50,353 nt of DNA from Dehalococcoidia bacterium (GTDB lineage Bacteria > Chloroflexota > Dehalococcoidia > DSTF01 > RBG-16-68-14): NCBI GenBank assembly GCA_040882355.1, contig JBBEBM010000082.1, positions 1 through 50,353 of the forward strand, given 5' to 3'. This document shows positions 1 through 50,353 of this stretch, piece after piece (within the stretch, counting starts at the first letter, position 1; every line of letters begins with the position of its first letter). A program made the position numbers and the translations under genes. The notes below the pieces were generated by a model. The model was not told the DNA's origin, did not search any database, and saw only the letters and a list, made by a program, of their open reading frames with translations.

Positions 1-144
1 GGCTGGCTCTAGGTCCGAACCAGCGCGGCAAGGGAGGGGGAGAGGTCGAAGCTTCGATTCCGTTCATGGCAATGGCCCACCAGCGCACCCGAGGAAGGGT
101 CCGCCCGCGAGTATGGCGCAATCTTGCCGCGACGCCACGACGGC

Positions 145-240
145 GGTCTCGACGATGCGCACCGTCCTCCGCATCAGGTCCACGTTGCCGACTCGCAGCG
201 CCGTGATCTCGCCTGCCCGCATCCCGCTGTACGCCGCCCG
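145..240 (-). pseudogene. Tyrosine recombinase/integrase fragment (box I region only)
   Basis: Within ORF 64..606, AAYSGMRAGEITALRVGNVDLMRRTVRI matches the integrase TG-x-R-x-x-E-l-x-x-L motif; the rest of the enzyme is absent. Confidence 0.6.
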
Positions 241-292
241 CCGCACGCGCATCCCGTGCTCCGGGTAGTGCTGCGGTTCTCCCCGCTGGCGT

Positions 293-502
293 CGGCCAAA
301 TCGCCGGGGTGATACCCCTCCCCCTCTGTAGTGCCAGATGATTTCGTTCTGAAAGTGTTCGACGCCCAACACGTCATCGAGCATGACCTTCAAATGGTGT
401 GAGGCGTGCCAGTCGCAATGAAGGTAGAGAGTGCCGGTGTCCTTGAGAACGCGCCACATCTCGATGACACGCTCTTTCATCCACTCAACGTAGTGGTTGA
501 TG
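293..502 (-). pseudogene. N4/N6 DNA methyltransferase internal fragment
   Basis: YVEWMKERVIEMWRVLKDTGTLYLHCDWHASHHLKVMLDDVLG..FQNEIIWHY is typical of beta-class MTases; no DPPY or FxGxG motif and no proper start. Confidence 0.75.
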
Positions 503-570
503 GCGCTCACCCGTCTCCCCCTCCACAGGCGGGCACGCGCCCGACGCGGGAGAGAGGATGGGGGTAAGGG
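501..570. repeat. Degenerate CCCTCTCCC/GGGAGAG hairpin repeat
   Basis: Shares TGGCGCTCACC with 621-631, followed by ..tctccc...gggagag.. Confidence 0.55.
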
Positions 571-581
571 CTGGAACTCGG

Positions 582-604
582 TTCCCGATCCGCTCGTACC
601 ACTC
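582..604 (-). repeat. 23-bp perfect direct repeat of the rarA 3' end (other copy 1153..1175)
   Basis: ttcccgatccgctcgtaccactc at both sites; encodes EWYERIG. Confidence 0.9.
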
Positions 605-606
605 AA

Positions 607-664
607 CCCTCACCCCGAGCTGGCGCTCACCCCTCTCCCGCCCGGCGCGGGAGAGGGGCTTGGG
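607..664. repeat. REP-like hairpin (CCCCTCTCCCGC...GCGGGAGAGGGG)
   Basis: Inverted repeat 630..658; 18 bp cgctcacccctctcccgc shared with 1071..1088. Confidence 0.75.
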
Positions 665-1028
665 TTCCGGCTGCGAACTCCTTTCGGATCCTATTGAGCA
701 CTCCGCCGATGTCTCGTTCCACCTCATCGCTTGGAACGCGAACGATCTTGAGGCGTCGTGCCCGGAGGAAACCGTCACGTTCGCGATCGTCGCCTCGCTG
801 CCCTTGGTGAATCGGCCCATCCACTTCGACGATGAGGCGTTCTTCAACGCAGTAGAAGTCCACGACATACCGCCCTATCGGATGTTGGCGGCGGAACTTC
901 CTGCCATCCAGCGACTTACGACGCAACGCAGCCCACAGCAGCGCCTCGCTTGTCGTCGAGTCCTGCCGCAGCGCCCGAGCCAGTCCTGTCCTCGGCCGCA
1001 TGGCTCTTGCTTTCGCGTCCCGACTCAC
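627..1028 (-). CDS. DUF559 / Vsr-like endonuclease domain protein
   Basis: ARALRQDSTTSEALLWAALR..KFRRQHPIGRYVVDFYC..LIVEVDGPIH; start may be ATG at 1001. Confidence 0.9.
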   Translation of the reverse strand: MSRDAKARAMRPRTGLARALRQDSTTSEALLWAALRRKSLDGRKFRRQHPIGRYVVDFYCVEERLIVEVDGPIHQGQRGDDRERDGFLRARRLKIVRVPSDEVERDIGGVLNRIRKEFAAGTQAPLPRRAGEG

Positions 1029-1070
1029 TCGATGGCCCTTTTGATCGTTTGCGCCCTTTCCTCGATCACG

Positions 1071-1145
1071 CGCTCACCCCTCTCCCGCGCCAGGCGGGAG
1101 AGGGCCTGCCCTCGAGCGAAGCGGAGGGGCTTGGGGAGAGGGTCA
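1071..1145. repeat. REP-like hairpin abutting the rarA stop
   Basis: ccctctcccgc..gcgggagaggg then ggggcttggggagagggtca. Confidence 0.75.
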
Positions 1146-2489
1146 CTCTCCCTTCCCGATCCGCTCGTACCACTCCTTGATCTTCGCCTCGTAGCCCAGG
1201 TCGCCGGGCTCGTAATAGCGGCGCCCGGCGAGGCGATCGGGCAGGTTCTGTTGCTCGACATAATGCTCGTCGAAGTCATGGGCGTACTTGTAGCCCTTGC
1301 CGTACCCCATCGAGCGCATCAGGCCGGTGACCGCGTTGCGCAGGTGCATCGGCACCGGCTCGCCCTGTGTCTCGCGGACGTCGGCCAGGGCGCGGCTGTA
1401 GCTGGTCATCGCGCTGTTGCTCTTGGGCGCCGTCGCCAGGTACAGGGCGCACTCGGCCATCGGCAGGAAGCCCTCGGGCAGCCCGATGAAGTGCACTGCC
1501 TGCTGACACGCCGTCGCGACGACGAGCGCCTGCGGGTCGGCGAGGCCGACGTCCTCCGCCGCCAGGATCACCATCCGCCGCACGATGAAGAGCGGGTCCT
1601 CGCCCGACTCGATCATGCGCGCGAGCCAGTAGAGCGAGGCGTCGGCGTCGGAGCCGCGCACCGACTTGATGAACGCGGAGATCGTGTCGTAGTGGGCGTC
1701 GCCCGACTTGTCGTAGAGGTACGTCCGGTGCTGGAGCGCTTCCTCGACGAGCTCGCGCGTGACGTGGCGAGCGCCCTTGTCGTCGGGCGGCGCGCTCGCC
1801 ACCGACATCTCGAGTGCGTTGAGGGCGATGCGCGCGTCGCCGCCCGTCGAGTTCGCCAGCGCCTCAAGCGCGTCGTCGTCGACCTGCACCGGTTCGCCGG
1901 CCAGCCCGCGTTCGTCTTCCAGCGCCCGGCGCAGTAGCACCTCGACCTGCTCCGGCTGGAGCGCGTGCAGCGCGAAGACCCGGCAGCGCGAGAGCAGCGG
2001 CCCGATCACCTCGAACGAGGGGTTTTCCGTGGTCGCGCCGATCAGCGTGATCGTCCCGTCCTCGACGTAGGGCAGCACGGCGTCCTGCTGCGCCTTGTTG
2101 AAGCGATGGATCTCGTCGATGAACAGGATGCTGCGGGTGCCCTCCAACGCGCGCCGCTCCTTCGCCTCGGCGATCACGCGCCGCAGGTCGGCCACTCCCG
2201 CCGAGACGGCGGATACCGGCGCGAAGCGCGCCTGCGTCATGCCCGCGATGATGCGCGCCAGCGTCGTCTTGCCCGTGCCGGGGGGCCCCCAGAGGATGAT
2301 CGAAGGCAGGCTGTCCGACTCGACGAGCCGGCGTAGGATGTGCCCCTCGCCGACCAGGTGCTCCTGCCCGACGAACTCATCGAACGAGCGCGGCCGCATC
2401 CGCGCGGGCAGCGGCGCCTCGCGCTGAAGCTGCTCATCGGCCGCCTGGTCGAACATGTCGGGCCCGCGCTGCGCCTTCCTCGGGGGCAT
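1143..2489 (-). CDS. rarA: Replication-associated recombination protein A (MgsA/RarA AAA+ ATPase)
   Basis: PLPARMRP, Walker [36 protein letters not shown]. Confidence 0.97.
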
Positions 2490-2661
2490 GGCGGTTCCAT
2501 TGTAGTCGATGAACGTAGGGGAAATGCCGAGGGCGCTTGAGGGCGGCGCTGCGCTACGCTCTGCGCGGTGCTTCGCCCATCGATCCTTAGTAGTGTTCGT
2601 CCTACTGCAGAATGGGCCAGCGTTGGCCGATCCTCACGACAGCCACCGAGGGAGGAAGGCA

Positions 2662-3417
2662 ATGACAGTCGCGCACGCTCCCATCGAAGTTGGCGCCGCG
2701 GCGCCTCAGGTCAAGCTAGCCAGGACCAGTGGCAGGCCCATTCAGCTCGCTTCTCTCTGGAAGAAGCGGCCGCTGGTGCTGCAGTTCCTGCCGCCCATCG
2801 GCAGCCCCTTCGGTGAGGACGACGCGGTCCGGCTGCGCGATGGCCGGGAGGCGTTCTCCAAGGCCGGCGCGCAGATCGTGGCTGTCTGCCGGGCCACGTC
2901 CCAGGAAGCCAAAGCGTTCGACGCGCGCTGGAGCCTGGGCTATGACCTCCTTCGCGACGTGGAAGGCGCTGCCTTCGACGTGTTCGGTGTGACGGAAGAG
3001 CGTCCCGGGAGCTTCGTGATCGAGACGACCGGCGCCCTCAGCTACGTGCACCGCAACCAGGGCCAGGACGACAGCCCGTCGATGTGGGAGATCATCGACG
3101 CCGTCTGCGACCTGACCGGCGCCACCGTGGAACGGCCGCGTCTCACGCTTGTGAATCTGGACGCGGAGGACTTAGGGGAGCTGGACCCGTCGACCGGTGT
3201 CCGCAGCGCCGCGCTCGACTTCGTTTGCGGCAAGTGCGGAAACACCTCGTACGAGGTCGATACGTTTCCGACGGCGAGCGGCGGCGTCTCGCGGCTGTTT
3301 GGCGACCAGCAACGGAAGCTCTCCGCCGTGAGCTGCACGAACTGCAAGTACACGGAGCTCTACAAGGCGGAAGGGCTCTCCCTCGTCCACGCCTTCGAGA
3401 TCCGCGCGACCGTGTAG
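2662..3417 (+). CDS. Peroxiredoxin/AhpC-like domain (no catalytic Cys) fused to a C-terminal Zn-ribbon (DUF2082-like)
   Basis: GAAAPQVKL..SLWKKRPLVLQF..GAQIVAV redoxin pattern; CGKCGN...CTNCKYTELY; GGAGG upstream of ATG 2662. Confidence 0.7.
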   Translation: MTVAHAPIEVGAAAPQVKLARTSGRPIQLASLWKKRPLVLQFLPPIGSPFGEDDAVRLRDGREAFSKAGAQIVAVCRATSQEAKAFDARWSLGYDLLRDVEGAAFDVFGVTEERPGSFVIETTGALSYVHRNQGQDDSPSMWEIIDAVCDLTGATVERPRLTLVNLDAEDLGELDPSTGVRSAALDFVCGKCGNTSYEVDTFPTASGGVSRLFGDQQRKLSAVSCTNCKYTELYKAEGLSLVHAFEIRATV

Positions 3418-3422
3418 CGAGG

Positions 3423-4226
3423 CTACGCGTCCACCTGATGGAAGTCAGGCTCGCGCTTCTCGACGAAGGAGCGCACGGCCTCCTTGAACGTCGGACGGCG
3501 CTGGGCAGCGACGAACTCGCGCATCTCGTTACGCATGATCTCGCCGAGCCGGCCGTCGCCGATGTGCTGCCACGTCTCGCGCTTGATCGCGAGCAGCGAC
3601 TCGGCCGGGTTGAACGCGATCTCGGCCGCGGTCGAGATCGCTTCGTCGAGCAGCTTGCCCGCGTCGACGACGCGGTTGACCAGCCCGATCCGCCCCGCCT
3701 CCTCGCCGCTGATGATCCGCCCGCTCAGCATCAGCTCCAGCGCCTGCGTGAGCCCCACGATGTGCGGCAGGATGTAGGTGCTCGCCAGCTCCGGCAGCAC
3801 GCCGACGCGCACGAAGCGCATCGAGAGCCGCGCTTGCGGCGATGCGATGCGCACGTCGCAGGGCAGCGTGATCGTCAGCCCGGCGCCGATCGCCGGGCCG
3901 TTGATCGCGCAGACCACCGGCTTCGAGCGGATGATGAAGTCCGTCCACGACTCCTCCTCGCGCCGCTCCCGTCCCTGCTGGCCGTTGCCCTGCTCCGAGC
4001 GCTCGATCTGGCGGTTCCAGCCGCTGATGTCGGCGCCCGCGCAAAATGCGCGGCCCTCTCCTGTGAGCACGATTGCGCCGACGCCCGCGTCCTCGTTCCA
4101 CGCGTCGATCTGCTGGCGCGCCTCGCCCATCATCGTCGGGTGGAGCGCGTTCAGCCGCCTGTCATTGTTGAACTTGAGGACGCCCACCCGCCCGTGCTGT
4201 TCAGCGATGATCATCTCGTGGGCCAT
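3423..4226 (-). CDS. Enoyl-CoA hydratase/isomerase family protein
   Basis: LTGEGRAFCAGAD, KPVVCAINGPAIGAG. Confidence 0.95.
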   Translation of the reverse strand: MAHEMIIAEQHGRVGVLKFNNDRRLNALHPTMMGEARQQIDAWNEDAGVGAIVLTGEGRAFCAGADISGWNRQIERSEQGNGQQGRERREEESWTDFIIRSKPVVCAINGPAIGAGLTITLPCDVRIASPQARLSMRFVRVGVLPELASTYILPHIVGLTQALELMLSGRIISGEEAGRIGLVNRVVDAGKLLDEAISTAAEIAFNPAESLLAIKRETWQHIGDGRLGEIMRNEMREFVAAQRRPTFKEAVRSFVEKREPDFHQVDA

Positions 4227-4373
4227 GGGAGACCTCCTCTACAGAATGAATCCCGTTCAGCGCCGCTAGTATAGCAGTTTGCCGGCGAGTCAAGGATCGA
4301 GCACGTGAACCCGGAAACAATTGAACCTGGGAACCGAGGCGAGCGCGAGCGGTCAGAGGCCATGCCGCCGATT

Positions 4374-4964
4374 TCAGTCGGCGGTCGGTAGCACCGCTTT
4401 CGTCATGAAGACCGCGATGCCCAGGAAGTCCGGCTCGGTCTGCCGCTCGCGGTCGTCGTTGCGATAGAAGGCGTCGTGGAAGCCGGCGATACGGAAGCCG
4501 CGGGCGACCGCGAACTCGATCGCGTTGCGGTTGTCGGTCTGCGCCTCCCACTGCACGGCGCGCAGCCCGCGCTCGCGCGCGAACGCCTCCGCGTCTTCCA
4601 CAAACCACCGCCCGATGCCGCGCCCCCGGTATCGCGCCTCGACGACGATAGCGTCGATCTCCACCGTGCGGTTCCACTGCTCGCGCAGCGCCACGAAGCC
4701 CGCGACGCGCCCGTCGACCTCGGCGACGACGAACCGGTCGGCGCGCAGCGCCTCGTCGGCAGGCCAGGTCTCGTCTGTTCCGAAGCTACGCGTGCTGCCC
4801 TCGGGCTTCACCTTGCGCCAGCGCAGCTCGATCGTTTGCTCGATAGCGTCGCCGCCCCGTCCGACGACAAGCACCCACTCGTTGCCGAATGAGCTGTCGA
4901 GGGCCGCGAGCGCGGGCAGGTCGTCGGTCGTGCCGTCGCGCAGACGGAAGGCCTCGTTTGCCAT
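4374..4964 (-). CDS. GNAT N-acetyltransferase (streptothricin acetyltransferase-like)
   Basis: IVVEARYRGRGIG, EAQTDNRNAIEF..GF.IAGF; start MANEAF at 4964 inside the long ORF 4374..5921. Confidence 0.85.
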   Translation of the reverse strand: MANEAFRLRDGTTDDLPALAALDSSFGNEWVLVVGRGGDAIEQTIELRWRKVKPEGSTRSFGTDETWPADEALRADRFVVAEVDGRVAGFVALREQWNRTVEIDAIVVEARYRGRGIGRWFVEDAEAFARERGLRAVQWEAQTDNRNAIEFAVARGFRIAGFHDAFYRNDDRERQTEPDFLGIAVFMTKAVLPTAD

Positions 4965-4990
4965 GGGGGCCACTCTCGACTTGGGCGCCG

Positions 4991-5821
4991 TTAGCCCGCG
5001 TCGGCGGGCGCTTGCGAGCTGGGGAAGTCGATCTGATAGGTACGGTAGAGCCAGGGGATGCGCAGGATGCCGAGCAGGTTCAGCCCGAGCACGATCAGCA
5101 GCACCCCCGCGACCTTCTCGATCATCGGCAGGTGGTCGCGAACGACGTAGCCGACGGCGCCCACCGACGCGCCCAGCGCGACGAACACCGCCGAGAAGCC
5201 CAGCACGAAGGCGAGCGAGTGCCGGAACGTGACGCCGCGCTGCTCGTCCGCCGCCTCGACCGCCGAGACGCCGGCAAGGTGCGCCAGGTAAGCCGGCACC
5301 ATCGGCAGCGTGCAGGGCGAGAGGAAGGCGATGACGCCCGCGCCAAACGCGACGATGAAGCCGGCGGGGCTGGCGACGTCGATGCCAGTGAGGTTGTCCT
5401 CGGTGCCGGTGACTGTGTCTGCGCCGAGCGTGAAGTACTCGTTGAAGATCGTGAACCGGTCGAGAAAAATCAGCGCGCCGATGACGATCACCAGCACCCC
5501 GCCCACGATCTCCAGGGCCGGCATCAGGGGCCGGATCTTGCGCATGCCCGTCATCATCCGGCCCAGCATCAGCCCGGCGATGAGGAACGGGATGCCGAGC
5601 CCTAGCGACCACGCTGCGAGTAGGAACGTGCCCTGCAGCACCGTCGCGCTCGATGCGGCCAGCGTGAGGATCGCGCCCAGGATCGGCCCGATGCACGGCG
5701 TCCACCCCACCGCGAACGCCGACCCGATGCCGAACGACTTGCCGTAGCGCACGACGGCGGGCACGCGCTCGACCACGGCGGTCGGCGCTTCGGGCGTCGG
5801 TACGGTCGGTTTTACGGCCAT
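4991..5821 (-). CDS. ccdA: Cytochrome c biogenesis protein CcdA with its two halves in swapped order
   Basis: GWTPCIGPILG precedes AFLSPCTLP; hydrophobic multi-TM protein. Confidence 0.9.
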   Translation of the reverse strand: MAVKPTVPTPEAPTAVVERVPAVVRYGKSFGIGSAFAVGWTPCIGPILGAILTLAASSATVLQGTFLLAAWSLGLGIPFLIAGLMLGRMMTGMRKIRPLMPALEIVGGVLVIVIGALIFLDRFTIFNEYFTLGADTVTGTEDNLTGIDVASPAGFIVAFGAGVIAFLSPCTLPMVPAYLAHLAGVSAVEAADEQRGVTFRHSLAFVLGFSAVFVALGASVGAVGYVVRDHLPMIEKVAGVLLIVLGLNLLGILRIPWLYRTYQIDFPSSQAPADAG

Positions 5822-5823
5822 CG

Positions 5824-6060
5824 TTACGCGGTGCTCCCAAAGGGATCTTCGTCCTGCGGGCCGCCCAGGCCCAACAAGGCCAGCCGCGCCTCGTCGAAGC
5901 GCTCCTTGGCGCGCGCCTCACGATTGAGTAGCCCCTTCAACTGCGGCGGGTCCAGCGCCTCGCCCTCCAGGAAGACGCGATGGAGCGTCTGAAGCTGCTC
6001 CTGCCAGGCATCGTAGGCCTGGCGATACTCCTCCTGGTGCTGTGGTTCGACGCGGACCAT
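5824..6060 (-). CDS. Small helical hypothetical protein
   Basis: 78 aa, host-like codon usage, stop 2 nt before the ccdA start. Confidence 0.7.
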   Translation of the reverse strand: MVRVEPQHQEEYRQAYDAWQEQLQTLHRVFLEGEALDPPQLKGLLNREARAKERFDEARLALLGLGGPQDEDPFGSTA

Positions 6061-6085
6061 CGGCCTCAGATTCAGTATACGGCGG

Positions 6086-6826
6086 CTACGCGTCCGCGAG
6101 CCACGACACGAGCGTATCGGCCGTCTCCCGCAGGATCTCGAAGCGAGGCGGCTCCGGCCACGCGCTGTGCGGGAGGCCCTCGATCAGGCGGATACGATCG
6201 CCCGGCTTGCACTCGACCGCGACCGCACGCATCTCATCGACGGGGATCAGATGGTCGGCGGTGCCGAATACGATGTCCGCCGGCACCGACAGCCGGTGAT
6301 ACAGGTCCAGGAAGTCGATCTGCGCCGCCTCGCGCCAGAAGTCCCAGCGCACGCGCTGGCCGTCCTCCTCCATCCACTGCCCGGTCATCAACGAGAAGTC
6401 GACGTTGAGCATCGGCCCCGGGCTCCAGAGCGCCAGCCCGCGCAGAGTGTCGCCCAGCCGGACGGCCGCGGCCAGCGCCGCGCGACCGCCCATGCTCTGC
6501 CCCAGCAGCGCAACCGCTGCTCCAGCCTCGACATGCATTCGCACAGCGTGCTCGATCGTGTCGATCCACGTCGTGAATGAGGACTCTTCGAAGGCCCGCT
6601 CGGCGTCGCCGCTGCCCGGCTGGTCGAATCGGAAGGTCGAGACGCCGCGCTCGGCCAGCGCCCGCGCCAGGTCGACGAAGTAGCGCGACGGCCCGATCTT
6701 GCTCGACTTGAAGCCGTGCGCCATCACCACGACACGGCGACTCTCAGGCTCTGCGTGGTGGAAGACCGCCGCCGTGCGACAGCCCGCCAGCTCGACGAAA
6801 CGGAGCTCTTCGGTCGGGGCGCTCAT
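6086..6826 (-). CDS. Alpha/beta hydrolase
   Basis: HGF, RFDQPGSGD, GQSMG nucleophile elbow, GTAD, C-terminal His. Confidence 0.9.
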   Translation of the reverse strand: MSAPTEELRFVELAGCRTAAVFHHAEPESRRVVVMAHGFKSSKIGPSRYFVDLARALAERGVSTFRFDQPGSGDAERAFEESSFTTWIDTIEHAVRMHVEAGAAVALLGQSMGGRAALAAAVRLGDTLRGLALWSPGPMLNVDFSLMTGQWMEEDGQRVRWDFWREAAQIDFLDLYHRLSVPADIVFGTADHLIPVDEMRAVAVECKPGDRIRLIEGLPHSAWPEPPRFEILRETADTLVSWLADA

Positions 6827-6838
6827 GCTCTGCCGCGG

Positions 6839-8299
6839 TCAGCCTTCGCCGCGCTCGCTCCACCACTGACGCCAGCGCGCGAGGGCGGACGCCGCGCGCT
6901 CCGGTGTCGGGAAGACGGCGAGCTTCGCGTCGACGAGCTGCTGGCGGGCGCTTTCGACGGCGCGCCAGCGCTCTTCGTCCGGCGAGTCGGCCGGGCCGAG
7001 CACGAACGCGACGGGCTTGGGCGACGCGCGCCCGATCTCGACGAAGCGCTCGACGATGTGCCCGAGCCGCCGGTGGAAATCGGGCCGGCCCAGCACCCAG
7101 TCCTCGCCCACGTTGGCGACTAGCAAGTCGAAGTCCGGGCTCTTGGCCATCATGTCGAGGATCGCCGCGCCCGAGACGCCGGCGCCGGTGCCCGCCAGGA
7201 TCGACTGGTCGACGGGGTTGCCGATCCAGTCCCAGAGCGGCGAGCGCTCTTTGATCTGCTGGCGGATCGCGTCGGGCAGCGGCGGCACATCGAGCCCTTG
7301 CTCCACGCAGGCGTCTGCCGTCTGCACGCCTCGTCCGCCGCCCCCGCCCACGATGCCCGCTCGGCGACCAGGCGCGCCTTCGGGCCTCGGCAGCAGCGCG
7401 AACGCGACGAGCAGGTCGATCAGCTCGTCCTGCGAGTACACCTGGACCGCGCCCGCCTGGTGCAGCGCGGCGCTCCAGACCTCGCTCGCGCCGGCGAGCG
7501 CCGCTGTGTGCGAGACGGCGCTGCGCGCGCCCGCGCTCGTGCGGCCGCCCTTGAGGACGACGACTGGCTTCGCCTGCGCCGCGGTGCGCAAAGCGCCCAA
7601 GAACCGCCGCCCGTCGCGCGCGCCTTCGATGTACATGCCGATCGCCTTCGTCGCGCCGTCCTGCGCGAGGTGGCGGAGGAAGTCCGACTCGTCCAGGTCG
7701 AGCGCGTTGCCGTAGCTCAGCGCGGTGCTGAAGCCGATGCCGCGCACGTCGGCGTGCAGCAGCACCTCCGTCGTCGCGTTGCCGCTCTGCGAGAGAAATG
7801 CCGCCGCACCGACGCGTCGCGGCAGGTCCGGGCGGAACGAGATGCCCCAGCCCGGGTCGTGCACCCCCATGCAGTTCGGTCCGATCAGGCGGACGCCCGT
7901 CGCGCGCGCCCGTTCGAGCACGGCGCGTTCGAGGTCGGCGGCGTCGGCGCGGCCCGTTTCGCTGAAGCGGCCCGTGAAGAGCTGGACGGCGCGCACGCCC
8001 TTCTCCGCGCAGGCGTCGAGCAGGTCGAGCACCCCCTCCGACGGGATGCACGAGATCACGAAGTCGATCTCGTCCGGAATCGCGCGCACGTCAGCGTAAG
8101 TGGTCAGTCCCAGGATCTCAGTCTCGCGCGGGTGGACAGGGTAGACGGGCCCCGCGAACCCGAAATCGATCAGCGAGCGCAGGTAGTCGTGGCCCGGGCT
8201 GTCCGGGTTCGTGGACGCGCCCACGACCGCGATCGAGCGCGGGTGCAGGATCGCGCTCAGGTCGGCGCTCGCCGGCTCGGTCGATTTGGGTGCTGGCAT
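6839..8299 (-). CDS. CoA-binding acyl-CoA synthetase (NDP-forming) alpha-type subunit
   Basis: SIAVVGAS, LIGPNCMG, SQSG, SHTAALAG phospho-His, NPVD. Confidence 0.9.
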   Translation of the reverse strand: MPAPKSTEPASADLSAILHPRSIAVVGASTNPDSPGHDYLRSLIDFGFAGPVYPVHPRETEILGLTTYADVRAIPDEIDFVISCIPSEGVLDLLDACAEKGVRAVQLFTGRFSETGRADAADLERAVLERARATGVRLIGPNCMGVHDPGWGISFRPDLPRRVGAAAFLSQSGNATTEVLLHADVRGIGFSTALSYGNALDLDESDFLRHLAQDGATKAIGMYIEGARDGRRFLGALRTAAQAKPVVVLKGGRTSAGARSAVSHTAALAGASEVWSAALHQAGAVQVYSQDELIDLLVAFALLPRPEGAPGRRAGIVGGGGGRGVQTADACVEQGLDVPPLPDAIRQQIKERSPLWDWIGNPVDQSILAGTGAGVSGAAILDMMAKSPDFDLLVANVGEDWVLGRPDFHRRLGHIVERFVEIGRASPKPVAFVLGPADSPDEERWRAVESARQQLVDAKLAVFPTPERAASALARWRQWWSERGEG

Positions 8300-8395
8300 G
8301 GGCGTTCGAGACGGAGTGTATCGGGCGCGCTGAGCGCGGACAAACGGTCGATCATCTCCTTGACTCGCCTGCGAATGCCCAGATTCTTAAGAGAT

Positions 8396-8480
8396 GGGGT
8401 GCAGGGGGCGTAGCGCCCCTGCCGGGGGTCTGGGGGTGTCCCCCCGTTTCCAATACATTTCTGGGCGGGTGGGTGGGAGA
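8396..8480. repeat. Dispersed GC-rich palindromic repeat / MITE-like element
   Basis: gcagggggcg-tag-cgccccctgc hairpin plus ggggtctgggggtgtcccc; the distal part recurs inverted at 50317..50346. Confidence 0.65.
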
Positions 8481-8592
8481 GAAGAAGTACCCTCCTAGAC
8501 GATCATGCGCGAGCGTTCCTATCTGTCACCCGCCGGCGCCCTCTGGATGCTGCGGGACTCATCCCGCAGACTGGTTCGCACTATGCCGCGGC

Positions 8593-8617
8593 GCCGAGCC
8601 TGGAAAGGCTCGGCTAC
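8593..8617 (-). repeat. GTAG-type REP (GTAGCCGAGCCT-N4-AGGCTCGGC)
   Basis: Hairpin overlapping the stop codon at 8614; second copy at 41107..41134. Confidence 0.75.
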
Positions 8618-9105
8618 GGGTGCGCGGGCTCGTACGCAGGCGCGGGCGCGTATTCAGCGGTTTCGGTAGAATCCGCGCTGGCTTGCAGCGCCGACCGGGC
8701 GACGAACAGGAGATACGCCGCGCCCACCGCCTCCAAGGCCAGGTCCGCCTTCGAGATGTCGAAGTCCCAGCGCTTGCCCCGTTGGGGGTAGCGCTTGAAC
8801 GGCATCAGCCAGGGCACGTGGCCGCCGTCCCAGAGGTCGCCGACCAGGTGGACGAAGTACGCCAGCGCAAAGGCAGCGCCGGCCTGCGGCCCGAACAGAC
8901 GCCCGGTGAGTGTCGAGAGGGCCGCTCCCATCAGCGGCGTGTGGCCGATGTGCCGCGCCGTCGGCGTCAGGTCCAGCACCCACGACAGCGTCTTGTCGAT
9001 CGCGTCCGGCACCAGCGCCCCGCCGAGCGACGGCGGCGGGCTGCGGTCGATGCCCGCGAATCGGTTCGCCAGTAGCGCGGACGCGAAGTGAGCGATTGGG
9101 TACAT
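8614..9105 (-). CDS. Membrane metal-dependent hydrolase (YdjM-like)
   Basis: N-terminal H, GALVPDAIDK, RHIGHT, HLVGD, WLMP. Confidence 0.8.
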   Translation of the reverse strand: MYPIAHFASALLANRFAGIDRSPPPSLGGALVPDAIDKTLSWVLDLTPTARHIGHTPLMGAALSTLTGRLFGPQAGAAFALAYFVHLVGDLWDGGHVPWLMPFKRYPQRGKRWDFDISKADLALEAVGAAYLLFVARSALQASADSTETAEYAPAPAYEPAHP

Positions 9106-9199
9106 GGCCTACGAAGTGTATCGGCACCCCGTGCCGAGGCGGTAGTTGTGCTCCTGGGCGCGGTTTGGGGCCGCATGTCGCATGGTTTACGATGCGGTC

Positions 9200-10951
9200 A
9201 TGCCGCTGCCGCCCTGGAAACGACGCTTCCTCGCGCCCCGCGTGTCACTGCCGATCTGGGCCCGCGACGAGCCGGAGCGGCTCGTCTACGGCTCGAACGC
9301 CGGTGGCAAGTGGGAGGTCTACGCCTGGGACCGCCGTGACGATACCCATCGCCAGGTCACCGACCGCCCCGAGGGCACGCGCTTCGGCATGCTCGATCCG
9401 GCCGGCGAGCGCGTCTGGTGGCTCGACGACAAGGACGGCAACGAGTTCGGCCGCTTCGCCTGCCAGCCGTTCGCCGGCGGCGAGACGCAGGTGGTCGCGC
9501 CGGAGCTGCCTCCCGCGTATCCGGCTGGCCTCGCGCTGGCGCGATCATTCGCGGTGCTCGGCTCGTCGACCGACGACGGCAGCGCGATCCACCTCCTGCG
9601 CGACGGCGAGCCGCCGGCCCGGCTCTACCAGCATCGCGAGGACGCGGACGTCGCCGCCCTCTCGCGAGACGAGACGCTGCTCAGCATGACGCACTCGGAG
9701 CACGGCGACAGCCGCCACCCGGCCGGGCGCGTGCTCGCGCTCGATGGCTCGCCGGTGGCGGAGCTCTGGGACGGGCCCGGTCGTGGCCTGCATCCGGCGC
9801 GCTGGTCGCCGGTCGTGGGCGATCAGCGGCTGCTCGTCACCCACGAGCGGAGCGATCTCCCGCGACCGCTCATCTGGTCGCCCGAGGCGGACGACGCGGC
9901 CGAGCTCGACATCGACCTGCCGGGCGAGGTGTTCGCCGATTGGTACCCCGATGCCTCCGCGCTCCTCATCTGGCACGGCCGTCGCGGCCGAAGCGAGCTC
10001 TACCGCCTCGATCTCGCCACGAACGCGCCGACGAAGCTCGAAACCGAGCCGGGCACCGTCGGCGGCGCCGTCGTCCGGCCAGACGGCGAGGTCTGGTACG
10101 CCTGGGCGTCGTCGTCTACGCCGCCGGAGGTGCGCGCGAACGATCGCGTCCTCCTTCGCCCAGCGGGCGAACGCGCGCCGGGCGGCGTCGCCTACAGCGA
10201 GCACGACGTGGAGGGCGTGCCTGTCTTCCTCGCGGAACCGGAGGGCCCGCGCCCGCACCCGACCGTCTTTGAGGTACACGGCGGGCCTGCCGCCCACGAC
10301 CAGGACGCGTTCTCGCCCTTCGTCCAGGCCTGGGTCGATCACGGCTACGCCGTCCTGCTCGTGAACTATCGCGGCAGCACCGGCTACGGCAAGGCCTGGC
10401 GCGATGGCCTGGAGGGCAATCCCGGCTTCACCGAGCTCGAAGACATCGCGAAGGTGCACGACTGGGTCGTGCGCGAGGCCATCGCCGATCCTCGGCGCGT
10501 CGTGCTGTCGGGCGCGTCGTGGGGCGGCTATCTGACGCTGCTCGGCCTCGGCACGCAGCCGGAGCGCTGGTCGCTCGGCATCGCCGGCGTGCCGGTCGCC
10601 GACTACGTCGCAGCGTTCGAGGATGAGATGGAGCCGCTGAAGGCGTTCGACCGGGCGCTCTTCGGCGGCTCGCCCGACGACAAGCCCGAGTTCTATCGAG
10701 AACGCTCACCGATCACCCACGTCGAGCGCGTCCGGGTGCCCGTGATGGTGCTCGCGGGGGAGAACGACCCGCGCTGCCCAATCCGCCAGATCGACAACTA
10801 TCTCGCCCGCCTGCGCGACCTCGGCAAGCCGCACGAGGTCTACCGCTTCGACGCCGGCCACTCATCGCTCGTCATCGAAGAGACCATCCGCCAGGTCGAA
10901 GCCCAGCTCGCCTTCGCCTCGAAGCACCTGGGCACGACGGCGCCGGAATGA
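9200..10951 (+). CDS. S9 family (prolyl oligopeptidase/acylaminoacyl) peptidase
   Basis: VHGGP, NYRGSTGYG, GASWGG, GENDPRC, AGH. Confidence 0.95.
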   Translation: MPLPPWKRRFLAPRVSLPIWARDEPERLVYGSNAGGKWEVYAWDRRDDTHRQVTDRPEGTRFGMLDPAGERVWWLDDKDGNEFGRFACQPFAGGETQVVAPELPPAYPAGLALARSFAVLGSSTDDGSAIHLLRDGEPPARLYQHREDADVAALSRDETLLSMTHSEHGDSRHPAGRVLALDGSPVAELWDGPGRGLHPARWSPVVGDQRLLVTHERSDLPRPLIWSPEADDAAELDIDLPGEVFADWYPDASALLIWHGRRGRSELYRLDLATNAPTKLETEPGTVGGAVVRPDGEVWYAWASSSTPPEVRANDRVLLRPAGERAPGGVAYSEHDVEGVPVFLAEPEGPRPHPTVFEVHGGPAAHDQDAFSPFVQAWVDHGYAVLLVNYRGSTGYGKAWRDGLEGNPGFTELEDIAKVHDWVVREAIADPRRVVLSGASWGGYLTLLGLGTQPERWSLGIAGVPVADYVAAFEDEMEPLKAFDRALFGGSPDDKPEFYRERSPITHVERVRVPVMVLAGENDPRCPIRQIDNYLARLRDLGKPHEVYRFDAGHSSLVIEETIRQVEAQLAFASKHLGTTAPE

Positions 10952-10997
10952 CCGAGGCGTCGATATCGCTAACGGCGGATGTCGGTTGGACGCCGCT

Positions 10998-11022
10998 GTA
11001 GGGGCGGGTCTCAGACCCGCCC
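10998..11022 (+). repeat. GTAG-family REP
   Basis: GTAG-GGGCGGGTCT-C-AGACCCGCCC. Confidence 0.85.
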
Positions 11023-11024
11023 GA

Positions 11025-11240
11025 TCAGGCGACCCGGACTGTCGCCAGTTCGAGCCGGACCTCGCCGTCCGGGACAGTCTTGCCAGTTGCTCGCCGGCTG
11101 GCCAGCCACCCCTCGATCGCTTCCTCGGCGAGCACGAGCGCCTCACGCTTGCTGCTGCCCCAGGTGATGCACCCGGGCAGCGCGGGCGCCTCCGCCGTCC
11201 ACTTACGGCCTTCCTTGGTGAGGAGGATCTGGTACTCCAT
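11025..11240 (-). CDS. hicB: HicB family antitoxin
   Basis: AEAPALPGCITWGSSKREALVLAEEAIEGWL. Confidence 0.92.
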   Translation of the reverse strand: MEYQILLTKEGRKWTAEAPALPGCITWGSSKREALVLAEEAIEGWLASRRATGKTVPDGEVRLELATVRVA

Positions 11241-11242
11241 GG

Positions 11243-11476
11243 CTAGGCCTCCCGGTTGTACTCCTCGCTGCTGATCGACGCAGCTTTCAGTGTAGCAACT
11301 ATGGCTCGCGGCGACATGGCCTTGTTGCCGTGGATCGCAATGACGATGGTGACGTTTCGATACTCGTCATGATGGAGGATGTGGTGGGACCCGTGGATGC
11401 GCTCGATCCACCAGCCTTTCCGTTGCAGGAAACGCAGCATGCGCTTCCCGCTGACACTCTTTGGCTTCTGTGGCAT
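11243..11476 (-). CDS. hicA: HicA family toxin
   Basis: RFLQRKGWWIERIHGSHHIL..IHGNK. Confidence 0.9.
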   Translation of the reverse strand: MPQKPKSVSGKRMLRFLQRKGWWIERIHGSHHILHHDEYRNVTIVIAIHGNKAMSPRAIVATLKAASISSEEYNREA

Positions 11477-11493
11477 GGCCGCCCGCCCTCGGT

Positions 11494-11508
11494 GCCGTGC
11501 GCCCCTAC
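11494..11508 (-). repeat. Partial GTAG REP overlapping the argG stop
   Basis: Minus strand reads GTAGGGGCGCACGGC; inverted relative to the REP at 10998. Confidence 0.6.
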
Positions 11509-12752
11509 GGCTCGTCTTCCGGAGGCGCCGCGATGCGCATCGTGTCGTCGTGCTCCGGCAGGAGCTGGGCCTGCGCCTGAGTGACGGCGGGCAGCCCGAA
11601 GACCTTGATGAACCCCTCGGCGGCGGACGAGTCGTACTGGTCGCCTTCCTCGTACGTCGCCAGCGCGAAGGCGTAGAGGCTGCGCGGCGACTTCGTGCCG
11701 GTGGGCGTGGCCTGGCCCTTGTGCAGGCGCATGCGCACCGTGCCGCTGACGTGGCGCTGCGTCGAGTGGACGTAATGCGCCAGGTCCTGGTGATGCGCGG
11801 TGAACCAGAGGCCGTTGTAGATCAGCTCCGCGTACTCCTGCGCGATGCTCGCCTTGAGGCGGATCTGCGCCTTCGAGAGCGTCATCTGCTCCAGCGCGTC
11901 GTGCGCGGCGAGCAGCGTCACCGCCCCCGGCGACTCGTACACCTCGCGCGACTTGATGCCGACGAGCCGGTCCTCCAGGTGGTCGATGCGCCCGACGCCG
12001 TGCTCCCCGGCCAGCTCGTTCATGCGCTGCGTCAGCGCCACCGGGTCGAGCTCGTCGCCGTCGAGCGAGATGGGCACGCCGCGCTTGAACTCGACCTCGA
12101 CATTCCGGGGCTCATCGGGTGCGTTCGCGATGGAGCGCGTCCAGGCGAACGCGTCCTCAGGCGGCTCCGTCCACGGGTCTTCGAGCGGCCCCGACTCGAT
12201 GCTGCGCCCCCAGAGGTTCTCGTCGATCGAGTAGGGGCTCGCCTTCGTCACGGGCACCGGGATGTTGTGCTGCTGCGCGTACTCGATCTCAGACTCGCGC
12301 GTGCGCAGGTCCCACTCGCGCAGCGGCGCGACGATGCGCAGGTCGGGCGCGAGCGCCTGCACGCTCACGTCGAAGCGCACCTGGTCGTTGCCCTTGCCCG
12401 TGCAACCGTGCGCGACGGCCTGCGCGCCCTCTTCGCGCGCGACGTCCACCATCAGCTTGGCGATCAGCGGCCGCGCCAGCGCCGTCGCGAGCGGGTAGCG
12501 CCCCTGGTAGCGGGCGCCGGCCATCATCGCCGGGAAGGCGAAGTAGCGGATGAAGTCCTCGCGAGCGTCTAGCCAGCGGTAGCCGACGGCGCCCGCCGCC
12601 AGCGCGCGCTCCTCCAGCGTCGCGCGGTCGCGGTCGAGACCGACGTCTACCGTCAGCGCGATCACGTCGTACCCGCGCTCGACGGTCAGCCAGCGGACCG
12701 CGACGGAGGTATCGAGACCACCGGAGTAGGCGAGGATTACCTTCTCAGACAT
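11505..12752 (-). CDS. argG: Argininosuccinate synthase
   Basis: LAYSGGLDTS, AHGCTGKGNDQVRF, YSIDENLWG, GIKSREVYE. Confidence 0.98.
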   Translation of the reverse strand: MSEKVILAYSGGLDTSVAVRWLTVERGYDVIALTVDVGLDRDRATLEERALAAGAVGYRWLDAREDFIRYFAFPAMMAGARYQGRYPLATALARPLIAKLMVDVAREEGAQAVAHGCTGKGNDQVRFDVSVQALAPDLRIVAPLREWDLRTRESEIEYAQQHNIPVPVTKASPYSIDENLWGRSIESGPLEDPWTEPPEDAFAWTRSIANAPDEPRNVEVEFKRGVPISLDGDELDPVALTQRMNELAGEHGVGRIDHLEDRLVGIKSREVYESPGAVTLLAAHDALEQMTLSKAQIRLKASIAQEYAELIYNGLWFTAHHQDLAHYVHSTQRHVSGTVRMRLHKGQATPTGTKSPRSLYAFALATYEEGDQYDSSAAEGFIKVFGLPAVTQAQAQLLPEHDDTMRIAAPPEDEP

Positions 12753-12766
12753 GAAGACCTCTCTGA

Positions 12767-12795
12767 GCCACAGATTGACACAGATTCACACTGAT
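12767..12795 (+). repeat. CACAGAT-unit repeat, left arm
   Basis: gccacagattgacacagattcacactgat; inverted match to 13384..13402. Confidence 0.8.
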
Positions 12796-12835
12796 GGCCA
12801 TCCGGCTTGTGAAGCAGAGCGATCGCTCGGGGCTA

Positions 12836-13351
12836 TCAACGCCGACCACCTGAGCGACGCTTGACGCTCTTGATGGCTTCTTCGATTTGCGGGCGGTCGT
12901 CTGGATGCCTAAGGATGAGCGACTTGCCAACGCTTTCCGATGGCGCGCCTGGTTCCACCCACGTCATCTCAGGTGGATCCGGCGCGAGCACCTCAACGAC
13001 ATCGTCCTCGGTGCAGATCACGTAGTGCACCAGCGTCGGGCGATGAACACCGAGCAGCGGCTCCTTCTCACGCAACGCGGCCACCCAAGGCGAATCCGCA
13101 ACGATCAGCGTCCGTCCGAGCTGGTCCTGGGTGCCTGACAACCTCTCCCATAACTCGAGGCGGTACTCTTCCATGATGTTCCGATAGGCTGGGAACCTCG
13201 AGAACGTGAAGCGCAGGCGGCGTGCCTCGGGATCGCGGATGCCTTGTACGGTGACCGAGAGTTCTCCGTCGTCGACCAGCGAGACCATCGCCAAGAAGTC
13301 GACATCGGAGACCGGCGTCTCCCATCGCGCTACCTGCCAATTCTCGTACAT
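12836..13351 (-). CDS. Hypothetical protein inserted between argD and argG
   Basis: 171 aa globular-looking ORF, lower GC, GAGG upstream of ATG. Confidence 0.75.
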   Translation of the reverse strand: MYENWQVARWETPVSDVDFLAMVSLVDDGELSVTVQGIRDPEARRLRFTFSRFPAYRNIMEEYRLELWERLSGTQDQLGRTLIVADSPWVAALREKEPLLGVHRPTLVHYVICTEDDVVEVLAPDPPEMTWVEPGAPSESVGKSLILRHPDDRPQIEEAIKSVKRRSGGRR

Positions 13352-13380
13352 CGCCTCGGATCTTCGCCAGCGGCTACCTG

Positions 13381-13402
13381 GGCATCTGTGTGTATCTGTG
13401 GC
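13381..13402 (-). repeat. CACAGAT-unit repeat, right arm
   Basis: ggcatctgtgtgtatctgtggc; flanked by a 10-bp direct repeat gcggctacct (13370, 13401). Confidence 0.8.
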
Positions 13403-13408
13403 GGCTAC

Positions 13409-14608
13409 CTACTTCGCTGCCGCGCCGCCCAGCTCCGCGAGCACGCCTTCGAGGACCGCGAGGCCCTCGTCCAGCTCCTCGCGCGACACGATCAGCGGCG
13501 GGCAGATGCGGACGGCGTCCGGGCGCACGTTGTTCACGATCAGGCCGCGCTCCAGGCAGCGCGCGACGGCGTCCGCCGCGACCTCGCGCGACAGGCCGAT
13601 CGCCCAGAGCAGCCCCTTGCCGCGGACCTCGGTCACGAGGTCGAGCCGGTCCTCGAGGCTGCGCAAACGCTGCTCCAGGTACGCGCCGTCGTCCGCCACC
13701 TTCGAAGGCAGGTCTTGCTCGATGACGTACTTCGTCACCTCGTAGCCGGCGCGCGTGGCGAGCGGGTTGCCGCCGTAGGTCGAGCCGTGGTCGCCTGGCG
13801 TGAAGACAGAGCAGTGCTCCTTCGAAAGCACCGCACTCAGCGGCACGCCCGACGCGATCCCCTTCGCCAGCGTCATCACGTCCGGCTCCACGCCGAACAG
13901 CTCGTAGGCGAAGAGCGTCCCGCAGCGCCCGATGCCCGTCTGCACCTCGTCGAAGATGAGCAGGACGTTCTGCTCGTCGCACCAGCGGCGCACGGCCGGC
14001 AGGTAGTCGTCGTCCGGCACGTTGACGCCGGCCTCGCCCTGGATCGGCTCGAGCATGACGGCGCAGGTGCGCTCGTTCGTCGCCGCGCGCAGCGCCTCGA
14101 TGTCGTTGAACGGCACGTGGACGAAGCCGGGCGGCAGCGGCGCGAACGGCTCCTTGTAGCGATCGGTGCCGCTCGCGGTGATCGTGGTCAGCGTGCGCCC
14201 GTGAAAGCCGTCGAGCGTGCAGACGATCTCGAACGCGCCGTTCTTGTGCTCGCGGCCCCACTTGCGGGCGAGCTTGATCGCGGCCTCGTTCGCCTCTGCG
14301 CCGCTGTTCCCGAAGTAGACACGGTCGAAGCATGAGTGCTCGACGAGCAGCTCGGCGAGCTGGAGCTGGGGCAGCGTGTACATCAGGTTCGAGGTGATGG
14401 TCAGCGTGCGCGCCTGGTCGGCGATCGCGTCGGCGAGCACCGGGTGCGAGTGACCGAGGCTCGCCGTCGCCGTGCCGGCGAAGAAGTCGAGGTACGCTTT
14501 GCCGTCCTCGTCCCACAGCCGGCAGCCCGCGCCCTTCACGAGCACGACGTCCAGCCGCCGGCCGGTCTTCATGAACACGCGCGACTCGATCTCGCGCCAG
14601 TCACTCAT
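13409..14608 (-). CDS. argD: Acetylornithine aminotransferase
   Basis: NSGAEANEAAIK, FHGRT, EPIQGE, DEVQTG, TLAKG, HGSTYGGNPL; near argG. Confidence 0.93.
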   Translation of the reverse strand: MSDWREIESRVFMKTGRRLDVVLVKGAGCRLWDEDGKAYLDFFAGTATASLGHSHPVLADAIADQARTLTITSNLMYTLPQLQLAELLVEHSCFDRVYFGNSGAEANEAAIKLARKWGREHKNGAFEIVCTLDGFHGRTLTTITASGTDRYKEPFAPLPPGFVHVPFNDIEALRAATNERTCAVMLEPIQGEAGVNVPDDDYLPAVRRWCDEQNVLLIFDEVQTGIGRCGTLFAYELFGVEPDVMTLAKGIASGVPLSAVLSKEHCSVFTPGDHGSTYGGNPLATRAGYEVTKYVIEQDLPSKVADDGAYLEQRLRSLEDRLDLVTEVRGKGLLWAIGLSREVAADAVARCLERGLIVNNVRPDAVRICPPLIVSREELDEGLAVLEGVLAELGGAAAK

Positions 14609-14659
14609 AGCGGGAGCAGGGTAACACGGAGGGCCGGAAGGCGGGAAGGCGACGGCGCG

Positions 14660-16249
14660 CTAGGGCGGTGGAATCGGTACGAGTAACAGGCGCGACGGCT
14701 CGGCTACGATGATAAACCGCTCTCCTGGCGAGAGAACCAGATCGGTAATCTGCTCCGGGCTAAGAAGGAGCGTGCGCTCCTCGCCGTTTGTGAGGCGCAC
14801 TGCACCTGCGGCCGTCGTGTACAGCAGGCGGTCGTCAGAGAGAAATATCAGCGGCGGGAGATTGGTGTCCGCACCCTCAAGGTGGGCGGCGCCCGGCCCG
14901 GGCACGCGATACTGTTCAGCGCCGCTCGCGACATCCATGACGGCAATGCAGGCCGTCTCGGCGCCGTGCTCACCACAGGGTCGCTCCGCAGCGGCCCCAG
15001 TGACGTAAGCGATGAGGGAGCCGTCGGGCGACCAGGCCCCGTCTTTGCCAATCGAGGCTACGAGGCGACTCTGGCCGCTCGCGACATTCCAAAGACGCAG
15101 ACTGACCGGAGGTTGAAGACTTGTCCCGTCGCTCGGATTCTCCTCGTACAGAAACGCCGAGCTGTCTGGCGCCCACGCGTCGAAGCGCTGCCATGGCGTG
15201 CGGCGGCCTTGCGGTGCGAGGCGCGTGAGTTCTTGCGTGGATCGGTCGTAGAGGAGGACCGTCGGAAATGTCATATCCTCGACAGCTACGTAGCGTTGAT
15301 CTGGCGACCAGGTGTACACCGTTCCGAGAATGCCGACGCCCTCCGCTCCCGTAGTCACGCCGGCGAAGCGCACCGCCTGGCTGACCGCTCCCGTTCGCAC
15401 ATCCATGGTGAACGGCTGGCGACACGCCGTCCCGCAGCCTTCGTCAAAGGCCAACGTCTGGTCGTCCAGCCAGCCATGCAGCGACTTCTCGGTGCTTGGT
15501 GAGAGCTCTGCCGCAGCGCCGGGCAGCAGGTCGCGCAGGCCTGACCCGTCCGCGTTGACGACCCAGATCGACGAGCTATAGTCGTCGGCGATGCCGCCTC
15601 GGCCAGGATGCGCGCCGATGAATGCGATCCGGGTGCCGTCCGGCGACCATCGCGGAGTGCTGGTCTGTCTTGCCAGGAGCCTCGGTGCGAAGTCCGGTGA
15701 ATCGGCGCGGTAGAGGCTGCCGCCCTGGCTGTATGCGAGGGAGAGTCCATTCGGTGACCAGTCGGCGCCGCCGAAGGAGCCATCACCCAAGTCGATCACT
15801 CCCTCCGGTAACGGGGACACGGTCGCGGTCGCAGCGAGATCTCCCGGGGCACTCAGCGCCCCGCCCAGCTCCGGCGGCTCATCATTCCCGCCCGTCCGCA
15901 CCACCCCCCACACCAGCAGCCCGAGGCCCGCGCCGACCACCGTCGCGGCCACCGCTGCGCCGAGCACTGAGAGCCGGCTAGCGCTCGCGGCGCGCCAGAG
16001 TGCGCCGAGCGGCGCCACGACGGCCGCCCACCAGGGGCGCTCGGTCGGCTGCCAGAGGGCGGCCTCGTCTCGCGACGCGACGCCCAGCTTGCTGAGTATC
16101 TCCGAGACGTGGTACTTGGCGCCGGCCAGGCTGATGGCGAGGCGCTCGGCGATCTCCTCGTTCGAGCGCCGCTCGCGCAACAGGGCAAGCACCTGCCACT
16201 CACGCGGAGTGAGGATGTCGGGGTGCCGTGGCCGGCCACGCTTCGCCAT
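14660..16249 (-). CDS. LuxR-type HTH + transmembrane segment + TolB/PD40 beta-propeller
   Basis: LTPREWQVL..SNEEIAERL..KYHVSEILSKLG; hydrophobic segment; repeated WSPDG motifs. Confidence 0.88.
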   Translation of the reverse strand: MAKRGRPRHPDILTPREWQVLALLRERRSNEEIAERLAISLAGAKYHVSEILSKLGVASRDEAALWQPTERPWWAAVVAPLGALWRAASASRLSVLGAAVAATVVGAGLGLLVWGVVRTGGNDEPPELGGALSAPGDLAATATVSPLPEGVIDLGDGSFGGADWSPNGLSLAYSQGGSLYRADSPDFAPRLLARQTSTPRWSPDGTRIAFIGAHPGRGGIADDYSSSIWVVNADGSGLRDLLPGAAAELSPSTEKSLHGWLDDQTLAFDEGCGTACRQPFTMDVRTGAVSQAVRFAGVTTGAEGVGILGTVYTWSPDQRYVAVEDMTFPTVLLYDRSTQELTRLAPQGRRTPWQRFDAWAPDSSAFLYEENPSDGTSLQPPVSLRLWNVASGQSRLVASIGKDGAWSPDGSLIAYVTGAAAERPCGEHGAETACIAVMDVASGAEQYRVPGPGAAHLEGADTNLPPLIFLSDDRLLYTTAAGAVRLTNGEERTLLLSPEQITDLVLSPGERFIIVAEPSRLLLVPIPPP

Positions 16250-16440
16250 AGCCCGAGGATAGCGCCAAGCGCGTCGAATTACACTAGTCTTCCGCGGAGA
16301 GAAACATTCCTTTGGGTCGGATTCGTAACGCGGTTCTCACGGAAAGCGATTGAACCCTGGTACAGGCTGGGCGGCGGCGGTCGATAGCTGATAGTGGGTA
16401 AGCGTTGGGCCATGGGCCCGCAGCATGAAGGAGGTCGTGA

Positions 16441-16707
16441 ATGAAGAAGAAGATCGTAGGAGCACTGTTCGCCGTATCCCTGATGGGAGGCGCGGCGTTT
16501 GGCGGTGTCGCGCTGGCTGAGGGCGAAGGCCACACACCCGTTGTCGTCTGCCACTGGGTGCCCGCGCACGACGGCAGCTTCGTCGTCATTACGGTCGATG
16601 ACGACGGCGCCGACGGCAACGCCAACCTGGAGGCGCACGCCGGCCACGAGAATGACGTGATCAACCCGGCCAGCGGCTCGTGTGACGACGGAGGCGGCGA
16701 AGACTAG
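16441..16707 (+). CDS. Small secreted acidic His/Cys-containing protein
   Basis: GGAGG RBS; MKKK + hydrophobic + VALA signal peptide; VVCH..ITVD..AHAGH..D..C; followed by a terminator. Confidence 0.85.
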   Translation: MKKKIVGALFAVSLMGGAAFGGVALAEGEGHTPVVVCHWVPAHDGSFVVITVDDDGADGNANLEAHAGHENDVINPASGSCDDGGGED

Positions 16708-16724
16708 TCTCGAACACGAGAAGA

Positions 16725-16761
16725 ATGAAGGGGCCCGTCATCCACTGACGGGTCCCTTCAT
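16725..16761 (+). terminator. Stem-loop terminator
   Basis: atgaaggggcccgtca-tccac-tgacgggtcccttcat. Confidence 0.8.
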
Positions 16762-16821
16762 GTAGACTGCTGGGCGGCGGCGGCTTGCACCCGGCATCCG
16801 CCTATCCACGTCGCCCGTTCC

Positions 16822-16887
16822 CTAGATCAGGCTGCTTGGCAGGCCCTGGAGCACCCGCAGCACGCACATCTCGCCCATGTGGGCGTG
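16822..16887 (-). repeat. Orphan copy of the last 66 bp of the DinB-family gene (20226..20291)
   Basis: 60/66 identical by manual alignment, ungapped; HAHMGEMCVLRVLQGLPSSLI* vs ...GLKSSLI*. Confidence 0.92.
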
Positions 16888-17117
16888 GCTGCGTGTAACA
16901 TGCGGAGTGCGGGGTCGCCAGGTTCGGCCCCGCTGCTCCAGACGCGGCCTGAACGCGCGCCAGCCAATTCTGTTACAAACTCAACGCCTGCTCAACCAAC
17001 TTCGGCTGAGTTCGCGTTATCCTCTCTCATAGGAAGAGGCTCTCGCCCTTCTCGCCGCCCTCCCCGCGCGGCCATCGTTCACCCCGCTGATCAGTTTGGA
17101 GGAGGCTAGACGAAGTC

Positions 17118-18134
17118 ATGAACGCAAAGGCCATCGCCCATCGACCCGTTGCGTGGGTCATCACTGTGGCGCTGTTGCTCGCCGCCTTGGGCACGCTATT
17201 GGCGTTCGCCATGATCCCGCGAGCGGACGCACACGCGCCATCCGGCGCCATCTTCACGACGCTCGCAGACGGCAGCGAAGTGAACGAAAACCAGTTCCCA
17301 AGCAAGCCCGACGTCTACCTGGACGGAGGCCCCGGCCCCGGCGCGCCGCAGGGAGCCGCGGGCCTTGACGACGGCACGTACGTCTTCATGGTCACAAACC
17401 CGAATGGAGATGTGCTTCTCTCGACCGACCTTGGAGGTTGCCGCCAGGTGACGGTCGCCGGCGGAGTCTTCACGGGCGTCGTGCCGTTCGGCGGCTGCCA
17501 GCACGTCACGGGCAACGACACAGACCACCCGCCTGCCAAGACCGTGCAGCTCTTCCCGTTTGACGACACCCCCAACCCAGGCGGCGTGTACAAGGCGCAC
17601 ATCGTTGCGCTGGACGACTTCCTGGCCGGCTGCGCCGCGCTGGGTGCCGCCAACGGCCTGAATGTGGTGGACTGCGGCCTTGCGCCGAACAACCATCACG
17701 GCTTCGTCAGCGCCCACAGCAAGACGGACAACTTCAAGGTTGATGACCCCGCGCATGAGATCGACATTCGGTTCTTCTACGACGGCGATGGCAACGGCCG
17801 TTACAACGAGGACCACGACGAGCTACTACCCAACCTCCAGACGTCATGGACCGACACCTTGGGTGCCCGCAACATCCGCTGGTCCGACCCGGACTACCAC
17901 ACGTTCGGTCACGTGGAGGCAGCGGAGACCGGCCGCCACTCCATCAGCATCTACAACCAGGCCGGTTGCGACATCGGCCAGGTCAGCGTGACCCAGTGGG
18001 TGGGAGAGGGCGCCTCTTCCCAGGTCACAACAGACAAGAAGCTGAAGAAGGGTCCGCAGAACGTCAGCGTGACGTTCTCCAACCGCCACGAGACGATGCC
18101 TGTTACCTGGTACGTCGACGCGGCCTGCAAGTAG
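17118..18134 (+). CDS. Secreted/surface protein, Cys-containing, with SdrB/prealbumin-like C-terminal segment
   Basis: Signal peptide ..ADAH; GAIFTT..VN.N..K.DVYLDGGPG; FYDGDGNG; GGAGG RBS. Confidence 0.85.
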   Translation: MNAKAIAHRPVAWVITVALLLAALGTLLAFAMIPRADAHAPSGAIFTTLADGSEVNENQFPSKPDVYLDGGPGPGAPQGAAGLDDGTYVFMVTNPNGDVLLSTDLGGCRQVTVAGGVFTGVVPFGGCQHVTGNDTDHPPAKTVQLFPFDDTPNPGGVYKAHIVALDDFLAGCAALGAANGLNVVDCGLAPNNHHGFVSAHSKTDNFKVDDPAHEIDIRFFYDGDGNGRYNEDHDELLPNLQTSWTDTLGARNIRWSDPDYHTFGHVEAAETGRHSISIYNQAGCDIGQVSVTQWVGEGASSQVTTDKKLKKGPQNVSVTFSNRHETMPVTWYVDAACK

Positions 18135-18155
18135 TCACTAGGCAAACCGCTGGCA

Positions 18156-18191
18156 ATAAGACAGGCGCCCCAGGAGGGGCGCCTGTCTTAT
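18156..18191. terminator. Bidirectional terminator hairpin
   Basis: Perfect 16-bp stem ataagacaggcgcccc-agga-ggggcgcctgtcttat between convergent genes. Confidence 0.85.
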
Positions 18192-18233
18192 CGTTGCGCG
18201 GGGCACGGCGGTAGCGCGGAGCCGCGCTGAGCC

Positions 18234-19334
18234 TCACTCGACGAGGCGAATGAAGCTGTTGGCTGAGTCCGGATCGAACGTGCCGGCCAGCAACCCGATG
18301 TTCTGGTTCACGCGCACGAACCGCCCGATGATCTCGCAGTCGTTGCCTGTGCAGTTGTTGCCGTTGGCAAAGCCCTCCAGGAAGAAGAGCGCGAAGTCCT
18401 GGATAGTGACCGAGCAGGAGCCGTTGCATGGCCCATCGATCACCGGCACGATGAGGACGCGCAGGCTCTCGTAGCCGCCCTCCGTGAATGGGTTGCATTC
18501 GTTAGTCAGACGATAGATGCCGTCGCCGTCCTGGTCAGGAGTGCCTGTGCCATCCTCGTCGGTGAAGACTTCATCGAACTCGTTGCAGCGAGAGTCGGTG
18601 TTATCGAGTCGGTACTCGATCGCTCGCTTCGTGCCGCCGATGAGGTTGCCTGTCTGCGTATCGACCACCGATGGCCCATCGCAGTAAGTCGGGTCCGCTC
18701 CCAGGGCGCATACGGCGTTCTCCGAGCCGAACTTGACCCCGTCGCAGTACGAGTCGCTTGAGGTGCAGTTGCCGTTGCCGTTACCGTCGATGCGGATGGG
18801 GCTGGTGTTGCCGTTCTGGATGTTGCGGGCGTCGTACTTGAGGACGACTTCGCCGCCCAAGCTGACGCCGTTCATGGCAGCAGCAGTTACGGAGAGTGGG
18901 ACCACGCCGTCGCCGCCGGCTGCCGAGGTCTTGATCGCCGTGGCGGCCGTAATCACATCGGCAGAGCTGATCCCGATCAGGCGGGCGAAGGTGAAGTTGT
19001 GCTCCCGCTTGAGGGTGACGCGCACCTTCGGGTTCGGTTCGCTCCCGCTCTGAGGGATGATCTCGACGCTCTCGATCTCGGCCGCCTCAATGTTGTTCTT
19101 CGTCGCCCAGCTCTCGGCTGCGGCCGTGGCCGCGGAGCCGTCCGGCAGGTCGAACGACGCGGCGAGGGCTACGGCATCGGCGTCGTTTTGCAGGTCGCGG
19201 TGGTCAGCGGCGTAGCTGCTGAAATCGATCGCAAGCGCCGCCATGCCCCCGATGACGGCGAGCATGACAGCGATGAGGACGACCGCCTGGCCGTGTTGAT
19301 CGCGCTGGTCGCGCCGATTTTTAGTGAAGAGCAT
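18234..19334 (-). CDS. tadG: TadG-related pilus assembly protein
   Basis: G|QAVVL pilin-like cleavage site, ALAIDF..LQNDADAVALA. Confidence 0.85.
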   Translation of the reverse strand: MLFTKNRRDQRDQHGQAVVLIAVMLAVIGGMAALAIDFSSYAADHRDLQNDADAVALAASFDLPDGSAATAAAESWATKNNIEAAEIESVEIIPQSGSEPNPKVRVTLKREHNFTFARLIGISSADVITAATAIKTSAAGGDGVVPLSVTAAAMNGVSLGGEVVLKYDARNIQNGNTSPIRIDGNGNGNCTSSDSYCDGVKFGSENAVCALGADPTYCDGPSVVDTQTGNLIGGTKRAIEYRLDNTDSRCNEFDEVFTDEDGTGTPDQDGDGIYRLTNECNPFTEGGYESLRVLIVPVIDGPCNGSCSVTIQDFALFFLEGFANGNNCTGNDCEIIGRFVRVNQNIGLLAGTFDPDSANSFIRLVE

Positions 19335-19340
19335 AGCGGG

Positions 19341-19802
19341 CTACTCCAATCGCATGTCGGCCGACGTCTTCAGGTCGAGCGACTCAGGGAAAGAGCCTCC
19401 ACTGAAGAAGTCGATCATGTCGCCCAGTGGCGTGAAGAAGTCGTACTGATACGTGGCTTCGACGTGGAGCGAGCTGCCTGGATCGCAGCCGGCGTCGCAG
19501 CTCGGCGAGACCGTCATCTGCGCCTTGTCCAGCCCTTCGGCGACCGAGCAGACCCGGCCTACCACGCTGCTGTTGCCTTGTCCTTCGCATGTTGTCGCGG
19601 CGTCTCCGAGCTCGTTCCCGACGGCGCCGTAGCGCGCGCCCTCCCGCGTCGCGTTGGTGAGACTGACGTAGGAGCGAGCGCCCATCGCGAAGTCGATGAT
19701 GCCAAAGACGAGGATGATCAGGATCGGGAATACCAGGACGAACTCGACGAGACTCTGACCTCGATCTCCCTGCTTGTGTGCTTGCTTGTGAATCTGGAGC
19801 AT
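19341..19802 (-). CDS. tadE: TadE family pseudopilin
   Basis: RG|QSLVEFVLVFPILIILVFGIIDF..LTNATREGAR; start taken at MLQIHK. Confidence 0.9.
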   Translation of the reverse strand: MLQIHKQAHKQGDRGQSLVEFVLVFPILIILVFGIIDFAMGARSYVSLTNATREGARYGAVGNELGDAATTCEGQGNSSVVGRVCSVAEGLDKAQMTVSPSCDAGCDPGSSLHVEATYQYDFFTPLGDMIDFFSGGSFPESLDLKTSADMRLE

Positions 19803-19824
19803 GTGAGTACCTCTGTGTTTGCGC

Positions 19825-20055
19825 TCATCGACTGTCAGACGCAGTTGCTGCCTGTTCAGTGCTGGATGGCGCATCCGAGCGTGGGAACGTCCGCCATGCT
19901 GGACTGAATTCACTGTCCGCTTCTTGCGGTTGAATCCGTTCCATAATGGCGTCTCGCGAGTCCAGCGCCTCGCGCCAGCGCGCGCGCCTGGCCCGAAGCT
20001 CAGCCTCGAGCCGTGCGACCAGGCTTGGCGTTTTCTGCTTCCTTCTAGTGAGCAT
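19825..20055 (-). CDS. Small hypothetical protein
   Basis: 76 aa upstream of tadE with a G-rich RBS-like sequence; no motif recognised. Confidence 0.4.
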   Translation of the reverse strand: MLTRRKQKTPSLVARLEAELRARRARWREALDSRDAIMERIQPQEADSEFSPAWRTFPRSDAPSSTEQAATASDSR

Positions 20056-20225
20056 TGGGTCCCCCCTGGGAGGATGATGGAGTACTAGTCTGTATCCGAA
20101 CGCCGCGAGACAGCAGACGTTACGGATACGGGCAGGGACGTGGATGGGGAGTGAGATGGAGATGTGAGGAGTGCGCTATCGCCAGGGCGCACGGGAATCG
20201 ACCGCCGCCGTTTCGCGTCCGTTGA

Positions 20226-20756
20226 CTAGATCAGGCTGCTCTTTAGGCCCTGGAGCACGCGCAGCACACACATCTCGCCCATGTGGGCGTGCCCGTGCGT
20301 CAGCACGATGTTGTTCAGCGCCTGGCGCGCCTTCATCTCCGGCAGCGGCTTCACGACGACCGCGCGCTCGAGCGAGTCATCTTCGGCCGACGAAAGGAAG
20401 GCGTCCGTCGCTTGCCAGACGGCGTTCTGGTACTCCAGCCACTGATCGATGGCCGGCAGGCGCAGCGCCTGCGCGTCGGCGGTGGTCACGCCCGTACCCT
20501 GCGAGATGCGGTCGAGGGCGAAGCGCTCGAAGTAGCCGCCGTCGATCCAGATCGTCGGCTTGCGGTCCTGCAGGATGAACTGCACCACGTTGTCCTCGGT
20601 ACGCACGTAGTGCCAGAGCGTAAAGCCGATGGTGTTCGCGGTCGAGCCCGGCGGCGCCCAGTGGAGCTGCTCCGGCGTGAGGTCGCGCACCGCCTGGTCG
20701 ATCATGTTGTGCTGGTTGCGCATCGATTCGCGCAATACCTGGGCAACGGTGGTCAT
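20226..20756 (-). CDS. DinB family protein
   Basis: LTPEQLHW..NTIGFTLWH..ED..W; HGHAHMGE. Confidence 0.9.
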   Translation of the reverse strand: MTTVAQVLRESMRNQHNMIDQAVRDLTPEQLHWAPPGSTANTIGFTLWHYVRTEDNVVQFILQDRKPTIWIDGGYFERFALDRISQGTGVTTADAQALRLPAIDQWLEYQNAVWQATDAFLSSAEDDSLERAVVVKPLPEMKARQALNNIVLTHGHAHMGEMCVLRVLQGLKSSLI

Positions 20757-20782
20757 GCTGTCGTTTCCTTTCCCGCAGGCCC

Positions 20783-20895
20783 GTCATACTCGGGCCACAC
20801 TTCGTTTGTGGCCTCAAGGGCCTCTTCCGCCAGCTCTCGATCTAGGTCCGCATAGTATCGATATCCGGCTCGTAGCAAGCGTGTCTGCCTGACCG
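20783..20895 (-). pseudogene. Possible antitoxin C-terminal remnant
   Basis: LLRAGYRYYADLDRELAEEALEATNEVWPEY resembles C-termini of CopG/MazE-type antitoxins; no start codon or N-terminal domain. Confidence 0.4.
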
Positions 20896-20937
20896 TCCGA
20901 TCCCACTCATTTTGTTGGGCAGCGCTTCGTTGTGGTC

Positions 20938-22803
20938 TCAACTCAGCACCACACCGCGGAGCTCCTCCACCAGCTCTGCCACCATGTCGTAGCGGCCGAA
21001 CGAGGGGATGAAGTAGATGCCCTGCACGCCGCCTCTCGCCGCCGCGATGATCTCGCGGGCAATGGCGGCCCCTTCCGCCGCGCCGTTCTCGCCGGCGTCG
21101 CGCATGCGCTGACGCAGCGGCTCCGGGATCGTGACGCCGGCGAGCTCGTTGTGAATGAACTCTGCGTGGCGCTCGCTGTGGAGCGGCATCAGGCCCATGA
21201 TGATCGGCACCTTGAACCGCGACGCCTTCTCGAGGAAGCGCTCGAGCGCCTCGATGTCGTAGATCGCCTGCGTCATCACGAAATCGGCGCCCGCCTCCAC
21301 CTTGCGCTTCAGCAGCTTGATCTCCGCTTCCAGCGACGGCGCCGTCGGGTTCGCCGCCGCGCCGACGAAGAACGAGGTGGGTTGCGCCATCGCGTTGCCC
21401 GCGAAGTCGACGCCCTCGTTCAGCCCCTTGAGCACCCGCAGCAGGCCGACCGGCGTCACGTCCCAGACGCCGACCGCGCGGGCGTAGCCCGACGCGCTCG
21501 GCGCGTCGCCTTTGAGGCAGAGCACGTTGCGCAGCCCCAGGACGTGGAGGCCCAGCAGGTCCGACTGGATCGCGAGCAGGTTGCGGTCGCGCGTCGTCAC
21601 GTGGACGATCGTCTCCAGGCCGAGCTGCTGGCGGAAGAGCAGCGCCATCGCGAACGGGCTCATGCGCACGCGCGCCATCGGGCTGTCCCCGACGTTCACG
21701 CAGTCGAGGCCGGCCAGCTTCAGCCGGGCGGCGCCCTTGAGGGCGGAGCGTGGGTTCAGGCCGCGCGGCGGGTCGATCTCCGCGCTGATGATGAAGCGTC
21801 CGGCGGCGAGCTTCTCGCGCAGCGTCGCCTCCTCCGGCTCGATTTCGTCGCTCGGCAGCCAGATCGCTCGCTCGTCGATGCCGCTCGTGGCGGCGGCTTC
21901 GCTCGCGCCGTCCGCGCGCGGCGACGCGTCGAGCGCGCTGCGCATCGCTGCGATGTGCTCCGGCGTGCTCCCGCAGCATCCCCCGACGATCGCGCAGCCC
22001 GCCGCGACGAGGCGCGGCACCGACTCGGCGAAGGCAGGCGGCGGCACCGGGTAGACGACCTCGCGCTCCGCGACGCGGGGATGCCCCGCGTTCGGCTGAG
22101 CGATCAGCTTCACCTTTGTCGCCTTCGCCATCTCTTCCACGATCTCGAGCGCCGCTTGCGGGCCGGGCACGCAGTTCACGCCGACGACGTCCGCGCCGGC
22201 GTTGTGCAGGTCGCGCGCGACATCCGCCGGCTCCTCGCCGGTCCACGTCCGCCCGTCGCGCTGGAACGTCACCTGCGCGACGAGCGGGAGGTCTGGCGTG
22301 GCCTCTCGCACGGCGAGGACCGCTTCGCGCGCCTCGGCCAGCGACGGGAACGTCTCCAGCATGATCAGGTCGACGCCCGCTTCCAGGAGCGCCTTCGCCT
22401 GTTCGGCGAAGGCGCGGTGCGCCTGCTTCAGCGTCACCTCGCCGCCGGAAGCCAGGCCGACGCCGACCGGCCCCATGGCTCCGGCGACGAACGCCTGCCG
22501 GCCGCAGTCGCGCGTCGCCTCGCGCGCCAGCTCGACGCCGCGGGCGTTGATCTCCGCAGCCTGCTCGGCCAGACCGAACGAGCGTAGCCGGAGCCTGTTC
22601 GCGCCGAAGGTGTTCGTCTCGACGATCTCCGCGCCCACGGTCAGGTAGTCCCGGTGGATGCCGAGCACCAGCTCCGGGTTCGAGAGGTTCTGCTCGTCCA
22701 GGCACGCCGAGCCGGGCACGCCCCGGTCGTGCAGCAGCGTGCCGATGGCGCCGTCGGCGAGCAGCGCCCTACGTTCTAGGGCAGCGAGGAACGGATGAGC
22801 CAT
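20938..22803 (-). CDS. yitJ: Bifunctional homocysteine S-methyltransferase / methylenetetrahydrofolate reductase
   Basis: DGAIGT, ETNTFGAN, GVNC, PNAG, GGCCGSTPEHI; EIDPP, RDRN, GADFVMTQ. Confidence 0.93.
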   Translation of the reverse strand: MAHPFLAALERRALLADGAIGTLLHDRGVPGSACLDEQNLSNPELVLGIHRDYLTVGAEIVETNTFGANRLRLRSFGLAEQAAEINARGVELAREATRDCGRQAFVAGAMGPVGVGLASGGEVTLKQAHRAFAEQAKALLEAGVDLIMLETFPSLAEAREAVLAVREATPDLPLVAQVTFQRDGRTWTGEEPADVARDLHNAGADVVGVNCVPGPQAALEIVEEMAKATKVKLIAQPNAGHPRVAEREVVYPVPPPAFAESVPRLVAAGCAIVGGCCGSTPEHIAAMRSALDASPRADGASEAAATSGIDERAIWLPSDEIEPEEATLREKLAAGRFIISAEIDPPRGLNPRSALKGAARLKLAGLDCVNVGDSPMARVRMSPFAMALLFRQQLGLETIVHVTTRDRNLLAIQSDLLGLHVLGLRNVLCLKGDAPSASGYARAVGVWDVTPVGLLRVLKGLNEGVDFAGNAMAQPTSFFVGAAANPTAPSLEAEIKLLKRKVEAGADFVMTQAIYDIEALERFLEKASRFKVPIIMGLMPLHSERHAEFIHNELAGVTIPEPLRQRMRDAGENGAAEGAAIAREIIAAARGGVQGIYFIPSFGRYDMVAELVEELRGVVLS

Positions 22804-22917
22804 GGGTTCGCTCCTTGACGGGCATTATACCAACCGGCCTGCTCCGGGCAGGGTCGTAAGTGTTATGGCATGTCCGGGGTTATACTTGGGGCTACCGCGG
22901 AGCGGTGGCCCAGCCAA

Positions 22918-25527
22918 ATGACATCCCAGGACTCACAGTCAGCTAACCCCGCCCAGCAGACGGCAGCGCCTGCCTGGGTGGGGCCCGTTAGTCGAGAGCG
23001 CCTCGTGGGTCTGGTCAGGGTGCTGTGGGTGCCCGTAACGCTGGGCCTCATCGTGGTGCTGGCGTCCGTGGTGCGGCTCTACAACCTGGTCGAGAACCCG
23101 CCGGGCTTCTTCGCCGACGAAGCGTCCTTCGGCTACAACGCGTACACCATCCTCCACTCCGCCAAGGACGAGTTCGGCTCGCGCCTCCCGCTCTTCTTCA
23201 AGGCCTTCGGCGAGTACAAGCTGCCCGTCTACATCTACTCGCAGGTGCCGTTCATCGCCGTCCTCGGCCTCAGCGAGCTGCCGGTGCGCCTGACGAGCGC
23301 TGTCTATGGCATCCTCACCGTGGCCGCCGTGTACTTCCTCATGCGCGTCTTCTTCCAGAGGGAAGGATTCGCGCTCGCGGCCGCTGCCACGCTCGCCGTT
23401 TCGCCGTGGCACATCTTCTACAGCCGCACCGGCCTCGGCGATATCCTGGTGCACGCCTTCTACCTCACGCTCGCGATCGGGCTGTTCGTGCTGGGCACAA
23501 GACGTCCCGCCTTCCTTGTCGCGTCGGCTATCGCGTTCGTCTTCGCGCTCTTCTCTTACCGAGCCGCGTGGGTGCTCACGCCTCCGATCCTTGCCGTGCT
23601 GATCGCCCTCTACCATCGAGAGCTCATCCGGCACTGGCGCTTCTCGATCGTCGCCGCGCTCATCCTGGCGGCCGTTGGGATCTTCATCCTGGTTCACGTC
23701 CGCTCGGTCGACACCGACCGCGCGCAGGAGCTCTCGATCACCAGCCTGGACCTGAGCTTGCCTGACACGATCAAGAAGGGCTTCGAGAACTACCGGACGC
23801 AGTTCACGGACGAGTTCCTGTTCGATGGCGCCGGCGAAGACCACATTAGGCACGTTGTGCCCGGCATCGGCTGGGTCTCCTGGTGGCAGGTGCCGTTCCT
23901 CGTCTTCGGCACGCTAGCGCTCCTCTGGAAACCGACGCGTCCCAAGCTGTTCTTGCTTGCGCTGCTCCTGATCTATCCGCTGCCGACGGCCACCGCGCGC
24001 GGCGGGCCGAGCAGCAGCCACACGTTCTTTGGTGTGATCCCGTTCACGCTCATCACGGGCTACGGCGTCTGGGCCGCCGTCGAGCTGCTCGCCACCCTGC
24101 GCTGGCGCGCACTGCGACCAGTCGGGGTCGCATTAGCGGGCGTGGTCCTCGCGGGAGCGACGGCCGGCGCCGGTGTCGCGCTCGCGTCGTTCCTCGATAC
24201 CTACCACGGCGAGTACCGCCAGCTCTCAGCGGATTACGGCGGCTGGCAGTGGGGGCCCAGGCAGATCGTCGAGCGCTTCGAGGCGCTCGAGGGCGACTAC
24301 GACGAGTTCTACCTCGAGCCCTCCTTCAACGAGCCCGGCTACTTCTTCACGTTTTACGCCCCGGACGGCTGCGCGAAATGTATCGTTGCCCACTGGGACC
24401 ACTGGGACCCGGCGAAACGCCAGCTCTTCGCGATGCGGCCCGAGACGCTCATGCCCGTCGACAACTTCGACGTGCACGAGGTCCTCTACTACCCGAACGG
24501 CAAGGTCGCCTGGGTGATCGGCGAGATCGAGGGCCGGGGCGACTACCTGCGCGGCGGTTCGCCGAACGACCCCGAGCTCGCTTCGGACGAGGCGGTGCGT
24601 AGGATCGCTGAGTTGACCCTAGCCATCCAGACCAACCCGAACGACATCGACGCCTACATGCTGCGCGGCAGCGCCTACTGGCAGGCGGGCAAGTTCTGGG
24701 AGTCGACAGGCGACTACGCGAAGGTGATCGAGCTCGATCCGGCCTCCGCGCAGGCCTACGTCAACCGGGCCAACGTTTATGCCGCCGCCGGCATCTTCGA
24801 TTGGGCGGCCGGCGACTACAACACGGCCGTGAGCATCGAGGCGAACCGTGCGCTCGCCTACAACAACGCCGGCGCCCTTTACAACCGCACGCTTCAGTAC
24901 GACGCAGCCATCGCTCAGCTCAACCAGGCGATCGTGCGCGCGCCGGACCTCGCGCTGCCCTGGGCGAACCGGGCGATCGCCTACCTGGGCCTCGGCAATA
25001 TGGAGCAGGCGCTCGCGGACCTCGACCGGGCGCTGGCCCTCGATCCGGGCCTGGCTCTCGCGCACGAGACGCTCGCCGAGGCGCATCGAAGCGAGGGCGA
25101 CCTCGACGAAGCGCTGGCCGACGTCGGCAGGGCGCTCGACCTCGATCCCTCGTCCGCCGAGGCCTACACGGAACGCGGCCGCATCGGCCTGCTCCTCGGC
25201 GAACACGACGAGGCCCTCGCGGACTTCGACGAAGCCGTCTCGCTCGACCTCGATTACGCGCTCGCCTATGTCGGGCGCGGCATCGCCCGCCTGCGCGCCG
25301 GCGACGCCGAGGCGGGCGTCGAAGACCTGGAGAAGGCGGTCCTGCTCGATCGCGCTTACGTCGCCAGCCCCAACGAGCGGAACCCACAGACCCAGTGGAG
25401 CCTCCACGCCGTCGACGAGCCGCTCATCGCAGAGCTACGGGATGCGGCGTCAGCGGTCGATGACCAGGCGCTCGCCGCGCGTCTGCAGGCCGTCGTTGCG
25501 TACCTGCGCAGCGAGCCGCCGCCCTAG
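22918..25527 (+). CDS. GT-C (PMT/ArnT-like) membrane glycosyltransferase with C-terminal TPR repeats
   Basis: PPGFFADEASFGYNAY..DEFG, SPWHIFYSR; multi-TM; TPRs; TATACT at 22881 favours start 22918 over 22870. Confidence 0.88.
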   Translation: MTSQDSQSANPAQQTAAPAWVGPVSRERLVGLVRVLWVPVTLGLIVVLASVVRLYNLVENPPGFFADEASFGYNAYTILHSAKDEFGSRLPLFFKAFGEYKLPVYIYSQVPFIAVLGLSELPVRLTSAVYGILTVAAVYFLMRVFFQREGFALAAAATLAVSPWHIFYSRTGLGDILVHAFYLTLAIGLFVLGTRRPAFLVASAIAFVFALFSYRAAWVLTPPILAVLIALYHRELIRHWRFSIVAALILAAVGIFILVHVRSVDTDRAQELSITSLDLSLPDTIKKGFENYRTQFTDEFLFDGAGEDHIRHVVPGIGWVSWWQVPFLVFGTLALLWKPTRPKLFLLALLLIYPLPTATARGGPSSSHTFFGVIPFTLITGYGVWAAVELLATLRWRALRPVGVALAGVVLAGATAGAGVALASFLDTYHGEYRQLSADYGGWQWGPRQIVERFEALEGDYDEFYLEPSFNEPGYFFTFYAPDGCAKCIVAHWDHWDPAKRQLFAMRPETLMPVDNFDVHEVLYYPNGKVAWVIGEIEGRGDYLRGGSPNDPELASDEAVRRIAELTLAIQTNPNDIDAYMLRGSAYWQAGKFWESTGDYAKVIELDPASAQAYVNRANVYAAAGIFDWAAGDYNTAVSIEANRALAYNNAGALYNRTLQYDAAIAQLNQAIVRAPDLALPWANRAIAYLGLGNMEQALADLDRALALDPGLALAHETLAEAHRSEGDLDEALADVGRALDLDPSSAEAYTERGRIGLLLGEHDEALADFDEAVSLDLDYALAYVGRGIARLRAGDAEAGVEDLEKAVLLDRAYVASPNERNPQTQWSLHAVDEPLIAELRDAASAVDDQALAARLQAVVAYLRSEPPP

Positions 25528-25580
25528 GGGCAACCATCGGTTCGCCGCGGGCGATCGTGGGGGCGACCATCTGGTCGCCC
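25525..25580 (+). repeat. Two degenerate REP-like hairpins
   Basis: TAGGGGCAACCATCGGTTCGCC and GTGGGGGCGACCA-TC-TGGTCGCCC. Confidence 0.7.
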
Positions 25581-25587
25581 TGAGCGA

Positions 25588-25839
25588 CTAGGGCGTGGTC
25601 ACGGTACTAGCTTCGGCCTCATGCAGGTATTCCGGGCTGAGATCCGCTCCGTTTGGCCAGACGACGGTGCCCAGCACGGGATCGACGGAGGCCTGCGCGA
25701 AGAGGTCCGGGTCGCGCAGTGGCTCAAACACCTCGCCGAAGAGCAGTTGCTCGACATCCACGCTGCGCTGCGTTCCGTCTTCGAAGGTCACCTCAAGGAC
25801 GAATGGCTTGATGACCTCAACGCGTACGACGATATCCAA
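25588..25839 (-). CDS. DUF2442 antitoxin-like protein
   Basis: LEVTFEDG..GEVFEPLRD..F..GTVVWPNGADLSPE; TTG start after GAGGTG. Confidence 0.88.
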   Translation of the reverse strand: MDIVVRVEVIKPFVLEVTFEDGTQRSVDVEQLLFGEVFEPLRDPDLFAQASVDPVLGTVVWPNGADLSPEYLHEAEASTVTTP

Positions 25840-25856
25840 TCTCCTCACACCTCGTT

Positions 25857-26117
25857 TCAGTCGAGTGGAGCGATGCGTTGTAGAGGCGCATGCTCGCGCG
25901 CTCGTTGCCAGTTGTCGCTCAGTTCTCGTTCGTGCTGGGACGCCCATTCAGTTACGAGGCTCCATGCGCGCCGCGGCAGCCGTCCCTGAAGCACATCAGG
26001 CGGCTCAATCCTGATCAGTGCGCGGTGTTCTCCGTAGATCGCGTGGAAGTGCGGCGGGTCGTGATCGTTGTAGAACATCGCGATTACGATTCCGTAGAAT
26101 TCACAGATCCTCGGCAA
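25857..26117 (-). CDS. DUF4160 toxin-like protein
   Basis: MPRICEFYGIVIAMFYNDHDPPHFHA..EW..H..L..NW..IAPLD; TTG start. Confidence 0.9.
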   Translation of the reverse strand: MPRICEFYGIVIAMFYNDHDPPHFHAIYGEHRALIRIEPPDVLQGRLPRRAWSLVTEWASQHERELSDNWQRAREHAPLQRIAPLD

Positions 26118-26196
26118 GCAACCCTCGTCTCGATGTGTTTCGGCCACAGTATAGCGAACCCTGACGCCGAACTCGGCACCTGGGACCGGCACGCCG

Positions 26197-26226
26197 TTGA
26201 CGGCTCGCCCTCCTTGGCGCTATGCT
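26197..26226 (+). promoter_or_regulatory. Sigma70-like promoter
   Basis: TTGACG-N18-TATGCT upstream of ATG 26260. Confidence 0.6.
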
Positions 26227-26259
26227 TGCACACACTCGCTGCTTGGGGGCCGGGAGAAC

Positions 26260-27258
26260 ATGCCCGCGTTCATCGTCTTTACGAAGCTCACGCTCGACGG
26301 CGCGAAGGCGCTCAGCCAGGACCCGGATCGGCTCCTGGCTGTGAACGACCGCGTCGAAGAGCTTGGCGCGACGGTCACGAGTCAGTACGGCACGCTGGGC
26401 GAATACGACTTCGTCACGTTCGTCGAAGCGCCGGACAACGAGACGGTCAGCCAGATCGCAGCGGAGATCAGCAGCCTCGGCTCCGTGCGGCTGCACGTCT
26501 ACCCGGCCATCGGCTTCGAGCGCTTCGCCAAGCTCCTCACGCTCGAGTCCTACCGCAAGGAGCCGCACGCCTGGCAGACGCAGCTCTGGGCGCGCGCCGC
26601 CCGCCGCGTCGCCCGGCCCTGGGTGATGAGCCGCCATGTCAATCATCTCCTCCAGCCCTTCACCATCGAAGGCCTCGACAACCTGCGCGACGTGCGCGGC
26701 CCGGTGCTCTTCATCGCCAACCACACCTCGCACATCGATACCTTCGTGCTGTTGACGGCGCTGCCCGGTCGCCTCCGCGAGCGCACCGCCGTCGCCGCCG
26801 CCGCCGACCGCTTCTACCGCGCCTCGCAGCGGAGCTGGTGGTTCTCGCTGTTCTGGAATACCTACCCGATCGTGCGGGGCGGCGGGCTCGCCGCGCTCGA
26901 TTACTCGAAAGAGCTTCTCACTGGCGGCTGGTCGATCCTGATCTTTCCGGAAGGCGGGCGCTTCAAGGCCGGCGAGGTGCAGCGCTTCCACCACGGCCCC
27001 ACGATCCTGGCGATGCAGGCGAAGGCCTCGGTCGTTCCGGCCTACCTCGAAGGACTCGACAAGCTGATGCCCAAGGGCACGCGCATGGCGCAGCCGGGCC
27101 CCGCGCTCGTGCGCTTCGGCTCGCCGGTTTCGTTGGAGGACATCCAGGACGTCCCGGCCGGCACGGAGCGCCTGCGCCAGGCGGTGCTCGCCCTCGCGCG
27201 CCAGCCGGCGGCGGTGGGCGAGTTTCAGGCGCTGCCACAAGCCGCCGCCTCCAGTTGA
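26260..27258 (+). CDS. GYD-domain + lysophospholipid (PlsC-type) acyltransferase fusion
   Basis: TLGEYDFV..EAPD GYD motif; NHTSHID, FPEG. Confidence 0.85.
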   Translation: MPAFIVFTKLTLDGAKALSQDPDRLLAVNDRVEELGATVTSQYGTLGEYDFVTFVEAPDNETVSQIAAEISSLGSVRLHVYPAIGFERFAKLLTLESYRKEPHAWQTQLWARAARRVARPWVMSRHVNHLLQPFTIEGLDNLRDVRGPVLFIANHTSHIDTFVLLTALPGRLRERTAVAAAADRFYRASQRSWWFSLFWNTYPIVRGGGLAALDYSKELLTGGWSILIFPEGGRFKAGEVQRFHHGPTILAMQAKASVVPAYLEGLDKLMPKGTRMAQPGPALVRFGSPVSLEDIQDVPAGTERLRQAVLALARQPAAVGEFQALPQAAASS

Positions 27259-27321
27259 CCGACGCGCGCCGGCGTTCTAACGTGGCTGCTAGGACATACG
27301 ATCATCGACAAGGAGGTAGTG

Positions 27322-27678
27322 ATGGCAAGTGCGGAGCACAAGGGGTTTGGCTCTCCTGATGAAACGCGACCTTTCGAGAAGGGGAAAGCGGATCTGCTCA
27401 ACATGGGAGGTGGCGTCATCGGCAAGTTGACGCTGCAGCCCGGCTGGCGCTGGTCGGAGCATGTGAAGCCGATCGCGGGCACGGAGTGGTGCGAGGCGCC
27501 GCATTTTCAGTACCACGTCTCGGGCACGCTGCACGTTGTGATGGCGGACGGCACGGAGTTCGATGCAAAGGCCGGCGATGTAACGGCGCTGCCCTCCGGC
27601 CACGATGCCTGGGTCGTGGGCAACGAGCCGGTCGTCGTCGTCGACTGGTGGGGCGCCAGCAACTACGCGAAGTCATAG
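27322..27678 (+). CDS. Cupin domain protein
   Basis: PGWRWSEHVKP..C..PH..YHVSG..PSGHDAWVVG; AAGGAGG RBS. Confidence 0.9.
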   Translation: MASAEHKGFGSPDETRPFEKGKADLLNMGGGVIGKLTLQPGWRWSEHVKPIAGTEWCEAPHFQYHVSGTLHVVMADGTEFDAKAGDVTALPSGHDAWVVGNEPVVVVDWWGASNYAKS

Positions 27679-27702
27679 CCGGGGCGCTTCACAACAAAAG
27701 CG

Positions 27703-27729
27703 AAGCCCGAAGCGTTTCGCTTCGGGCTT
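27703..27729. terminator. Terminator hairpin between convergent genes
   Basis: aagcccgaagcg-ttt-cgcttcgggctt. Confidence 0.8.
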
Positions 27730-27753
27730 ACGTTTGGCTGTTAGTGACGGTTT

Positions 27754-28125
27754 CTAGTGGCTGCAGGCGTGCGCCTGGGGCGCGCCCGCGCTATCCGCGG
27801 TGTCGAAGCTGGAGCCGCATGCGCAGCTCTTCACGGCGTTCGGGTTGAAGATCGTGAAGCCGCTCTTCATGATGTCGTCCACGTAGTCGATCTCGGCGCC
27901 CTGGAGGAGCGGGGCGCTCTCCGGGTCGACGAGCAGCCGGACGCCGCCGTGCTCGATCACCAGGTCGTCTTCTTCGGCCTCCTGGGCGAGCGACATGCCG
28001 TACTGGTAGCCGGAACAGCCGCCGCCGGCGACGAAGACGCGCAGTGCGCCGGTCTCGATGCCCTTCTCCTGCAGCAGGTTCCGCGCCTTCTCGACGGCCT
28101 TATCGGTGATGTTGACGACGGTCAT
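27754..28125 (-). CDS. erpA: Fe-S cluster A-type carrier (ErpA/IscA/HesB)
   Basis: GGGCSGYQY, NPNAVKSCACGSSF. Confidence 0.93.
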   Translation of the reverse strand: MTVVNITDKAVEKARNLLQEKGIETGALRVFVAGGGCSGYQYGMSLAQEAEEDDLVIEHGGVRLLVDPESAPLLQGAEIDYVDDIMKSGFTIFNPNAVKSCACGSSFDTADSAGAPQAHACSH

Positions 28126-28178
28126 GGTCCACCCCTTTCGGCGACACAGCGACAGACTCGTTTCTCCGCTCGATTGTT

Positions 28179-28207
28179 AGTTTATCGACACGCGCCCGGC
28201 TTGGCAA
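28179..28207 (-). promoter_or_regulatory. Sigma70-like promoter of erpA
   Basis: TTGCCA-N17-TAAACT on the minus strand. Confidence 0.65.
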
Positions 28208-28213
28208 GGCCCG

Positions 28214-28870
28214 TCATGTCGTTGCCGGGACGGGCGCTCGCTCACTGACCCGGTACGCGCAGGAGCCCTGGCAACCCGCCTCGCTCGGCTCTACATAATG
28301 AACATCGGCTCCCAGCAGGAGCGCCAGCAGGCGCTGGTCGTGGGCGCAGGCGTGGCCGTTCGCCTCGGCCACTCGCGGGCAGGGGCAGCCGTGGCCCACG
28401 AGCAGGTAGCCCTCGTCCGTGGTCTCGACGTCGAAGGCGATGCCCTCCTCCTCCAGAGCCGCCGTCGCCGAACGCAGGCGATCGACCAGCGTCGCTCCGC
28501 GCACGTGCGGCGCGATGCGGTGGCCCAGCCGCTGCGCCATCTTGTCGAAGACCAGCTCGGCAAGCTGGCCGCCGCCGCGCCCGGCTGTCTCCTCCGGCGT
28601 GAGGGCGACGATCTCCTCCAGCAGGCGGTTGGTGATGCGGACGTAGTGCTTCGGAAAGAGGTCCTCGCCCGCCTCGCTCATCGAGTAGAGGTAGTGGGGC
28701 CGTCCCGTCTTGCGCCGCACCTGCGCGACGTCCACATAGCCGTCGCGGATCAGGATGTCGAGGTGGCGACGTATCGTCGCGGGCGCGAGGCCCAACTCCT
28801 TCGTCAGGTCGTCGACGGTGGCCTGGCGGCGACGCAGGATGTTCAGGATGGTCTGACGGGTGCTCTCCAT
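28214..28870 (-). CDS. ArsR/SufR-like HTH regulator with C-terminal Cys residues
   Basis: TRQTILNIL..IRRHLDIL..GRPHYLY..FPKHY; CPC..C..C; upstream of erpA. Confidence 0.85.
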   Translation of the reverse strand: MESTRQTILNILRRRQATVDDLTKELGLAPATIRRHLDILIRDGYVDVAQVRRKTGRPHYLYSMSEAGEDLFPKHYVRITNRLLEEIVALTPEETAGRGGGQLAELVFDKMAQRLGHRIAPHVRGATLVDRLRSATAALEEEGIAFDVETTDEGYLLVGHGCPCPRVAEANGHACAHDQRLLALLLGADVHYVEPSEAGCQGSCAYRVSERAPVPATT

Positions 28871-28933
28871 GCTCGATTCAGTCTAGGCTCGCTCCGAACG
28901 AGCTGTCAAGCTAATCATGCTATTTATGCTTTT

Positions 28934-29821
28934 TTACGCAGCGATGATGCGCTCTCGAATGCCCTCCAAGCCGGAGCTGACGAGGCTGTCGTTCTGAATG
29001 TGCAGGCCGTACAACACCTCGTGGAACGGCCCGATCTGCCGGTAGCGTTCCGCCCGCACGAGCAACGTGGCGTCCGGCGCGGCGGCGTAGCCCTGGACGG
29101 CAGCCTCCCTCAGGCCGCCAGTGAGCCCGGCGAAGTCGAGCGCCGGATCGCCCACGCGCGCGTCCGCGAAGTCGATCACGCCGGTCACGCTGGCGGTCGC
29201 CTCATCGACCAGGATGTGGTCCATGCCGAGGTCGGCGTGGATGAGGACGGGCCTGAAGGCGAACAACGCGTCGTCATTCAGGTAGCCGTCCCAGAAGCGC
29301 GCCACCGCCCCGGCCTCCGCGGCGGAGAGCAACGGCGAGACCTCGCGATCGCAGCCGGCGCGAAACTCGCGATAGCCCTCTCGCCACGACTCGGCCGTGA
29401 AGCATGGCACCTCCAGCTCGGCAGCGCGCTTGAGCGGGAAGGCGTGCAGCTCCGTCAGGAAGCGCCCGAGCTGTCGCGCGATCTCGCCAAGGGCCCGGTC
29501 GCCCAACGTGACGTCGCTCAACGGGACGCCGGGCAGCTTGCCGTAGCCGAAGAAGGGCAGCGGGAACTCGTCGACGCCTTCCGACACGAACTCCGGCAGC
29601 GGCACGGGCAGCGAGACGTGGCCGGCGAGCTCCCCCAGCAGCCGCGCCTCGGTGCGCAGCGGCCCGGCGCACTCCTCTCGCAAGGGGAAGCGGAAGAGCC
29701 ACCCGCCGTTCGCCTCCCAAACCTCGTAGTCCCAGCCCGCCGCGAAGTACGCCAGCGTTCGCACGGCCAGATCGGGGAACGCCTGAGCGATGATGCGCCG
29801 GCAGCGGTCGATGTCAAGCAT
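28934..29821 (-). CDS. Aminoglycoside phosphotransferase-family protein
   Basis: GWD, FRFP, LIHADL..DHIL, GVIDFADA..GDPALDF. Confidence 0.9.
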   Translation of the reverse strand: MLDIDRCRRIIAQAFPDLAVRTLAYFAAGWDYEVWEANGGWLFRFPLREECAGPLRTEARLLGELAGHVSLPVPLPEFVSEGVDEFPLPFFGYGKLPGVPLSDVTLGDRALGEIARQLGRFLTELHAFPLKRAAELEVPCFTAESWREGYREFRAGCDREVSPLLSAAEAGAVARFWDGYLNDDALFAFRPVLIHADLGMDHILVDEATASVTGVIDFADARVGDPALDFAGLTGGLREAAVQGYAAAPDATLLVRAERYRQIGPFHEVLYGLHIQNDSLVSSGLEGIRERIIAA

Positions 29822-29946
29822 GCCGCTCGGAGTATATCGCCCGGGAGCCGGGGCTCCTGCTGCGGAGGCCCTCGAATTGACACGAACGCCAAGCAACAGG
29901 CACTATCAAGTCTGTAGCTCAATCTGCGGGGGAGGTTTCGCGAGAC

Positions 29947-32900
29947 TTGATTTGTACAAGCTGCGGTCGTGAGAACCGCGCCGGCGCGCGCTTCTGCTCA
30001 GGATGCGGGGGCGAGCTGGCGCAGGCCTGCGCGGGCTGCGGTCAGCCATTGGCGCAGGGAGGCCAGTTCTGCGACTCATGCGGCCAGCCGGTAGGCCAGC
30101 CTGACGCCGCTCAGGCGGCGACCCCAACGCCGGCGCCGGCGCCCGCGCTGCCGGCGTCGTTCGCCTCCGGCCGCTACCAGGTGCAGCGCTTCCTTGGCGA
30201 GGGCGGCAAGAAGCGCGTCTACCTCGCGCACGACACGCGCCTCGATCGCGATGTGGCCGTCGCAGTGATCAAGACGGAGGGCCTGGACGAAGCCGGCGTG
30301 AAGCGCGTCCAGCGCGAGGCCCAGGCGATGGGCCGTCTCGGCGACCACACGAATATCGTCACCGTGCACGACATCGGCGACGATGGCGGCCAGCCTTACA
30401 TCGTGAGCCAGCACATGGGGGGCGGCGACCTGGAACGGCTACTTGCTAACGCAAAGGAGCATCGACTCTCGATCGCCAAAGCGATCGAGATCTCGGAGCA
30501 GGTGTGTGCTGCGCTCGAACACGCCCATAGCCACGCGGTCATCCATCGCGACCTGAAGCCGGGCAACATCTGGCTCGACGCCGATGGCTCGGCCAAGCTG
30601 GGCGACTTCGGACTGGCCGTCGCCATCGACCGCTCGCGCCTAACGCGCGAAGGCATGATGGTCGGGACGACATCATACATGCCGCCCGAGCAGGCGGTGG
30701 GTGGCGAGGTGACGCCCAGGTCGGACCTGTACTCACTGGGCTGCGCCCTCTACGAGATGGTCACCGGCCGGCCGCCGTTCCTGGGCGACGACTCCGTGGC
30801 GGTGATTTCACAGCACATCAATACAGCGCCGGTCGCGCCTTCCTGGCACAATCCTGAGGTACCGACGGCGCTAGACCTGCTCATCACACAGCTCCTTGCG
30901 AAAGTTCCGGCCGAGCGCCCACAGGATGCCAGGACCGTTGCGGATGAGCTGCGCCGGATCCGGGAGCGGAGCACGGTCGAGTCTGTCGTTGAAACACGGT
31001 CTCCGGCGGCAAACCTTCGTGGTCTCGCCTGGGGCCAGTTCGTCGGTCGGCGGCAGGAGATGGAGCAGCTCAAGTCCGCGCTGGAGAGCGCACTGTCGGG
31101 CCAAGGCACCTTGGCCATGCTCGCCGGTGAGCCCGGGATCGGCAAGACAAGGCTGGCTGAGGAGTTCGCCGTCTACGCCAGCCTGCGCGGCGCGCAGGTG
31201 CTGACGGGGAGGTGCTTCGAAGGCGAAGTCACGTTGCCCTACCGCCCGTTCATCGAGGCGTTTCGGCAGTACATCCGCTCGCGGCCGGACGCGGAGCTGC
31301 GCGGCGAGCTGGGCGACGGCGCGCCTGAGGTCGCGAAGCTCGTCTCCGAGGTGCACCAACGCTTCCCCGACATTCCTGAAGCACAGCCGCTTGAGGCTGA
31401 GGCGGAGCGCTTGCGCCTCTACGAAAGCGTGAGCACGTTCATTCGCAACGCGGCGACGGCGAACCCGATCGTCTTGTTTCTCGACGACATTCATTGGGCG
31501 GACAAGCCATCGCTGCTGCTCATGCGCTATCTCGCGCGCGCAATCGCCGGCCAGCGCGTGCTGATCCTCGGCGCCTACCGCGACGTCGAGCTGGACCGCA
31601 CGCACCCGCTGTCGGAAGTGATGGCGACGCTGCGACGCGAGACGCCGTACCAGCGCGTGCTTCTGCGCGGGCTGGCCGAAGAAGATGTCCTCGGGCTGCT
31701 AGAAACCCAGGAATCGTCCGAGGAGACGGCCGCCGGACGCCGGGCGCTATCGGCGGCGCTCTACAAGGAGACCGAAGGCAACCCGTTCTTCATCCGCGAG
31801 GTGCTCAGCCTTCTGGTTGAGGAAGGGAAGCTGGTGCACGAGAACGGCCACTGGGTGGCGCGCGTCTCGTCCGTCTCAGAGATGGGGATCCCTGAAGGCG
31901 TTCGGGAAGTCGTCGGGAAGCGTCTGTCTCGCGTGAGCGAAAGCTGCAACCGCATGCTCACGATGGCTTCGACGATGACCGGCGGCTTTACGTGGGAGGA
32001 GTTGAAGGCGATCGCGGATGTCGGCGAGGCGGAGCTGGTTGAGCTGCTGGAGGAGGCTCTCGCTACGCAGTTGATCCTGGAGCGCAAGGGCGACCAGGTC
32101 GGCACGTACGACTTCACCCACGCGCTGATCCGTCAGACGCTCTACGGCGAGCTGAGCACGCCGCGACGCGTGATCTTGCACCGCCAGATCGGTAATGCGT
32201 TGGAGGCGTTCTACGGATCGAACGTCGATGCGCACCTGTCCGAGCTGGCCCACCACTTCTACCAGGCAGCGCCAGGCGGCGACGTCGACAAAGCGATCGA
32301 CTACGCTACACGCGCGGGCGATCGCGCGGTTGAACAGCTCGCCTACGAGGAGGCTTCGGCGCACTATGAGCTCGCGCTCCAGGCGCTCGACCTCACTGAC
32401 ACCGCCGGCGAACGCCAGCGCTACGAGCTGCTCATGCCGCTCGGGGGAGCCTATTACCGCTCCGATCTCCCGGAGAAGGCGGTACCGACGCTGGAGCAGG
32501 CCGTGCAGTTGGCGATACGCCTGGGCGACGCGCATCTGCAGGGTACGGCAGCCCTGGCATACCACCTTGCCGTGCAGCGCGGCCCGCTGGCGTTCACGGC
32601 GGTCGCGGTGCCCGTTCTTGAGCTAACACTGGAAGCGTGCGGCAGCGAGCCGACCGGACTCCGGGCGAGGCTGCTCGCCGCTCTGTCTGAGGCCCTCGAG
32701 ACGCCGGGTCACATCGAAGCGCAGCGTGAGCGGCGCCTCGCTATCGCGCACGAAGCCAAGGACGTTGCGGAGCTTGCGGGTGACGGCAACGCAATGGTGA
32801 GCGCCCTCCGTGCCCTCCATGGGGCGATGGAAGGACCGGAAAACACAGAGGAGCGCCTCGCTGTCTCCAGGGAGCTGATCGCTGTTGCAGAAGGTTTCGG

Positions 32901-34416
32901 CAGTCGCGTCGACGCCGTCTGGTCTCGCCTCTTTCTCATTGGTGATCTGGCCCAGCTTGGTGAGATGGACGCGGTGAAACGAGAAATCGCAACCACGTGC
33001 GATCTCGCCGACCAGTTGAGAGAACCAGCATTCAGCGGCTGGCGCCCCCTATGGGACGCGATGCTGTTGATGCGAGAGGGCCGCTACGAGGAGGCCGAGC
33101 GACGGGTCCTGGAGGTCGGTCCGATTGCGCAGCGCACACAACATCCAGGCTGGATCGGCACGTTCTCGGCGCAGTTCTTCGCGATCCGCTGGGCGCAGGG
33201 CCGGATTGGCGAGATCGAGCAGGTCGTCCTTCAGCGCCTGGAGGAGATGCCCGACCTGCGCGCGTGGCAGGCGGCGCTGGTAATGGTCTATCTAGACGCG
33301 GATCGGCCTGACCGCGCGCGCGAGTGGTTCGATCGCCTCGCCGCTGCTGACTTCGCCGACATCCCGAAGGACCCGCAGTGGATCGTCACTCTCATGCTCG
33401 CAGCTTACGCCGCGAGGCGGCTCGGCGATGCCCCCCGCGCAGCGAAGATCTACGAGATCCTCCAGCCGTACGCTCAACGTCAGGTCACGGTCGGCTTCGC
33501 CTTCCTCTGCCAGGGCTCTGTCTCGCTCAGCCTGGGTCAGCTGGCCGCGACTATGGGCCGCTGGGAAGACGCGGAACGCCACTTCGAGGAAGCGCTTTCG
33601 TTCAACGAGCGCACCGGCACCCCTCCGTGGCTAGCCGAAGCCCGCTTCTACTATGCCGGAATGCTGCACGAGCGTGCCGGGCCCGGCGATGACGAGAAGG
33701 CCGTCGCGCTGGTGAACCAGGCGCTCGCCGCCTTCGAGGACATGGGCATGGCGAAATATGTCGAGCGGGCGCTCGCCCTGAAGCTGGACCTCCAGGGCAT
33801 CGCGGGATACGACGTCAACACCTCGATCGACACGGTCGCCGTCGTGATCAATGCGGAGCGTCCCGACCTCCGCTCCCATGCCGCGCCGGACGGCACCGTG
33901 ACCCTGCTCTTCACCGATATCGAAGGCTCCACGTCGCTCAACGAACGCCTCGGCGACCAGCGCTGGATGGACATCCTGCGCGTCCACCACGCGATCGTGC
34001 GCGACCAGATCGCCGCCCACGGCGGCTTCGAGGTGAAGAGCCAGGGCGACGGCTTCATGGTCGCGTTCGGGAGCGCGCGCCGCGCGCTCGAGTGCGCGAT
34101 TGCTGTTCAGCGGGCGGTCTCGTCACTGGGCGAGAAGGCGGAAGAGCCGTACCGCCTGCGCGTGGGCCTCCACACGGGAGAAGCGATCCGGGAGGCCGAC
34201 GACTTCTACGGCCGGCACGTGAACCTCGCGGCACGAATTGCGGGCCAGGCGCGCGGAGACGAGATCCTCGTCTCATCGCTGCTGAAGGAGCTGACAGACA
34301 GCGCCGGCGAGTTCGAGTTTGACGAGGGGCGGGAGGTGACGCTCAAGGGCATCTCCGGTACGCAGCGTGTATATGGAGTGCGCTGGGGGAACGAGGCGGC
34401 AGGCTCACGGTCCTGA
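29947..34416 (+). CDS. Double Zn-ribbon + Ser/Thr kinase + STAND (AAA_16) ATPase + TPR-like region + class III nucleotide cyclase
   Basis: 4x CxxC; HRDLKPGN, DFG; FVGR, GEPGIGKT, LDDIHWAD, GNPFF; FTDIEGST, KSQGDG, VNLAARI. Confidence 0.92.
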   Translation: MICTSCGRENRAGARFCSGCGGELAQACAGCGQPLAQGGQFCDSCGQPVGQPDAAQAATPTPAPAPALPASFASGRYQVQRFLGEGGKKRVYLAHDTRLDRDVAVAVIKTEGLDEAGVKRVQREAQAMGRLGDHTNIVTVHDIGDDGGQPYIVSQHMGGGDLERLLANAKEHRLSIAKAIEISEQVCAALEHAHSHAVIHRDLKPGNIWLDADGSAKLGDFGLAVAIDRSRLTREGMMVGTTSYMPPEQAVGGEVTPRSDLYSLGCALYEMVTGRPPFLGDDSVAVISQHINTAPVAPSWHNPEVPTALDLLITQLLAKVPAERPQDARTVADELRRIRERSTVESVVETRSPAANLRGLAWGQFVGRRQEMEQLKSALESALSGQGTLAMLAGEPGIGKTRLAEEFAVYASLRGAQVLTGRCFEGEVTLPYRPFIEAFRQYIRSRPDAELRGELGDGAPEVAKLVSEVHQRFPDIPEAQPLEAEAERLRLYESVSTFIRNAATANPIVLFLDDIHWADKPSLLLMRYLARAIAGQRVLILGAYRDVELDRTHPLSEVMATLRRETPYQRVLLRGLAEEDVLGLLETQESSEETAAGRRALSAALYKETEGNPFFIREVLSLLVEEGKLVHENGHWVARVSSVSEMGIPEGVREVVGKRLSRVSESCNRMLTMASTMTGGFTWEELKAIADVGEAELVELLEEALATQLILERKGDQVGTYDFTHALIRQTLYGELSTPRRVILHRQIGNALEAFYGSNVDAHLSELAHHFYQAAPGGDVDKAIDYATRAGDRAVEQLAYEEASAHYELALQALDLTDTAGERQRYELLMPLGGAYYRSDLPEKAVPTLEQAVQLAIRLGDAHLQGTAALAYHLAVQRGPLAFTAVAVPVLELTLEACGSEPTGLRARLLAALSEALETPGHIEAQRERRLAIAHEAKDVAELAGDGNAMVSALRALHGAMEGPENTEERLAVSRELIAVAEGFGSRVDAVWSRLFLIGDLAQLGEMDAVKREIATTCDLADQLREPAFSGWRPLWDAMLLMREGRYEEAERRVLEVGPIAQRTQHPGWIGTFSAQFFAIRWAQGRIGEIEQVVLQRLEEMPDLRAWQAALVMVYLDADRPDRAREWFDRLAAADFADIPKDPQWIVTLMLAAYAARRLGDAPRAAKIYEILQPYAQRQVTVGFAFLCQGSVSLSLGQLAATMGRWEDAERHFEEALSFNERTGTPPWLAEARFYYAGMLHERAGPGDDEKAVALVNQALAAFEDMGMAKYVERALALKLDLQGIAGYDVNTSIDTVAVVINAERPDLRSHAAPDGTVTLLFTDIEGSTSLNERLGDQRWMDILRVHHAIVRDQIAAHGGFEVKSQGDGFMVAFGSARRALECAIAVQRAVSSLGEKAEEPYRLRVGLHTGEAIREADDFYGRHVNLAARIAGQARGDEILVSSLLKELTDSAGEFEFDEGREVTLKGISGTQRVYGVRWGNEAAGSRS

Positions 34417-34507
34417 AGAGCCAGCGGAGCCAGCATACATCCCCGCCCCAACAAGCTTCGTTGACAGCGTTTTGAGGCCGGTGCTACGGTGCAAGCGAGA
34501 GCCAGTC

Positions 34508-35704
34508 ATGCCCGACCGACGCGTCTACCTCGATCACGCCGCCACGACGCCCACCGACCCGCGGGTCGTGGAGGCGATGCTGCCCTACCTGACGGATGTC
34601 TGGGGCAACCCATCGAGCATCTATTACGAGGCACGCGAGGCGCGCAAGGGCCTCGACACGGCCCGGCGCAGCGTCGCTGAGGTGCTCGGCGCGCGTCCGA
34701 CGGAGATCGTCTTCACCAGCGGCGGCACAGAGAGCGATAACCTGGCGCTGCGCGGCGTCGCGTACGGCGCCCGGCGGCGTGGCAACCACATCATCACTAC
34801 CGCCATCGAGCATCACGCCGTCCTCCACACGGCCGAGCGGCTCGAGCAGGAGGGCTTTCGCGTCACCTACCTCCCCGTCGACCGCGAGGGCTTCGTCGAT
34901 CTCGAAGCGCTCGAGCGCGCGCTCGACGACGAGACGGTGCTCGTCTCGGTCATGTACGCCAACAACGAGGTCGGGACGGCCGAGCCCATCACCGAGGTGG
35001 TGCGCATCGTCAAGGCGCGCGACCCGCACATCACCGTCCACACCGACGCCGTCCAGGCCGCGGGCTCGCTCGACCTGAACGTCGACCGGCTCGGCGTCGA
35101 TCTGCTCTCGCTCGCCGGTCACAAGATCTACGGCCCGAAGGGCGTCGGGGCGCTCTACGTGCGCACGCGCACGCCGTTCCTGCCGCAGCAGTTGGGCGGT
35201 TCCCAGGAGAAGAACCGGCGCGCGGGCACGGAGAGCGTCGCGAACGCGGCCGGCATGGCGGCTGCGCTCCGCCTCGCCGAAGAGGCGCGCCCTGAGCGCT
35301 CCGCGCACTCCCGCGCCCTGCGCGACCGCCTGCTCGACGAGCTGCCGCGCCGCGTGCCCGGAGCGCGCGTCACCGGGCCGACCGACCCCGAACGCCGCCT
35401 GCCGAACAACGCCTCGTTCTGCTTCGAGCGAGTCGAAGGGGAGGCGGTGCTGCTCCAGCTCGACCTGAACGGCGTCAGCGCCAGCAGCGGCTCGGCCTGT
35501 ACGACCGCTTCGCTCGAACCGTCCCACGTCTTGCTGGCGATGGGCATCTCGCACGAGCTCGCGCGCGGCAGCCTGCGCCTCACCCTGGGCAAGGGCAACA
35601 CGGCGGACGAGGTCGAGTTCGCCCTCGGGGCGATCGCCACCGCCGTCGAGAAGCTGCGCGCGCTCGCGCCGCGACCCGGCCGCGCGCCGACGCCGGCCCG
35701 CTAG
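34508..35704 (+). CDS. iscS: Cysteine desulfurase (IscS/NifS group I)
   Basis: YLDHAATT, FTSGGTESDN, HTDAVQ, GHKIYGPKG, SSGSACT. Confidence 0.95.
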   Translation: MPDRRVYLDHAATTPTDPRVVEAMLPYLTDVWGNPSSIYYEAREARKGLDTARRSVAEVLGARPTEIVFTSGGTESDNLALRGVAYGARRRGNHIITTAIEHHAVLHTAERLEQEGFRVTYLPVDREGFVDLEALERALDDETVLVSVMYANNEVGTAEPITEVVRIVKARDPHITVHTDAVQAAGSLDLNVDRLGVDLLSLAGHKIYGPKGVGALYVRTRTPFLPQQLGGSQEKNRRAGTESVANAAGMAAALRLAEEARPERSAHSRALRDRLLDELPRRVPGARVTGPTDPERRLPNNASFCFERVEGEAVLLQLDLNGVSASSGSACTTASLEPSHVLLAMGISHELARGSLRLTLGKGNTADEVEFALGAIATAVEKLRALAPRPGRAPTPAR

Positions 35705-35788
35705 GGCGGCTGGCCGGCCAGACAGTAGAGGTTCTCTAGCCCCGCGAAGTGCCCCGGCAGCGGCACCGGGCACTGCGCCGAAACGGAC
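35701..35788 (-). repeat. Orphan copy of the 3' end of glycosyltransferase gene 36607..39420
   Basis: 62/75 identical, ungapped, vs 36607..36681; QCPVPLPGHFAGLENLYCLAGQPP* vs QCPVPVPEHFAGIENLYCLRGSPP*. Confidence 0.9.
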
Positions 35789-35906
35789 GGCCTGGTACGC
35801 GATCTCTCGGGACGCGGCACCCGGCAGTGGCGCTCCGCGCACGCGCGATATACTGTAGTGCTCACAGCCGAGCGAAAGCACAGAGGGTGTCCTGAGGTCA
35901 TCAAGG

Positions 35907-36185
35907 TTGCTTCCCAAGGAACAGCGTCGTTACTCGGAGCGGATCGTTCAGGACCCGGCGATACTGGCCGGTAAGCCGGTGGTCCGCGGAACGCGCATTC
36001 CCGTCGGGCTCGTTCTCGAATACCTCGCGAACAACCCGAGCTTCGATGACCTCTTCGCCGACTATCCCCGGCTGACGATGGACGACGTAAGGGCCTGTCT
36101 CGGCTTCGCGCAGGCACTTGTTGAACGAGCGGGCAACCGGAAAGCCGGCGCTAAGCGTCTGCCCTCCCGGGCCGCTCGCTCGTGA
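35907..36185 (+). CDS. DUF433 antitoxin-like protein
   Basis: RIVQDPAILAGKPVVRGTRIPV..DYPRLT..DVRACL. Confidence 0.92.
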   Translation: MLPKEQRRYSERIVQDPAILAGKPVVRGTRIPVGLVLEYLANNPSFDDLFADYPRLTMDDVRACLGFAQALVERAGNRKAGAKRLPSRAARS

Positions 36186-36550
36186 GGTTCTTGCTCGATG
36201 AGAGCGCTGAATACCGTTTGGCGGCATTTCTCAAACGGGAAGGACACGACGTTACTGCCATCGCCCACGACTATCCGGCGGCGTTAGCGGACAGCGACGT
36301 CCTGGCGATAGCCACCTCCCAGCAGCGGATCGTCATCACGAATGACCCGGACTTCGGCGAGCTGGTATTCCGCCACAGTCAGTCGCACAACGGCGTGATC
36401 CTCCTGCGGTTGCCGGCGGGCGACACCGCCGCGAAGATCGAGGCGCTGCGGAAGGCGCTGGCGTCGCATGCCGCCGACCTCGGCCACTTCCTTGTAGTTG
36501 ATCGCAGGGGCGTACGGGTCGCGCGCACCCCACCCCGGCGTCAGACGTGA
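36182..36550 (+). CDS. DUF5615 PIN-like toxin
   Basis: MRFLLDE..GHDV..DSDVL..ITNDPDFGEL..GVILLRL; GTGA overlap with DUF433. Confidence 0.92.
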   Translation: MRFLLDESAEYRLAAFLKREGHDVTAIAHDYPAALADSDVLAIATSQQRIVITNDPDFGELVFRHSQSHNGVILLRLPAGDTAAKIEALRKALASHAADLGHFLVVDRRGVRVARTPPRRQT

Positions 36551-36606
36551 CAGCCCTGGCTGCTGCCAACAACCCCCACGTCCCGGGCTGGCGTGCTTTT
36601 GCTCCG

Positions 36607-39420
36607 CTAGGGCGGCGAGCCCCGCAAGCAGTAAAGGTTCTCGATCCCCGCGAAGTGCTCCGGTACCGGCACCGGGCACTGTGTCGCGTCGGACTCGCCT
36701 TCCAGCGCGGCGTAGACGATAAACGTCTGTCCGTCCGACTGGTACCAGTACGTGCCATCGTTCAGCGGGTCCTTTGGGATCGGCGTGAGCATCTCCTGCA
36801 CGTCGCAGGCCGCGTCGAAGGGGTAGACGCAGAAGCTCTGCACGCCGTCCGTGCTCGGGTACTCGTCGTGCTCTTCGTAGTACTCCTGCAGCGCGCCGGC
36901 CATCGTGAACAGGTCGCGGCGCCGCTGCTCGTCGCGCTCAGCGCCCGCCTCCGCGTCGCTCGTCGGCGACGGCGCCGGCGTCGGCTCTTCGCCGTCGACA
37001 TCGTCATCGGGCGGCGGTTCGTCGTCGCCAGGCGTCCGTTCGTATCTCGTCAGTCCGGGCGACGTGTAGGTCGCCCGGTAGACCTCCCGGCCGGGGTACA
37101 GCGCCAGCACGTCCGCGAGTCGCTCCGGTATGTCGCGCGCGTAGACGATGTTGCCGTCCAGGTCCGGCGAGTTCTTCCAGAAGACCGTGCCGTAGCACTG
37201 CCAGTGCGGGCATGCCTCGACAAGGACCAGCGCGTTCTTCAGATCGGCATCGTCGACGAGCTTGAGCAGCCGGTCGTCCGCATCGTTGAACCCCTTGAGG
37301 GCGATGGCGCGGTCCGGCACGAAGTCCGCCACCCAGCCGTCCTGCTTGCCGAAGAGCCACCCGGCGAGTGCCGCGCCCACGAACACCAGCACGATGCTGT
37401 AGACGACCCCCGTTCCCACCCAGCGCGCCACGACGTCCGCCGGGCGACGCCCGAGCACCGCCCGCTGAACGAACGCCGCGCTCGCGCCCAGCACCTCGGC
37501 CGCGCGGTCGGCGCCGCGCGCCGTCAGCAGCATCAGGAAGGGCACCGCCTCGTACCAGTAGCGCGGGCCGTGCATGACGCCGTTGCCCTCGAACAGCGAG
37601 TACGCGCCTAAGACGAAGACCGCGCAGACCAGGAAGAACCAGTCCCAGAGCTTGCGCGTCCCCAGCATGAACGGCAGCAGCACGAACATCATCCCGATGT
37701 ATAGGGGCCACCCGTTGAAGACGAGCAGCAGGAAGGTGAGCTGCGTCTGCTCGTTCTGGATTCCGGCGTTTACGGTGTGCCTCCCGCCGAAGCCCACCGC
37801 CTGATCGAGGTCGCCGCCGACCTGGTAACCGCTGCTGAACGCGTCGCCCGTCGAACCGTCGTTGTAGATCCAGTACGCGACCAGCATCAGCAGCCCGCCG
37901 GCGATGAACCCCGCAAGCATTCGAACTTGCGCCAGGCGGTCCTCCTCCGGCAGCAGCCGGCTGAGCAAGAAGGCGCCGAACGGCAGCACCAGCGCCATCG
38001 CCGTCAGCGGGCGCGTGTTGAACAGCAGGCCGAAGAAGAGCCCGGCGGCGATCGCATAGGGGAGCCTCTTCTTGTCCATCAGCGATACGAAGAACAGCGA
38101 GAGCAAGACGTAGAATGCGCCCGTGTTGTGCGACATGAAGTTGCTCGCCGTCATGAGGAAGAACGGCGATGCGGCCAGCAGCAGCGCCGCCAGCAGGGCG
38201 GTGCGCGTGTTGTAGATGCGCCGCCCCAGCGCGAAGATCAGCAGCACGCAGCCGCCGCCGACCAGCGGCGGGATTAGCCAGATCGCTCCCAGGCGCACCC
38301 CGACCGCCAGCAACAGCGAATGGCCGAAGGGGTAGACGCTCGCCCAGTGGTCGCCGGACGTGATGATCAGCGGCGGGTAGAAGAACTCGAAGGCGTCCTG
38401 GACGGGGGCAGGGTCGGCGGAGAACCGCCCCGCCGCGATCAGCTTCGCCTGGAAGATGTACGAGACCTCGTCCGGCACGTGCGGCATGTGCGAACCGTAC
38501 GAGTAGTTCAAGTAGAGGGTGATCACGAACGCGCAGATGGCGATCGCTCCCGCGACGAACCACGCCATCTGCCTCGGGAACCACTCGTCGACCGGCAGCG
38601 AGCGCGGCCAGGGCACGAGGAGCAGACCGAGCACCACGAGGAAGCCCGCCGCCAGCATCAGCAGCGCCAGCGGGTAGACGCGCAGCACCATCTCCACCAT
38701 CGACCTGACAGTCTCCGTCTTGCTCGCCAGGAAGACGTCGCCCGGCACGCTGGCCGTCGCCTGTCCGTCTGCGATCAGCGCGATCAGGTTGTCGTAGTGA
38801 CGGAACGGGCGGAAGGTGTAGACGACGCCCTCGTTCGCGTCCTCCGCGCGCACCATGATCGCGCCGCCGTTGATGTTCTTGAAGCGCACGTCGACGGCGT
38901 AGTTCGTCCAGTCCTCGACCACCTGCAGCGTGCCCGAGCCCGTCACGCCGAGCACGCCGCCGTCGCTCTCGAACGCGCCCGCGACGTTCGTCCACTCCTC
39001 GGACGGGCCGTGCGAGAAGTCGTCCTCGAACAGCACCTCGTCGGTGTCGAGATCGGTGATGCGCACCGAGTCGATGCCGCGGGGCTTGGGCAGGCTCGGC
39101 GGCTGTGACGTGTCCAGCAGGCTGACGATCACGCCGCCCTCGGCAGGCGCTTCGTAGTTCGCGGAGGCCCGCAGTTGGCCGTCGCCGTACGCGACGAACG
39201 AGGCGCCACGCGCCTCCAGTCGGATGTGCGTCGTCTGGCCGCCCCGGCTCCAGAACCACCCTGCCAGCAGCACCAGGTTCACGATGACGAAGACGCTGCC
39301 GGCGAGCGCGATGCGGCCGCGGTTCGCCCGGGCCCGCGATGCCAGCCAGCGCAGCCGGCGGCTCGTCTTCACGGGCAGCCCGATGCGACGGTCCCTGGCA
39401 ACCATTCCTCGATCACTCAT
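36607..39420 (-). CDS. GT-C membrane glycosyltransferase with N-terminal beta-sandwich-like domain and C-terminal pilin/GspG-like domain
   Basis: PHVPDEVSYIFQAK, multi-TM, GPRYWYE; tail RDEQRRRDL..ALQEYY...YP...IPKDP..YWY.SDG..F..YAALE. Confidence 0.85.
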   Translation of the reverse strand: MSDRGMVARDRRIGLPVKTSRRLRWLASRARANRGRIALAGSVFVIVNLVLLAGWFWSRGGQTTHIRLEARGASFVAYGDGQLRASANYEAPAEGGVIVSLLDTSQPPSLPKPRGIDSVRITDLDTDEVLFEDDFSHGPSEEWTNVAGAFESDGGVLGVTGSGTLQVVEDWTNYAVDVRFKNINGGAIMVRAEDANEGVVYTFRPFRHYDNLIALIADGQATASVPGDVFLASKTETVRSMVEMVLRVYPLALLMLAAGFLVVLGLLLVPWPRSLPVDEWFPRQMAWFVAGAIAICAFVITLYLNYSYGSHMPHVPDEVSYIFQAKLIAAGRFSADPAPVQDAFEFFYPPLIITSGDHWASVYPFGHSLLLAVGVRLGAIWLIPPLVGGGCVLLIFALGRRIYNTRTALLAALLLAASPFFLMTASNFMSHNTGAFYVLLSLFFVSLMDKKRLPYAIAAGLFFGLLFNTRPLTAMALVLPFGAFLLSRLLPEEDRLAQVRMLAGFIAGGLLMLVAYWIYNDGSTGDAFSSGYQVGGDLDQAVGFGGRHTVNAGIQNEQTQLTFLLLVFNGWPLYIGMMFVLLPFMLGTRKLWDWFFLVCAVFVLGAYSLFEGNGVMHGPRYWYEAVPFLMLLTARGADRAAEVLGASAAFVQRAVLGRRPADVVARWVGTGVVYSIVLVFVGAALAGWLFGKQDGWVADFVPDRAIALKGFNDADDRLLKLVDDADLKNALVLVEACPHWQCYGTVFWKNSPDLDGNIVYARDIPERLADVLALYPGREVYRATYTSPGLTRYERTPGDDEPPPDDDVDGEEPTPAPSPTSDAEAGAERDEQRRRDLFTMAGALQEYYEEHDEYPSTDGVQSFCVYPFDAACDVQEMLTPIPKDPLNDGTYWYQSDGQTFIVYAALEGESDATQCPVPVPEHFAGIENLYCLRGSPP

Positions 39421-41044
39421 GCGATTGTGCCTGCGAGGATTGTAGCTCGCCGGATGGTGGGTCGGACGCGAGGCCCGTGATCTCGACCAGGTAGAAGGCA
39501 GGCTCGCCGCTCGGATAGTCGATCACGTCCAACGTCTGGTAGGTGAAGGTGTCGGGCATGTCCTCCGGACGCAGCGCGAAGAGCTGACGGCGCGTCGGGT
39601 CGTAGTCGTCCGTGTTGCCGACTTCGCACTTCGCGCAGTCGTCCGGCGCGTAGAACCCGAAGAACATCCGCGGCGCGTTGAACCTCCTGTCCATGATCAG
39701 GTCGTCGTACTGGCCCTCCACCCCGAGGAAGCGCGCCACGACCTGCTTCGGGCCGTACTGCCAGCCCCAGTAGTCGGCGGCCAGCTTCGGGTACTCGCCG
39801 TGGTAGCGGTCGAGGTACGACGCGAAGCCGTTCAGCGAGAAGCCGAGCGCGACCGCAACGAGGGCGCCCGCCGCGATCGCTGGAGCCGGTCGCGGCGCCC
39901 AGCGCAGGCCGGCGCGCGCGAGATCGGCGGCGACGATCAGCCCATAGCCGGAGAGCAGCGCGAACACGACAGAGCCGATGATCGTCCGGCTGCTGAACGG
40001 GCTCTCGCGAGTGATAGCGCCGCCCAGCGGGTAGAGGACGAGCAGCGCCAGTACGATGAGCTTCTCCCTGTCCGGACGCCACAGCAGGCCGAGCAGCCCC
40101 GCGAAGGCCAGCGGGAGTTGGGCGTAGTACAGCTCCCCGAAGCCCGGCAGGTAGTGGCGGGTCACGCGGTAGTGATCGCCATCCTGGAAGAGGAACGACA
40201 TCGTGAAGTACGAGCGATAGTTGGTTGCCAGCCGCTCGAGCGTCCCCCAGAAGCCCAGCCCGGCGTTGAACAGGCTGACGTCCTGCGCGCGGTCGTCCTC
40301 CAGGAGCACGTGGAAGACAATCGGCAGCGCCATCAGCGCGACGATCGCCAGGCCAATCAGCGCGTACCTCCGTCCGGCCAGCAGTTCGCGCCGGTAGAGC
40401 ACGGCGAGGAGGACCAGAAGCGGCGGCAGCGTCACCCAGGCCGCCCGGTACGTGTAGAGCGTGAGGCCCAGCACGACGCCGGCCGCGATCCAGAGCGCGT
40501 TGCGCCGTCTGCCCTCCAGGAAGAGGTAGAGGCCAAGCGTGAGGAAGAAGGGGAACGTCACCAGCTCGCCGAAGCCCGTGCGGCTGTAGTGGATGTGCCA
40601 GGGCATGATCGCCAGGAAGAACGCCGCGGCGACCGCAACCTCGCGGCGCTTGAACAGCGCGGACGCTAGCAGGTACGTCGTCACGATCGTCGCCGCCCCG
40701 TAAAGCGCCGAGGTGAGGCGCACGGCGAGCTCGGAGAGGCCCAGGATCGCGATCACCGGCACCTGCGAGTAGATGAAGACCGGCAGCTTGTACTCGCCGA
40801 ACGCGCGAAAGAGCAGCGGCAGCGTCTTCCCGTGCTCGTCCTGACCGGTGTGGAGGATCTTGTAGGCGTTGTAGCCCGCCGACGCCTCGTCCGTGAAGAA
40901 TCCGGGTGGGTTACCGACGATGTCGTAGAGCCGGACGGCCGCGCCCAGCGCGACGATGCCGATCAATGCGACGAGCGCCCAGTACCTGCCGAACAGCGCG
41001 CGGGCTCCCGCGTCGAGGGGCGGATCGGCGAGGAGGACGGTCAT
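39413..41044 (-). CDS. GT-C (PMT/ArnT-like) glycosyltransferase, paralog of 22918..25527 without TPRs
   Basis: NPPGFFTDEASAGYNAY, AFGEYKLPV, PWHIHYSRTG, GWQYGP, YAPDDCAKC. Confidence 0.88.
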   Translation of the reverse strand: MTVLLADPPLDAGARALFGRYWALVALIGIVALGAAVRLYDIVGNPPGFFTDEASAGYNAYKILHTGQDEHGKTLPLLFRAFGEYKLPVFIYSQVPVIAILGLSELAVRLTSALYGAATIVTTYLLASALFKRREVAVAAAFFLAIMPWHIHYSRTGFGELVTFPFFLTLGLYLFLEGRRRNALWIAAGVVLGLTLYTYRAAWVTLPPLLVLLAVLYRRELLAGRRYALIGLAIVALMALPIVFHVLLEDDRAQDVSLFNAGLGFWGTLERLATNYRSYFTMSFLFQDGDHYRVTRHYLPGFGELYYAQLPLAFAGLLGLLWRPDREKLIVLALLVLYPLGGAITRESPFSSRTIIGSVVFALLSGYGLIVAADLARAGLRWAPRPAPAIAAGALVAVALGFSLNGFASYLDRYHGEYPKLAADYWGWQYGPKQVVARFLGVEGQYDDLIMDRRFNAPRMFFGFYAPDDCAKCEVGNTDDYDPTRRQLFALRPEDMPDTFTYQTLDVIDYPSGEPAFYLVEITGLASDPPSGELQSSQAQSHE

Positions 41045-41106
41045 CCTGCGGCAGGGTACAACAGCCAGCCCGTACTAACACGCCGGCCCGCGCTCCCGCC
41101 AACGCC

Positions 41107-41134
41107 GTAGCCGAGCCTGGAAAGGCCCGGCGAC
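41107..41134 (+). repeat. GTAG-type REP
   Basis: gtagccgagcctggaaaggcccggcgac; same family as 8593..8617. Confidence 0.75.
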
Positions 41135-41149
41135 GCATCTGTGCGCCTG

Positions 41150-41641
41150 CTATGAGGCGTCGGCGATGCGTGGCGGCAGGCGCAGCGCCCGCAGGTGCTC
41201 GTCGACGATCGGCATCGGGTCGAGATCGACCTGCGTCAGCGGGCAGCTCCCCCACGACCAGTGCGACAGCCCGTCGTCGTCCCAGATCAGCAGCTTGTCG
41301 CTGGTGATCGTCTGCACCTGGGCCAGCTTGTGGATCACCAGCCCGGTCTCAGGCTGGCGCTTGCCCGTGCAGCACCAGTTCCAGGCGACTTGGCCCTCGC
41401 TCACGAGACCGCCGTCGGCGCCCGGGTCGCTGCAGCAGGGCGCTGCTGACGCGAAACCGAACTCCATCAGGAACTCGTCATCCCGCCGGTGCCGGACCGC
41501 GACATACGCGTCCTCGACGCACTCGACGTCGAAGTCGGGCCAGGAACAGCCCAGCCGCGAGATGGCGAGCACAGCGCTTCGCACTTCGTCGTCGGCCAAC
41601 GGCTGCAGGGTGGTCCAGGCGATCTCCCAGTGGTGACGCAT
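41150..41641 (-). CDS. Hypothetical Cys/Trp-rich protein
   Basis: AGGAG 7 nt before ATG 41641; no family recognised. Confidence 0.65.
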   Translation of the reverse strand: MRHHWEIAWTTLQPLADDEVRSAVLAISRLGCSWPDFDVECVEDAYVAVRHRRDDEFLMEFGFASAAPCCSDPGADGGLVSEGQVAWNWCCTGKRQPETGLVIHKLAQVQTITSDKLLIWDDDGLSHWSWGSCPLTQVDLDPMPIVDEHLRALRLPPRIADAS

Positions 41642-41657
41642 TCGGTATCTCCTGCAA

Positions 41658-41671
41658 GTAGTTGCAACTAC
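41658..41671. promoter_or_regulatory. Perfect 14-bp palindrome, candidate operator
   Basis: GTAGTTGCAACTAC just upstream of the RBS of 41150..41641. Confidence 0.55.
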
Positions 41672-41742
41672 ATATTCAGGCAAACTTGGTGCTGCGTCAA
41701 GTATCGGCCGAACGGCGAGAGTTCTTGAGGGAAGCGGCGATC

Positions 41743-41771
41743 TTGAAGGGGTGGCGGAGACGGGCTAGAAT
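41743..41771 (+). promoter_or_regulatory. Sigma70-like promoter of the tRNA pair
   Basis: TTGAAG-N17-TAGAAT, 10 nt before tRNA-Leu. Confidence 0.7.
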
Positions 41772-41781
41772 GAAGCAGCGT

Positions 41782-41870
41782 GCCGAAGTGGTGGAACTGG
41801 TAGACACGACGGTCTCAAAAACCGTTGCCCCGCGAGGGGCGTGCCGGTTCGAGCCCGGCCTTCGGCACCA
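41782..41870 (+). tRNA. tRNA-Leu(CAA)
   Basis: Acceptor stem GCCGAAG/CTTCGGC, anticodon arm acggt-ctCAAaa-accgt, long variable arm, GGTTCGAG, encoded CCA. Confidence 0.95.
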
Positions 41871-41903
41871 ACCTCGACGTTCTCGGGCGCCCGTCCCGCT
41901 CAG

Positions 41904-41977
41904 TGCCGAGTGGTGTAACGGTAGCACAGGGGTCTTTGGAGCCTCTAGTCTAGGTTCGAATCCTAGCTCGGCAACCA
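41904..41977 (+). tRNA. tRNA-Gln(TTG)
   Basis: Acceptor stem TGCCGAG/CTCGGCA, loop ctTTGga, GGTTCGAATCC, encoded CCA. Confidence 0.95.
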
Positions 41978-42124
41978 GGCCAGTCCTTCGCCGCGAGGCC
42001 GGCGGCTTGCATCGTAGTAACGCGCATTGAGCCGTGTTACACTGGGCTGGCTCAGTCGATATAGCCCGGCATTTTGCATGGAATCGCCAGCCGGGTTGTC
42101 CGTGTCCTGGAGGGGGCGACACGT

Positions 42125-42382
42125 ATGGCGCCAAGGAAGGCGAACGAGGACGGGGTGCGGCCCGAAAGCGCTAGGACCACGGAAAGCTACGGGCTCACGG
42201 CCCGCGAGTTGGAGATCTTGCGCCTTGCTGCAGGCGGCCAATCGGACAAGGAGATCGCGGCGGCACTGAGCATCAGCCGGCTCACCGTCCATTCCCACGT
42301 CCGCCGCATTCTGGAGAAGATGGACAGCGCCTCCCGCACAGAGGCCTGCGTCCGCGCCGTCCGGGCTGGTCTCATCGCCTAA
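42125..42382 (+). CDS. Stand-alone LuxR/GerE-type HTH regulator
   Basis: LTARELEIL..GQSDKEIAAALSIS..TVHSHVRRILEK..SRTEA. Confidence 0.9.
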   Translation: MAPRKANEDGVRPESARTTESYGLTARELEILRLAAGGQSDKEIAAALSISRLTVHSHVRRILEKMDSASRTEACVRAVRAGLIA

Positions 42383-42458
42383 AAGGCGGGCCCCCGTATC
42401 TGCGTATCCCTAATAAAGGGGATTCCCTGCCACCCTTCCGTCGCCCAAAGTAGAAGGA

Positions 42459-42547
42459 GACAGCACGAGGGTTGCCATCAGACGCTGGAGCCGTGCGGTT
42501 TGCCTTATGAGCCGCGCACGGCCAAGTCTGATCGGCCTCGCGCTGTC
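42459..42547. ncRNA. Candidate ~90-nt rod-like structured RNA
   Basis: Nested stems gacagc/gctgtc, cgagg/cctcg, atcagac/gtctgat, gccgtgcg/cgcacggc. Confidence 0.4.
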
Positions 42548-42626
42548 GCCAGCTATCCTACACCCCACCTGAACGTCTGGCAACACTTGGCTTGCTATGG
42601 CAGTGTCCTAACACGGGCACCCTGTC

Positions 42627-42654
42627 TTGACTAATCGCGAACGTGGCTTATAAT
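42627..42654 (+). promoter_or_regulatory. Sigma70-like promoter
   Basis: TTGACT-N16-TATAAT. Confidence 0.7.
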
Positions 42655-42737
42655 GGCTCGTGCCTGTTGTCACAGGCGCACCGCATCGCGCGCCGGCCCG
42701 CCCAAGCGCGGGTTCCGCAGGGGAAGGAGAGCTTCGC

Positions 42738-43181
42738 GTGGCAGAAACCGAGACGATGACCAAGAGCGAACGCCCCATCGTGCCGTTCCTCCGCCTGCCG
42801 GAGAAGCCGGGCGAGCAGGCCCACCTCTGGGGCAGCAAGTGCAAGCAGTGCGGCGCCGTCTATCTGGGCGACCGGATCGCCTGTAGCCGTTGCCTCTCCA
42901 CAGAGCCGATGGACGATATCCCCCTCAGCGACCGGGGCGAGCTGCACGTCTTCTCTATCGTCCACCAGTCCGCTCCCGGCATCAAGACCCCCTACATCGC
43001 CGCCATCGTCGACCTGCCGGAAGGCGTCAGCGTGCGCTGCAACATCGAGGGCGTCGAGCCCGACCCGAAAAATCTCAAGTTCGGCATGCCCGTCGAGATG
43101 TTCACCGAGAACGTCCATACGGACCGCGAGGGCGTCAACATCATCGCCTTCAAGTACCGGCCCGTCACCAACGGCCAGTAG
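42738..43181 (+). CDS. Zn-ribbon/OB-fold (DUF35) thiolase partner
   Basis: CKQCG..CSRC, GELHVFSIV, PY..AIVDLPEG, GMPV; GTG start after AAGGAG. Confidence 0.92.
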   Translation: MAETETMTKSERPIVPFLRLPEKPGEQAHLWGSKCKQCGAVYLGDRIACSRCLSTEPMDDIPLSDRGELHVFSIVHQSAPGIKTPYIAAIVDLPEGVSVRCNIEGVEPDPKNLKFGMPVEMFTENVHTDREGVNIIAFKYRPVTNGQ

Positions 43182-43241
43182 GTCGCCCCGGCGACCCGTC
43201 ATCACGCCGGGCGCGATGCCCGATCACGAAGGAGGAAACAC

Positions 43242-44381
43242 GTGCGAGACGTAGCCATCGTTGGGGTATCGATGCTGAAGTTCGGCCGGTATCCGGAGAA
43301 GAGCGTGCCGGATCTCGGCGCCCAGGCCACCCTGCTCGCCCTCAAGGACGGCGGCGTCACCATGAAAGACATCGAGATCATGGTGTGCGGCAACCTCTAC
43401 CAGTCGAACGCCACTGTCGGCCAGCGCATCCTCAAGGAGATCGGCCAGACCGGCATCCCCGTGATCAACGTCTCGAACGCCTGCGCCACCGGCTCCACCG
43501 CCTTCCGCGAAGCCTACTACTCCGTCGCGTCCGGCGCCTACGACACCGCGCTGGCCGTCGGCGTGGAGCAGATGGGCAAGGCGGGCCTGCTCGGCCTCGG
43601 CTCAGGCGGCGGCGGCGGCGTCTCGCTCGAGGGCGTGCTCGGCTCGGGCCTCATGCCGGCCGTCTTCGGCCAGGCCGGCGTCGAGCACATGCGGAAGTAC
43701 GGCACGACAGCGGAGCAGTTCGCCAAGGTCGCCGTCAAGAACCACAAGCACTCCATGCACAACCCCTACTCGCAGTACCAGATCGAGACGAGTCTGGAAG
43801 ACGTGATGAACGCGCGCATGGTCGCGTGGCCCAACACCCTCTACATGTGCTGCCCCACCGGCGATGGCGCCGCCGCCGCGGTCCTGATGTCCATGGACAA
43901 GGCGAAGCAGTACACCACGAAGCCCATCAAGGTCGCCGCGTCCGTCCTCACCTCCGACCCCTGGTCGGAGCGCGACCTGATCATGTTCGACGTCAACACG
44001 CTGACGCGCAACGCCGCGAAGGAGGCCTACGAGAAGGCGGGCATCGGGCCGGAGGACCTGAACCTGGTGGAGCTGCACGACTGCTTCGCCACCGCCGAGC
44101 TGCTCCACTACGAGAACCTCGGCCTCTGCGGCGAGGGAGAGGCTGGCCGCATGATCGATGAGGGCGAGACCGCCATCGGCGGACGCGTCGTCGTCGCCCC
44201 CAGCGGCGGGCTGCTCTCCAAAGGCCACCCGCTCGGCGCGACGGGCGTCGCCAACATCGTCGAGATCACCTGGCACCTGCGCGGCCAGGCGGGCGCCCGT
44301 CAGGTTGAGGGCGCGAAGGCGGGCCTGGCCCACGTCATCGGCCTCGGCTCTGCCTGCACCATCAACATCATCCAGAAGTAG
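43242..44381 (+). CDS. Thiolase family protein (SCP-x/Ltp-like)
   Basis: NACATGS, KNH, DGAAA, ELHDCF, GGLLSKGHPLGATG. Confidence 0.95.
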   Translation: MRDVAIVGVSMLKFGRYPEKSVPDLGAQATLLALKDGGVTMKDIEIMVCGNLYQSNATVGQRILKEIGQTGIPVINVSNACATGSTAFREAYYSVASGAYDTALAVGVEQMGKAGLLGLGSGGGGGVSLEGVLGSGLMPAVFGQAGVEHMRKYGTTAEQFAKVAVKNHKHSMHNPYSQYQIETSLEDVMNARMVAWPNTLYMCCPTGDGAAAAVLMSMDKAKQYTTKPIKVAASVLTSDPWSERDLIMFDVNTLTRNAAKEAYEKAGIGPEDLNLVELHDCFATAELLHYENLGLCGEGEAGRMIDEGETAIGGRVVVAPSGGLLSKGHPLGATGVANIVEITWHLRGQAGARQVEGAKAGLAHVIGLGSACTINIIQK

Positions 44382-44403
44382 CCACTGGACAGCACCAAAA
44401 ACC

Positions 44404-44433
44404 AGCAGGGCCGGCGCACGCGCCGGCCCTGCT
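44404..44433 (+). terminator. Terminator hairpin
   Basis: agcagggccggcgc-ac-gcgccggccctgct. Confidence 0.75.
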
Positions 44434-44547
44434 TCATAAACGGGCAACATATCGGGGAAGGCACGTCTTGCCCATGCATATGGCTCGTGCCATAATGCGC
44501 TTGCCTTCCCGCCAGGCAGCATACTCGCCCTTAGAGGTCGTGCGTAC

Positions 44548-44997
44548 TTGTCCTCTCCCGAAGTCACAGCGCGCCTGCGCTCCATCGTGGTGCCGATCGA
44601 CGGGTCGCACGCCAGCCTCCAGGCTGTCGGCCTCGCCTGCGAAATCGCCCGCAAGAACAAGGGGAAGGTCTACGTCGTGCACGTCATCGAGGTGAAGCGC
44701 CACCTGCCCCTGGACGCCGCCCTTGAGCCGGAGGCCGTCGTCGGCGAGGCGATCCTGGCGCAGGCGGAGGAGGTCGGCCGCGCCCATCGCTTCGAGGTGG
44801 CCGGCGAGATCCTCCAGGCGCGCCAGGCCGGCCACGCTATCGTGGACGAAGCGGTGGAGCGCGCAGCCGACCTGATCGTCCTGGGTCTGGACTATCCGCC
44901 TCCGTTCGGTCAGTTCGAATTGGGGTCGGTGTCGCAGTACGTCCTTCGGAGCGCCCCGTGCGAGGTCTGGCTCTGCCGCCACGCAGTGCAGGAGTGA
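44548..44997 (+). CDS. Universal stress protein
   Basis: IVVPIDGS, AIVDEA..ADLIVLG, GSVSQYVLRSAPCEV. Confidence 0.92.
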   Translation: MSSPEVTARLRSIVVPIDGSHASLQAVGLACEIARKNKGKVYVVHVIEVKRHLPLDAALEPEAVVGEAILAQAEEVGRAHRFEVAGEILQARQAGHAIVDEAVERAADLIVLGLDYPPPFGQFELGSVSQYVLRSAPCEVWLCRHAVQE

Positions 44998-44998
44998 G

Positions 44999-45454
44999 AT
45001 GAAGATCGTCATCATGGGCTGTGGTCGCGTCGGCTCGGAGCTGGCGTCCACCTTGGACAGCGAGGGCCACGAGGTGACCGTGCTGGACGTGAACGCTTTC
45101 CAGTTCACGCGCTTCCTGCCGGAGAGCTTTCGCGGCCGGACGATCACCGGCAACGGCATCGACCAGGACGTCCTGCGCCGGGCAGGCATCGAACAGGCGG
45201 ACGCTTTCATCGCGGTCACAGCGGGGGACAACCGCAACGTGATGGCTTCGCAGATCGCGAAACACCTCTTTGGTGTCGAGCGGGTGGTCTGCCGGATCTA
45301 CGACCCGATTCGCGAGCAGATGTATAGGAACCTCGGTCTGCGCACGATCAGCCCGACGAAGATCGGAGCGCAGCTCATGCGGGAAGCGCTGGAAGCGAAC
45401 GGCCAGCCCGGCGCCGTCGCCGAAGCCCACCCGCCGGCCGGCGCCACGTCATAG
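44999..45454 (+). CDS. trkA: TrkA-N (RCK_N) only protein
   Basis: IVIMGCGRVG, AGIEQAD, GDNRN. Confidence 0.9.
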   Translation: MKIVIMGCGRVGSELASTLDSEGHEVTVLDVNAFQFTRFLPESFRGRTITGNGIDQDVLRRAGIEQADAFIAVTAGDNRNVMASQIAKHLFGVERVVCRIYDPIREQMYRNLGLRTISPTKIGAQLMREALEANGQPGAVAEAHPPAGATS

Positions 45455-45464
45455 GGGGTGTCGC

Positions 45465-46142
45465 TTGTACATTATCATCATCGGCGGGGGCAAAGTCGGC
45501 TACTACCTGGCAAAGGAGCTCGTCGAGGCAAACCACGAGGTGCTGATCATCGAGCGCAACGCCAGCAAGTGCGCCGAGATCGCCGAGACCCTGGGCGAGA
45601 TCGTCATGAGAGGCGATGGCTGTGAGGCCGCGATCCAGGAGCAGGCGGGCGCCAGCCGCGCCGATCTCTTTCTCGCCGTCACCGGTGAAGACGAAGATAA
45701 CCTCGTCGCGTGTCAGGTCGCCAAACACGCCTTCAACGCGGGGCGCATCGTCGCGCGCATCAACAACCCCAAGAACGAGACGATCTTCCGCGAGCTGGGC
45801 ATCGACTCCACGGTCAGCGCCACGTCCGCCATCATGGCCCACATCGAGCAGGAGTTGCCCACCCACCCGCTCATCCCGCTGCTCACCCTCAAGCGCGGCT
45901 TTGAAATCGTCGAGGTAAGGGTGCCGGAGGGCGCCGCGGTCGTTGGCCGTCCGCTCCGCGACGTGCTGCTGCCCCACCAGTCGCTCATCTGGGGCATCGT
46001 CGACACGGAGGGCAACCCGAAGGCGCCGACTGTGGAGACAGTCATCCACGCCGGCGACGAAGTGGTCGCGGTAACGCTCAAAGAGAGCGAGGAGGCCCTC
46101 CGGGCCGCGCTGACCCAGCCGCCGCCTGAACGGAGCTTCTGA
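45465..46142 (+). CDS. trkA: TrkA family potassium uptake NAD-binding protein (RCK_N + RCK_C)
   Basis: IIIIGGGKVG, GDG, TGEDEDNL; TTG start. Confidence 0.92.
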   Translation: MYIIIIGGGKVGYYLAKELVEANHEVLIIERNASKCAEIAETLGEIVMRGDGCEAAIQEQAGASRADLFLAVTGEDEDNLVACQVAKHAFNAGRIVARINNPKNETIFRELGIDSTVSATSAIMAHIEQELPTHPLIPLLTLKRGFEIVEVRVPEGAAVVGRPLRDVLLPHQSLIWGIVDTEGNPKAPTVETVIHAGDEVVAVTLKESEEALRAALTQPPPERSF

Positions 46143-46149
46143 CCAGCTC

Positions 46150-46974
46150 ATGGCCCGCCTGGCCTATCTGGGTCCTCCCGGCACCTTCACCGAGGAGGCG
46201 GCGCTGCGCTACCGCCCGGACGCCGACCTCATCGCCTGCCCGACGGAAGGATCCGTCGTCACCGCCGTCGAGTCCGGCGCGGCCGAGGAGGGCGTGCTGG
46301 CCATCGAGAACAGCCTGGAAGGCTCGGTCACGCGCACCATCGACGCGCTAATTCATGACTCGCGCCTCTGCATCAAGGGTGAGGTGATTCTCGCCATCGA
46401 GCACTGCCTGATCGTCCGGCCGGGCACGACAGCCGGAGACGTCGCGGTTATCCGCGCGCACCCGCAGGCGCTCAACCAGTGCCGCAGGTTCATCGAGCGC
46501 CGCTACCCGAACGCGCGCCAGGAGGCGGCGCTCTCCAACGCCGCCGCCGTCGAAGAAGTCCTGCGCATCGAAGGCGGCGCGGCGATCGCGAGCGCCCGCG
46601 CCGCGCAGATCCACGGCGGCCAGGTGCTCGAGCGGGGCATCGCTGACAACGACCACAACAAGACCCGCTTCGTCGTCCTCGCTCACGCCGACGGCGAGCC
46701 CACGGGCCGTGACAAGACCTCGATCGCCTTCACGGTCGCCCACGATCAGCCGGGTACACTCGTCGACGTGCTCCATGAGTTCTCCGACCGGTCGATCAAC
46801 CTGACGAAGATCGAGTCGCGCCCTTCGCGTGAGGAGCTGGGTATCTACATCTTCCTCGTCGACCTCGATGGTCACCGCGCCGACCCGCCCGTCGCCGAGG
46901 CGCTCGCGGCGGTGAAGGGGAAAGCCCACTTCTTCCGCATCCTCGGTTCGTACCCCCGCTTCGACGATGCCTGA
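46150..46974 (+). CDS. pheA: Prephenate dehydratase
   Basis: YLGPPGTFTEEA, IENSLEG, HPQAL.QC, NKTRF, INLTKIESRP, LGSYP. Confidence 0.97.
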   Translation: MARLAYLGPPGTFTEEAALRYRPDADLIACPTEGSVVTAVESGAAEEGVLAIENSLEGSVTRTIDALIHDSRLCIKGEVILAIEHCLIVRPGTTAGDVAVIRAHPQALNQCRRFIERRYPNARQEAALSNAAAVEEVLRIEGGAAIASARAAQIHGGQVLERGIADNDHNKTRFVVLAHADGEPTGRDKTSIAFTVAHDQPGTLVDVLHEFSDRSINLTKIESRPSREELGIYIFLVDLDGHRADPPVAEALAAVKGKAHFFRILGSYPRFDDA

Positions 46975-47776
46975 GATCCCCGACCTCGAGGCGATCCGCG
47001 GCTTCCTCAACCAGCGGCTGCCCGGCGAACGCATCGAGCGCGCAGAGTTCCTCATCCCAGTCGTCTTTCGCGTGCCGAAGGACGAGTTCGTCAGCACGCT
47101 CGAGGGCAACACCTTCGGCGAGACACGCCGGCTAGGCAAGTTCCTCCTGTTCGACCTCGAGTCAGGCCATCTGCTGGTGATCAACGCCATGCTTGCGGGC
47201 CGCTTCCAGTACCTGCAGCCGGATGTGAAGCGCCGGGCCCGTACCTGCATGGCCCTGGGCCTGGCGAACGGCTGGGAGCTGCGCTACGCGGACGACCGTG
47301 TCATGGGCAAGATCTACCTCGTCCCCGCGGACAACCTGATGGATGTGCCCCAGTTCTCCGACATGGGCCCCGATGCGCTCGAAGTCTCCGAGGCGGAGTT
47401 TACTCAGCGCATCCGCCGCTTCACCGGCCAGATCAAGAGCGCCCTGGTGAACTACCGATTCATCGCGGGCATCGGCAACGCCTACGCCGACGAGATCCTC
47501 TTCGTGGCGCGCCTTCACCCGTATCGCAAACGGACCACGCTGAAGGCGGACGACATCGCGCGGCTGTACGAGGCGATCCAAAAGGTCTTCGCCTGGGCAA
47601 CGCCGATCGTCGCTGAGCAGATGCGCGATGAGCTGAACTACGACGAACGGCGCGACTTCCTCAAAGTGCATCGCCGGGGCGGCGAGCCCTGCCCGGTCTG
47701 CGGCACGCGCATCTCCGAGATCACGGCCGGCCAGCGGATCACCAACTTCTGCCGCAACTGCCAGCCCGGCCCGTAA
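46967..47776 (+). CDS. mutM: Fpg/Nei family DNA glycosylase
   Basis: MPEIPD, RLGKFL, IAGIGNAYADE, C-terminal Zn finger CPVC..CRNCQ. Confidence 0.9.
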   Translation: MPEIPDLEAIRGFLNQRLPGERIERAEFLIPVVFRVPKDEFVSTLEGNTFGETRRLGKFLLFDLESGHLLVINAMLAGRFQYLQPDVKRRARTCMALGLANGWELRYADDRVMGKIYLVPADNLMDVPQFSDMGPDALEVSEAEFTQRIRRFTGQIKSALVNYRFIAGIGNAYADEILFVARLHPYRKRTTLKADDIARLYEAIQKVFAWATPIVAEQMRDELNYDERRDFLKVHRRGGEPCPVCGTRISEITAGQRITNFCRNCQPGP

Positions 47777-48010
47777 CTCAGACGTAATCGCAAGGCAATA
47801 CGGGCGTAACCCGCGTTTGCGGAAGGCGGCGTATCATCCGTAGTGAGATGGACACAACCCTCGTCCTCTCACCTTAGGGCGCGCACCTGGCCGAGGCCTC
47901 GACCCTCCCCGCCAAACGGGACCTCGGCCAGGGCCGCCCTCTTGCCCGGGCGCGCTCACATCTGGACAGGCCCGGGGGTCGCGGCCGGGATCGCGGACAG
48001 CTCGCCGCGT

Positions 48011-49402
48011 CTACTCGGCGGCAGTCGGACCGTGCGGCCCTCGCTGGGGTGAGGCAAACGCCGGGCGGAAGGGAATGGCCAGCAGCACCTCACGGAACAT
48101 CCAGAAGATCGCCACCGGCCAGACCAACTGAAGCGGCCAGAACTCTCGCGTTTCCGAGAGATGCCCCGGGCACTGCAGGCCACACGCGGCCCAGTAGTAA
48201 AGGAACAACGATGCGATAGCAGCGGACGAGTACAGGTTGAGCATGAAGATCTGGCGGCTCATCAAGGCGAAAGGCACGATCCAGATGAGGTACTGGCTGC
48301 CGAAGCCGTGCGTTGCCGCGTAGAACGTGGCGATGAGCGCAGTTGCGCTAACCAGCGGGTCGCGTCTGGGCACGACGATCGCGGCCACGATCGCGAGTGT
48401 CGCCAGCAGGATCGTCCGGCCGTGCGCTGCGACGAAGGGAAGCCAGTCCGCCGGCGGCGGAGCGATGTCCTTGAGATAGTGCGCGAACGCGTAGGTGTAA
48501 CCGTAACGCCCCAGGATCGACTCGTACTCAAAGACCCGGTCTCGGACGAGGTTGACGCTGGTCCCGAACGAGAGGTCGTACAGCAAGAAGAAAAACGCGG
48601 GCACAACCGCGATTGCGCCCAGGTAGAGCGTCCGGTGGCGCCAGCCGGCGGGAATCATGAAGAAGCACGGGATGAACAGCGCCGGCCACGTCTTGTCCAG
48701 GACGGCGAACCCCAGGGCCATCCCGCCCAGCAGCGCCCCTCGCCAACCCGGTGTAAAGCGTAGGATGTACCAGGCCAGCAGCGCCAGGAACGCCGCCACG
48801 GAGTCGAATTGGCCGTGCAGCACGGACGTGAATACCGATATCGGATGCACCGCCCAGAGGAACCCAAGCCAAAACGCCTCGGAGAGCGAGCGCCCCAGCT
48901 TGATCGACCCGACGTAGATCAGAGCCAGGATCCCAAGGTCCGCCAGGATGTTCGGCCACCGCATCGATGAAGAGAAGTCCACGCCGAACCAGTCATCCAG
49001 CTTGGCGCTGAGCGCGAACCAGTACATGTGGAACGGCAGGTAGGGGTGCCGCGTCGTCTCCGCATAGACGTCCTTGCCGTCCAGCACCAGGTCCGCCGTG
49101 ATCTCGAACGACGCTGTGTCGAATCGAACGTCGCCGGCGCGGTTGATCAGCCTCTCATTGGTGATCCCCTGCGAAAACAGGTCGAAGACTTGCTCCGCTT
49201 CCGTGGACAGCTCCGTCTCGGCGTTGACGTCGGGGGCAGGGAGGAGGACAAGGAAGACGACGCGAATGGCCAAAGCCAGCGCGACCAAGAGGAGGAGCGG
49301 CCGGGCTGGCGCCCGCCAGCCGGACTCGAGCGGGATGTGCGCCCACGCATAGGCGAGCACCGGCACGGTGCCCAGGGCGAGTAGCAGGTCCCATTCGTTC
49401 AG
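48011..49402 (-). CDS. GT-C (GT87/PIG-M-like) membrane glycosyltransferase; start uncertain
   Basis: HPYLP, HGQFDS, GFAVLDKTWP, QYLIWIVPF; frame open upstream of GTG 49366 through CTG 49402. Confidence 0.8.
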   Translation of the reverse strand: MNEWDLLLALGTVPVLAYAWAHIPLESGWRAPARPLLLLVALALAIRVVFLVLLPAPDVNAETELSTEAEQVFDLFSQGITNERLINRAGDVRFDTASFEITADLVLDGKDVYAETTRHPYLPFHMYWFALSAKLDDWFGVDFSSSMRWPNILADLGILALIYVGSIKLGRSLSEAFWLGFLWAVHPISVFTSVLHGQFDSVAAFLALLAWYILRFTPGWRGALLGGMALGFAVLDKTWPALFIPCFFMIPAGWRHRTLYLGAIAVVPAFFFLLYDLSFGTSVNLVRDRVFEYESILGRYGYTYAFAHYLKDIAPPPADWLPFVAAHGRTILLATLAIVAAIVVPRRDPLVSATALIATFYAATHGFGSQYLIWIVPFALMSRQIFMLNLYSSAAIASLFLYYWAACGLQCPGHLSETREFWPLQLVWPVAIFWMFREVLLAIPFRPAFASPQRGPHGPTAAE

Positions 49403-49626
49403 CGAGCTCCCCCCGGCTACTGGCTACGCGTTCGAAACGAGGCGCCCCGGCGCGGCAGTGCCGGTTCGGCGCTGGCAGCTCGATGCAGTAACGTCCCGCA
49501 TCGCGTCAATCCCTACTGAAGAACGTGCCGCGCCACGCGCTGCTCCTTCCGAACGAACGGTTTCGCCGAGCGGTCAAGCGCGGACGAAGGCGAGTATAGC
49601 TGAAAGTCGCCAGCCTCGACAGAAGA

Positions 49627-49652
49627 AGACCCCGGCTTTCCCGGGGGCCTTT
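49627..49652 (-). terminator. Terminator hairpin downstream of the HNH gene
   Basis: ccccgg-ctttc-ccgggg stem with T-rich tail on the minus strand. Confidence 0.6.
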
Positions 49653-49676
49653 CGATCCTGCACTTACGCGCGCGGG

Positions 49677-50204
49677 CTAGGCGTAACCGTCCGGCTCTTC
49701 CCAGCCCGGGATGAACTTGCGCCAGCCCTCCTGGTGGTCAAGGTAACGGTAGACCACGTAGTAGCTGTTCACCTTCGGGGCGTAGGGCTCATGCAGCAGC
49801 CGCATGTTCGCCTCGGCCGGGGTGCGGCCCGCCTTTCGGTGGTTGCAGGTCTTGCAGGCCGAGGCCAGGTTCTCCCACTCGTGCCCGCCCCCTCGATGAC
49901 GAGGCAGCACGTGGTCGATGGTCAGGTCGCGCGTCTGCTTGCCGCAGTACAGGCAGATGTAGCGGTCGCGGTTAAAGACCTCGCGGCGCGAGAGGCGCAT
50001 CTGGGGGCGGGGCCGCTTGATCAGGTAGATCATGCGGATGACGGAGGGGCGTGGATAGACATAACGAGCCGTCCGGATCCCGCCCTCGCCGTGCTCCAAC
50101 ACCTCAGCCTTGCCCCTGTCGACGAGTACGAAGGCGCGGCGGGCGTTGCAGACGTTCAGCGGCTCGTAGTTCTGGTTCAGTACCAGGACAGCAATATCCA
50201 CCAT
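49677..50204 (-). CDS. HNH endonuclease (McrA-like, LVLNxxYEP family)
   Basis: VLVLNQNYEPL, PSVIR, RDRYICLYCG, TIDHVLP..GG..WENL..CKTCNHRK. Confidence 0.93.
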   Translation of the reverse strand: MVDIAVLVLNQNYEPLNVCNARRAFVLVDRGKAEVLEHGEGGIRTARYVYPRPSVIRMIYLIKRPRPQMRLSRREVFNRDRYICLYCGKQTRDLTIDHVLPRHRGGGHEWENLASACKTCNHRKAGRTPAEANMRLLHEPYAPKVNSYYVVYRYLDHQEGWRKFIPGWEEPDGYA

Positions 50205-50316
50205 GGCGTCATCCCCAACAGTTCTGCATATCTTACCAAAGTCTGGATTACGTTCACAATGGCGCTGGAATCGCCTAGCAGGGTGCTGAACAAGCCCGAG
50301 AACCAATGTCATTCGT

Positions 50317-50353
50317 TCCCACCCGCCCGCCCAGGGGAGTATTGGTGAATCTG
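50317..50353. repeat. Second, inverted copy of the 8396..8480 repeat, truncated by the window end
   Basis: tcccacccgcccgcccag-N4-gtattgg vs reverse complement of 8450..8478 tcccacccacccgcccag-N4-gtattgg. Confidence 0.65.

Follow-up and report, generated by a model that had tools for sequence, protein, structure and literature searches.

Genes followed by detached copies of their own 3' ends are known from rhs, CDI and T6SS effector–immunity loci, where C-terminal displacement was described by Jackson et al. 2009 (PMC2935791) and Kirchberger et al. 2017 (PMC5361080). As reported there, separate 3' fragments lie downstream of an intact gene and in the same direction as it; each begins with a sequence of variable length that it has in common with the gene, and the fragments can form strings. 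These loci have no dedicated recombinase. The idea of homology-driven entry has a precedent there: for rhs/T6SS loci the routes put forward are homologous crossover of a circular intermediate and homology-facilitated illegitimate recombination (PMC2935791, PMC5361080), with a circular-intermediate model for rhs tip displacement (PMC2935791). The loci described here share the layout, the strings and the lack of a recombinase. The tips that enter those systems, unrelated toxin domains accompanied by immunity genes, serve toxin diversification, unlike the present case, in which the incoming and displaced tails appear to be alleles of one sequence, the genes are ordinary ones, and the variable part is unrelated cargo past the stop codon.

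Some integrases, as with e14 or phage 21 in icd, recombine at a coding gene's 3' end and restore that gene from attP. The gene end is thereby duplicated: the gene receives the element-borne copy, and the resident one becomes the orphan; silent-site differences between the two are possible. Unlike these integrations, the present cassettes have no integrase in or beside them, they occupy about 20 unrelated targets in a 3.3-Mb genome, and their cargos go down to 55 nt. Insertion with long target duplication was reportedly described by Nobusato et al. in 2000. The inserts in Furuta et al. 2010 (PMC2853133) resemble ours in being shorter than 20 kb, without a mobility gene and flanked by direct repeats (>30 bp there), of which the empty site holds one copy and some of which overlap a gene 3' end; the rarA island described below, with its nuclease gene and methylase fragment, is also similar. 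The phenomenon as presented in that paper concerns restriction–modification genes, case by case, with near-identical repeats (44/46, 417/423), whereas here there are many kinds of cargo, repeats of 80–98% identity with a synonymous bias, and genome-wide clustering at stop codons.

The same layout arises by Campbell-type single crossover. Entry of a circle into lacZ by one crossover duplicated a gene-end segment of 109–950 bp around the insert in Amarir-Bouhram et al. 2011 (PMC3240628), and this was far commoner (56/60 clones) than true one-ended illegitimate events. That was an E. coli laboratory plasmid system in which the homologous stretches were identical; here they are short and diverged, and we infer the substrates, the circularisation and the transfer. 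The repeats at rarA resemble the triplex/BoxC/PIT repeats (TMECO; Holder et al. 2015, PMC4666352), which have a three-block motif (CCCTCNCCC .. GGGNGAGGG .. GGGNGAGGG), are intergenic, and mark sites of variable gene context, their neighbourhoods being reported as unusually variable between strains. The second loop is 11–14 nt here and 3 nt there, the motif here flanks a DUF559 gene on both sides, and duplicated gene tails next to the G-rich end do not feature in the part of that report drawn on here.

Three gene ends with downstream copies

The window is the whole stretch of DNA analysed, 50,353 nt of a 3.33-Mb metagenome bin of 82 contigs with N-runs. An earlier note on it had described three loci of one kind, each with a host gene, cargo and a second copy of the gene end, and had proposed that a relative's allele of the tail is imported and displaces the resident one. 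The rarA locus contains the following features.

1..66, minus: start of an APH-like phosphotransferase gene, which continues into contig C68
64..606, minus: junk ORF running from the orphan tail into a truncated N6_N4 DNA methylase piece and a weak integrase-like 29-aa stretch
582..604, minus: inner rarA tail orphan, 23 nt, 100% identical, with a decayed hairpin next to it
607..660: second hairpin copy, whose G-rich end (..GGGGTGAGGGTT) adjoins the inner orphan
627..1028, minus: DUF559 (Vsr-like endonuclease) gene, cargo 1 (Pfam DUF559 9e-33)
1054..1107: triplex/BoxC-like hairpin shortly after the stop of rarA (CCCTCTCCC, loop, GGGAGAGGG, G-rich tail)
1143..2489, minus: rarA/MgsA gene, target 1, 448 aa (Pfam MgsA_C 4e-70, AAA_assoc_2, AAA)
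1153..1175, minus: active rarA tail segment, coding for EWYERIG

The 23-bp rarA copy around a DUF559 cargo is as first described: positions 582–604 and 1153–1175 agree at 23/23 nt, with a mismatch on both sides, and the genome holds just 3 copies of the 23-mer. The hairpin repeat flanks the DUF559 gene on both sides (607–660 vs 1054–1107, 80% identical); the NCBIfam DUF559 match of this gene is under the family cut-off. In the junk ORF, the N6_N4_Mtase match (2e-11) covers profile positions 23–94 of 221, and the Phage_integrase match (E 0.0025, 18 bits) is under the cut-off. The last 55 nt of contig C68 equal positions 1–55 of the window. That contig also carries an outer rarA orphan (C68:62859-62965), which is fuller than the inner one and lies ~2.4 kb away from the active tail. 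It is 91% identical to window 1070–1175, the stretch with the rarA tail, stop and hairpin, and ..GGGGTGAGGGTT precedes both orphans of this genome (G000). Four further genera have the layout at rarA, and the junction points in the tail differ between genera. The orphan core is 100% identical to the genome's own tail in G000 (23/23 nt) and in G007 (29/29), and a triplex-repeat end adjoins the rarA orphan in G002, G007 (twice) and G009. Tandem units are present in G007 and at locus C4 of the genome under study. The grouping of the three loci as one kind does not hold, as rarA is a different case, a DUF559/triplex-repeat array whose hairpin end adjoins the orphan. The DUF559 nuclease may act in cis.

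The second target is a DinB-family gene.

16441..16707, plus: small secreted-protein gene, ancestral convergent neighbour of DinB, which it adjoins in G001
16812..16896, minus: orphan DinB tail, ending in LQGLPSSLI and the stop, at the tail's position in relatives' empty sites
16897..20215: cargo 2, 3.3 kb, GC 0.63, with three ORFs
17118..18134, plus: unnamed ORF of cargo 2, 338 aa
18234..19334, minus: Tad-domain ORF of cargo 2
19341..19913, minus: TadE ORF of cargo 2
20216..20300, minus: active DinB tail repeat, including the stop and 10 nt past it
20226..20756, minus: DinB_2/mycothiol-transferase-like gene, target 2, 176 aa (Pfam DinB_2 9e-14; NCBIfam MST match under the family cut-off)

The repeats 16812–16896 and 20216–20300 are identical at 72/85 nt. 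Their coding part agrees at 60/66, exactly the six mismatches in 66 bp first counted, and both copies end in SSLI and a stop. In the empty sites of G001, G007 and G009 the DinB gene lies beside a LuxR/small gene and cargo 2 is absent, the spacing between the matched flanking segments being 110–380 nt, compared with 3.7–3.9 kb here. The residue carried in the orphan's LQGLP is that of 8/8 relatives; the active tail has K instead (codons CTA AAG).

The third target is a glycosyltransferase (GT) gene.

34367..35704, plus: cysteine desulfurase gene, convergent, whose stop overlaps that of the GT orphan
35698..35788, minus: orphan GT tail
35789..36603: cargo 3, 815 nt, GC 0.65
35907..36185, plus: DUF433 gene of cargo 3 (Pfam 7e-21)
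36182..36550, plus: DUF5615/PIN-like gene of cargo 3 (Pfam 1e-22)
36604..36694, minus: active GT tail repeat
36607..39420, minus: PMT_2 glycosyltransferase gene, target 3, 937 aa (Pfam PMT_2 3e-11)

A GT copy exists as claimed, and the repeat has 73/91 identical nt without gaps (35698–35788 vs 36604–36694; coding part 70/88). Both tails stay in frame to TAG, the active one ending in QCPVPVPEHFAGIENLYCLRGSPP and the orphan in QCPVPLPGHFAGLENLYCLAGQPP; here and at DinB the long copies keep the frame and end at the stop, as the earlier note had it; its cargo genes are also those found. Relatives were to be searched for empty sites, and for GT one is present in G007, where the desulfurase and GT genes are directly convergent. 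GT paralogues cluster close to this locus.

Tail copies across the genome and their divergence

With our own gene caller and BLAST thresholds, this one genome yields 74 pairs of local direct repeats in which one copy is genic and the other is not. The genic copy is a stop-codon end with its partner downstream in 22 pairs and with its partner upstream in 0 (binomial p 4e-11 vs an expectation of 5.5%; sign test 5e-7). The mirror "head" type accounts for 7/74 pairs, or 5 once two pairs beside a scaffold gap are removed; the number of such pairs may be too low, given our rough start-codon calls. The 22 pairs represent 21 loci, of which 19 are left without one scaffold-gap artefact and one 30-nt case, as expected from the suggestion that three cases in one window would imply many. 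Self-BLAST of the whole genome gives E-values of 1e-18 and 7e-15 for the two long repeats, which together with the rarity of the rarA 23-mer exclude chance. Target genes include rarA, uvrC, alaS, rnhB, ku, the DinB-family gene and the glycosyltransferase, and the smallest cargos are 55–220 nt. The order of intact gene, stop, cargo and second tail copy at the tail's former position shows that these are scars of DNA insertion within the last 23–226 nt of a gene. At about 20 ordinary genes, accessory genes have slotted in at gene ends with no visible integrase: in profile searches neither the 41 window ORFs, in agreement with the earlier note, nor 63 cargo ORFs and 17 targets from the rest of the genome matched a recombinase or transposase family, and the genome's 5 Phage_integrase matches all lie outside every cargo.

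At uvrC there are two orphans, each preceded by the same ~250-nt module (shared segment 88.7% over 291 nt); the two cassettes have this junction in common and differ in their 5' halves. Triplex/BoxC-like hairpins number 31 in the genome, 29 of them intergenic, and a triplex-repeat end adjoins the orphan in 4/22 pairs, against a background of 0.9% (p 5e-5). rarA and three small-cargo loci elsewhere form a sub-class tied to triplex/BoxC-like repeats and, as seen at rarA, a DUF559 nuclease cassette, in which it is always the repeat's G-rich end that adjoins the orphan.

The dN/dS of tail pairs, a check already proposed, is 0.22 when pooled over 13 ungapped pairs, with differences of 23/21/59 by codon position (59/103 at third positions); it is ~0.4 for the GT, C1 and C17 pairs. 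Orphan GC3 is 0.81–1.00, and GC-to-AT and AT-to-GC differences are symmetric (36 vs 38). The stop is kept in 15/15 orphans aligned through it, as read by eye, and 5 carry another stop codon. Frame-breaking gaps occur in at least four pairs (C43:90459, C59, C42:86256, C4), and the youngest pairs are 96–98% identical (C35, C30, C57). By these sequence comparisons the tail pairs look like two functional alleles, and this part of the earlier proposal stands. On the side of import, comparison with relatives' tails, the nearest of which are family-level with no genome of the same genus, gives a mixed answer as to whether the active or the orphan copy would be the import. Of the informative positions in AlaRS, 2 have the majority residue in the active copy and 1 has it in the orphan. 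For the PEP-utilising enzyme, R of the active copy is found in 6/8 relatives vs G in the orphan, which favours the active copy, and the orphan's P matches the closest relative only.

Proposed displacement by homology and its alternatives

We put the chances at about even that most cases are the C-terminal displacement known from rhs/T6SS loci, applied to ordinary genes and driven by homology. Donor DNA from a related genome would consist of the gene's 3' end and that genome's downstream genes (in the cargo-bearing cases, DinB and GT among them), and would pair with the resident gene through homology without need of an element-encoded recombinase. By the simplest route this DNA would circularise and then cross over once within the tail in a RecA-type (Campbell-type) event. 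The gene would gain a tail plus cargo, and its other tail copy would be moved downstream and become an orphan. Once bounded by repeats, a cassette could excise as a circle and enter that gene again in a different strain, and arrays would build up in this way; a linear variant would combine one homologous anchor with one illegitimate joint. In the triplex sub-class, the first duplication may come from template switching at the repeat or from nuclease action there. Probably selection spares only those events that leave the gene with a full replacement tail, which would be why the copies run to the stop and the partner is always downstream. We count as support the downstream-only geometry, the lack of recombinase matches, the empty sites in relatives, the allele-like tail pairs, the published precedents and the conserved cargo-end/tail junctions in arrays (the uvrC orphans, and both rarA orphans after ..GGGGTGAGGGTT). 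Crossing over in 60–90 nt at 80–88% identity would be inefficient for RecA and counts against the model, as do the decay of some orphans, the mixed comparison with relatives, the pairs with dN/dS ~0.4 and the rarer mirror head class. A donor arrangement or same-species empty site was not found, the nearest GT relatives in metagenome collections having 62% protein identity, nor was a circle junction or excision joint in assembled public contigs, which cannot show rare forms.

It is possible, if somewhat unlikely, that the cargo was inserted in situ and a long stretch of the target was duplicated. Fill-in after a staggered break or a template switch close to the gene end would copy 23–226 nt of target on both sides of captured DNA, for example by Ku/LigD end joining or, in the triplex-repeat class, by replication that stalls at the repeat and restarts upstream; the copies would be identical at the start, after which the orphan would drift and the active copy would stay under selection and allelic exchange. 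Duplications of this kind are known for insertions without mobility genes, with repeats of 30–420 bp, some overlapping gene 3' ends (PMC2853133), triplex repeats are reported with variable gene context (PMC4666352), and the genome encodes Ku. The 96–98% identity of the youngest pairs, the frameshifts in four or more orphans, the dN/dS of ~0.4 in the GT, C1 and C17 pairs, as expected of an in-situ duplicate with a neutral orphan, the triplex-repeat ends next to orphans here and at rarA in relatives, the fully identical rarA cores and the tandem units at C4 and in G007 also speak for it. Neutral orphan drift, however, predicts a dN/dS of ~0.55, above the pooled 0.22 (p 8e-5, or 0.004 once mutational bias is allowed for), the orphans have neither lost GC nor their stops, and at DinB the family-wide residue is in the orphan, not in the active copy. 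Random staggered cuts do not predict uvrC cassettes that share a junction and differ in their 5' halves.

Decayed integrative elements are improbable. These would be islands inserted by a tyrosine/serine recombinase with attP carrying the gene 3' end, or gene-poor satellites moved in trans. The layout is that of attL, island and attR with an attP-borne gene end, uvrC and rarA hold arrays, and rarA has the identical 23-nt core, the integrase-like stretch and truncated methylase beside the inner orphan, and a tail reused across five genera; but none of ~20 cargos contains a recombinase or any of the five integrase matches, as many unrelated targets would require as many specificities, cargos are as small as 55–220 nt, rarA junction positions vary between genera, and the integrase-like match is sub-threshold. 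Remnants of tandem paralogues, in which a second full downstream gene copy was deleted down to its last codons, are a very improbable source. Tail-sharing examples exist in the genome (e.g. C29:70307/71599, C56), a small ORF upstream of its own gene resembles such a relic (C19:28497), and GT paralogues lie near the third locus. Random deletion would not always spare the exact tail, always downstream (22 vs 0); homology ends abruptly at the orphan's 5' edge with no protein similarity further upstream, and divergence is allele-like (dS ~0.25), not paralogue-like. At DinB this origin is largely refuted by three relatives with a single gene and no cargo at the site. Least credible of all is an assembly artefact, in which a metagenome assembler or scaffolder strung together alleles of two strains, even though the source is a bin with N-runs, some repeat pairs flank scaffold gaps (C24:4694, C45, C46, C62:65829) and public contigs break within cargo 2 near 18180. 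No retained locus has an N-run, and a graph assembler needs reads across the non-homologous cargo/orphan joint. Public contigs assembled separately per run, all from one study and one perhaps the source sample, reproduce the orphan–cargo and cargo–tail junctions in four runs with 0 differences. One contig of 14,471 nt with even depth (~16x) spans the desulfurase, orphan, cargo and GT tail, and the rarA layout is present in four other genomes.

Gene-tail copies beside cargo in the window and across the genome

Three genes in the window, which is contig C82 of a metagenome bin (G000; 82 contigs, 3.33 Mb, 67% GC), are followed by cargo and then by an orphan copy of their own 3' end, the tail:

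36604-36694 (active) and 35698-35788 (orphan), minus strand: tail repeat of the PMT_2 glycosyltransferase (GT) gene at 36607..39420; 91 nt, 73/91 identical, ungapped
20216-20300 (active) and 16812-16896 (orphan), minus strand: tail repeat of the DinB_2 gene at 20226..20756; 85 nt, 72/85 identical
1153-1175 and 582-604, minus strand: tail repeat of rarA; an identical 23-mer, the identity extending no further on either side

The three repeats described in the earlier note are all present. Its figure of 66 nt with 6 mismatches for the coding part of the DinB repeat is exact, and its description of the cargo matches the gene content at all three loci: DUF559 at rarA; a 338-aa ORF, a Tad-domain ORF and TadE at DinB; DUF433 and DUF5615 at GT. 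The GT and DinB orphans both keep the frame and end in TAG. Our results confirm and extend the observation of tail copies flanking cargo, and partly support the interpretation that was placed on it.

Assembly error as the source of this layout is contradicted by public contigs of four runs of one study (X1-X4, assembled per run, one run possibly being the source sample), which we aligned to window positions 16750-36740 and in which the junctions recur with 0 differences. One X1 contig of 14,471 nt spans 27463-36740 and beyond with 0 differences, and therefore carries the cysteine desulfurase gene convergent with GT, the orphan, the cargo and the active GT tail on a single piece. Two other X1 contigs cover 16750-18183 and 18176-21628 and meet inside the DinB cargo, where the link between them depends on the bin's own assembly. 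X2, X3 and X4 each span at least one of the four joints with 0 differences. Cassette-skipping joints are not supported in the X1-X4 contigs over 16750-36740, which cannot show rare forms; those listed have sides of 20-25 nt and look like other organisms.

To count such pairs genome-wide, we compared G000 with itself by blastn, using 2657 genes from a simple codon-usage caller of our own, in a census of this single genome. Pairs were counted if they were local direct repeats of 30-300 nt, at most 15 kb apart, with one copy mostly genic and the other mostly non-genic. The census yields 74 such pairs. The genic copy ends at a stop codon with its partner downstream in 22 of them, and in none (0/74) does a genic copy at a stop codon have its partner upstream; the forecast of many cases genome-wide is therefore borne out. 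Mirror-type pairs (gene head, partner upstream) account for 7 of the 74, head/downstream pairs for 9 and mid-gene pairs for 36. The excess of tails over an expectation of 5.5% has p = 4e-11, and the 22:0 polarity has p = 5e-7. The 22 pairs form 21 loci, and removal of C24 (an artefact at a 100-N scaffold gap) and C11 (30 nt) leaves 19 credible loci. The rarA 23-mer lies below the length limit of the screen and counts as one extra locus.

Runs of N with direct repeats on both sides occur at C24:4594-4693, C45:15268-15277, C46:9535-9634 and C62:65965-66064, and such runs also separate the copies of two head pairs (C45) and of several mid-gene pairs (C46, C62). These repeats are probably scaffolding artefacts, and repeat censuses of this bin need a corresponding filter. 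The mirror class consists of genes whose first 50-145 nt have a second copy upstream; without the gap-adjacent ones, five pairs belong here (C40:17474, C60:3461, C60:40217, C62:31811 and C79:21260).

Across the genome the targets are ordinary genes: uvrC, alaS, RNase HII, Ku, an ATP-grasp ligase subunit, a PEP-utilising enzyme, a transketolase-like gene, a CapD-like dehydratase, an ABC-2 permease and a DUF2961 gene. Cargo sizes range from 55 nt to 3.3 kb, with GC mostly 0.58-0.68. Recognisable cargo genes encode a MerR-DUF433 protein, a SnoaL protein, an ABC1 kinase and a cyclase, the remainder being unknowns. Two cargos encode TIR-domain proteins (C55:7627-8823 and C30:12774-14096) with matches to PDC-S35 and TIR effector, both candidate anti-phage defence families, and defence-like singletons seem to be common cargo. 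A larger case on C13 has a 359-nt repeat and cargo with a trehalose-phosphate synthase/phosphatase gene. The statement that no cassette encodes a recombinase holds, with 0 matches to recombinase or transposase families in 63 cargo ORFs (≥75 aa) and 41 window ORFs, and no other mobile-element genes were found in the inserts among the same ORFs.

Strings of several orphans occur at uvrC (two), at rarA (inner and outer), on C4 (two relics) and at rarA of the relative G007 (three copies). Downstream of uvrC (C42:37300-39100, locus L031) lie two small cassettes, each closing with an orphan uvrC tail that has the stop codon TGA versus TAG in the active gene. Both orphans are preceded by the same ~250-nt end of a small gene, with 88.7% identity over 291 nt including the tail; these ends are homologous antitoxin-like small genes, one apparently frameshifted. 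Because the two cassettes share this joint and the 5' halves of their cargos are unrelated, the joint between cargo end and tail was inherited with the cassette. Such an inherited joint is a prediction of a tail-plus-cargo circle, not of random staggered breaks.

Empty sites in relatives and divergence of the tail pairs

We compared 40 relatives, among which the same genus is absent and the nearest has ~80% nucleotide identity in conserved genes. Empty sites, a check proposed in the earlier note, were found at DinB in G001, G007 and G009 and at GT in G007, all of them other genera and not strains. G007 has a LuxR-type gene and DinB 239 nt apart; G001 has the order LuxR, small secreted-protein gene, DinB, with the last two matches 375 nt apart; the corresponding gap in G009 is 114 nt. 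In G000 the same query segments are 3.7-3.9 kb apart. The three DinB cargo proteins are absent by tblastn from the DinB sites of G001, G007 and G009, and the site in G010 is ambiguous, with a contig end inside DinB. The DinB cargo is thus an insertion, and the orphan stands at the tail's place in the empty sites. At the GT locus of G007 the desulfurase and GT are directly convergent with a single GT tail. Other relatives have different genes between the two, so the GT boundary is variable. One metagenome scan gave no GT relative above 62% protein identity, its best match being cut at a contig end.

Active and orphan tails are 80-98% identical over the same codons; the two long pairs of the window have repeat identities of 80-88%, and those at C35, C30 and C57 reach 96-98%. 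For 13 ungapped pairs, gapped pairs being left out, we counted 60.5 synonymous and 42.5 non-synonymous differences on 281 and 787 sites, and third codon positions hold 59 of the 103 differences. The pooled dN/dS, a check also proposed earlier, is 0.22, compared to a ratio near 0.55 that we expect for neutral drift of an orphan from an identical copy. The synonymous share lies above the neutral-orphan expectation with p = 8e-5, or 0.004 if third positions are 1.25-fold more mutable. This synonymous bias argues against simple drift. GC3 in the orphans is 0.81-1.00, and 36 differences go toward AT versus 38 toward GC, which is balanced. A stop is present in 15/15 orphans aligned through the stop and differs in codon from the active copy in 5 (alignments read by eye); two gapped tail pairs have gaps of 3 nt. 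Against two working alleles, at least four orphans have frame-breaking gaps, and the GT, C1 and C17 pairs have dN/dS near 0.4. From these substitution patterns we conclude that many orphans were probably working gene ends while most of the differences arose, and that the set appears mixed in age.

As to which tail allele the relatives carry, the DinB orphan ends in ..LQGLPSSLI*, as do three relatives, and P is found in 8/8 relatives; the active tail has K in place of P (codons CTA AAG, four adjacent base changes), which speaks for two working alleles. For AlaRS and the PEP-utilising enzyme the picture is mixed: agreement with the majority of relatives is found at more positions in the active copy than in the orphan, which speaks against. 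The GT tails of relatives are too diverged to compare with either copy. We conclude that the direction of replacement is not readable from relatives at family level.

The rarA island, triplex repeats and DUF559

The rarA locus is a different sub-class from the cargo-bearing loci. Of the single class of three proposed in the earlier note, DinB and GT stay together and rarA moves to a separate triplex-repeat/DUF559 sub-class. The first 55 nt of the window equal the last 55 nt of contig C68, on which positions 62859-62965 are 91% identical to window 1070-1175 and hold a rarA tail, stop and hairpin element; the next gene beyond this outer copy is a hydrolase. The outer copy therefore makes the island ~2.4 kb long, with DUF559, the 23-nt inner orphan and a decayed hairpin, a truncated methylase piece and an APH-like gene. 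An integrase-like stretch beside the methylase piece (window 64-333; 18 bits, E 0.0025, below the cut-off) is the sole recombinase-type match in a cargo.

On either side of DUF559 lies a copy of a hairpin that has a G-rich tail and belongs to a family of 31 copies in G000 (29/31 intergenic). The hairpin resembles the TMECO/BoxC triplex consensus, which reads CCCTCNCCC N3-6 GGGNGAGGG N3 GGGNGAGGG (PMC4666352). All three blocks are present at rarA, C4, C42:86256 and C43:90459, where the second spacer is 11-14 nt, compared to N3 in the consensus. The G-rich element end directly abuts the rarA orphan at both G000 orphans and in G002, G007 (twice) and G009. Reuse of the rarA tail is seen in G000, G002, G006 (a 45-nt copy 2.5 kb downstream), G007 and G009, and the codon at which the orphan begins differs from genus to genus. 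DUF559 also adjoins rarA in G002, G007 and G010, with a tandem 1.19-kb unit in G007. A triplex-type motif precedes the orphan in 4/22 G000 pairs versus a 0.9% background, a count too low for one joint motif at all loci, which we rejected; the DinB and GT joints are without it. Nothing relevant to a DUF559-BoxC link was found in the literature searched. Within this sub-class, import and a local event at the repeat are equally likely; candidates for the latter would be polymerase arrest at the repeat followed by a template switch, or a cut made by the DUF559 nuclease.

A second DUF559 gene (C9:23106-23294; 71% DNA identity to that of the window) follows the stop of another gene and has a hairpin of this family beside it; rarA is therefore not the only gene end with a DUF559-plus-hairpin unit. 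Two more perfect-palindrome families are dispersed in G000, one of 18 nt in 13 copies and one of 21 nt in 21 copies (~0 expected), several copies lying directly after gene stops or orphans (e.g. C18:27432-27486 and the flanks of C34:24929-25011 and C57:15192). Window positions 1-146, where the bin's contig breaks with the 55-nt overlap to the end of C68, are 93% identical to G004 (at a contig start), 90% to G007 and 97% over 68 nt to G008, compared to ~80% typical between genera. They may be recently shared mobile sequence at the start of the APH-like phosphotransferase gene. A tRNA or tmRNA target at the window start was rejected, as there is no tRNA and the tmRNA is ~7 kb away on C68.

Routes of entry and their significance

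For the cargo-bearing loci we favour homology-anchored entry, with a related genome as donor of the tail and its cargo. In its simplest form, a circle would recombine once with the resident tail. This geometry has support in print. In an E. coli study, 56/60 recombinants isolated as one-ended illegitimate events had in fact arisen by a single crossover of a circle, duplicating 109-950 bp of the lacZ end (PMC3240628). Jackson et al. propose a circle for an rhs tip that is shunted downstream instead of replaced (PMC2935791), and Kirchberger et al. a linear, one-anchor variant for T6SS arrays (PMC5361080). As in rhs C-terminal displacement, an intact gene is followed by downstream direct 3' fragments at the three window and 19 credible loci, with strings of displaced fragments at uvrC, rarA, C4 and G007 rarA; the incoming rhs tip, however, is a non-homologous C-terminal domain, whereas the tails here are alleles. 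The downstream-only polarity would follow because an insertion within a gene survives selection only if the gene is completed. Selection may also keep the repeats short, because long repeats delete the cargo again.

Homology-anchored entry has its main rival in insertion with long target duplication, a process described for restriction-modification genes (PMC2853133). It involves inserts of <20 kb and direct repeats of >30 bp that are single-copy at the empty site, as at DinB and GT, and inserts without other mobile-element genes, as here; it fits the youngest pairs and the triplex-repeat sub-class. Integrase islands in gene 3' ends also leave a restored gene, but have a recombinase gene beside the att site. 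There is none in any cargo, and all five Phage_integrase matches in G000 lie outside cargos, which contradicts decayed islands of this type. Decayed paralogues, of which the orphans would be the remains, are contradicted by the DinB sites of G001, G007 and G009, which have one tail and lack the cargo. DGR-like template/variable repeats were rejected, as mismatches are of all types and there is no reverse transcriptase.

Bacterial accessory genes mostly lie between conserved genes, without an integrase or transposase nearby, and their arrival is usually inferred, not seen. Orphan tails are physical scars that fix the entry point of the cargo to the base. Their frequency in G000 (~6 per Mb), strict polarity and allele information therefore make "homologous recombination in flanking core genes" countable: which genes are used, with what homology length, carrying what cargo, and with what seeding by triplex repeats and DUF559 nucleases. 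Both tail displacement and long target duplication are already known in kind. Within the literature searched, three points appear to be new: that housekeeping genes serve as targets, how often such strictly polar pairs occur across the genome, and that one sub-class is tied to triplex repeats and DUF559.

A recombinase-free, homology-addressed cassette system, with triplex-repeat/DUF559 cassettes as the agents creating new tail duplications, is a bolder reading that we consider rather unlikely. Each small unit would join cargo (toxin-antitoxin-like pairs, TIR proteins, nucleases) to the final codons of a core gene. Recombination between the two copies of the tail would excise the unit as a loop, and after transfer to another strain a single crossover would bring it back into the same core gene. 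If so, any gene end would be an attachment site, giving integron-like arrays without an integrase.

In annotation, the relics and the spurious ORFs that hold them should not count as genes. The ORFs containing orphan tails at window 35701-36117 and 64-606 (both minus strand) have no family match except debris and are likely miscalls of automatic annotation; one of the two is antisense to a real gene.

Follow-up and report, generated by a model that had tools for sequence, protein, structure and literature searches.

Among functional ePK families, the WNK kinases have been said to be alone in having no K72 (PMC1821047), and the placement of their lysine is termed "unique" in a 2026 review that links it to chloride and mentions neither bacteria nor prokaryotes (PMC13686953). 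In WNK1, according to PMC1821047 and PMC12599244, the lysine of strand β3 (the VAIK lysine) is absent, a small residue, Cys, occupies its site, and a lysine lies instead on strand β2, at the third glycine position of the Gly-loop (PKA position 55). POMK (SGK196) is similar in that its lysine has moved from VAIK to strand β2, where it is required for activity (PMC10211241); however, POMK is without canonical HRD and DFG motifs and phosphorylates sugar. In CAK-chloro, a microbial kinase-fold family, the positive charge has shifted from position 72 to position 55 (Met72, Arg55; PMC1821047), yet these proteins are choline/aminoglycoside-kinase-like small-molecule kinases rather than Hanks-type kinases, with Arg instead of Lys and with the αC Glu changed to Phe.

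Among bacterial systems, the M. tuberculosis PknK-type proteins combine an N-terminal Ser/Thr kinase with an AAA_16/MalT-like ATPase and TPR, and a multi-domain PknK family is named in a bacterial kinase atlas (bioRxiv 10.1101/2025.01.12.632604). PknF of M. tuberculosis, a canonical, membrane-anchored kinase, is encoded next to the FHA-FHA-ABC transporter Rv1747, which it phosphorylates and positively regulates, as reported in PMC3138270, PMC3908365 and PMC8339232. Ma1120 of Mycobacterium avium (PDB 4wp3), a short stand-alone class III adenylyl cyclase, serves as a model adenylyl cyclase (PMC4215837). Our literature search turned up no account of a Hanks-type kinase from bacteria that carries a lysine in its Gly-loop.

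Here we analyse a kinase encoded in a window of 50,353 nucleotides, the whole stretch of DNA under analysis, from an uncultured soil-type Dehalococcoidia bacterium, in which the kinase is part of a large signalling protein. We consider it likely that this is a cytoplasmic STAND signalling protein whose kinase has its ATP-anchoring lysine moved from strand β3 (Ala106) to the Gly-loop (Lys89), the WNK position. The kinase shares with WNK1 the lack of the β3 Lys, a small residue at that site (Ala or Ser here), a Lys at the third Gly-loop position on strand β2, and the αC Glu, HRD and remaining catalytic set, which both have kept. The two are nevertheless not homologous at family level, this kinase being nearest to PknB, PknA and Stk1, and its context, a zinc ribbon, a STAND ATPase and a cyclase, differs from that of WNK. 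Unlike POMK, it has canonical HRD and DFG motifs, and unlike CAK-chloro, its clade has an invariant αC Glu.

Architecture of the gene and its protein

The gene lies on the forward strand at 29947..34416 and encodes 1489 aa from a TTG start as listed, within an open frame of 1511 aa; an identical 1489-aa protein is present in our protein collection (P0002). The domain order is zinc ribbon, Ser/Thr kinase, AAA_16 (STAND) ATPase, TPR and class III cyclase. A double zinc ribbon (residues 3-46; 29953..30084, forward strand; Pfam DZR, 35.7 bits, cut-off 27.3) precedes the protein kinase domain (residues 77-326; 30175..30924, forward strand; Pfam Pkinase, PF00069, 165.2 bits, cut-off 31.7). The AAA_16 ATPase follows at residues 364-540 (31036..31566, forward strand; 107.9 bits, cut-off 32.6) and contains a Walker A-like stretch, GEPGIGKT, read from the sequence, while a TPR_12 repeat block (residues 1195-1264; 33529..33738, forward strand; 49.8 bits, cut-off 30.1) is embedded in a long helical region. 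With AAA_16, Walker A and TPR all present, the protein falls among the PknK- or MalT-like STAND / AAA_16-TPR signalling ATPases.

The C-terminal class III nucleotidyl cyclase domain (residues 1314-1476; 33886..34374, forward strand; Pfam Guanylate_cyc, PF00211, 75.5 bits, cut-off 21.9) matches Ma1120 by phmmer with an E-value of 4.5e-50, the match covering residues 2-177 of a 188-residue query. Its metal-binding Asp blocks and its Asn/Arg block are identical or near-identical to those of Ma1120 (ftdie.st, vksqgdgfmvaf and gr.v..aar), and the domain thus combines the class III profile with the conserved metal-binding Asp and transition-state Asn/Arg residues. In contrast to the stand-alone Ma1120, it is here the predicted output domain of a 1489-aa fusion. 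The neighbours of the gene encode an APH-family phosphotransferase, an ArsR-type regulator, IscA and a class V aminotransferase; no FHA gene adjoins it among the neighbouring genes inspected.

Position of the lysine in the kinase domain

The segment from G84 to K109 (30196..30273, forward strand) lies in frame with the ORF 29947..34416. Its Gly-loop, G84-E-G-G-K-K89-R-V91, spans 30196..30219 (codons GGC GAG GGC GGC AAG AAG CGC GTC), with Lys89, the proposed ATP-anchoring lysine according to alignment, clade conservation and model, at 30211..30213 (AAG) in the third Gly-loop position. Strand β3, D102-V-A-V-A106-V-I-K109, spans 30250..30273, in which Ala106 (GCA, 30262..30264) occupies the column of the canonical β3 (VAIK) lysine and Lys109 (30271..30273) lies three residues beyond the β3 site and, by alignment and model, is not the relocated lysine. 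An earlier note made from the letters of this DNA had read the two motifs as GEGGKKRV and DVAVAVIK, which the codons in the ORF frame bear out. All of these features, like those below, are on the forward strand.

In a phmmer alignment with PknB, the stretch from the Gly-loop to αC is ungapped until the αC loop, with lgeggkkrvyla of the query opposite lgfggmsevhla of PknB and rldrdvavavikte opposite rlhrdvavkvlrad. Because this alignment is ungapped, Ala106 falls in the β3 Lys column, Lys89 in the third Gly-loop column, and Lys109 opposite the PknB Arg three residues past the β3 Lys. In L041, which at 50% identity is the closest of the canonical relatives found, the two stretches are GRGGLGVV and DVAVKVLS, in the same register as the query. 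The same two ungapped alignments uphold the earlier note's central claim, that the VAIK Lys is replaced by Ala while a Lys sits at the third Gly position, and this loop placement agrees with the WNK positions as stated in PMC1821047 and PMC12599244.

The remaining motifs that the earlier note had called intact are so in the sequence: the αC Glu124 (REAQ; 30316..30318), which is Glu in 246/246 clade members, the catalytic loop H200-R-D202-L-K204-P-G-N207 (HRDLKPGN, residues 200-207; 30544..30567), followed by I208-W209, and the DFG motif (residues 220-222), which is preceded by a Gly in G219-D220-F-G222 (30601..30612). WNK kinases have a DLG motif and a chloride-binding pocket where the activation loop begins; this protein reads G-D-F-G instead, and the DLG/chloride pocket of WNK is accordingly not found. 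The domain is Hanks-type by Pfam, fold and catalytic residues and lacks the β3 VAIK Lys (Ala106). It is a Hanks-type member by homology but an atypical one, as WNK is among eukaryotic kinases.

An AlphaFold2 model of the kinase domain (pLDDT 87.6) places K89 as the first residue of β2 (domain residues 23-30) and A106 inside β3 (domain residues 35-42), with K109 just past the strand end. By Foldseek, the model has TM scores of 0.85-0.91 to PknB/PknA, and by VIA-align it superposes on Stk1 with Z 34.7 and rmsd 1.8 (263 aligned) and on PknB with Z 34.3 and rmsd 1.8 (256 aligned). Of the 60 best sequence matches in the PDB, those to StkP, PknB, PknA and PknE come first, and none is to a WNK; WNK is likewise absent among the best 50 structural matches (Foldseek / VIA-align), below which a family not listed may still lie.

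Conservation of the lysine swap

We aligned 387 kinase domains, in which the domains with the swap form a clade of 246 members, three of them N-truncated fragments, with identity to the query as low as 45%; 124 of the domains are canonical. The loop Lys is found in 243/244 clade members versus 0/124 canonical domains in this one alignment, and is invariant in 41/41 genome-derived domains. At the β3 site, the clade has Ala in 219, Ser in 23, Gly in two, Cys in one and Val in one of 246 members, whereas the canonical relatives have Lys in 124/124. This limitation to small residues fits a side chain having to pass there; by comparison, the β3 site of 16 domains with neither lysine is occupied by, for example, E, T, R, Q, I or M. 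Lys88, the residue preceding Lys89, was rejected as a key residue: its column holds R, K, Q and S in 50, 33, 9 and 3% of the clade.

Among the observations that the earlier note had named as speaking against it are a VIK lysine aligning to the β3 site and a loop lysine that is not conserved. Neither occurred, as the VIK lysine is placed outside that site by the ungapped alignment, the register of the VAIK Ala and the model, and the loop Lys is conserved more strictly than Lys109, which is present in 225/246. The loop Lys and a non-Lys β3 residue co-occur throughout one clade of homologs, a covariation that counts as one evolutionary event and not as independent statistical support.

The catalytic set of the clade is conserved at least as well as that of the 124 canonical domains in the same alignment. 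In the catalytic loop, H, R, D, P and N are each at 100% and K at 99%; G, D, F and G of GDFG are at 99, 100, 98 and 99%, the activation-loop Thr residues at 96% and 100%, and the APE Glu at 100%. Around the nucleotide pocket, clade-specific changes include the G-loop Met to R/K, the Phe of the αC "RF" to V/I, Met128, Trp209 and Gly219. The residue preceding DFG is Gly in the clade versus T/L/A/S in canonical relatives, and the W209 column is Trp in 94% of the clade versus L/M/I in canonical relatives. This column, two past Asn207, forms the floor of the adenine pocket in the PKA structure, and by that analogy the nucleotide pocket might be altered or occluded by Trp209.

Origin and distribution of the clade

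In a FastTree phylogeny of the 387 domains, one branch of length 0.37 with support 1.0 sets the domains with the swap apart as a single clade, its one side holding the 243 Lys-loop domains and the three N-truncated fragments. A tree of 401 domains again recovers a single clade, with support 0.998, and places canonical L041 and P0177 as its sister group. When the two trait columns were removed, an IQ-TREE analysis of 41 versus 40 rows required only one change (SH-aLRT 94). Outside the clade, no domain with a loop Lys and an absent β3 Lys was found in the 387-domain alignment, in a broad sample of phyla or among planctomycete domains. The loop Lys occurs in 0/78 full-length domains of the broad sample, which consists, among the matches listed, mostly of distant canonical kinases of 36-49% identity; Pkinase homologs as a whole were counted at about 1.2 million. 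In one planctomycete genome, 48 of 88 kinase-domain matches were read, all with the β3 Lys, and the loop Lys was seen in 0/48. A loop Lys in 243/244 clade members against 0/124, 0/78 and 0/48 outside argues that the pattern is not due to chance.

Four paralogs of the window's genome carry the same swap, as do hundreds of proteins encoded in independent assemblies, and AAA_16 is present in 35/41 clade representatives. The proteins are soluble, and the bacteria that encode them are environmental and non-pathogenic. L057 (1191 aa), the nearest canonical relative found, has the PknK-type architecture, and the clade is probably derived from canonical PknK-like kinase-STAND proteins. As judged from L057, however, PknK-type proteins retain the β3 Lys and a Gly/Met Gly-loop, whereas here the lysine is relocated and a zinc ribbon and a C-terminal cyclase are added. 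Since the closest folds are PknB, PknA and Stk1 rather than WNK and the sister group consists of canonical bacterial kinases, convergence with WNK, as opposed to inheritance from it, is supported, in agreement with the earlier note's inference of a convergent lysine relocation in a bacterial signalling protein. A eukaryotic origin of the domain was also considered and is contradicted by the bacterial sister group and by the same closest folds.

Linkage to genes for FHA-FHA-ABC transporters

The window's genome is 93.9% complete, and all four Pkinase matches found in it are clade members. It encodes an FHA-FHA-ABC transporter, composed of two FHA domains, which are readers of phosphothreonine, an ABC ATPase and an ABC-2 membrane domain; the gene of this transporter (L053:4893-7286) is the convergent neighbour of one kinase paralog, C38. 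Among relatives, 8/19 FHA-region matches lie at most 5.1 kb from a kinase-domain match at family-level identity, and four of these eight pairs are divergent and at most 1.3 kb apart. Seven of the eight FHA-linked kinases were read, all of which have the loop Lys and are without the β3 Lys; in two of the FHA-linked kinases, L055 and L056, N or T replaces Lys at +3.

The arrangement in C38 and the relatives resembles that of PknF and Rv1747, in which a kinase gene also adjoins an FHA-FHA-ABC transporter gene. However, PknF is canonical and membrane-anchored, whereas the present kinase, with its relocated Lys, is fused to STAND and cyclase modules, and the copy in the window is unlinked. The linkage suggests the FHA-ABC transporter as a candidate physiological substrate. 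Searches for PP2C-type phosphatases with PF13672 and PF00481 gave no match in this genome (93.9% complete), and one strong SpoIIE-family match is present.

Alternatives to lysine relocation

With its VAIK Lys missing, the domain could be a true pseudokinase that transfers no phosphate, its fold and perhaps its nucleotide binding kept so as to regulate the STAND ATPase and cyclase or to act as their scaffold; the role of the loop Lys would then be confined to binding or structure. It is indeed a pseudokinase under the sequence definition given in a bacterial STK atlas preprint, namely absence of the VAIK Lys, HRD Asp or DFG Asp (bioRxiv 10.1101/2025.01.12.632604), and pseudokinases are frequent (~40%) in CP1, an ATPase-linked bacterial kinase family (PMC12599244). 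The remodelled pocket (W209, G219, M128) and the absence of a PP2C match in the genome also favour this reading. Against it, the bacterial pseudokinase families, as far as our sources describe them, have in addition lost the HRD Asp, the DFG Asp or both, whereas here the HRD Asp, Asn, DFG Asp, αC Glu, activation-loop Thr and APE Glu are kept at 96-100% in 246 members, down to 45% identity. Furthermore, FHA domains are encoded in this genome, where no Hanks kinases other than those of the clade were found, and the gene linkage with the FHA transporter recurs. We therefore regard loss of phosphotransfer as unlikely. As hundreds of relatives share the swap, the kinase is probably working and not dead, and the 99-100% conservation of catalytic residues, together with the recurrent FHA-transporter adjacency, argues for activity.

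It is very unlikely that Lys109 (VIK) is instead the functional equivalent of the β3 lysine, brought there by a β3 bulge or register shift, with the loop Lys incidental. Lys109 is 91% conserved in the clade (K225 R14 N4 P2 D1 of 246), in a column that is variable in canonical relatives (R 17, S 17, P 16 and L 12%), which speaks for this idea. However, 21/246 members have another residue there, N, P and D among them, and N or T stands in the FHA-linked members L055 and L056, whereas the loop Lys is the residue kept in 243/244. The PknB and L041 alignments are ungapped there, the VAIK Ala (A104) is in canonical register in 244/246 clade members, and the model places K109 past the strand; from strand geometry, an odd shift would put its side chain on the opposite face of the sheet. 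An assembly or annotation artefact, or a gene decaying in one genome alone, found no support and has next to no probability, given a frame open over 1489 codons, five domains all above their Pfam cut-offs and the same pattern in the four paralogs and the hundreds of independently assembled proteins.

Proposed mechanism and implications

In the lysine relocation that we favour, the AAA_16 ATPase and TPR would act as sensor and switch, with the N-terminal Hanks-type Ser/Thr kinase and the C-terminal class III adenylyl cyclase as outputs. The side chain of Lys89 is proposed to cross the small β3-site residue to reach the α/β phosphates of ATP and to pair with the αC Glu124, and phosphotransfer would be carried out by Asp202, Asn207 and Asp220, as is general among Hanks kinases. 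A lysine on β2 in place of the β3 lysine has precedents in WNK1 (PMC1821047) and POMK (PMC10211241). Possible control by autophosphorylation is suggested by Thr233 and Thr241, both conserved in the activation loop, and by the HRD Arg. If a signal made the STAND modules oligomerise, the kinase domains would come close enough for trans-phosphorylation, and the cyclase domains would pair as the dimer required of class III cyclases. A complex prediction with two copies of the kinase domain, ATP and Mg included, gave scores of 0.06 and 0.01 (mark 0.42) and no contacts.

A large, monophyletic and strongly conserved clade within the PknB-like kinases would be an independent natural replicate of the WNK relocation, making the β2-lysine active site a recurrent evolutionary solution. 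Moreover, annotation rules under which an absent VAIK lysine means "pseudokinase" would put hundreds of bacterial enzymes that are probably active into the wrong class. As a long shot, the relocated lysine may be no neutral rewiring but the basis of a regulatory mode special to these STAND-coupled kinases, in which the anchor, being on the mobile Gly-loop, is gated by the STAND/TPR switch or by a small anion or metabolite in the vacated β3 site, like chloride in WNK, within a pocket that Trp209 and Gly219 reshape as well; this would give a lineage of Chloroflexota in which all Ser/Thr phosphorylation passes through ligand-gated WNK-type kinases. If so, control of FHA-gated ABC transporters and cAMP synthesis would run via WNK-type kinases that are independent of those of eukaryotes.

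Domain architecture and surroundings of the kinase gene

The kinase domain belongs to a single long open reading frame (29947..34416, + strand; 1489 aa) that contains positions 30196-30273 and carries five Pfam modules, each called above its cut-off: a double zinc ribbon (residues 3-46), Pkinase (residues 77-326, 165.2 bits), an AAA_16 ATPase domain (residues 364-540), TPR_12 (residues 1195-1264) and a class III cyclase (residues 1314-1476). Ma1120 (PDB 4wp3), an adenylyl cyclase of Mycobacterium avium (PMC4215837), is a match for the last of these (E 4.5e-50), which keeps the metal-binding and Asn/Arg blocks. Directly upstream, on the - strand, lies the gene of an APH-family phosphotransferase (28934-29896; 320 aa), an enzyme that also has a kinase fold; beyond it, genes for an ArsR-type regulator (28214-28870) and for an IscA-like protein of Fe-S assembly (27754-28125) follow on the same strand. 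Downstream is a class V, cysteine-desulfurase-like aminotransferase gene (34367-35704, + strand), which as listed shares the final 50 bases of the kinase-cyclase gene and probably starts further downstream. These adjacent genes suggest no operon partner for the kinase. The window also holds two large PMT_2-type glycosyltransferase genes in tandem (36607-41044, - strand), and tRNA-Leu(CAA) and tRNA-Gln(TTG) side by side (41782-41977, + strand).

Position of the lysines

The bases translate to G84-E-G-G-K-K89-R-V91 and D102-V-A-V-A106-V-I-K109, the same letters from which the earlier note had read a WNK-like lysine relocation. A phmmer search of all PDB chains aligns the region from Gly-loop to β3 with PknB without gaps, GEGGKKRV lying over GFGGMSEV and DVAVAVIK over DVAVKVLR; thus, Lys89 occupies the third Gly-loop column, Ala106 the column of the PknB β3 lysine, and Lys109 stands over an Arg three residues past that lysine. 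The alignment with locus L041, the closest relative found in the phylum that is canonical, i.e., keeps the β3 lysine (50% identity), is ungapped too (GRGGLGVV ... HDTLLDRDVAVKVLS versus GEGGKKRV ... HDTRLDRDVAVAVIK). In an AlphaFold2 model of the kinase domain, built on 41 genome-derived domains (mean pLDDT 87.6), β2, β3 and αC span domain residues 23-30, 35-42 and 49-63, so that Lys89 (domain residue 23) is the first residue of β2, Ala106 (40) lies within β3 and Lys109 (43) falls just beyond the strand end. The third Gly-loop position equals PKA position 55, to which the charge of K72 has moved in WNK kinases (PMC1821047); there, the β3 site is a Cys and the lysine is described as having migrated to β2 (PMC12599244).

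Single origin and conservation of the lysine swap

For alignment and tree building, we pooled 120 proteins of a 90%-identity collection, 150 representatives of a 50%-identity library and 40 kinase domains cut out of relatives' genomes, with 15 further loci added in a second run. We required at least 220 of 279 columns to be aligned and left out a protein identical to the query (P0002) and exact duplicates, which reduced 419 rows to 387. The loop lysine without the β3 lysine (the swap) is found in 243 of these domains, the reverse in 124, neither lysine in 20 and both in none. A single branch (FastTree support 1.0, length 0.37) sets all 243 swap domains, together with three rows that are truncated at the N terminus or gapped and whose loop is not properly readable, apart from the rest, giving a clade of 246. 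In a 401-row tree the split has a support of 0.998, and midpoint rooting yields L041 and two domains of protein P0177 as the canonical sister group. IQ-TREE analysis without the two trait columns, on 41 clade and 40 other rows picked by identity spread, gives one change of state (SH-aLRT 94). The covariation of the two positions therefore reflects one event, not many, and its weight lies in the strictness with which the swap state has been kept since its origin.

Across the 246 members, whose identity to the query is as low as 45%, the loop lysine K89 is retained in 243 of 244, and the A106 site holds Ala (219), Ser (23), Gly (2), Cys (1) or Val (1). The Ala of "VAIK" (A104) is kept in 244/246 and the αC Glu (E124) in 246/246; each residue of HRD is at 100%, the catalytic-loop Lys and Asn at 99% and 100%, DFG at 100%, 98% and 99%, two activation-loop threonines at 96% and 100%, and the APE Glu at 100%. 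Further clade-specific residues surround the nucleotide pocket: R/K stands in place of the bacterial G-loop Met and V/I in place of the αC "RF" Phe, and Met128 is a clade-specific residue near the pocket. Trp209 (window 30571-30573), two residues past the catalytic Asn, is present in 94% of the clade versus L/M/I in canonical relatives, and Gly219 (window 30601-30603), immediately before DFG, in 99%; both line the pocket. The G-loop Met and αC Phe are described as a bacterial-specific packing pair in a bacterial STK atlas preprint, and with its loss and the other clade-specific residues the whole Gly-loop/β3/αC corner has been rebuilt.

Lys89 as the candidate ATP lysine

With reasonable confidence, we take Lys89 on β2 to be the working ATP lysine of a kinase with standard phosphotransfer: it would pass the small β3-site residue to reach the ATP phosphates and Glu124, the remaining machinery being standard. 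Lys109 might be thought to serve instead, as it is Lys in 225 members; however, the other members have Arg (14), Asn (4), Pro (2) or Asp (1), so this position is under less strict conservation than the loop lysine, and in two clade kinases encoded near FHA genes (L055 and L056) it is N or T, leaving the loop lysine as the sole candidate. A working role of Lys109 is thus highly improbable. The missing β3 lysine would also suit a nucleotide-binding, non-catalytic module, which the near-invariant αC Glu, HRD and DFG make unlikely. [quoted passage not shown]

Distribution, architecture and convergence with WNK

The named sources of the closest homologs are Chloroflexota or Dehalococcoidia bacteria and one Binatia. 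Within the same family and order, 24 of 41 genomes have a match (E <= 1e-20), with an identity gap that separates family-level matches (48-100%) from ordinary kinases (at most 37%). Of 401 genomes sampled evenly across the phylum, five contain family-level matches at 59% identity or more (the window's genome G000, G180, G135, G426 and G207); the swap is present in 4/4 read from sampled genomes other than G000, and 8/8 read from the many matches at 41-50% identity are canonical. Outside the clade, loop lysine without β3 lysine was seen in none of three sets: the 124 canonical domains of the 387-row alignment; 78 full-length domains, among the matches listed, at 79 loci over many phyla; and, in one planctomycete genome with 88 kinase-domain matches, the 48 domains that were read. 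One of those 78 domains (L089, a Planctomycetaceae MAG) lacks both lysines: it has a canonical Gly-loop (GRGGMGVV), Ala in the β3 column (AVALAMLP) and intact HRD and DFG, and represents a different kind of β3-lysine loss.

An architecture scan of 41 of the 86 available clade representatives detected AAA_16 in 35 and a cyclase in 16 (E <= 1e-10). AAA_16 is missing from six: five short proteins (396-546 aa), which are probably cut, and P0181 (1094 aa), in which the cyclase precedes the kinase. The nearest canonical relative, L057, is also a kinase-AAA_16-TPR protein; together, these architectures place the origin of the swap inside PknK-like, STAND-linked kinases. One clade member, P0125 (3024 aa), contains the kinase domain and the AAA_16 module twice each, so either the kinase-STAND unit has been duplicated in tandem or the gene call is a fusion.

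The best structural match of the model is Stk1 (Z 34.7, rmsd 1.8, 263 aligned), alongside PknB (Z 34.3, rmsd 1.8, 256 aligned) and PknA (Z 34.2, rmsd 2.1, 268 aligned); eukaryotic kinases rank after the bacterial ones (Z about 29-31), with no WNK entry among the matches listed. Bacterial best folds and a canonical bacterial sister group bear out the convergence proposed in the earlier note, the likeness to WNK being mechanistic rather than family membership. A β2 lysine in place of the β3 lysine is known in eukaryotes from WNK (PMC1821047) and POMK (PMC10211241), and an Arg55/Met72 shift from CAK-chloro small-molecule kinases (PMC1821047). The atlas preprint and a 2025 review of bacterial pseudokinases describe seven pseudokinase families, ActPs1-3, GLW, CP1, DYD and DLHK; in the accessible text of the two sources, a Gly-loop lysine is described for none of them, and WNK is cited only as a eukaryotic analogy. 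The accessible text of a 2026 WNK review (PMC13686953) contains neither "bacteri" nor "prokaryot", and no description of such a clade was found in the accessible portions of the open-access literature.

Paralogs and linkage to FHA transporters

G000 (3.33 Mb, 82 contigs, 93.9% complete) has only four Pkinase matches, all clade members of about 1470-1510 aa. Their Gly-loops read GEGGKKRV, GEGGKKRV, GEGAKKRV and GEGGQKTV, with A, A, S and G at the β3 site and K, K, R and K at the Lys109 position, respectively. Neither a canonical Hanks kinase nor a PP2C match (PF13672, PF00481) was found in this 93.9%-complete genome; there is one strong SpoIIE-family match (contig C4, 57056-57622). Its two FHA (phosphothreonine-binding) domains both reside in one 797-aa, Rv1747-like protein with FHA-FHA-ABC ATPase-ABC-2 membrane domain order (contig C38, locus L053, 4893-7286, - strand); only 46 nt separate its gene from the convergently oriented gene of a clade kinase paralog. 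Among the 41 related genomes, the FHA region has 19 matches in 11, and for eight of the 19 a family-level match to the kinase domain lies on that contig within 5.1 kb; four of the eight pairs are divergent, 283-1290 nt apart. In all seven linked kinases that were read, the loop lysine is present (GxGxQKxV) and the β3 site holds A, S or G; the eighth (in genome G005), a piece of 57 residues at the end of a contig, was left out. Given the size of the genomes, we infer that this adjacency exceeds chance. Recurrent linkage to a phosphothreonine reader speaks for catalytic activity of the clade kinases. The pairing parallels PknF-Rv1747 of M. tuberculosis, likewise a kinase gene with an FHA-bearing transporter gene, where PknF is reported to phosphorylate and activate the FHA-bearing transporter Rv1747.
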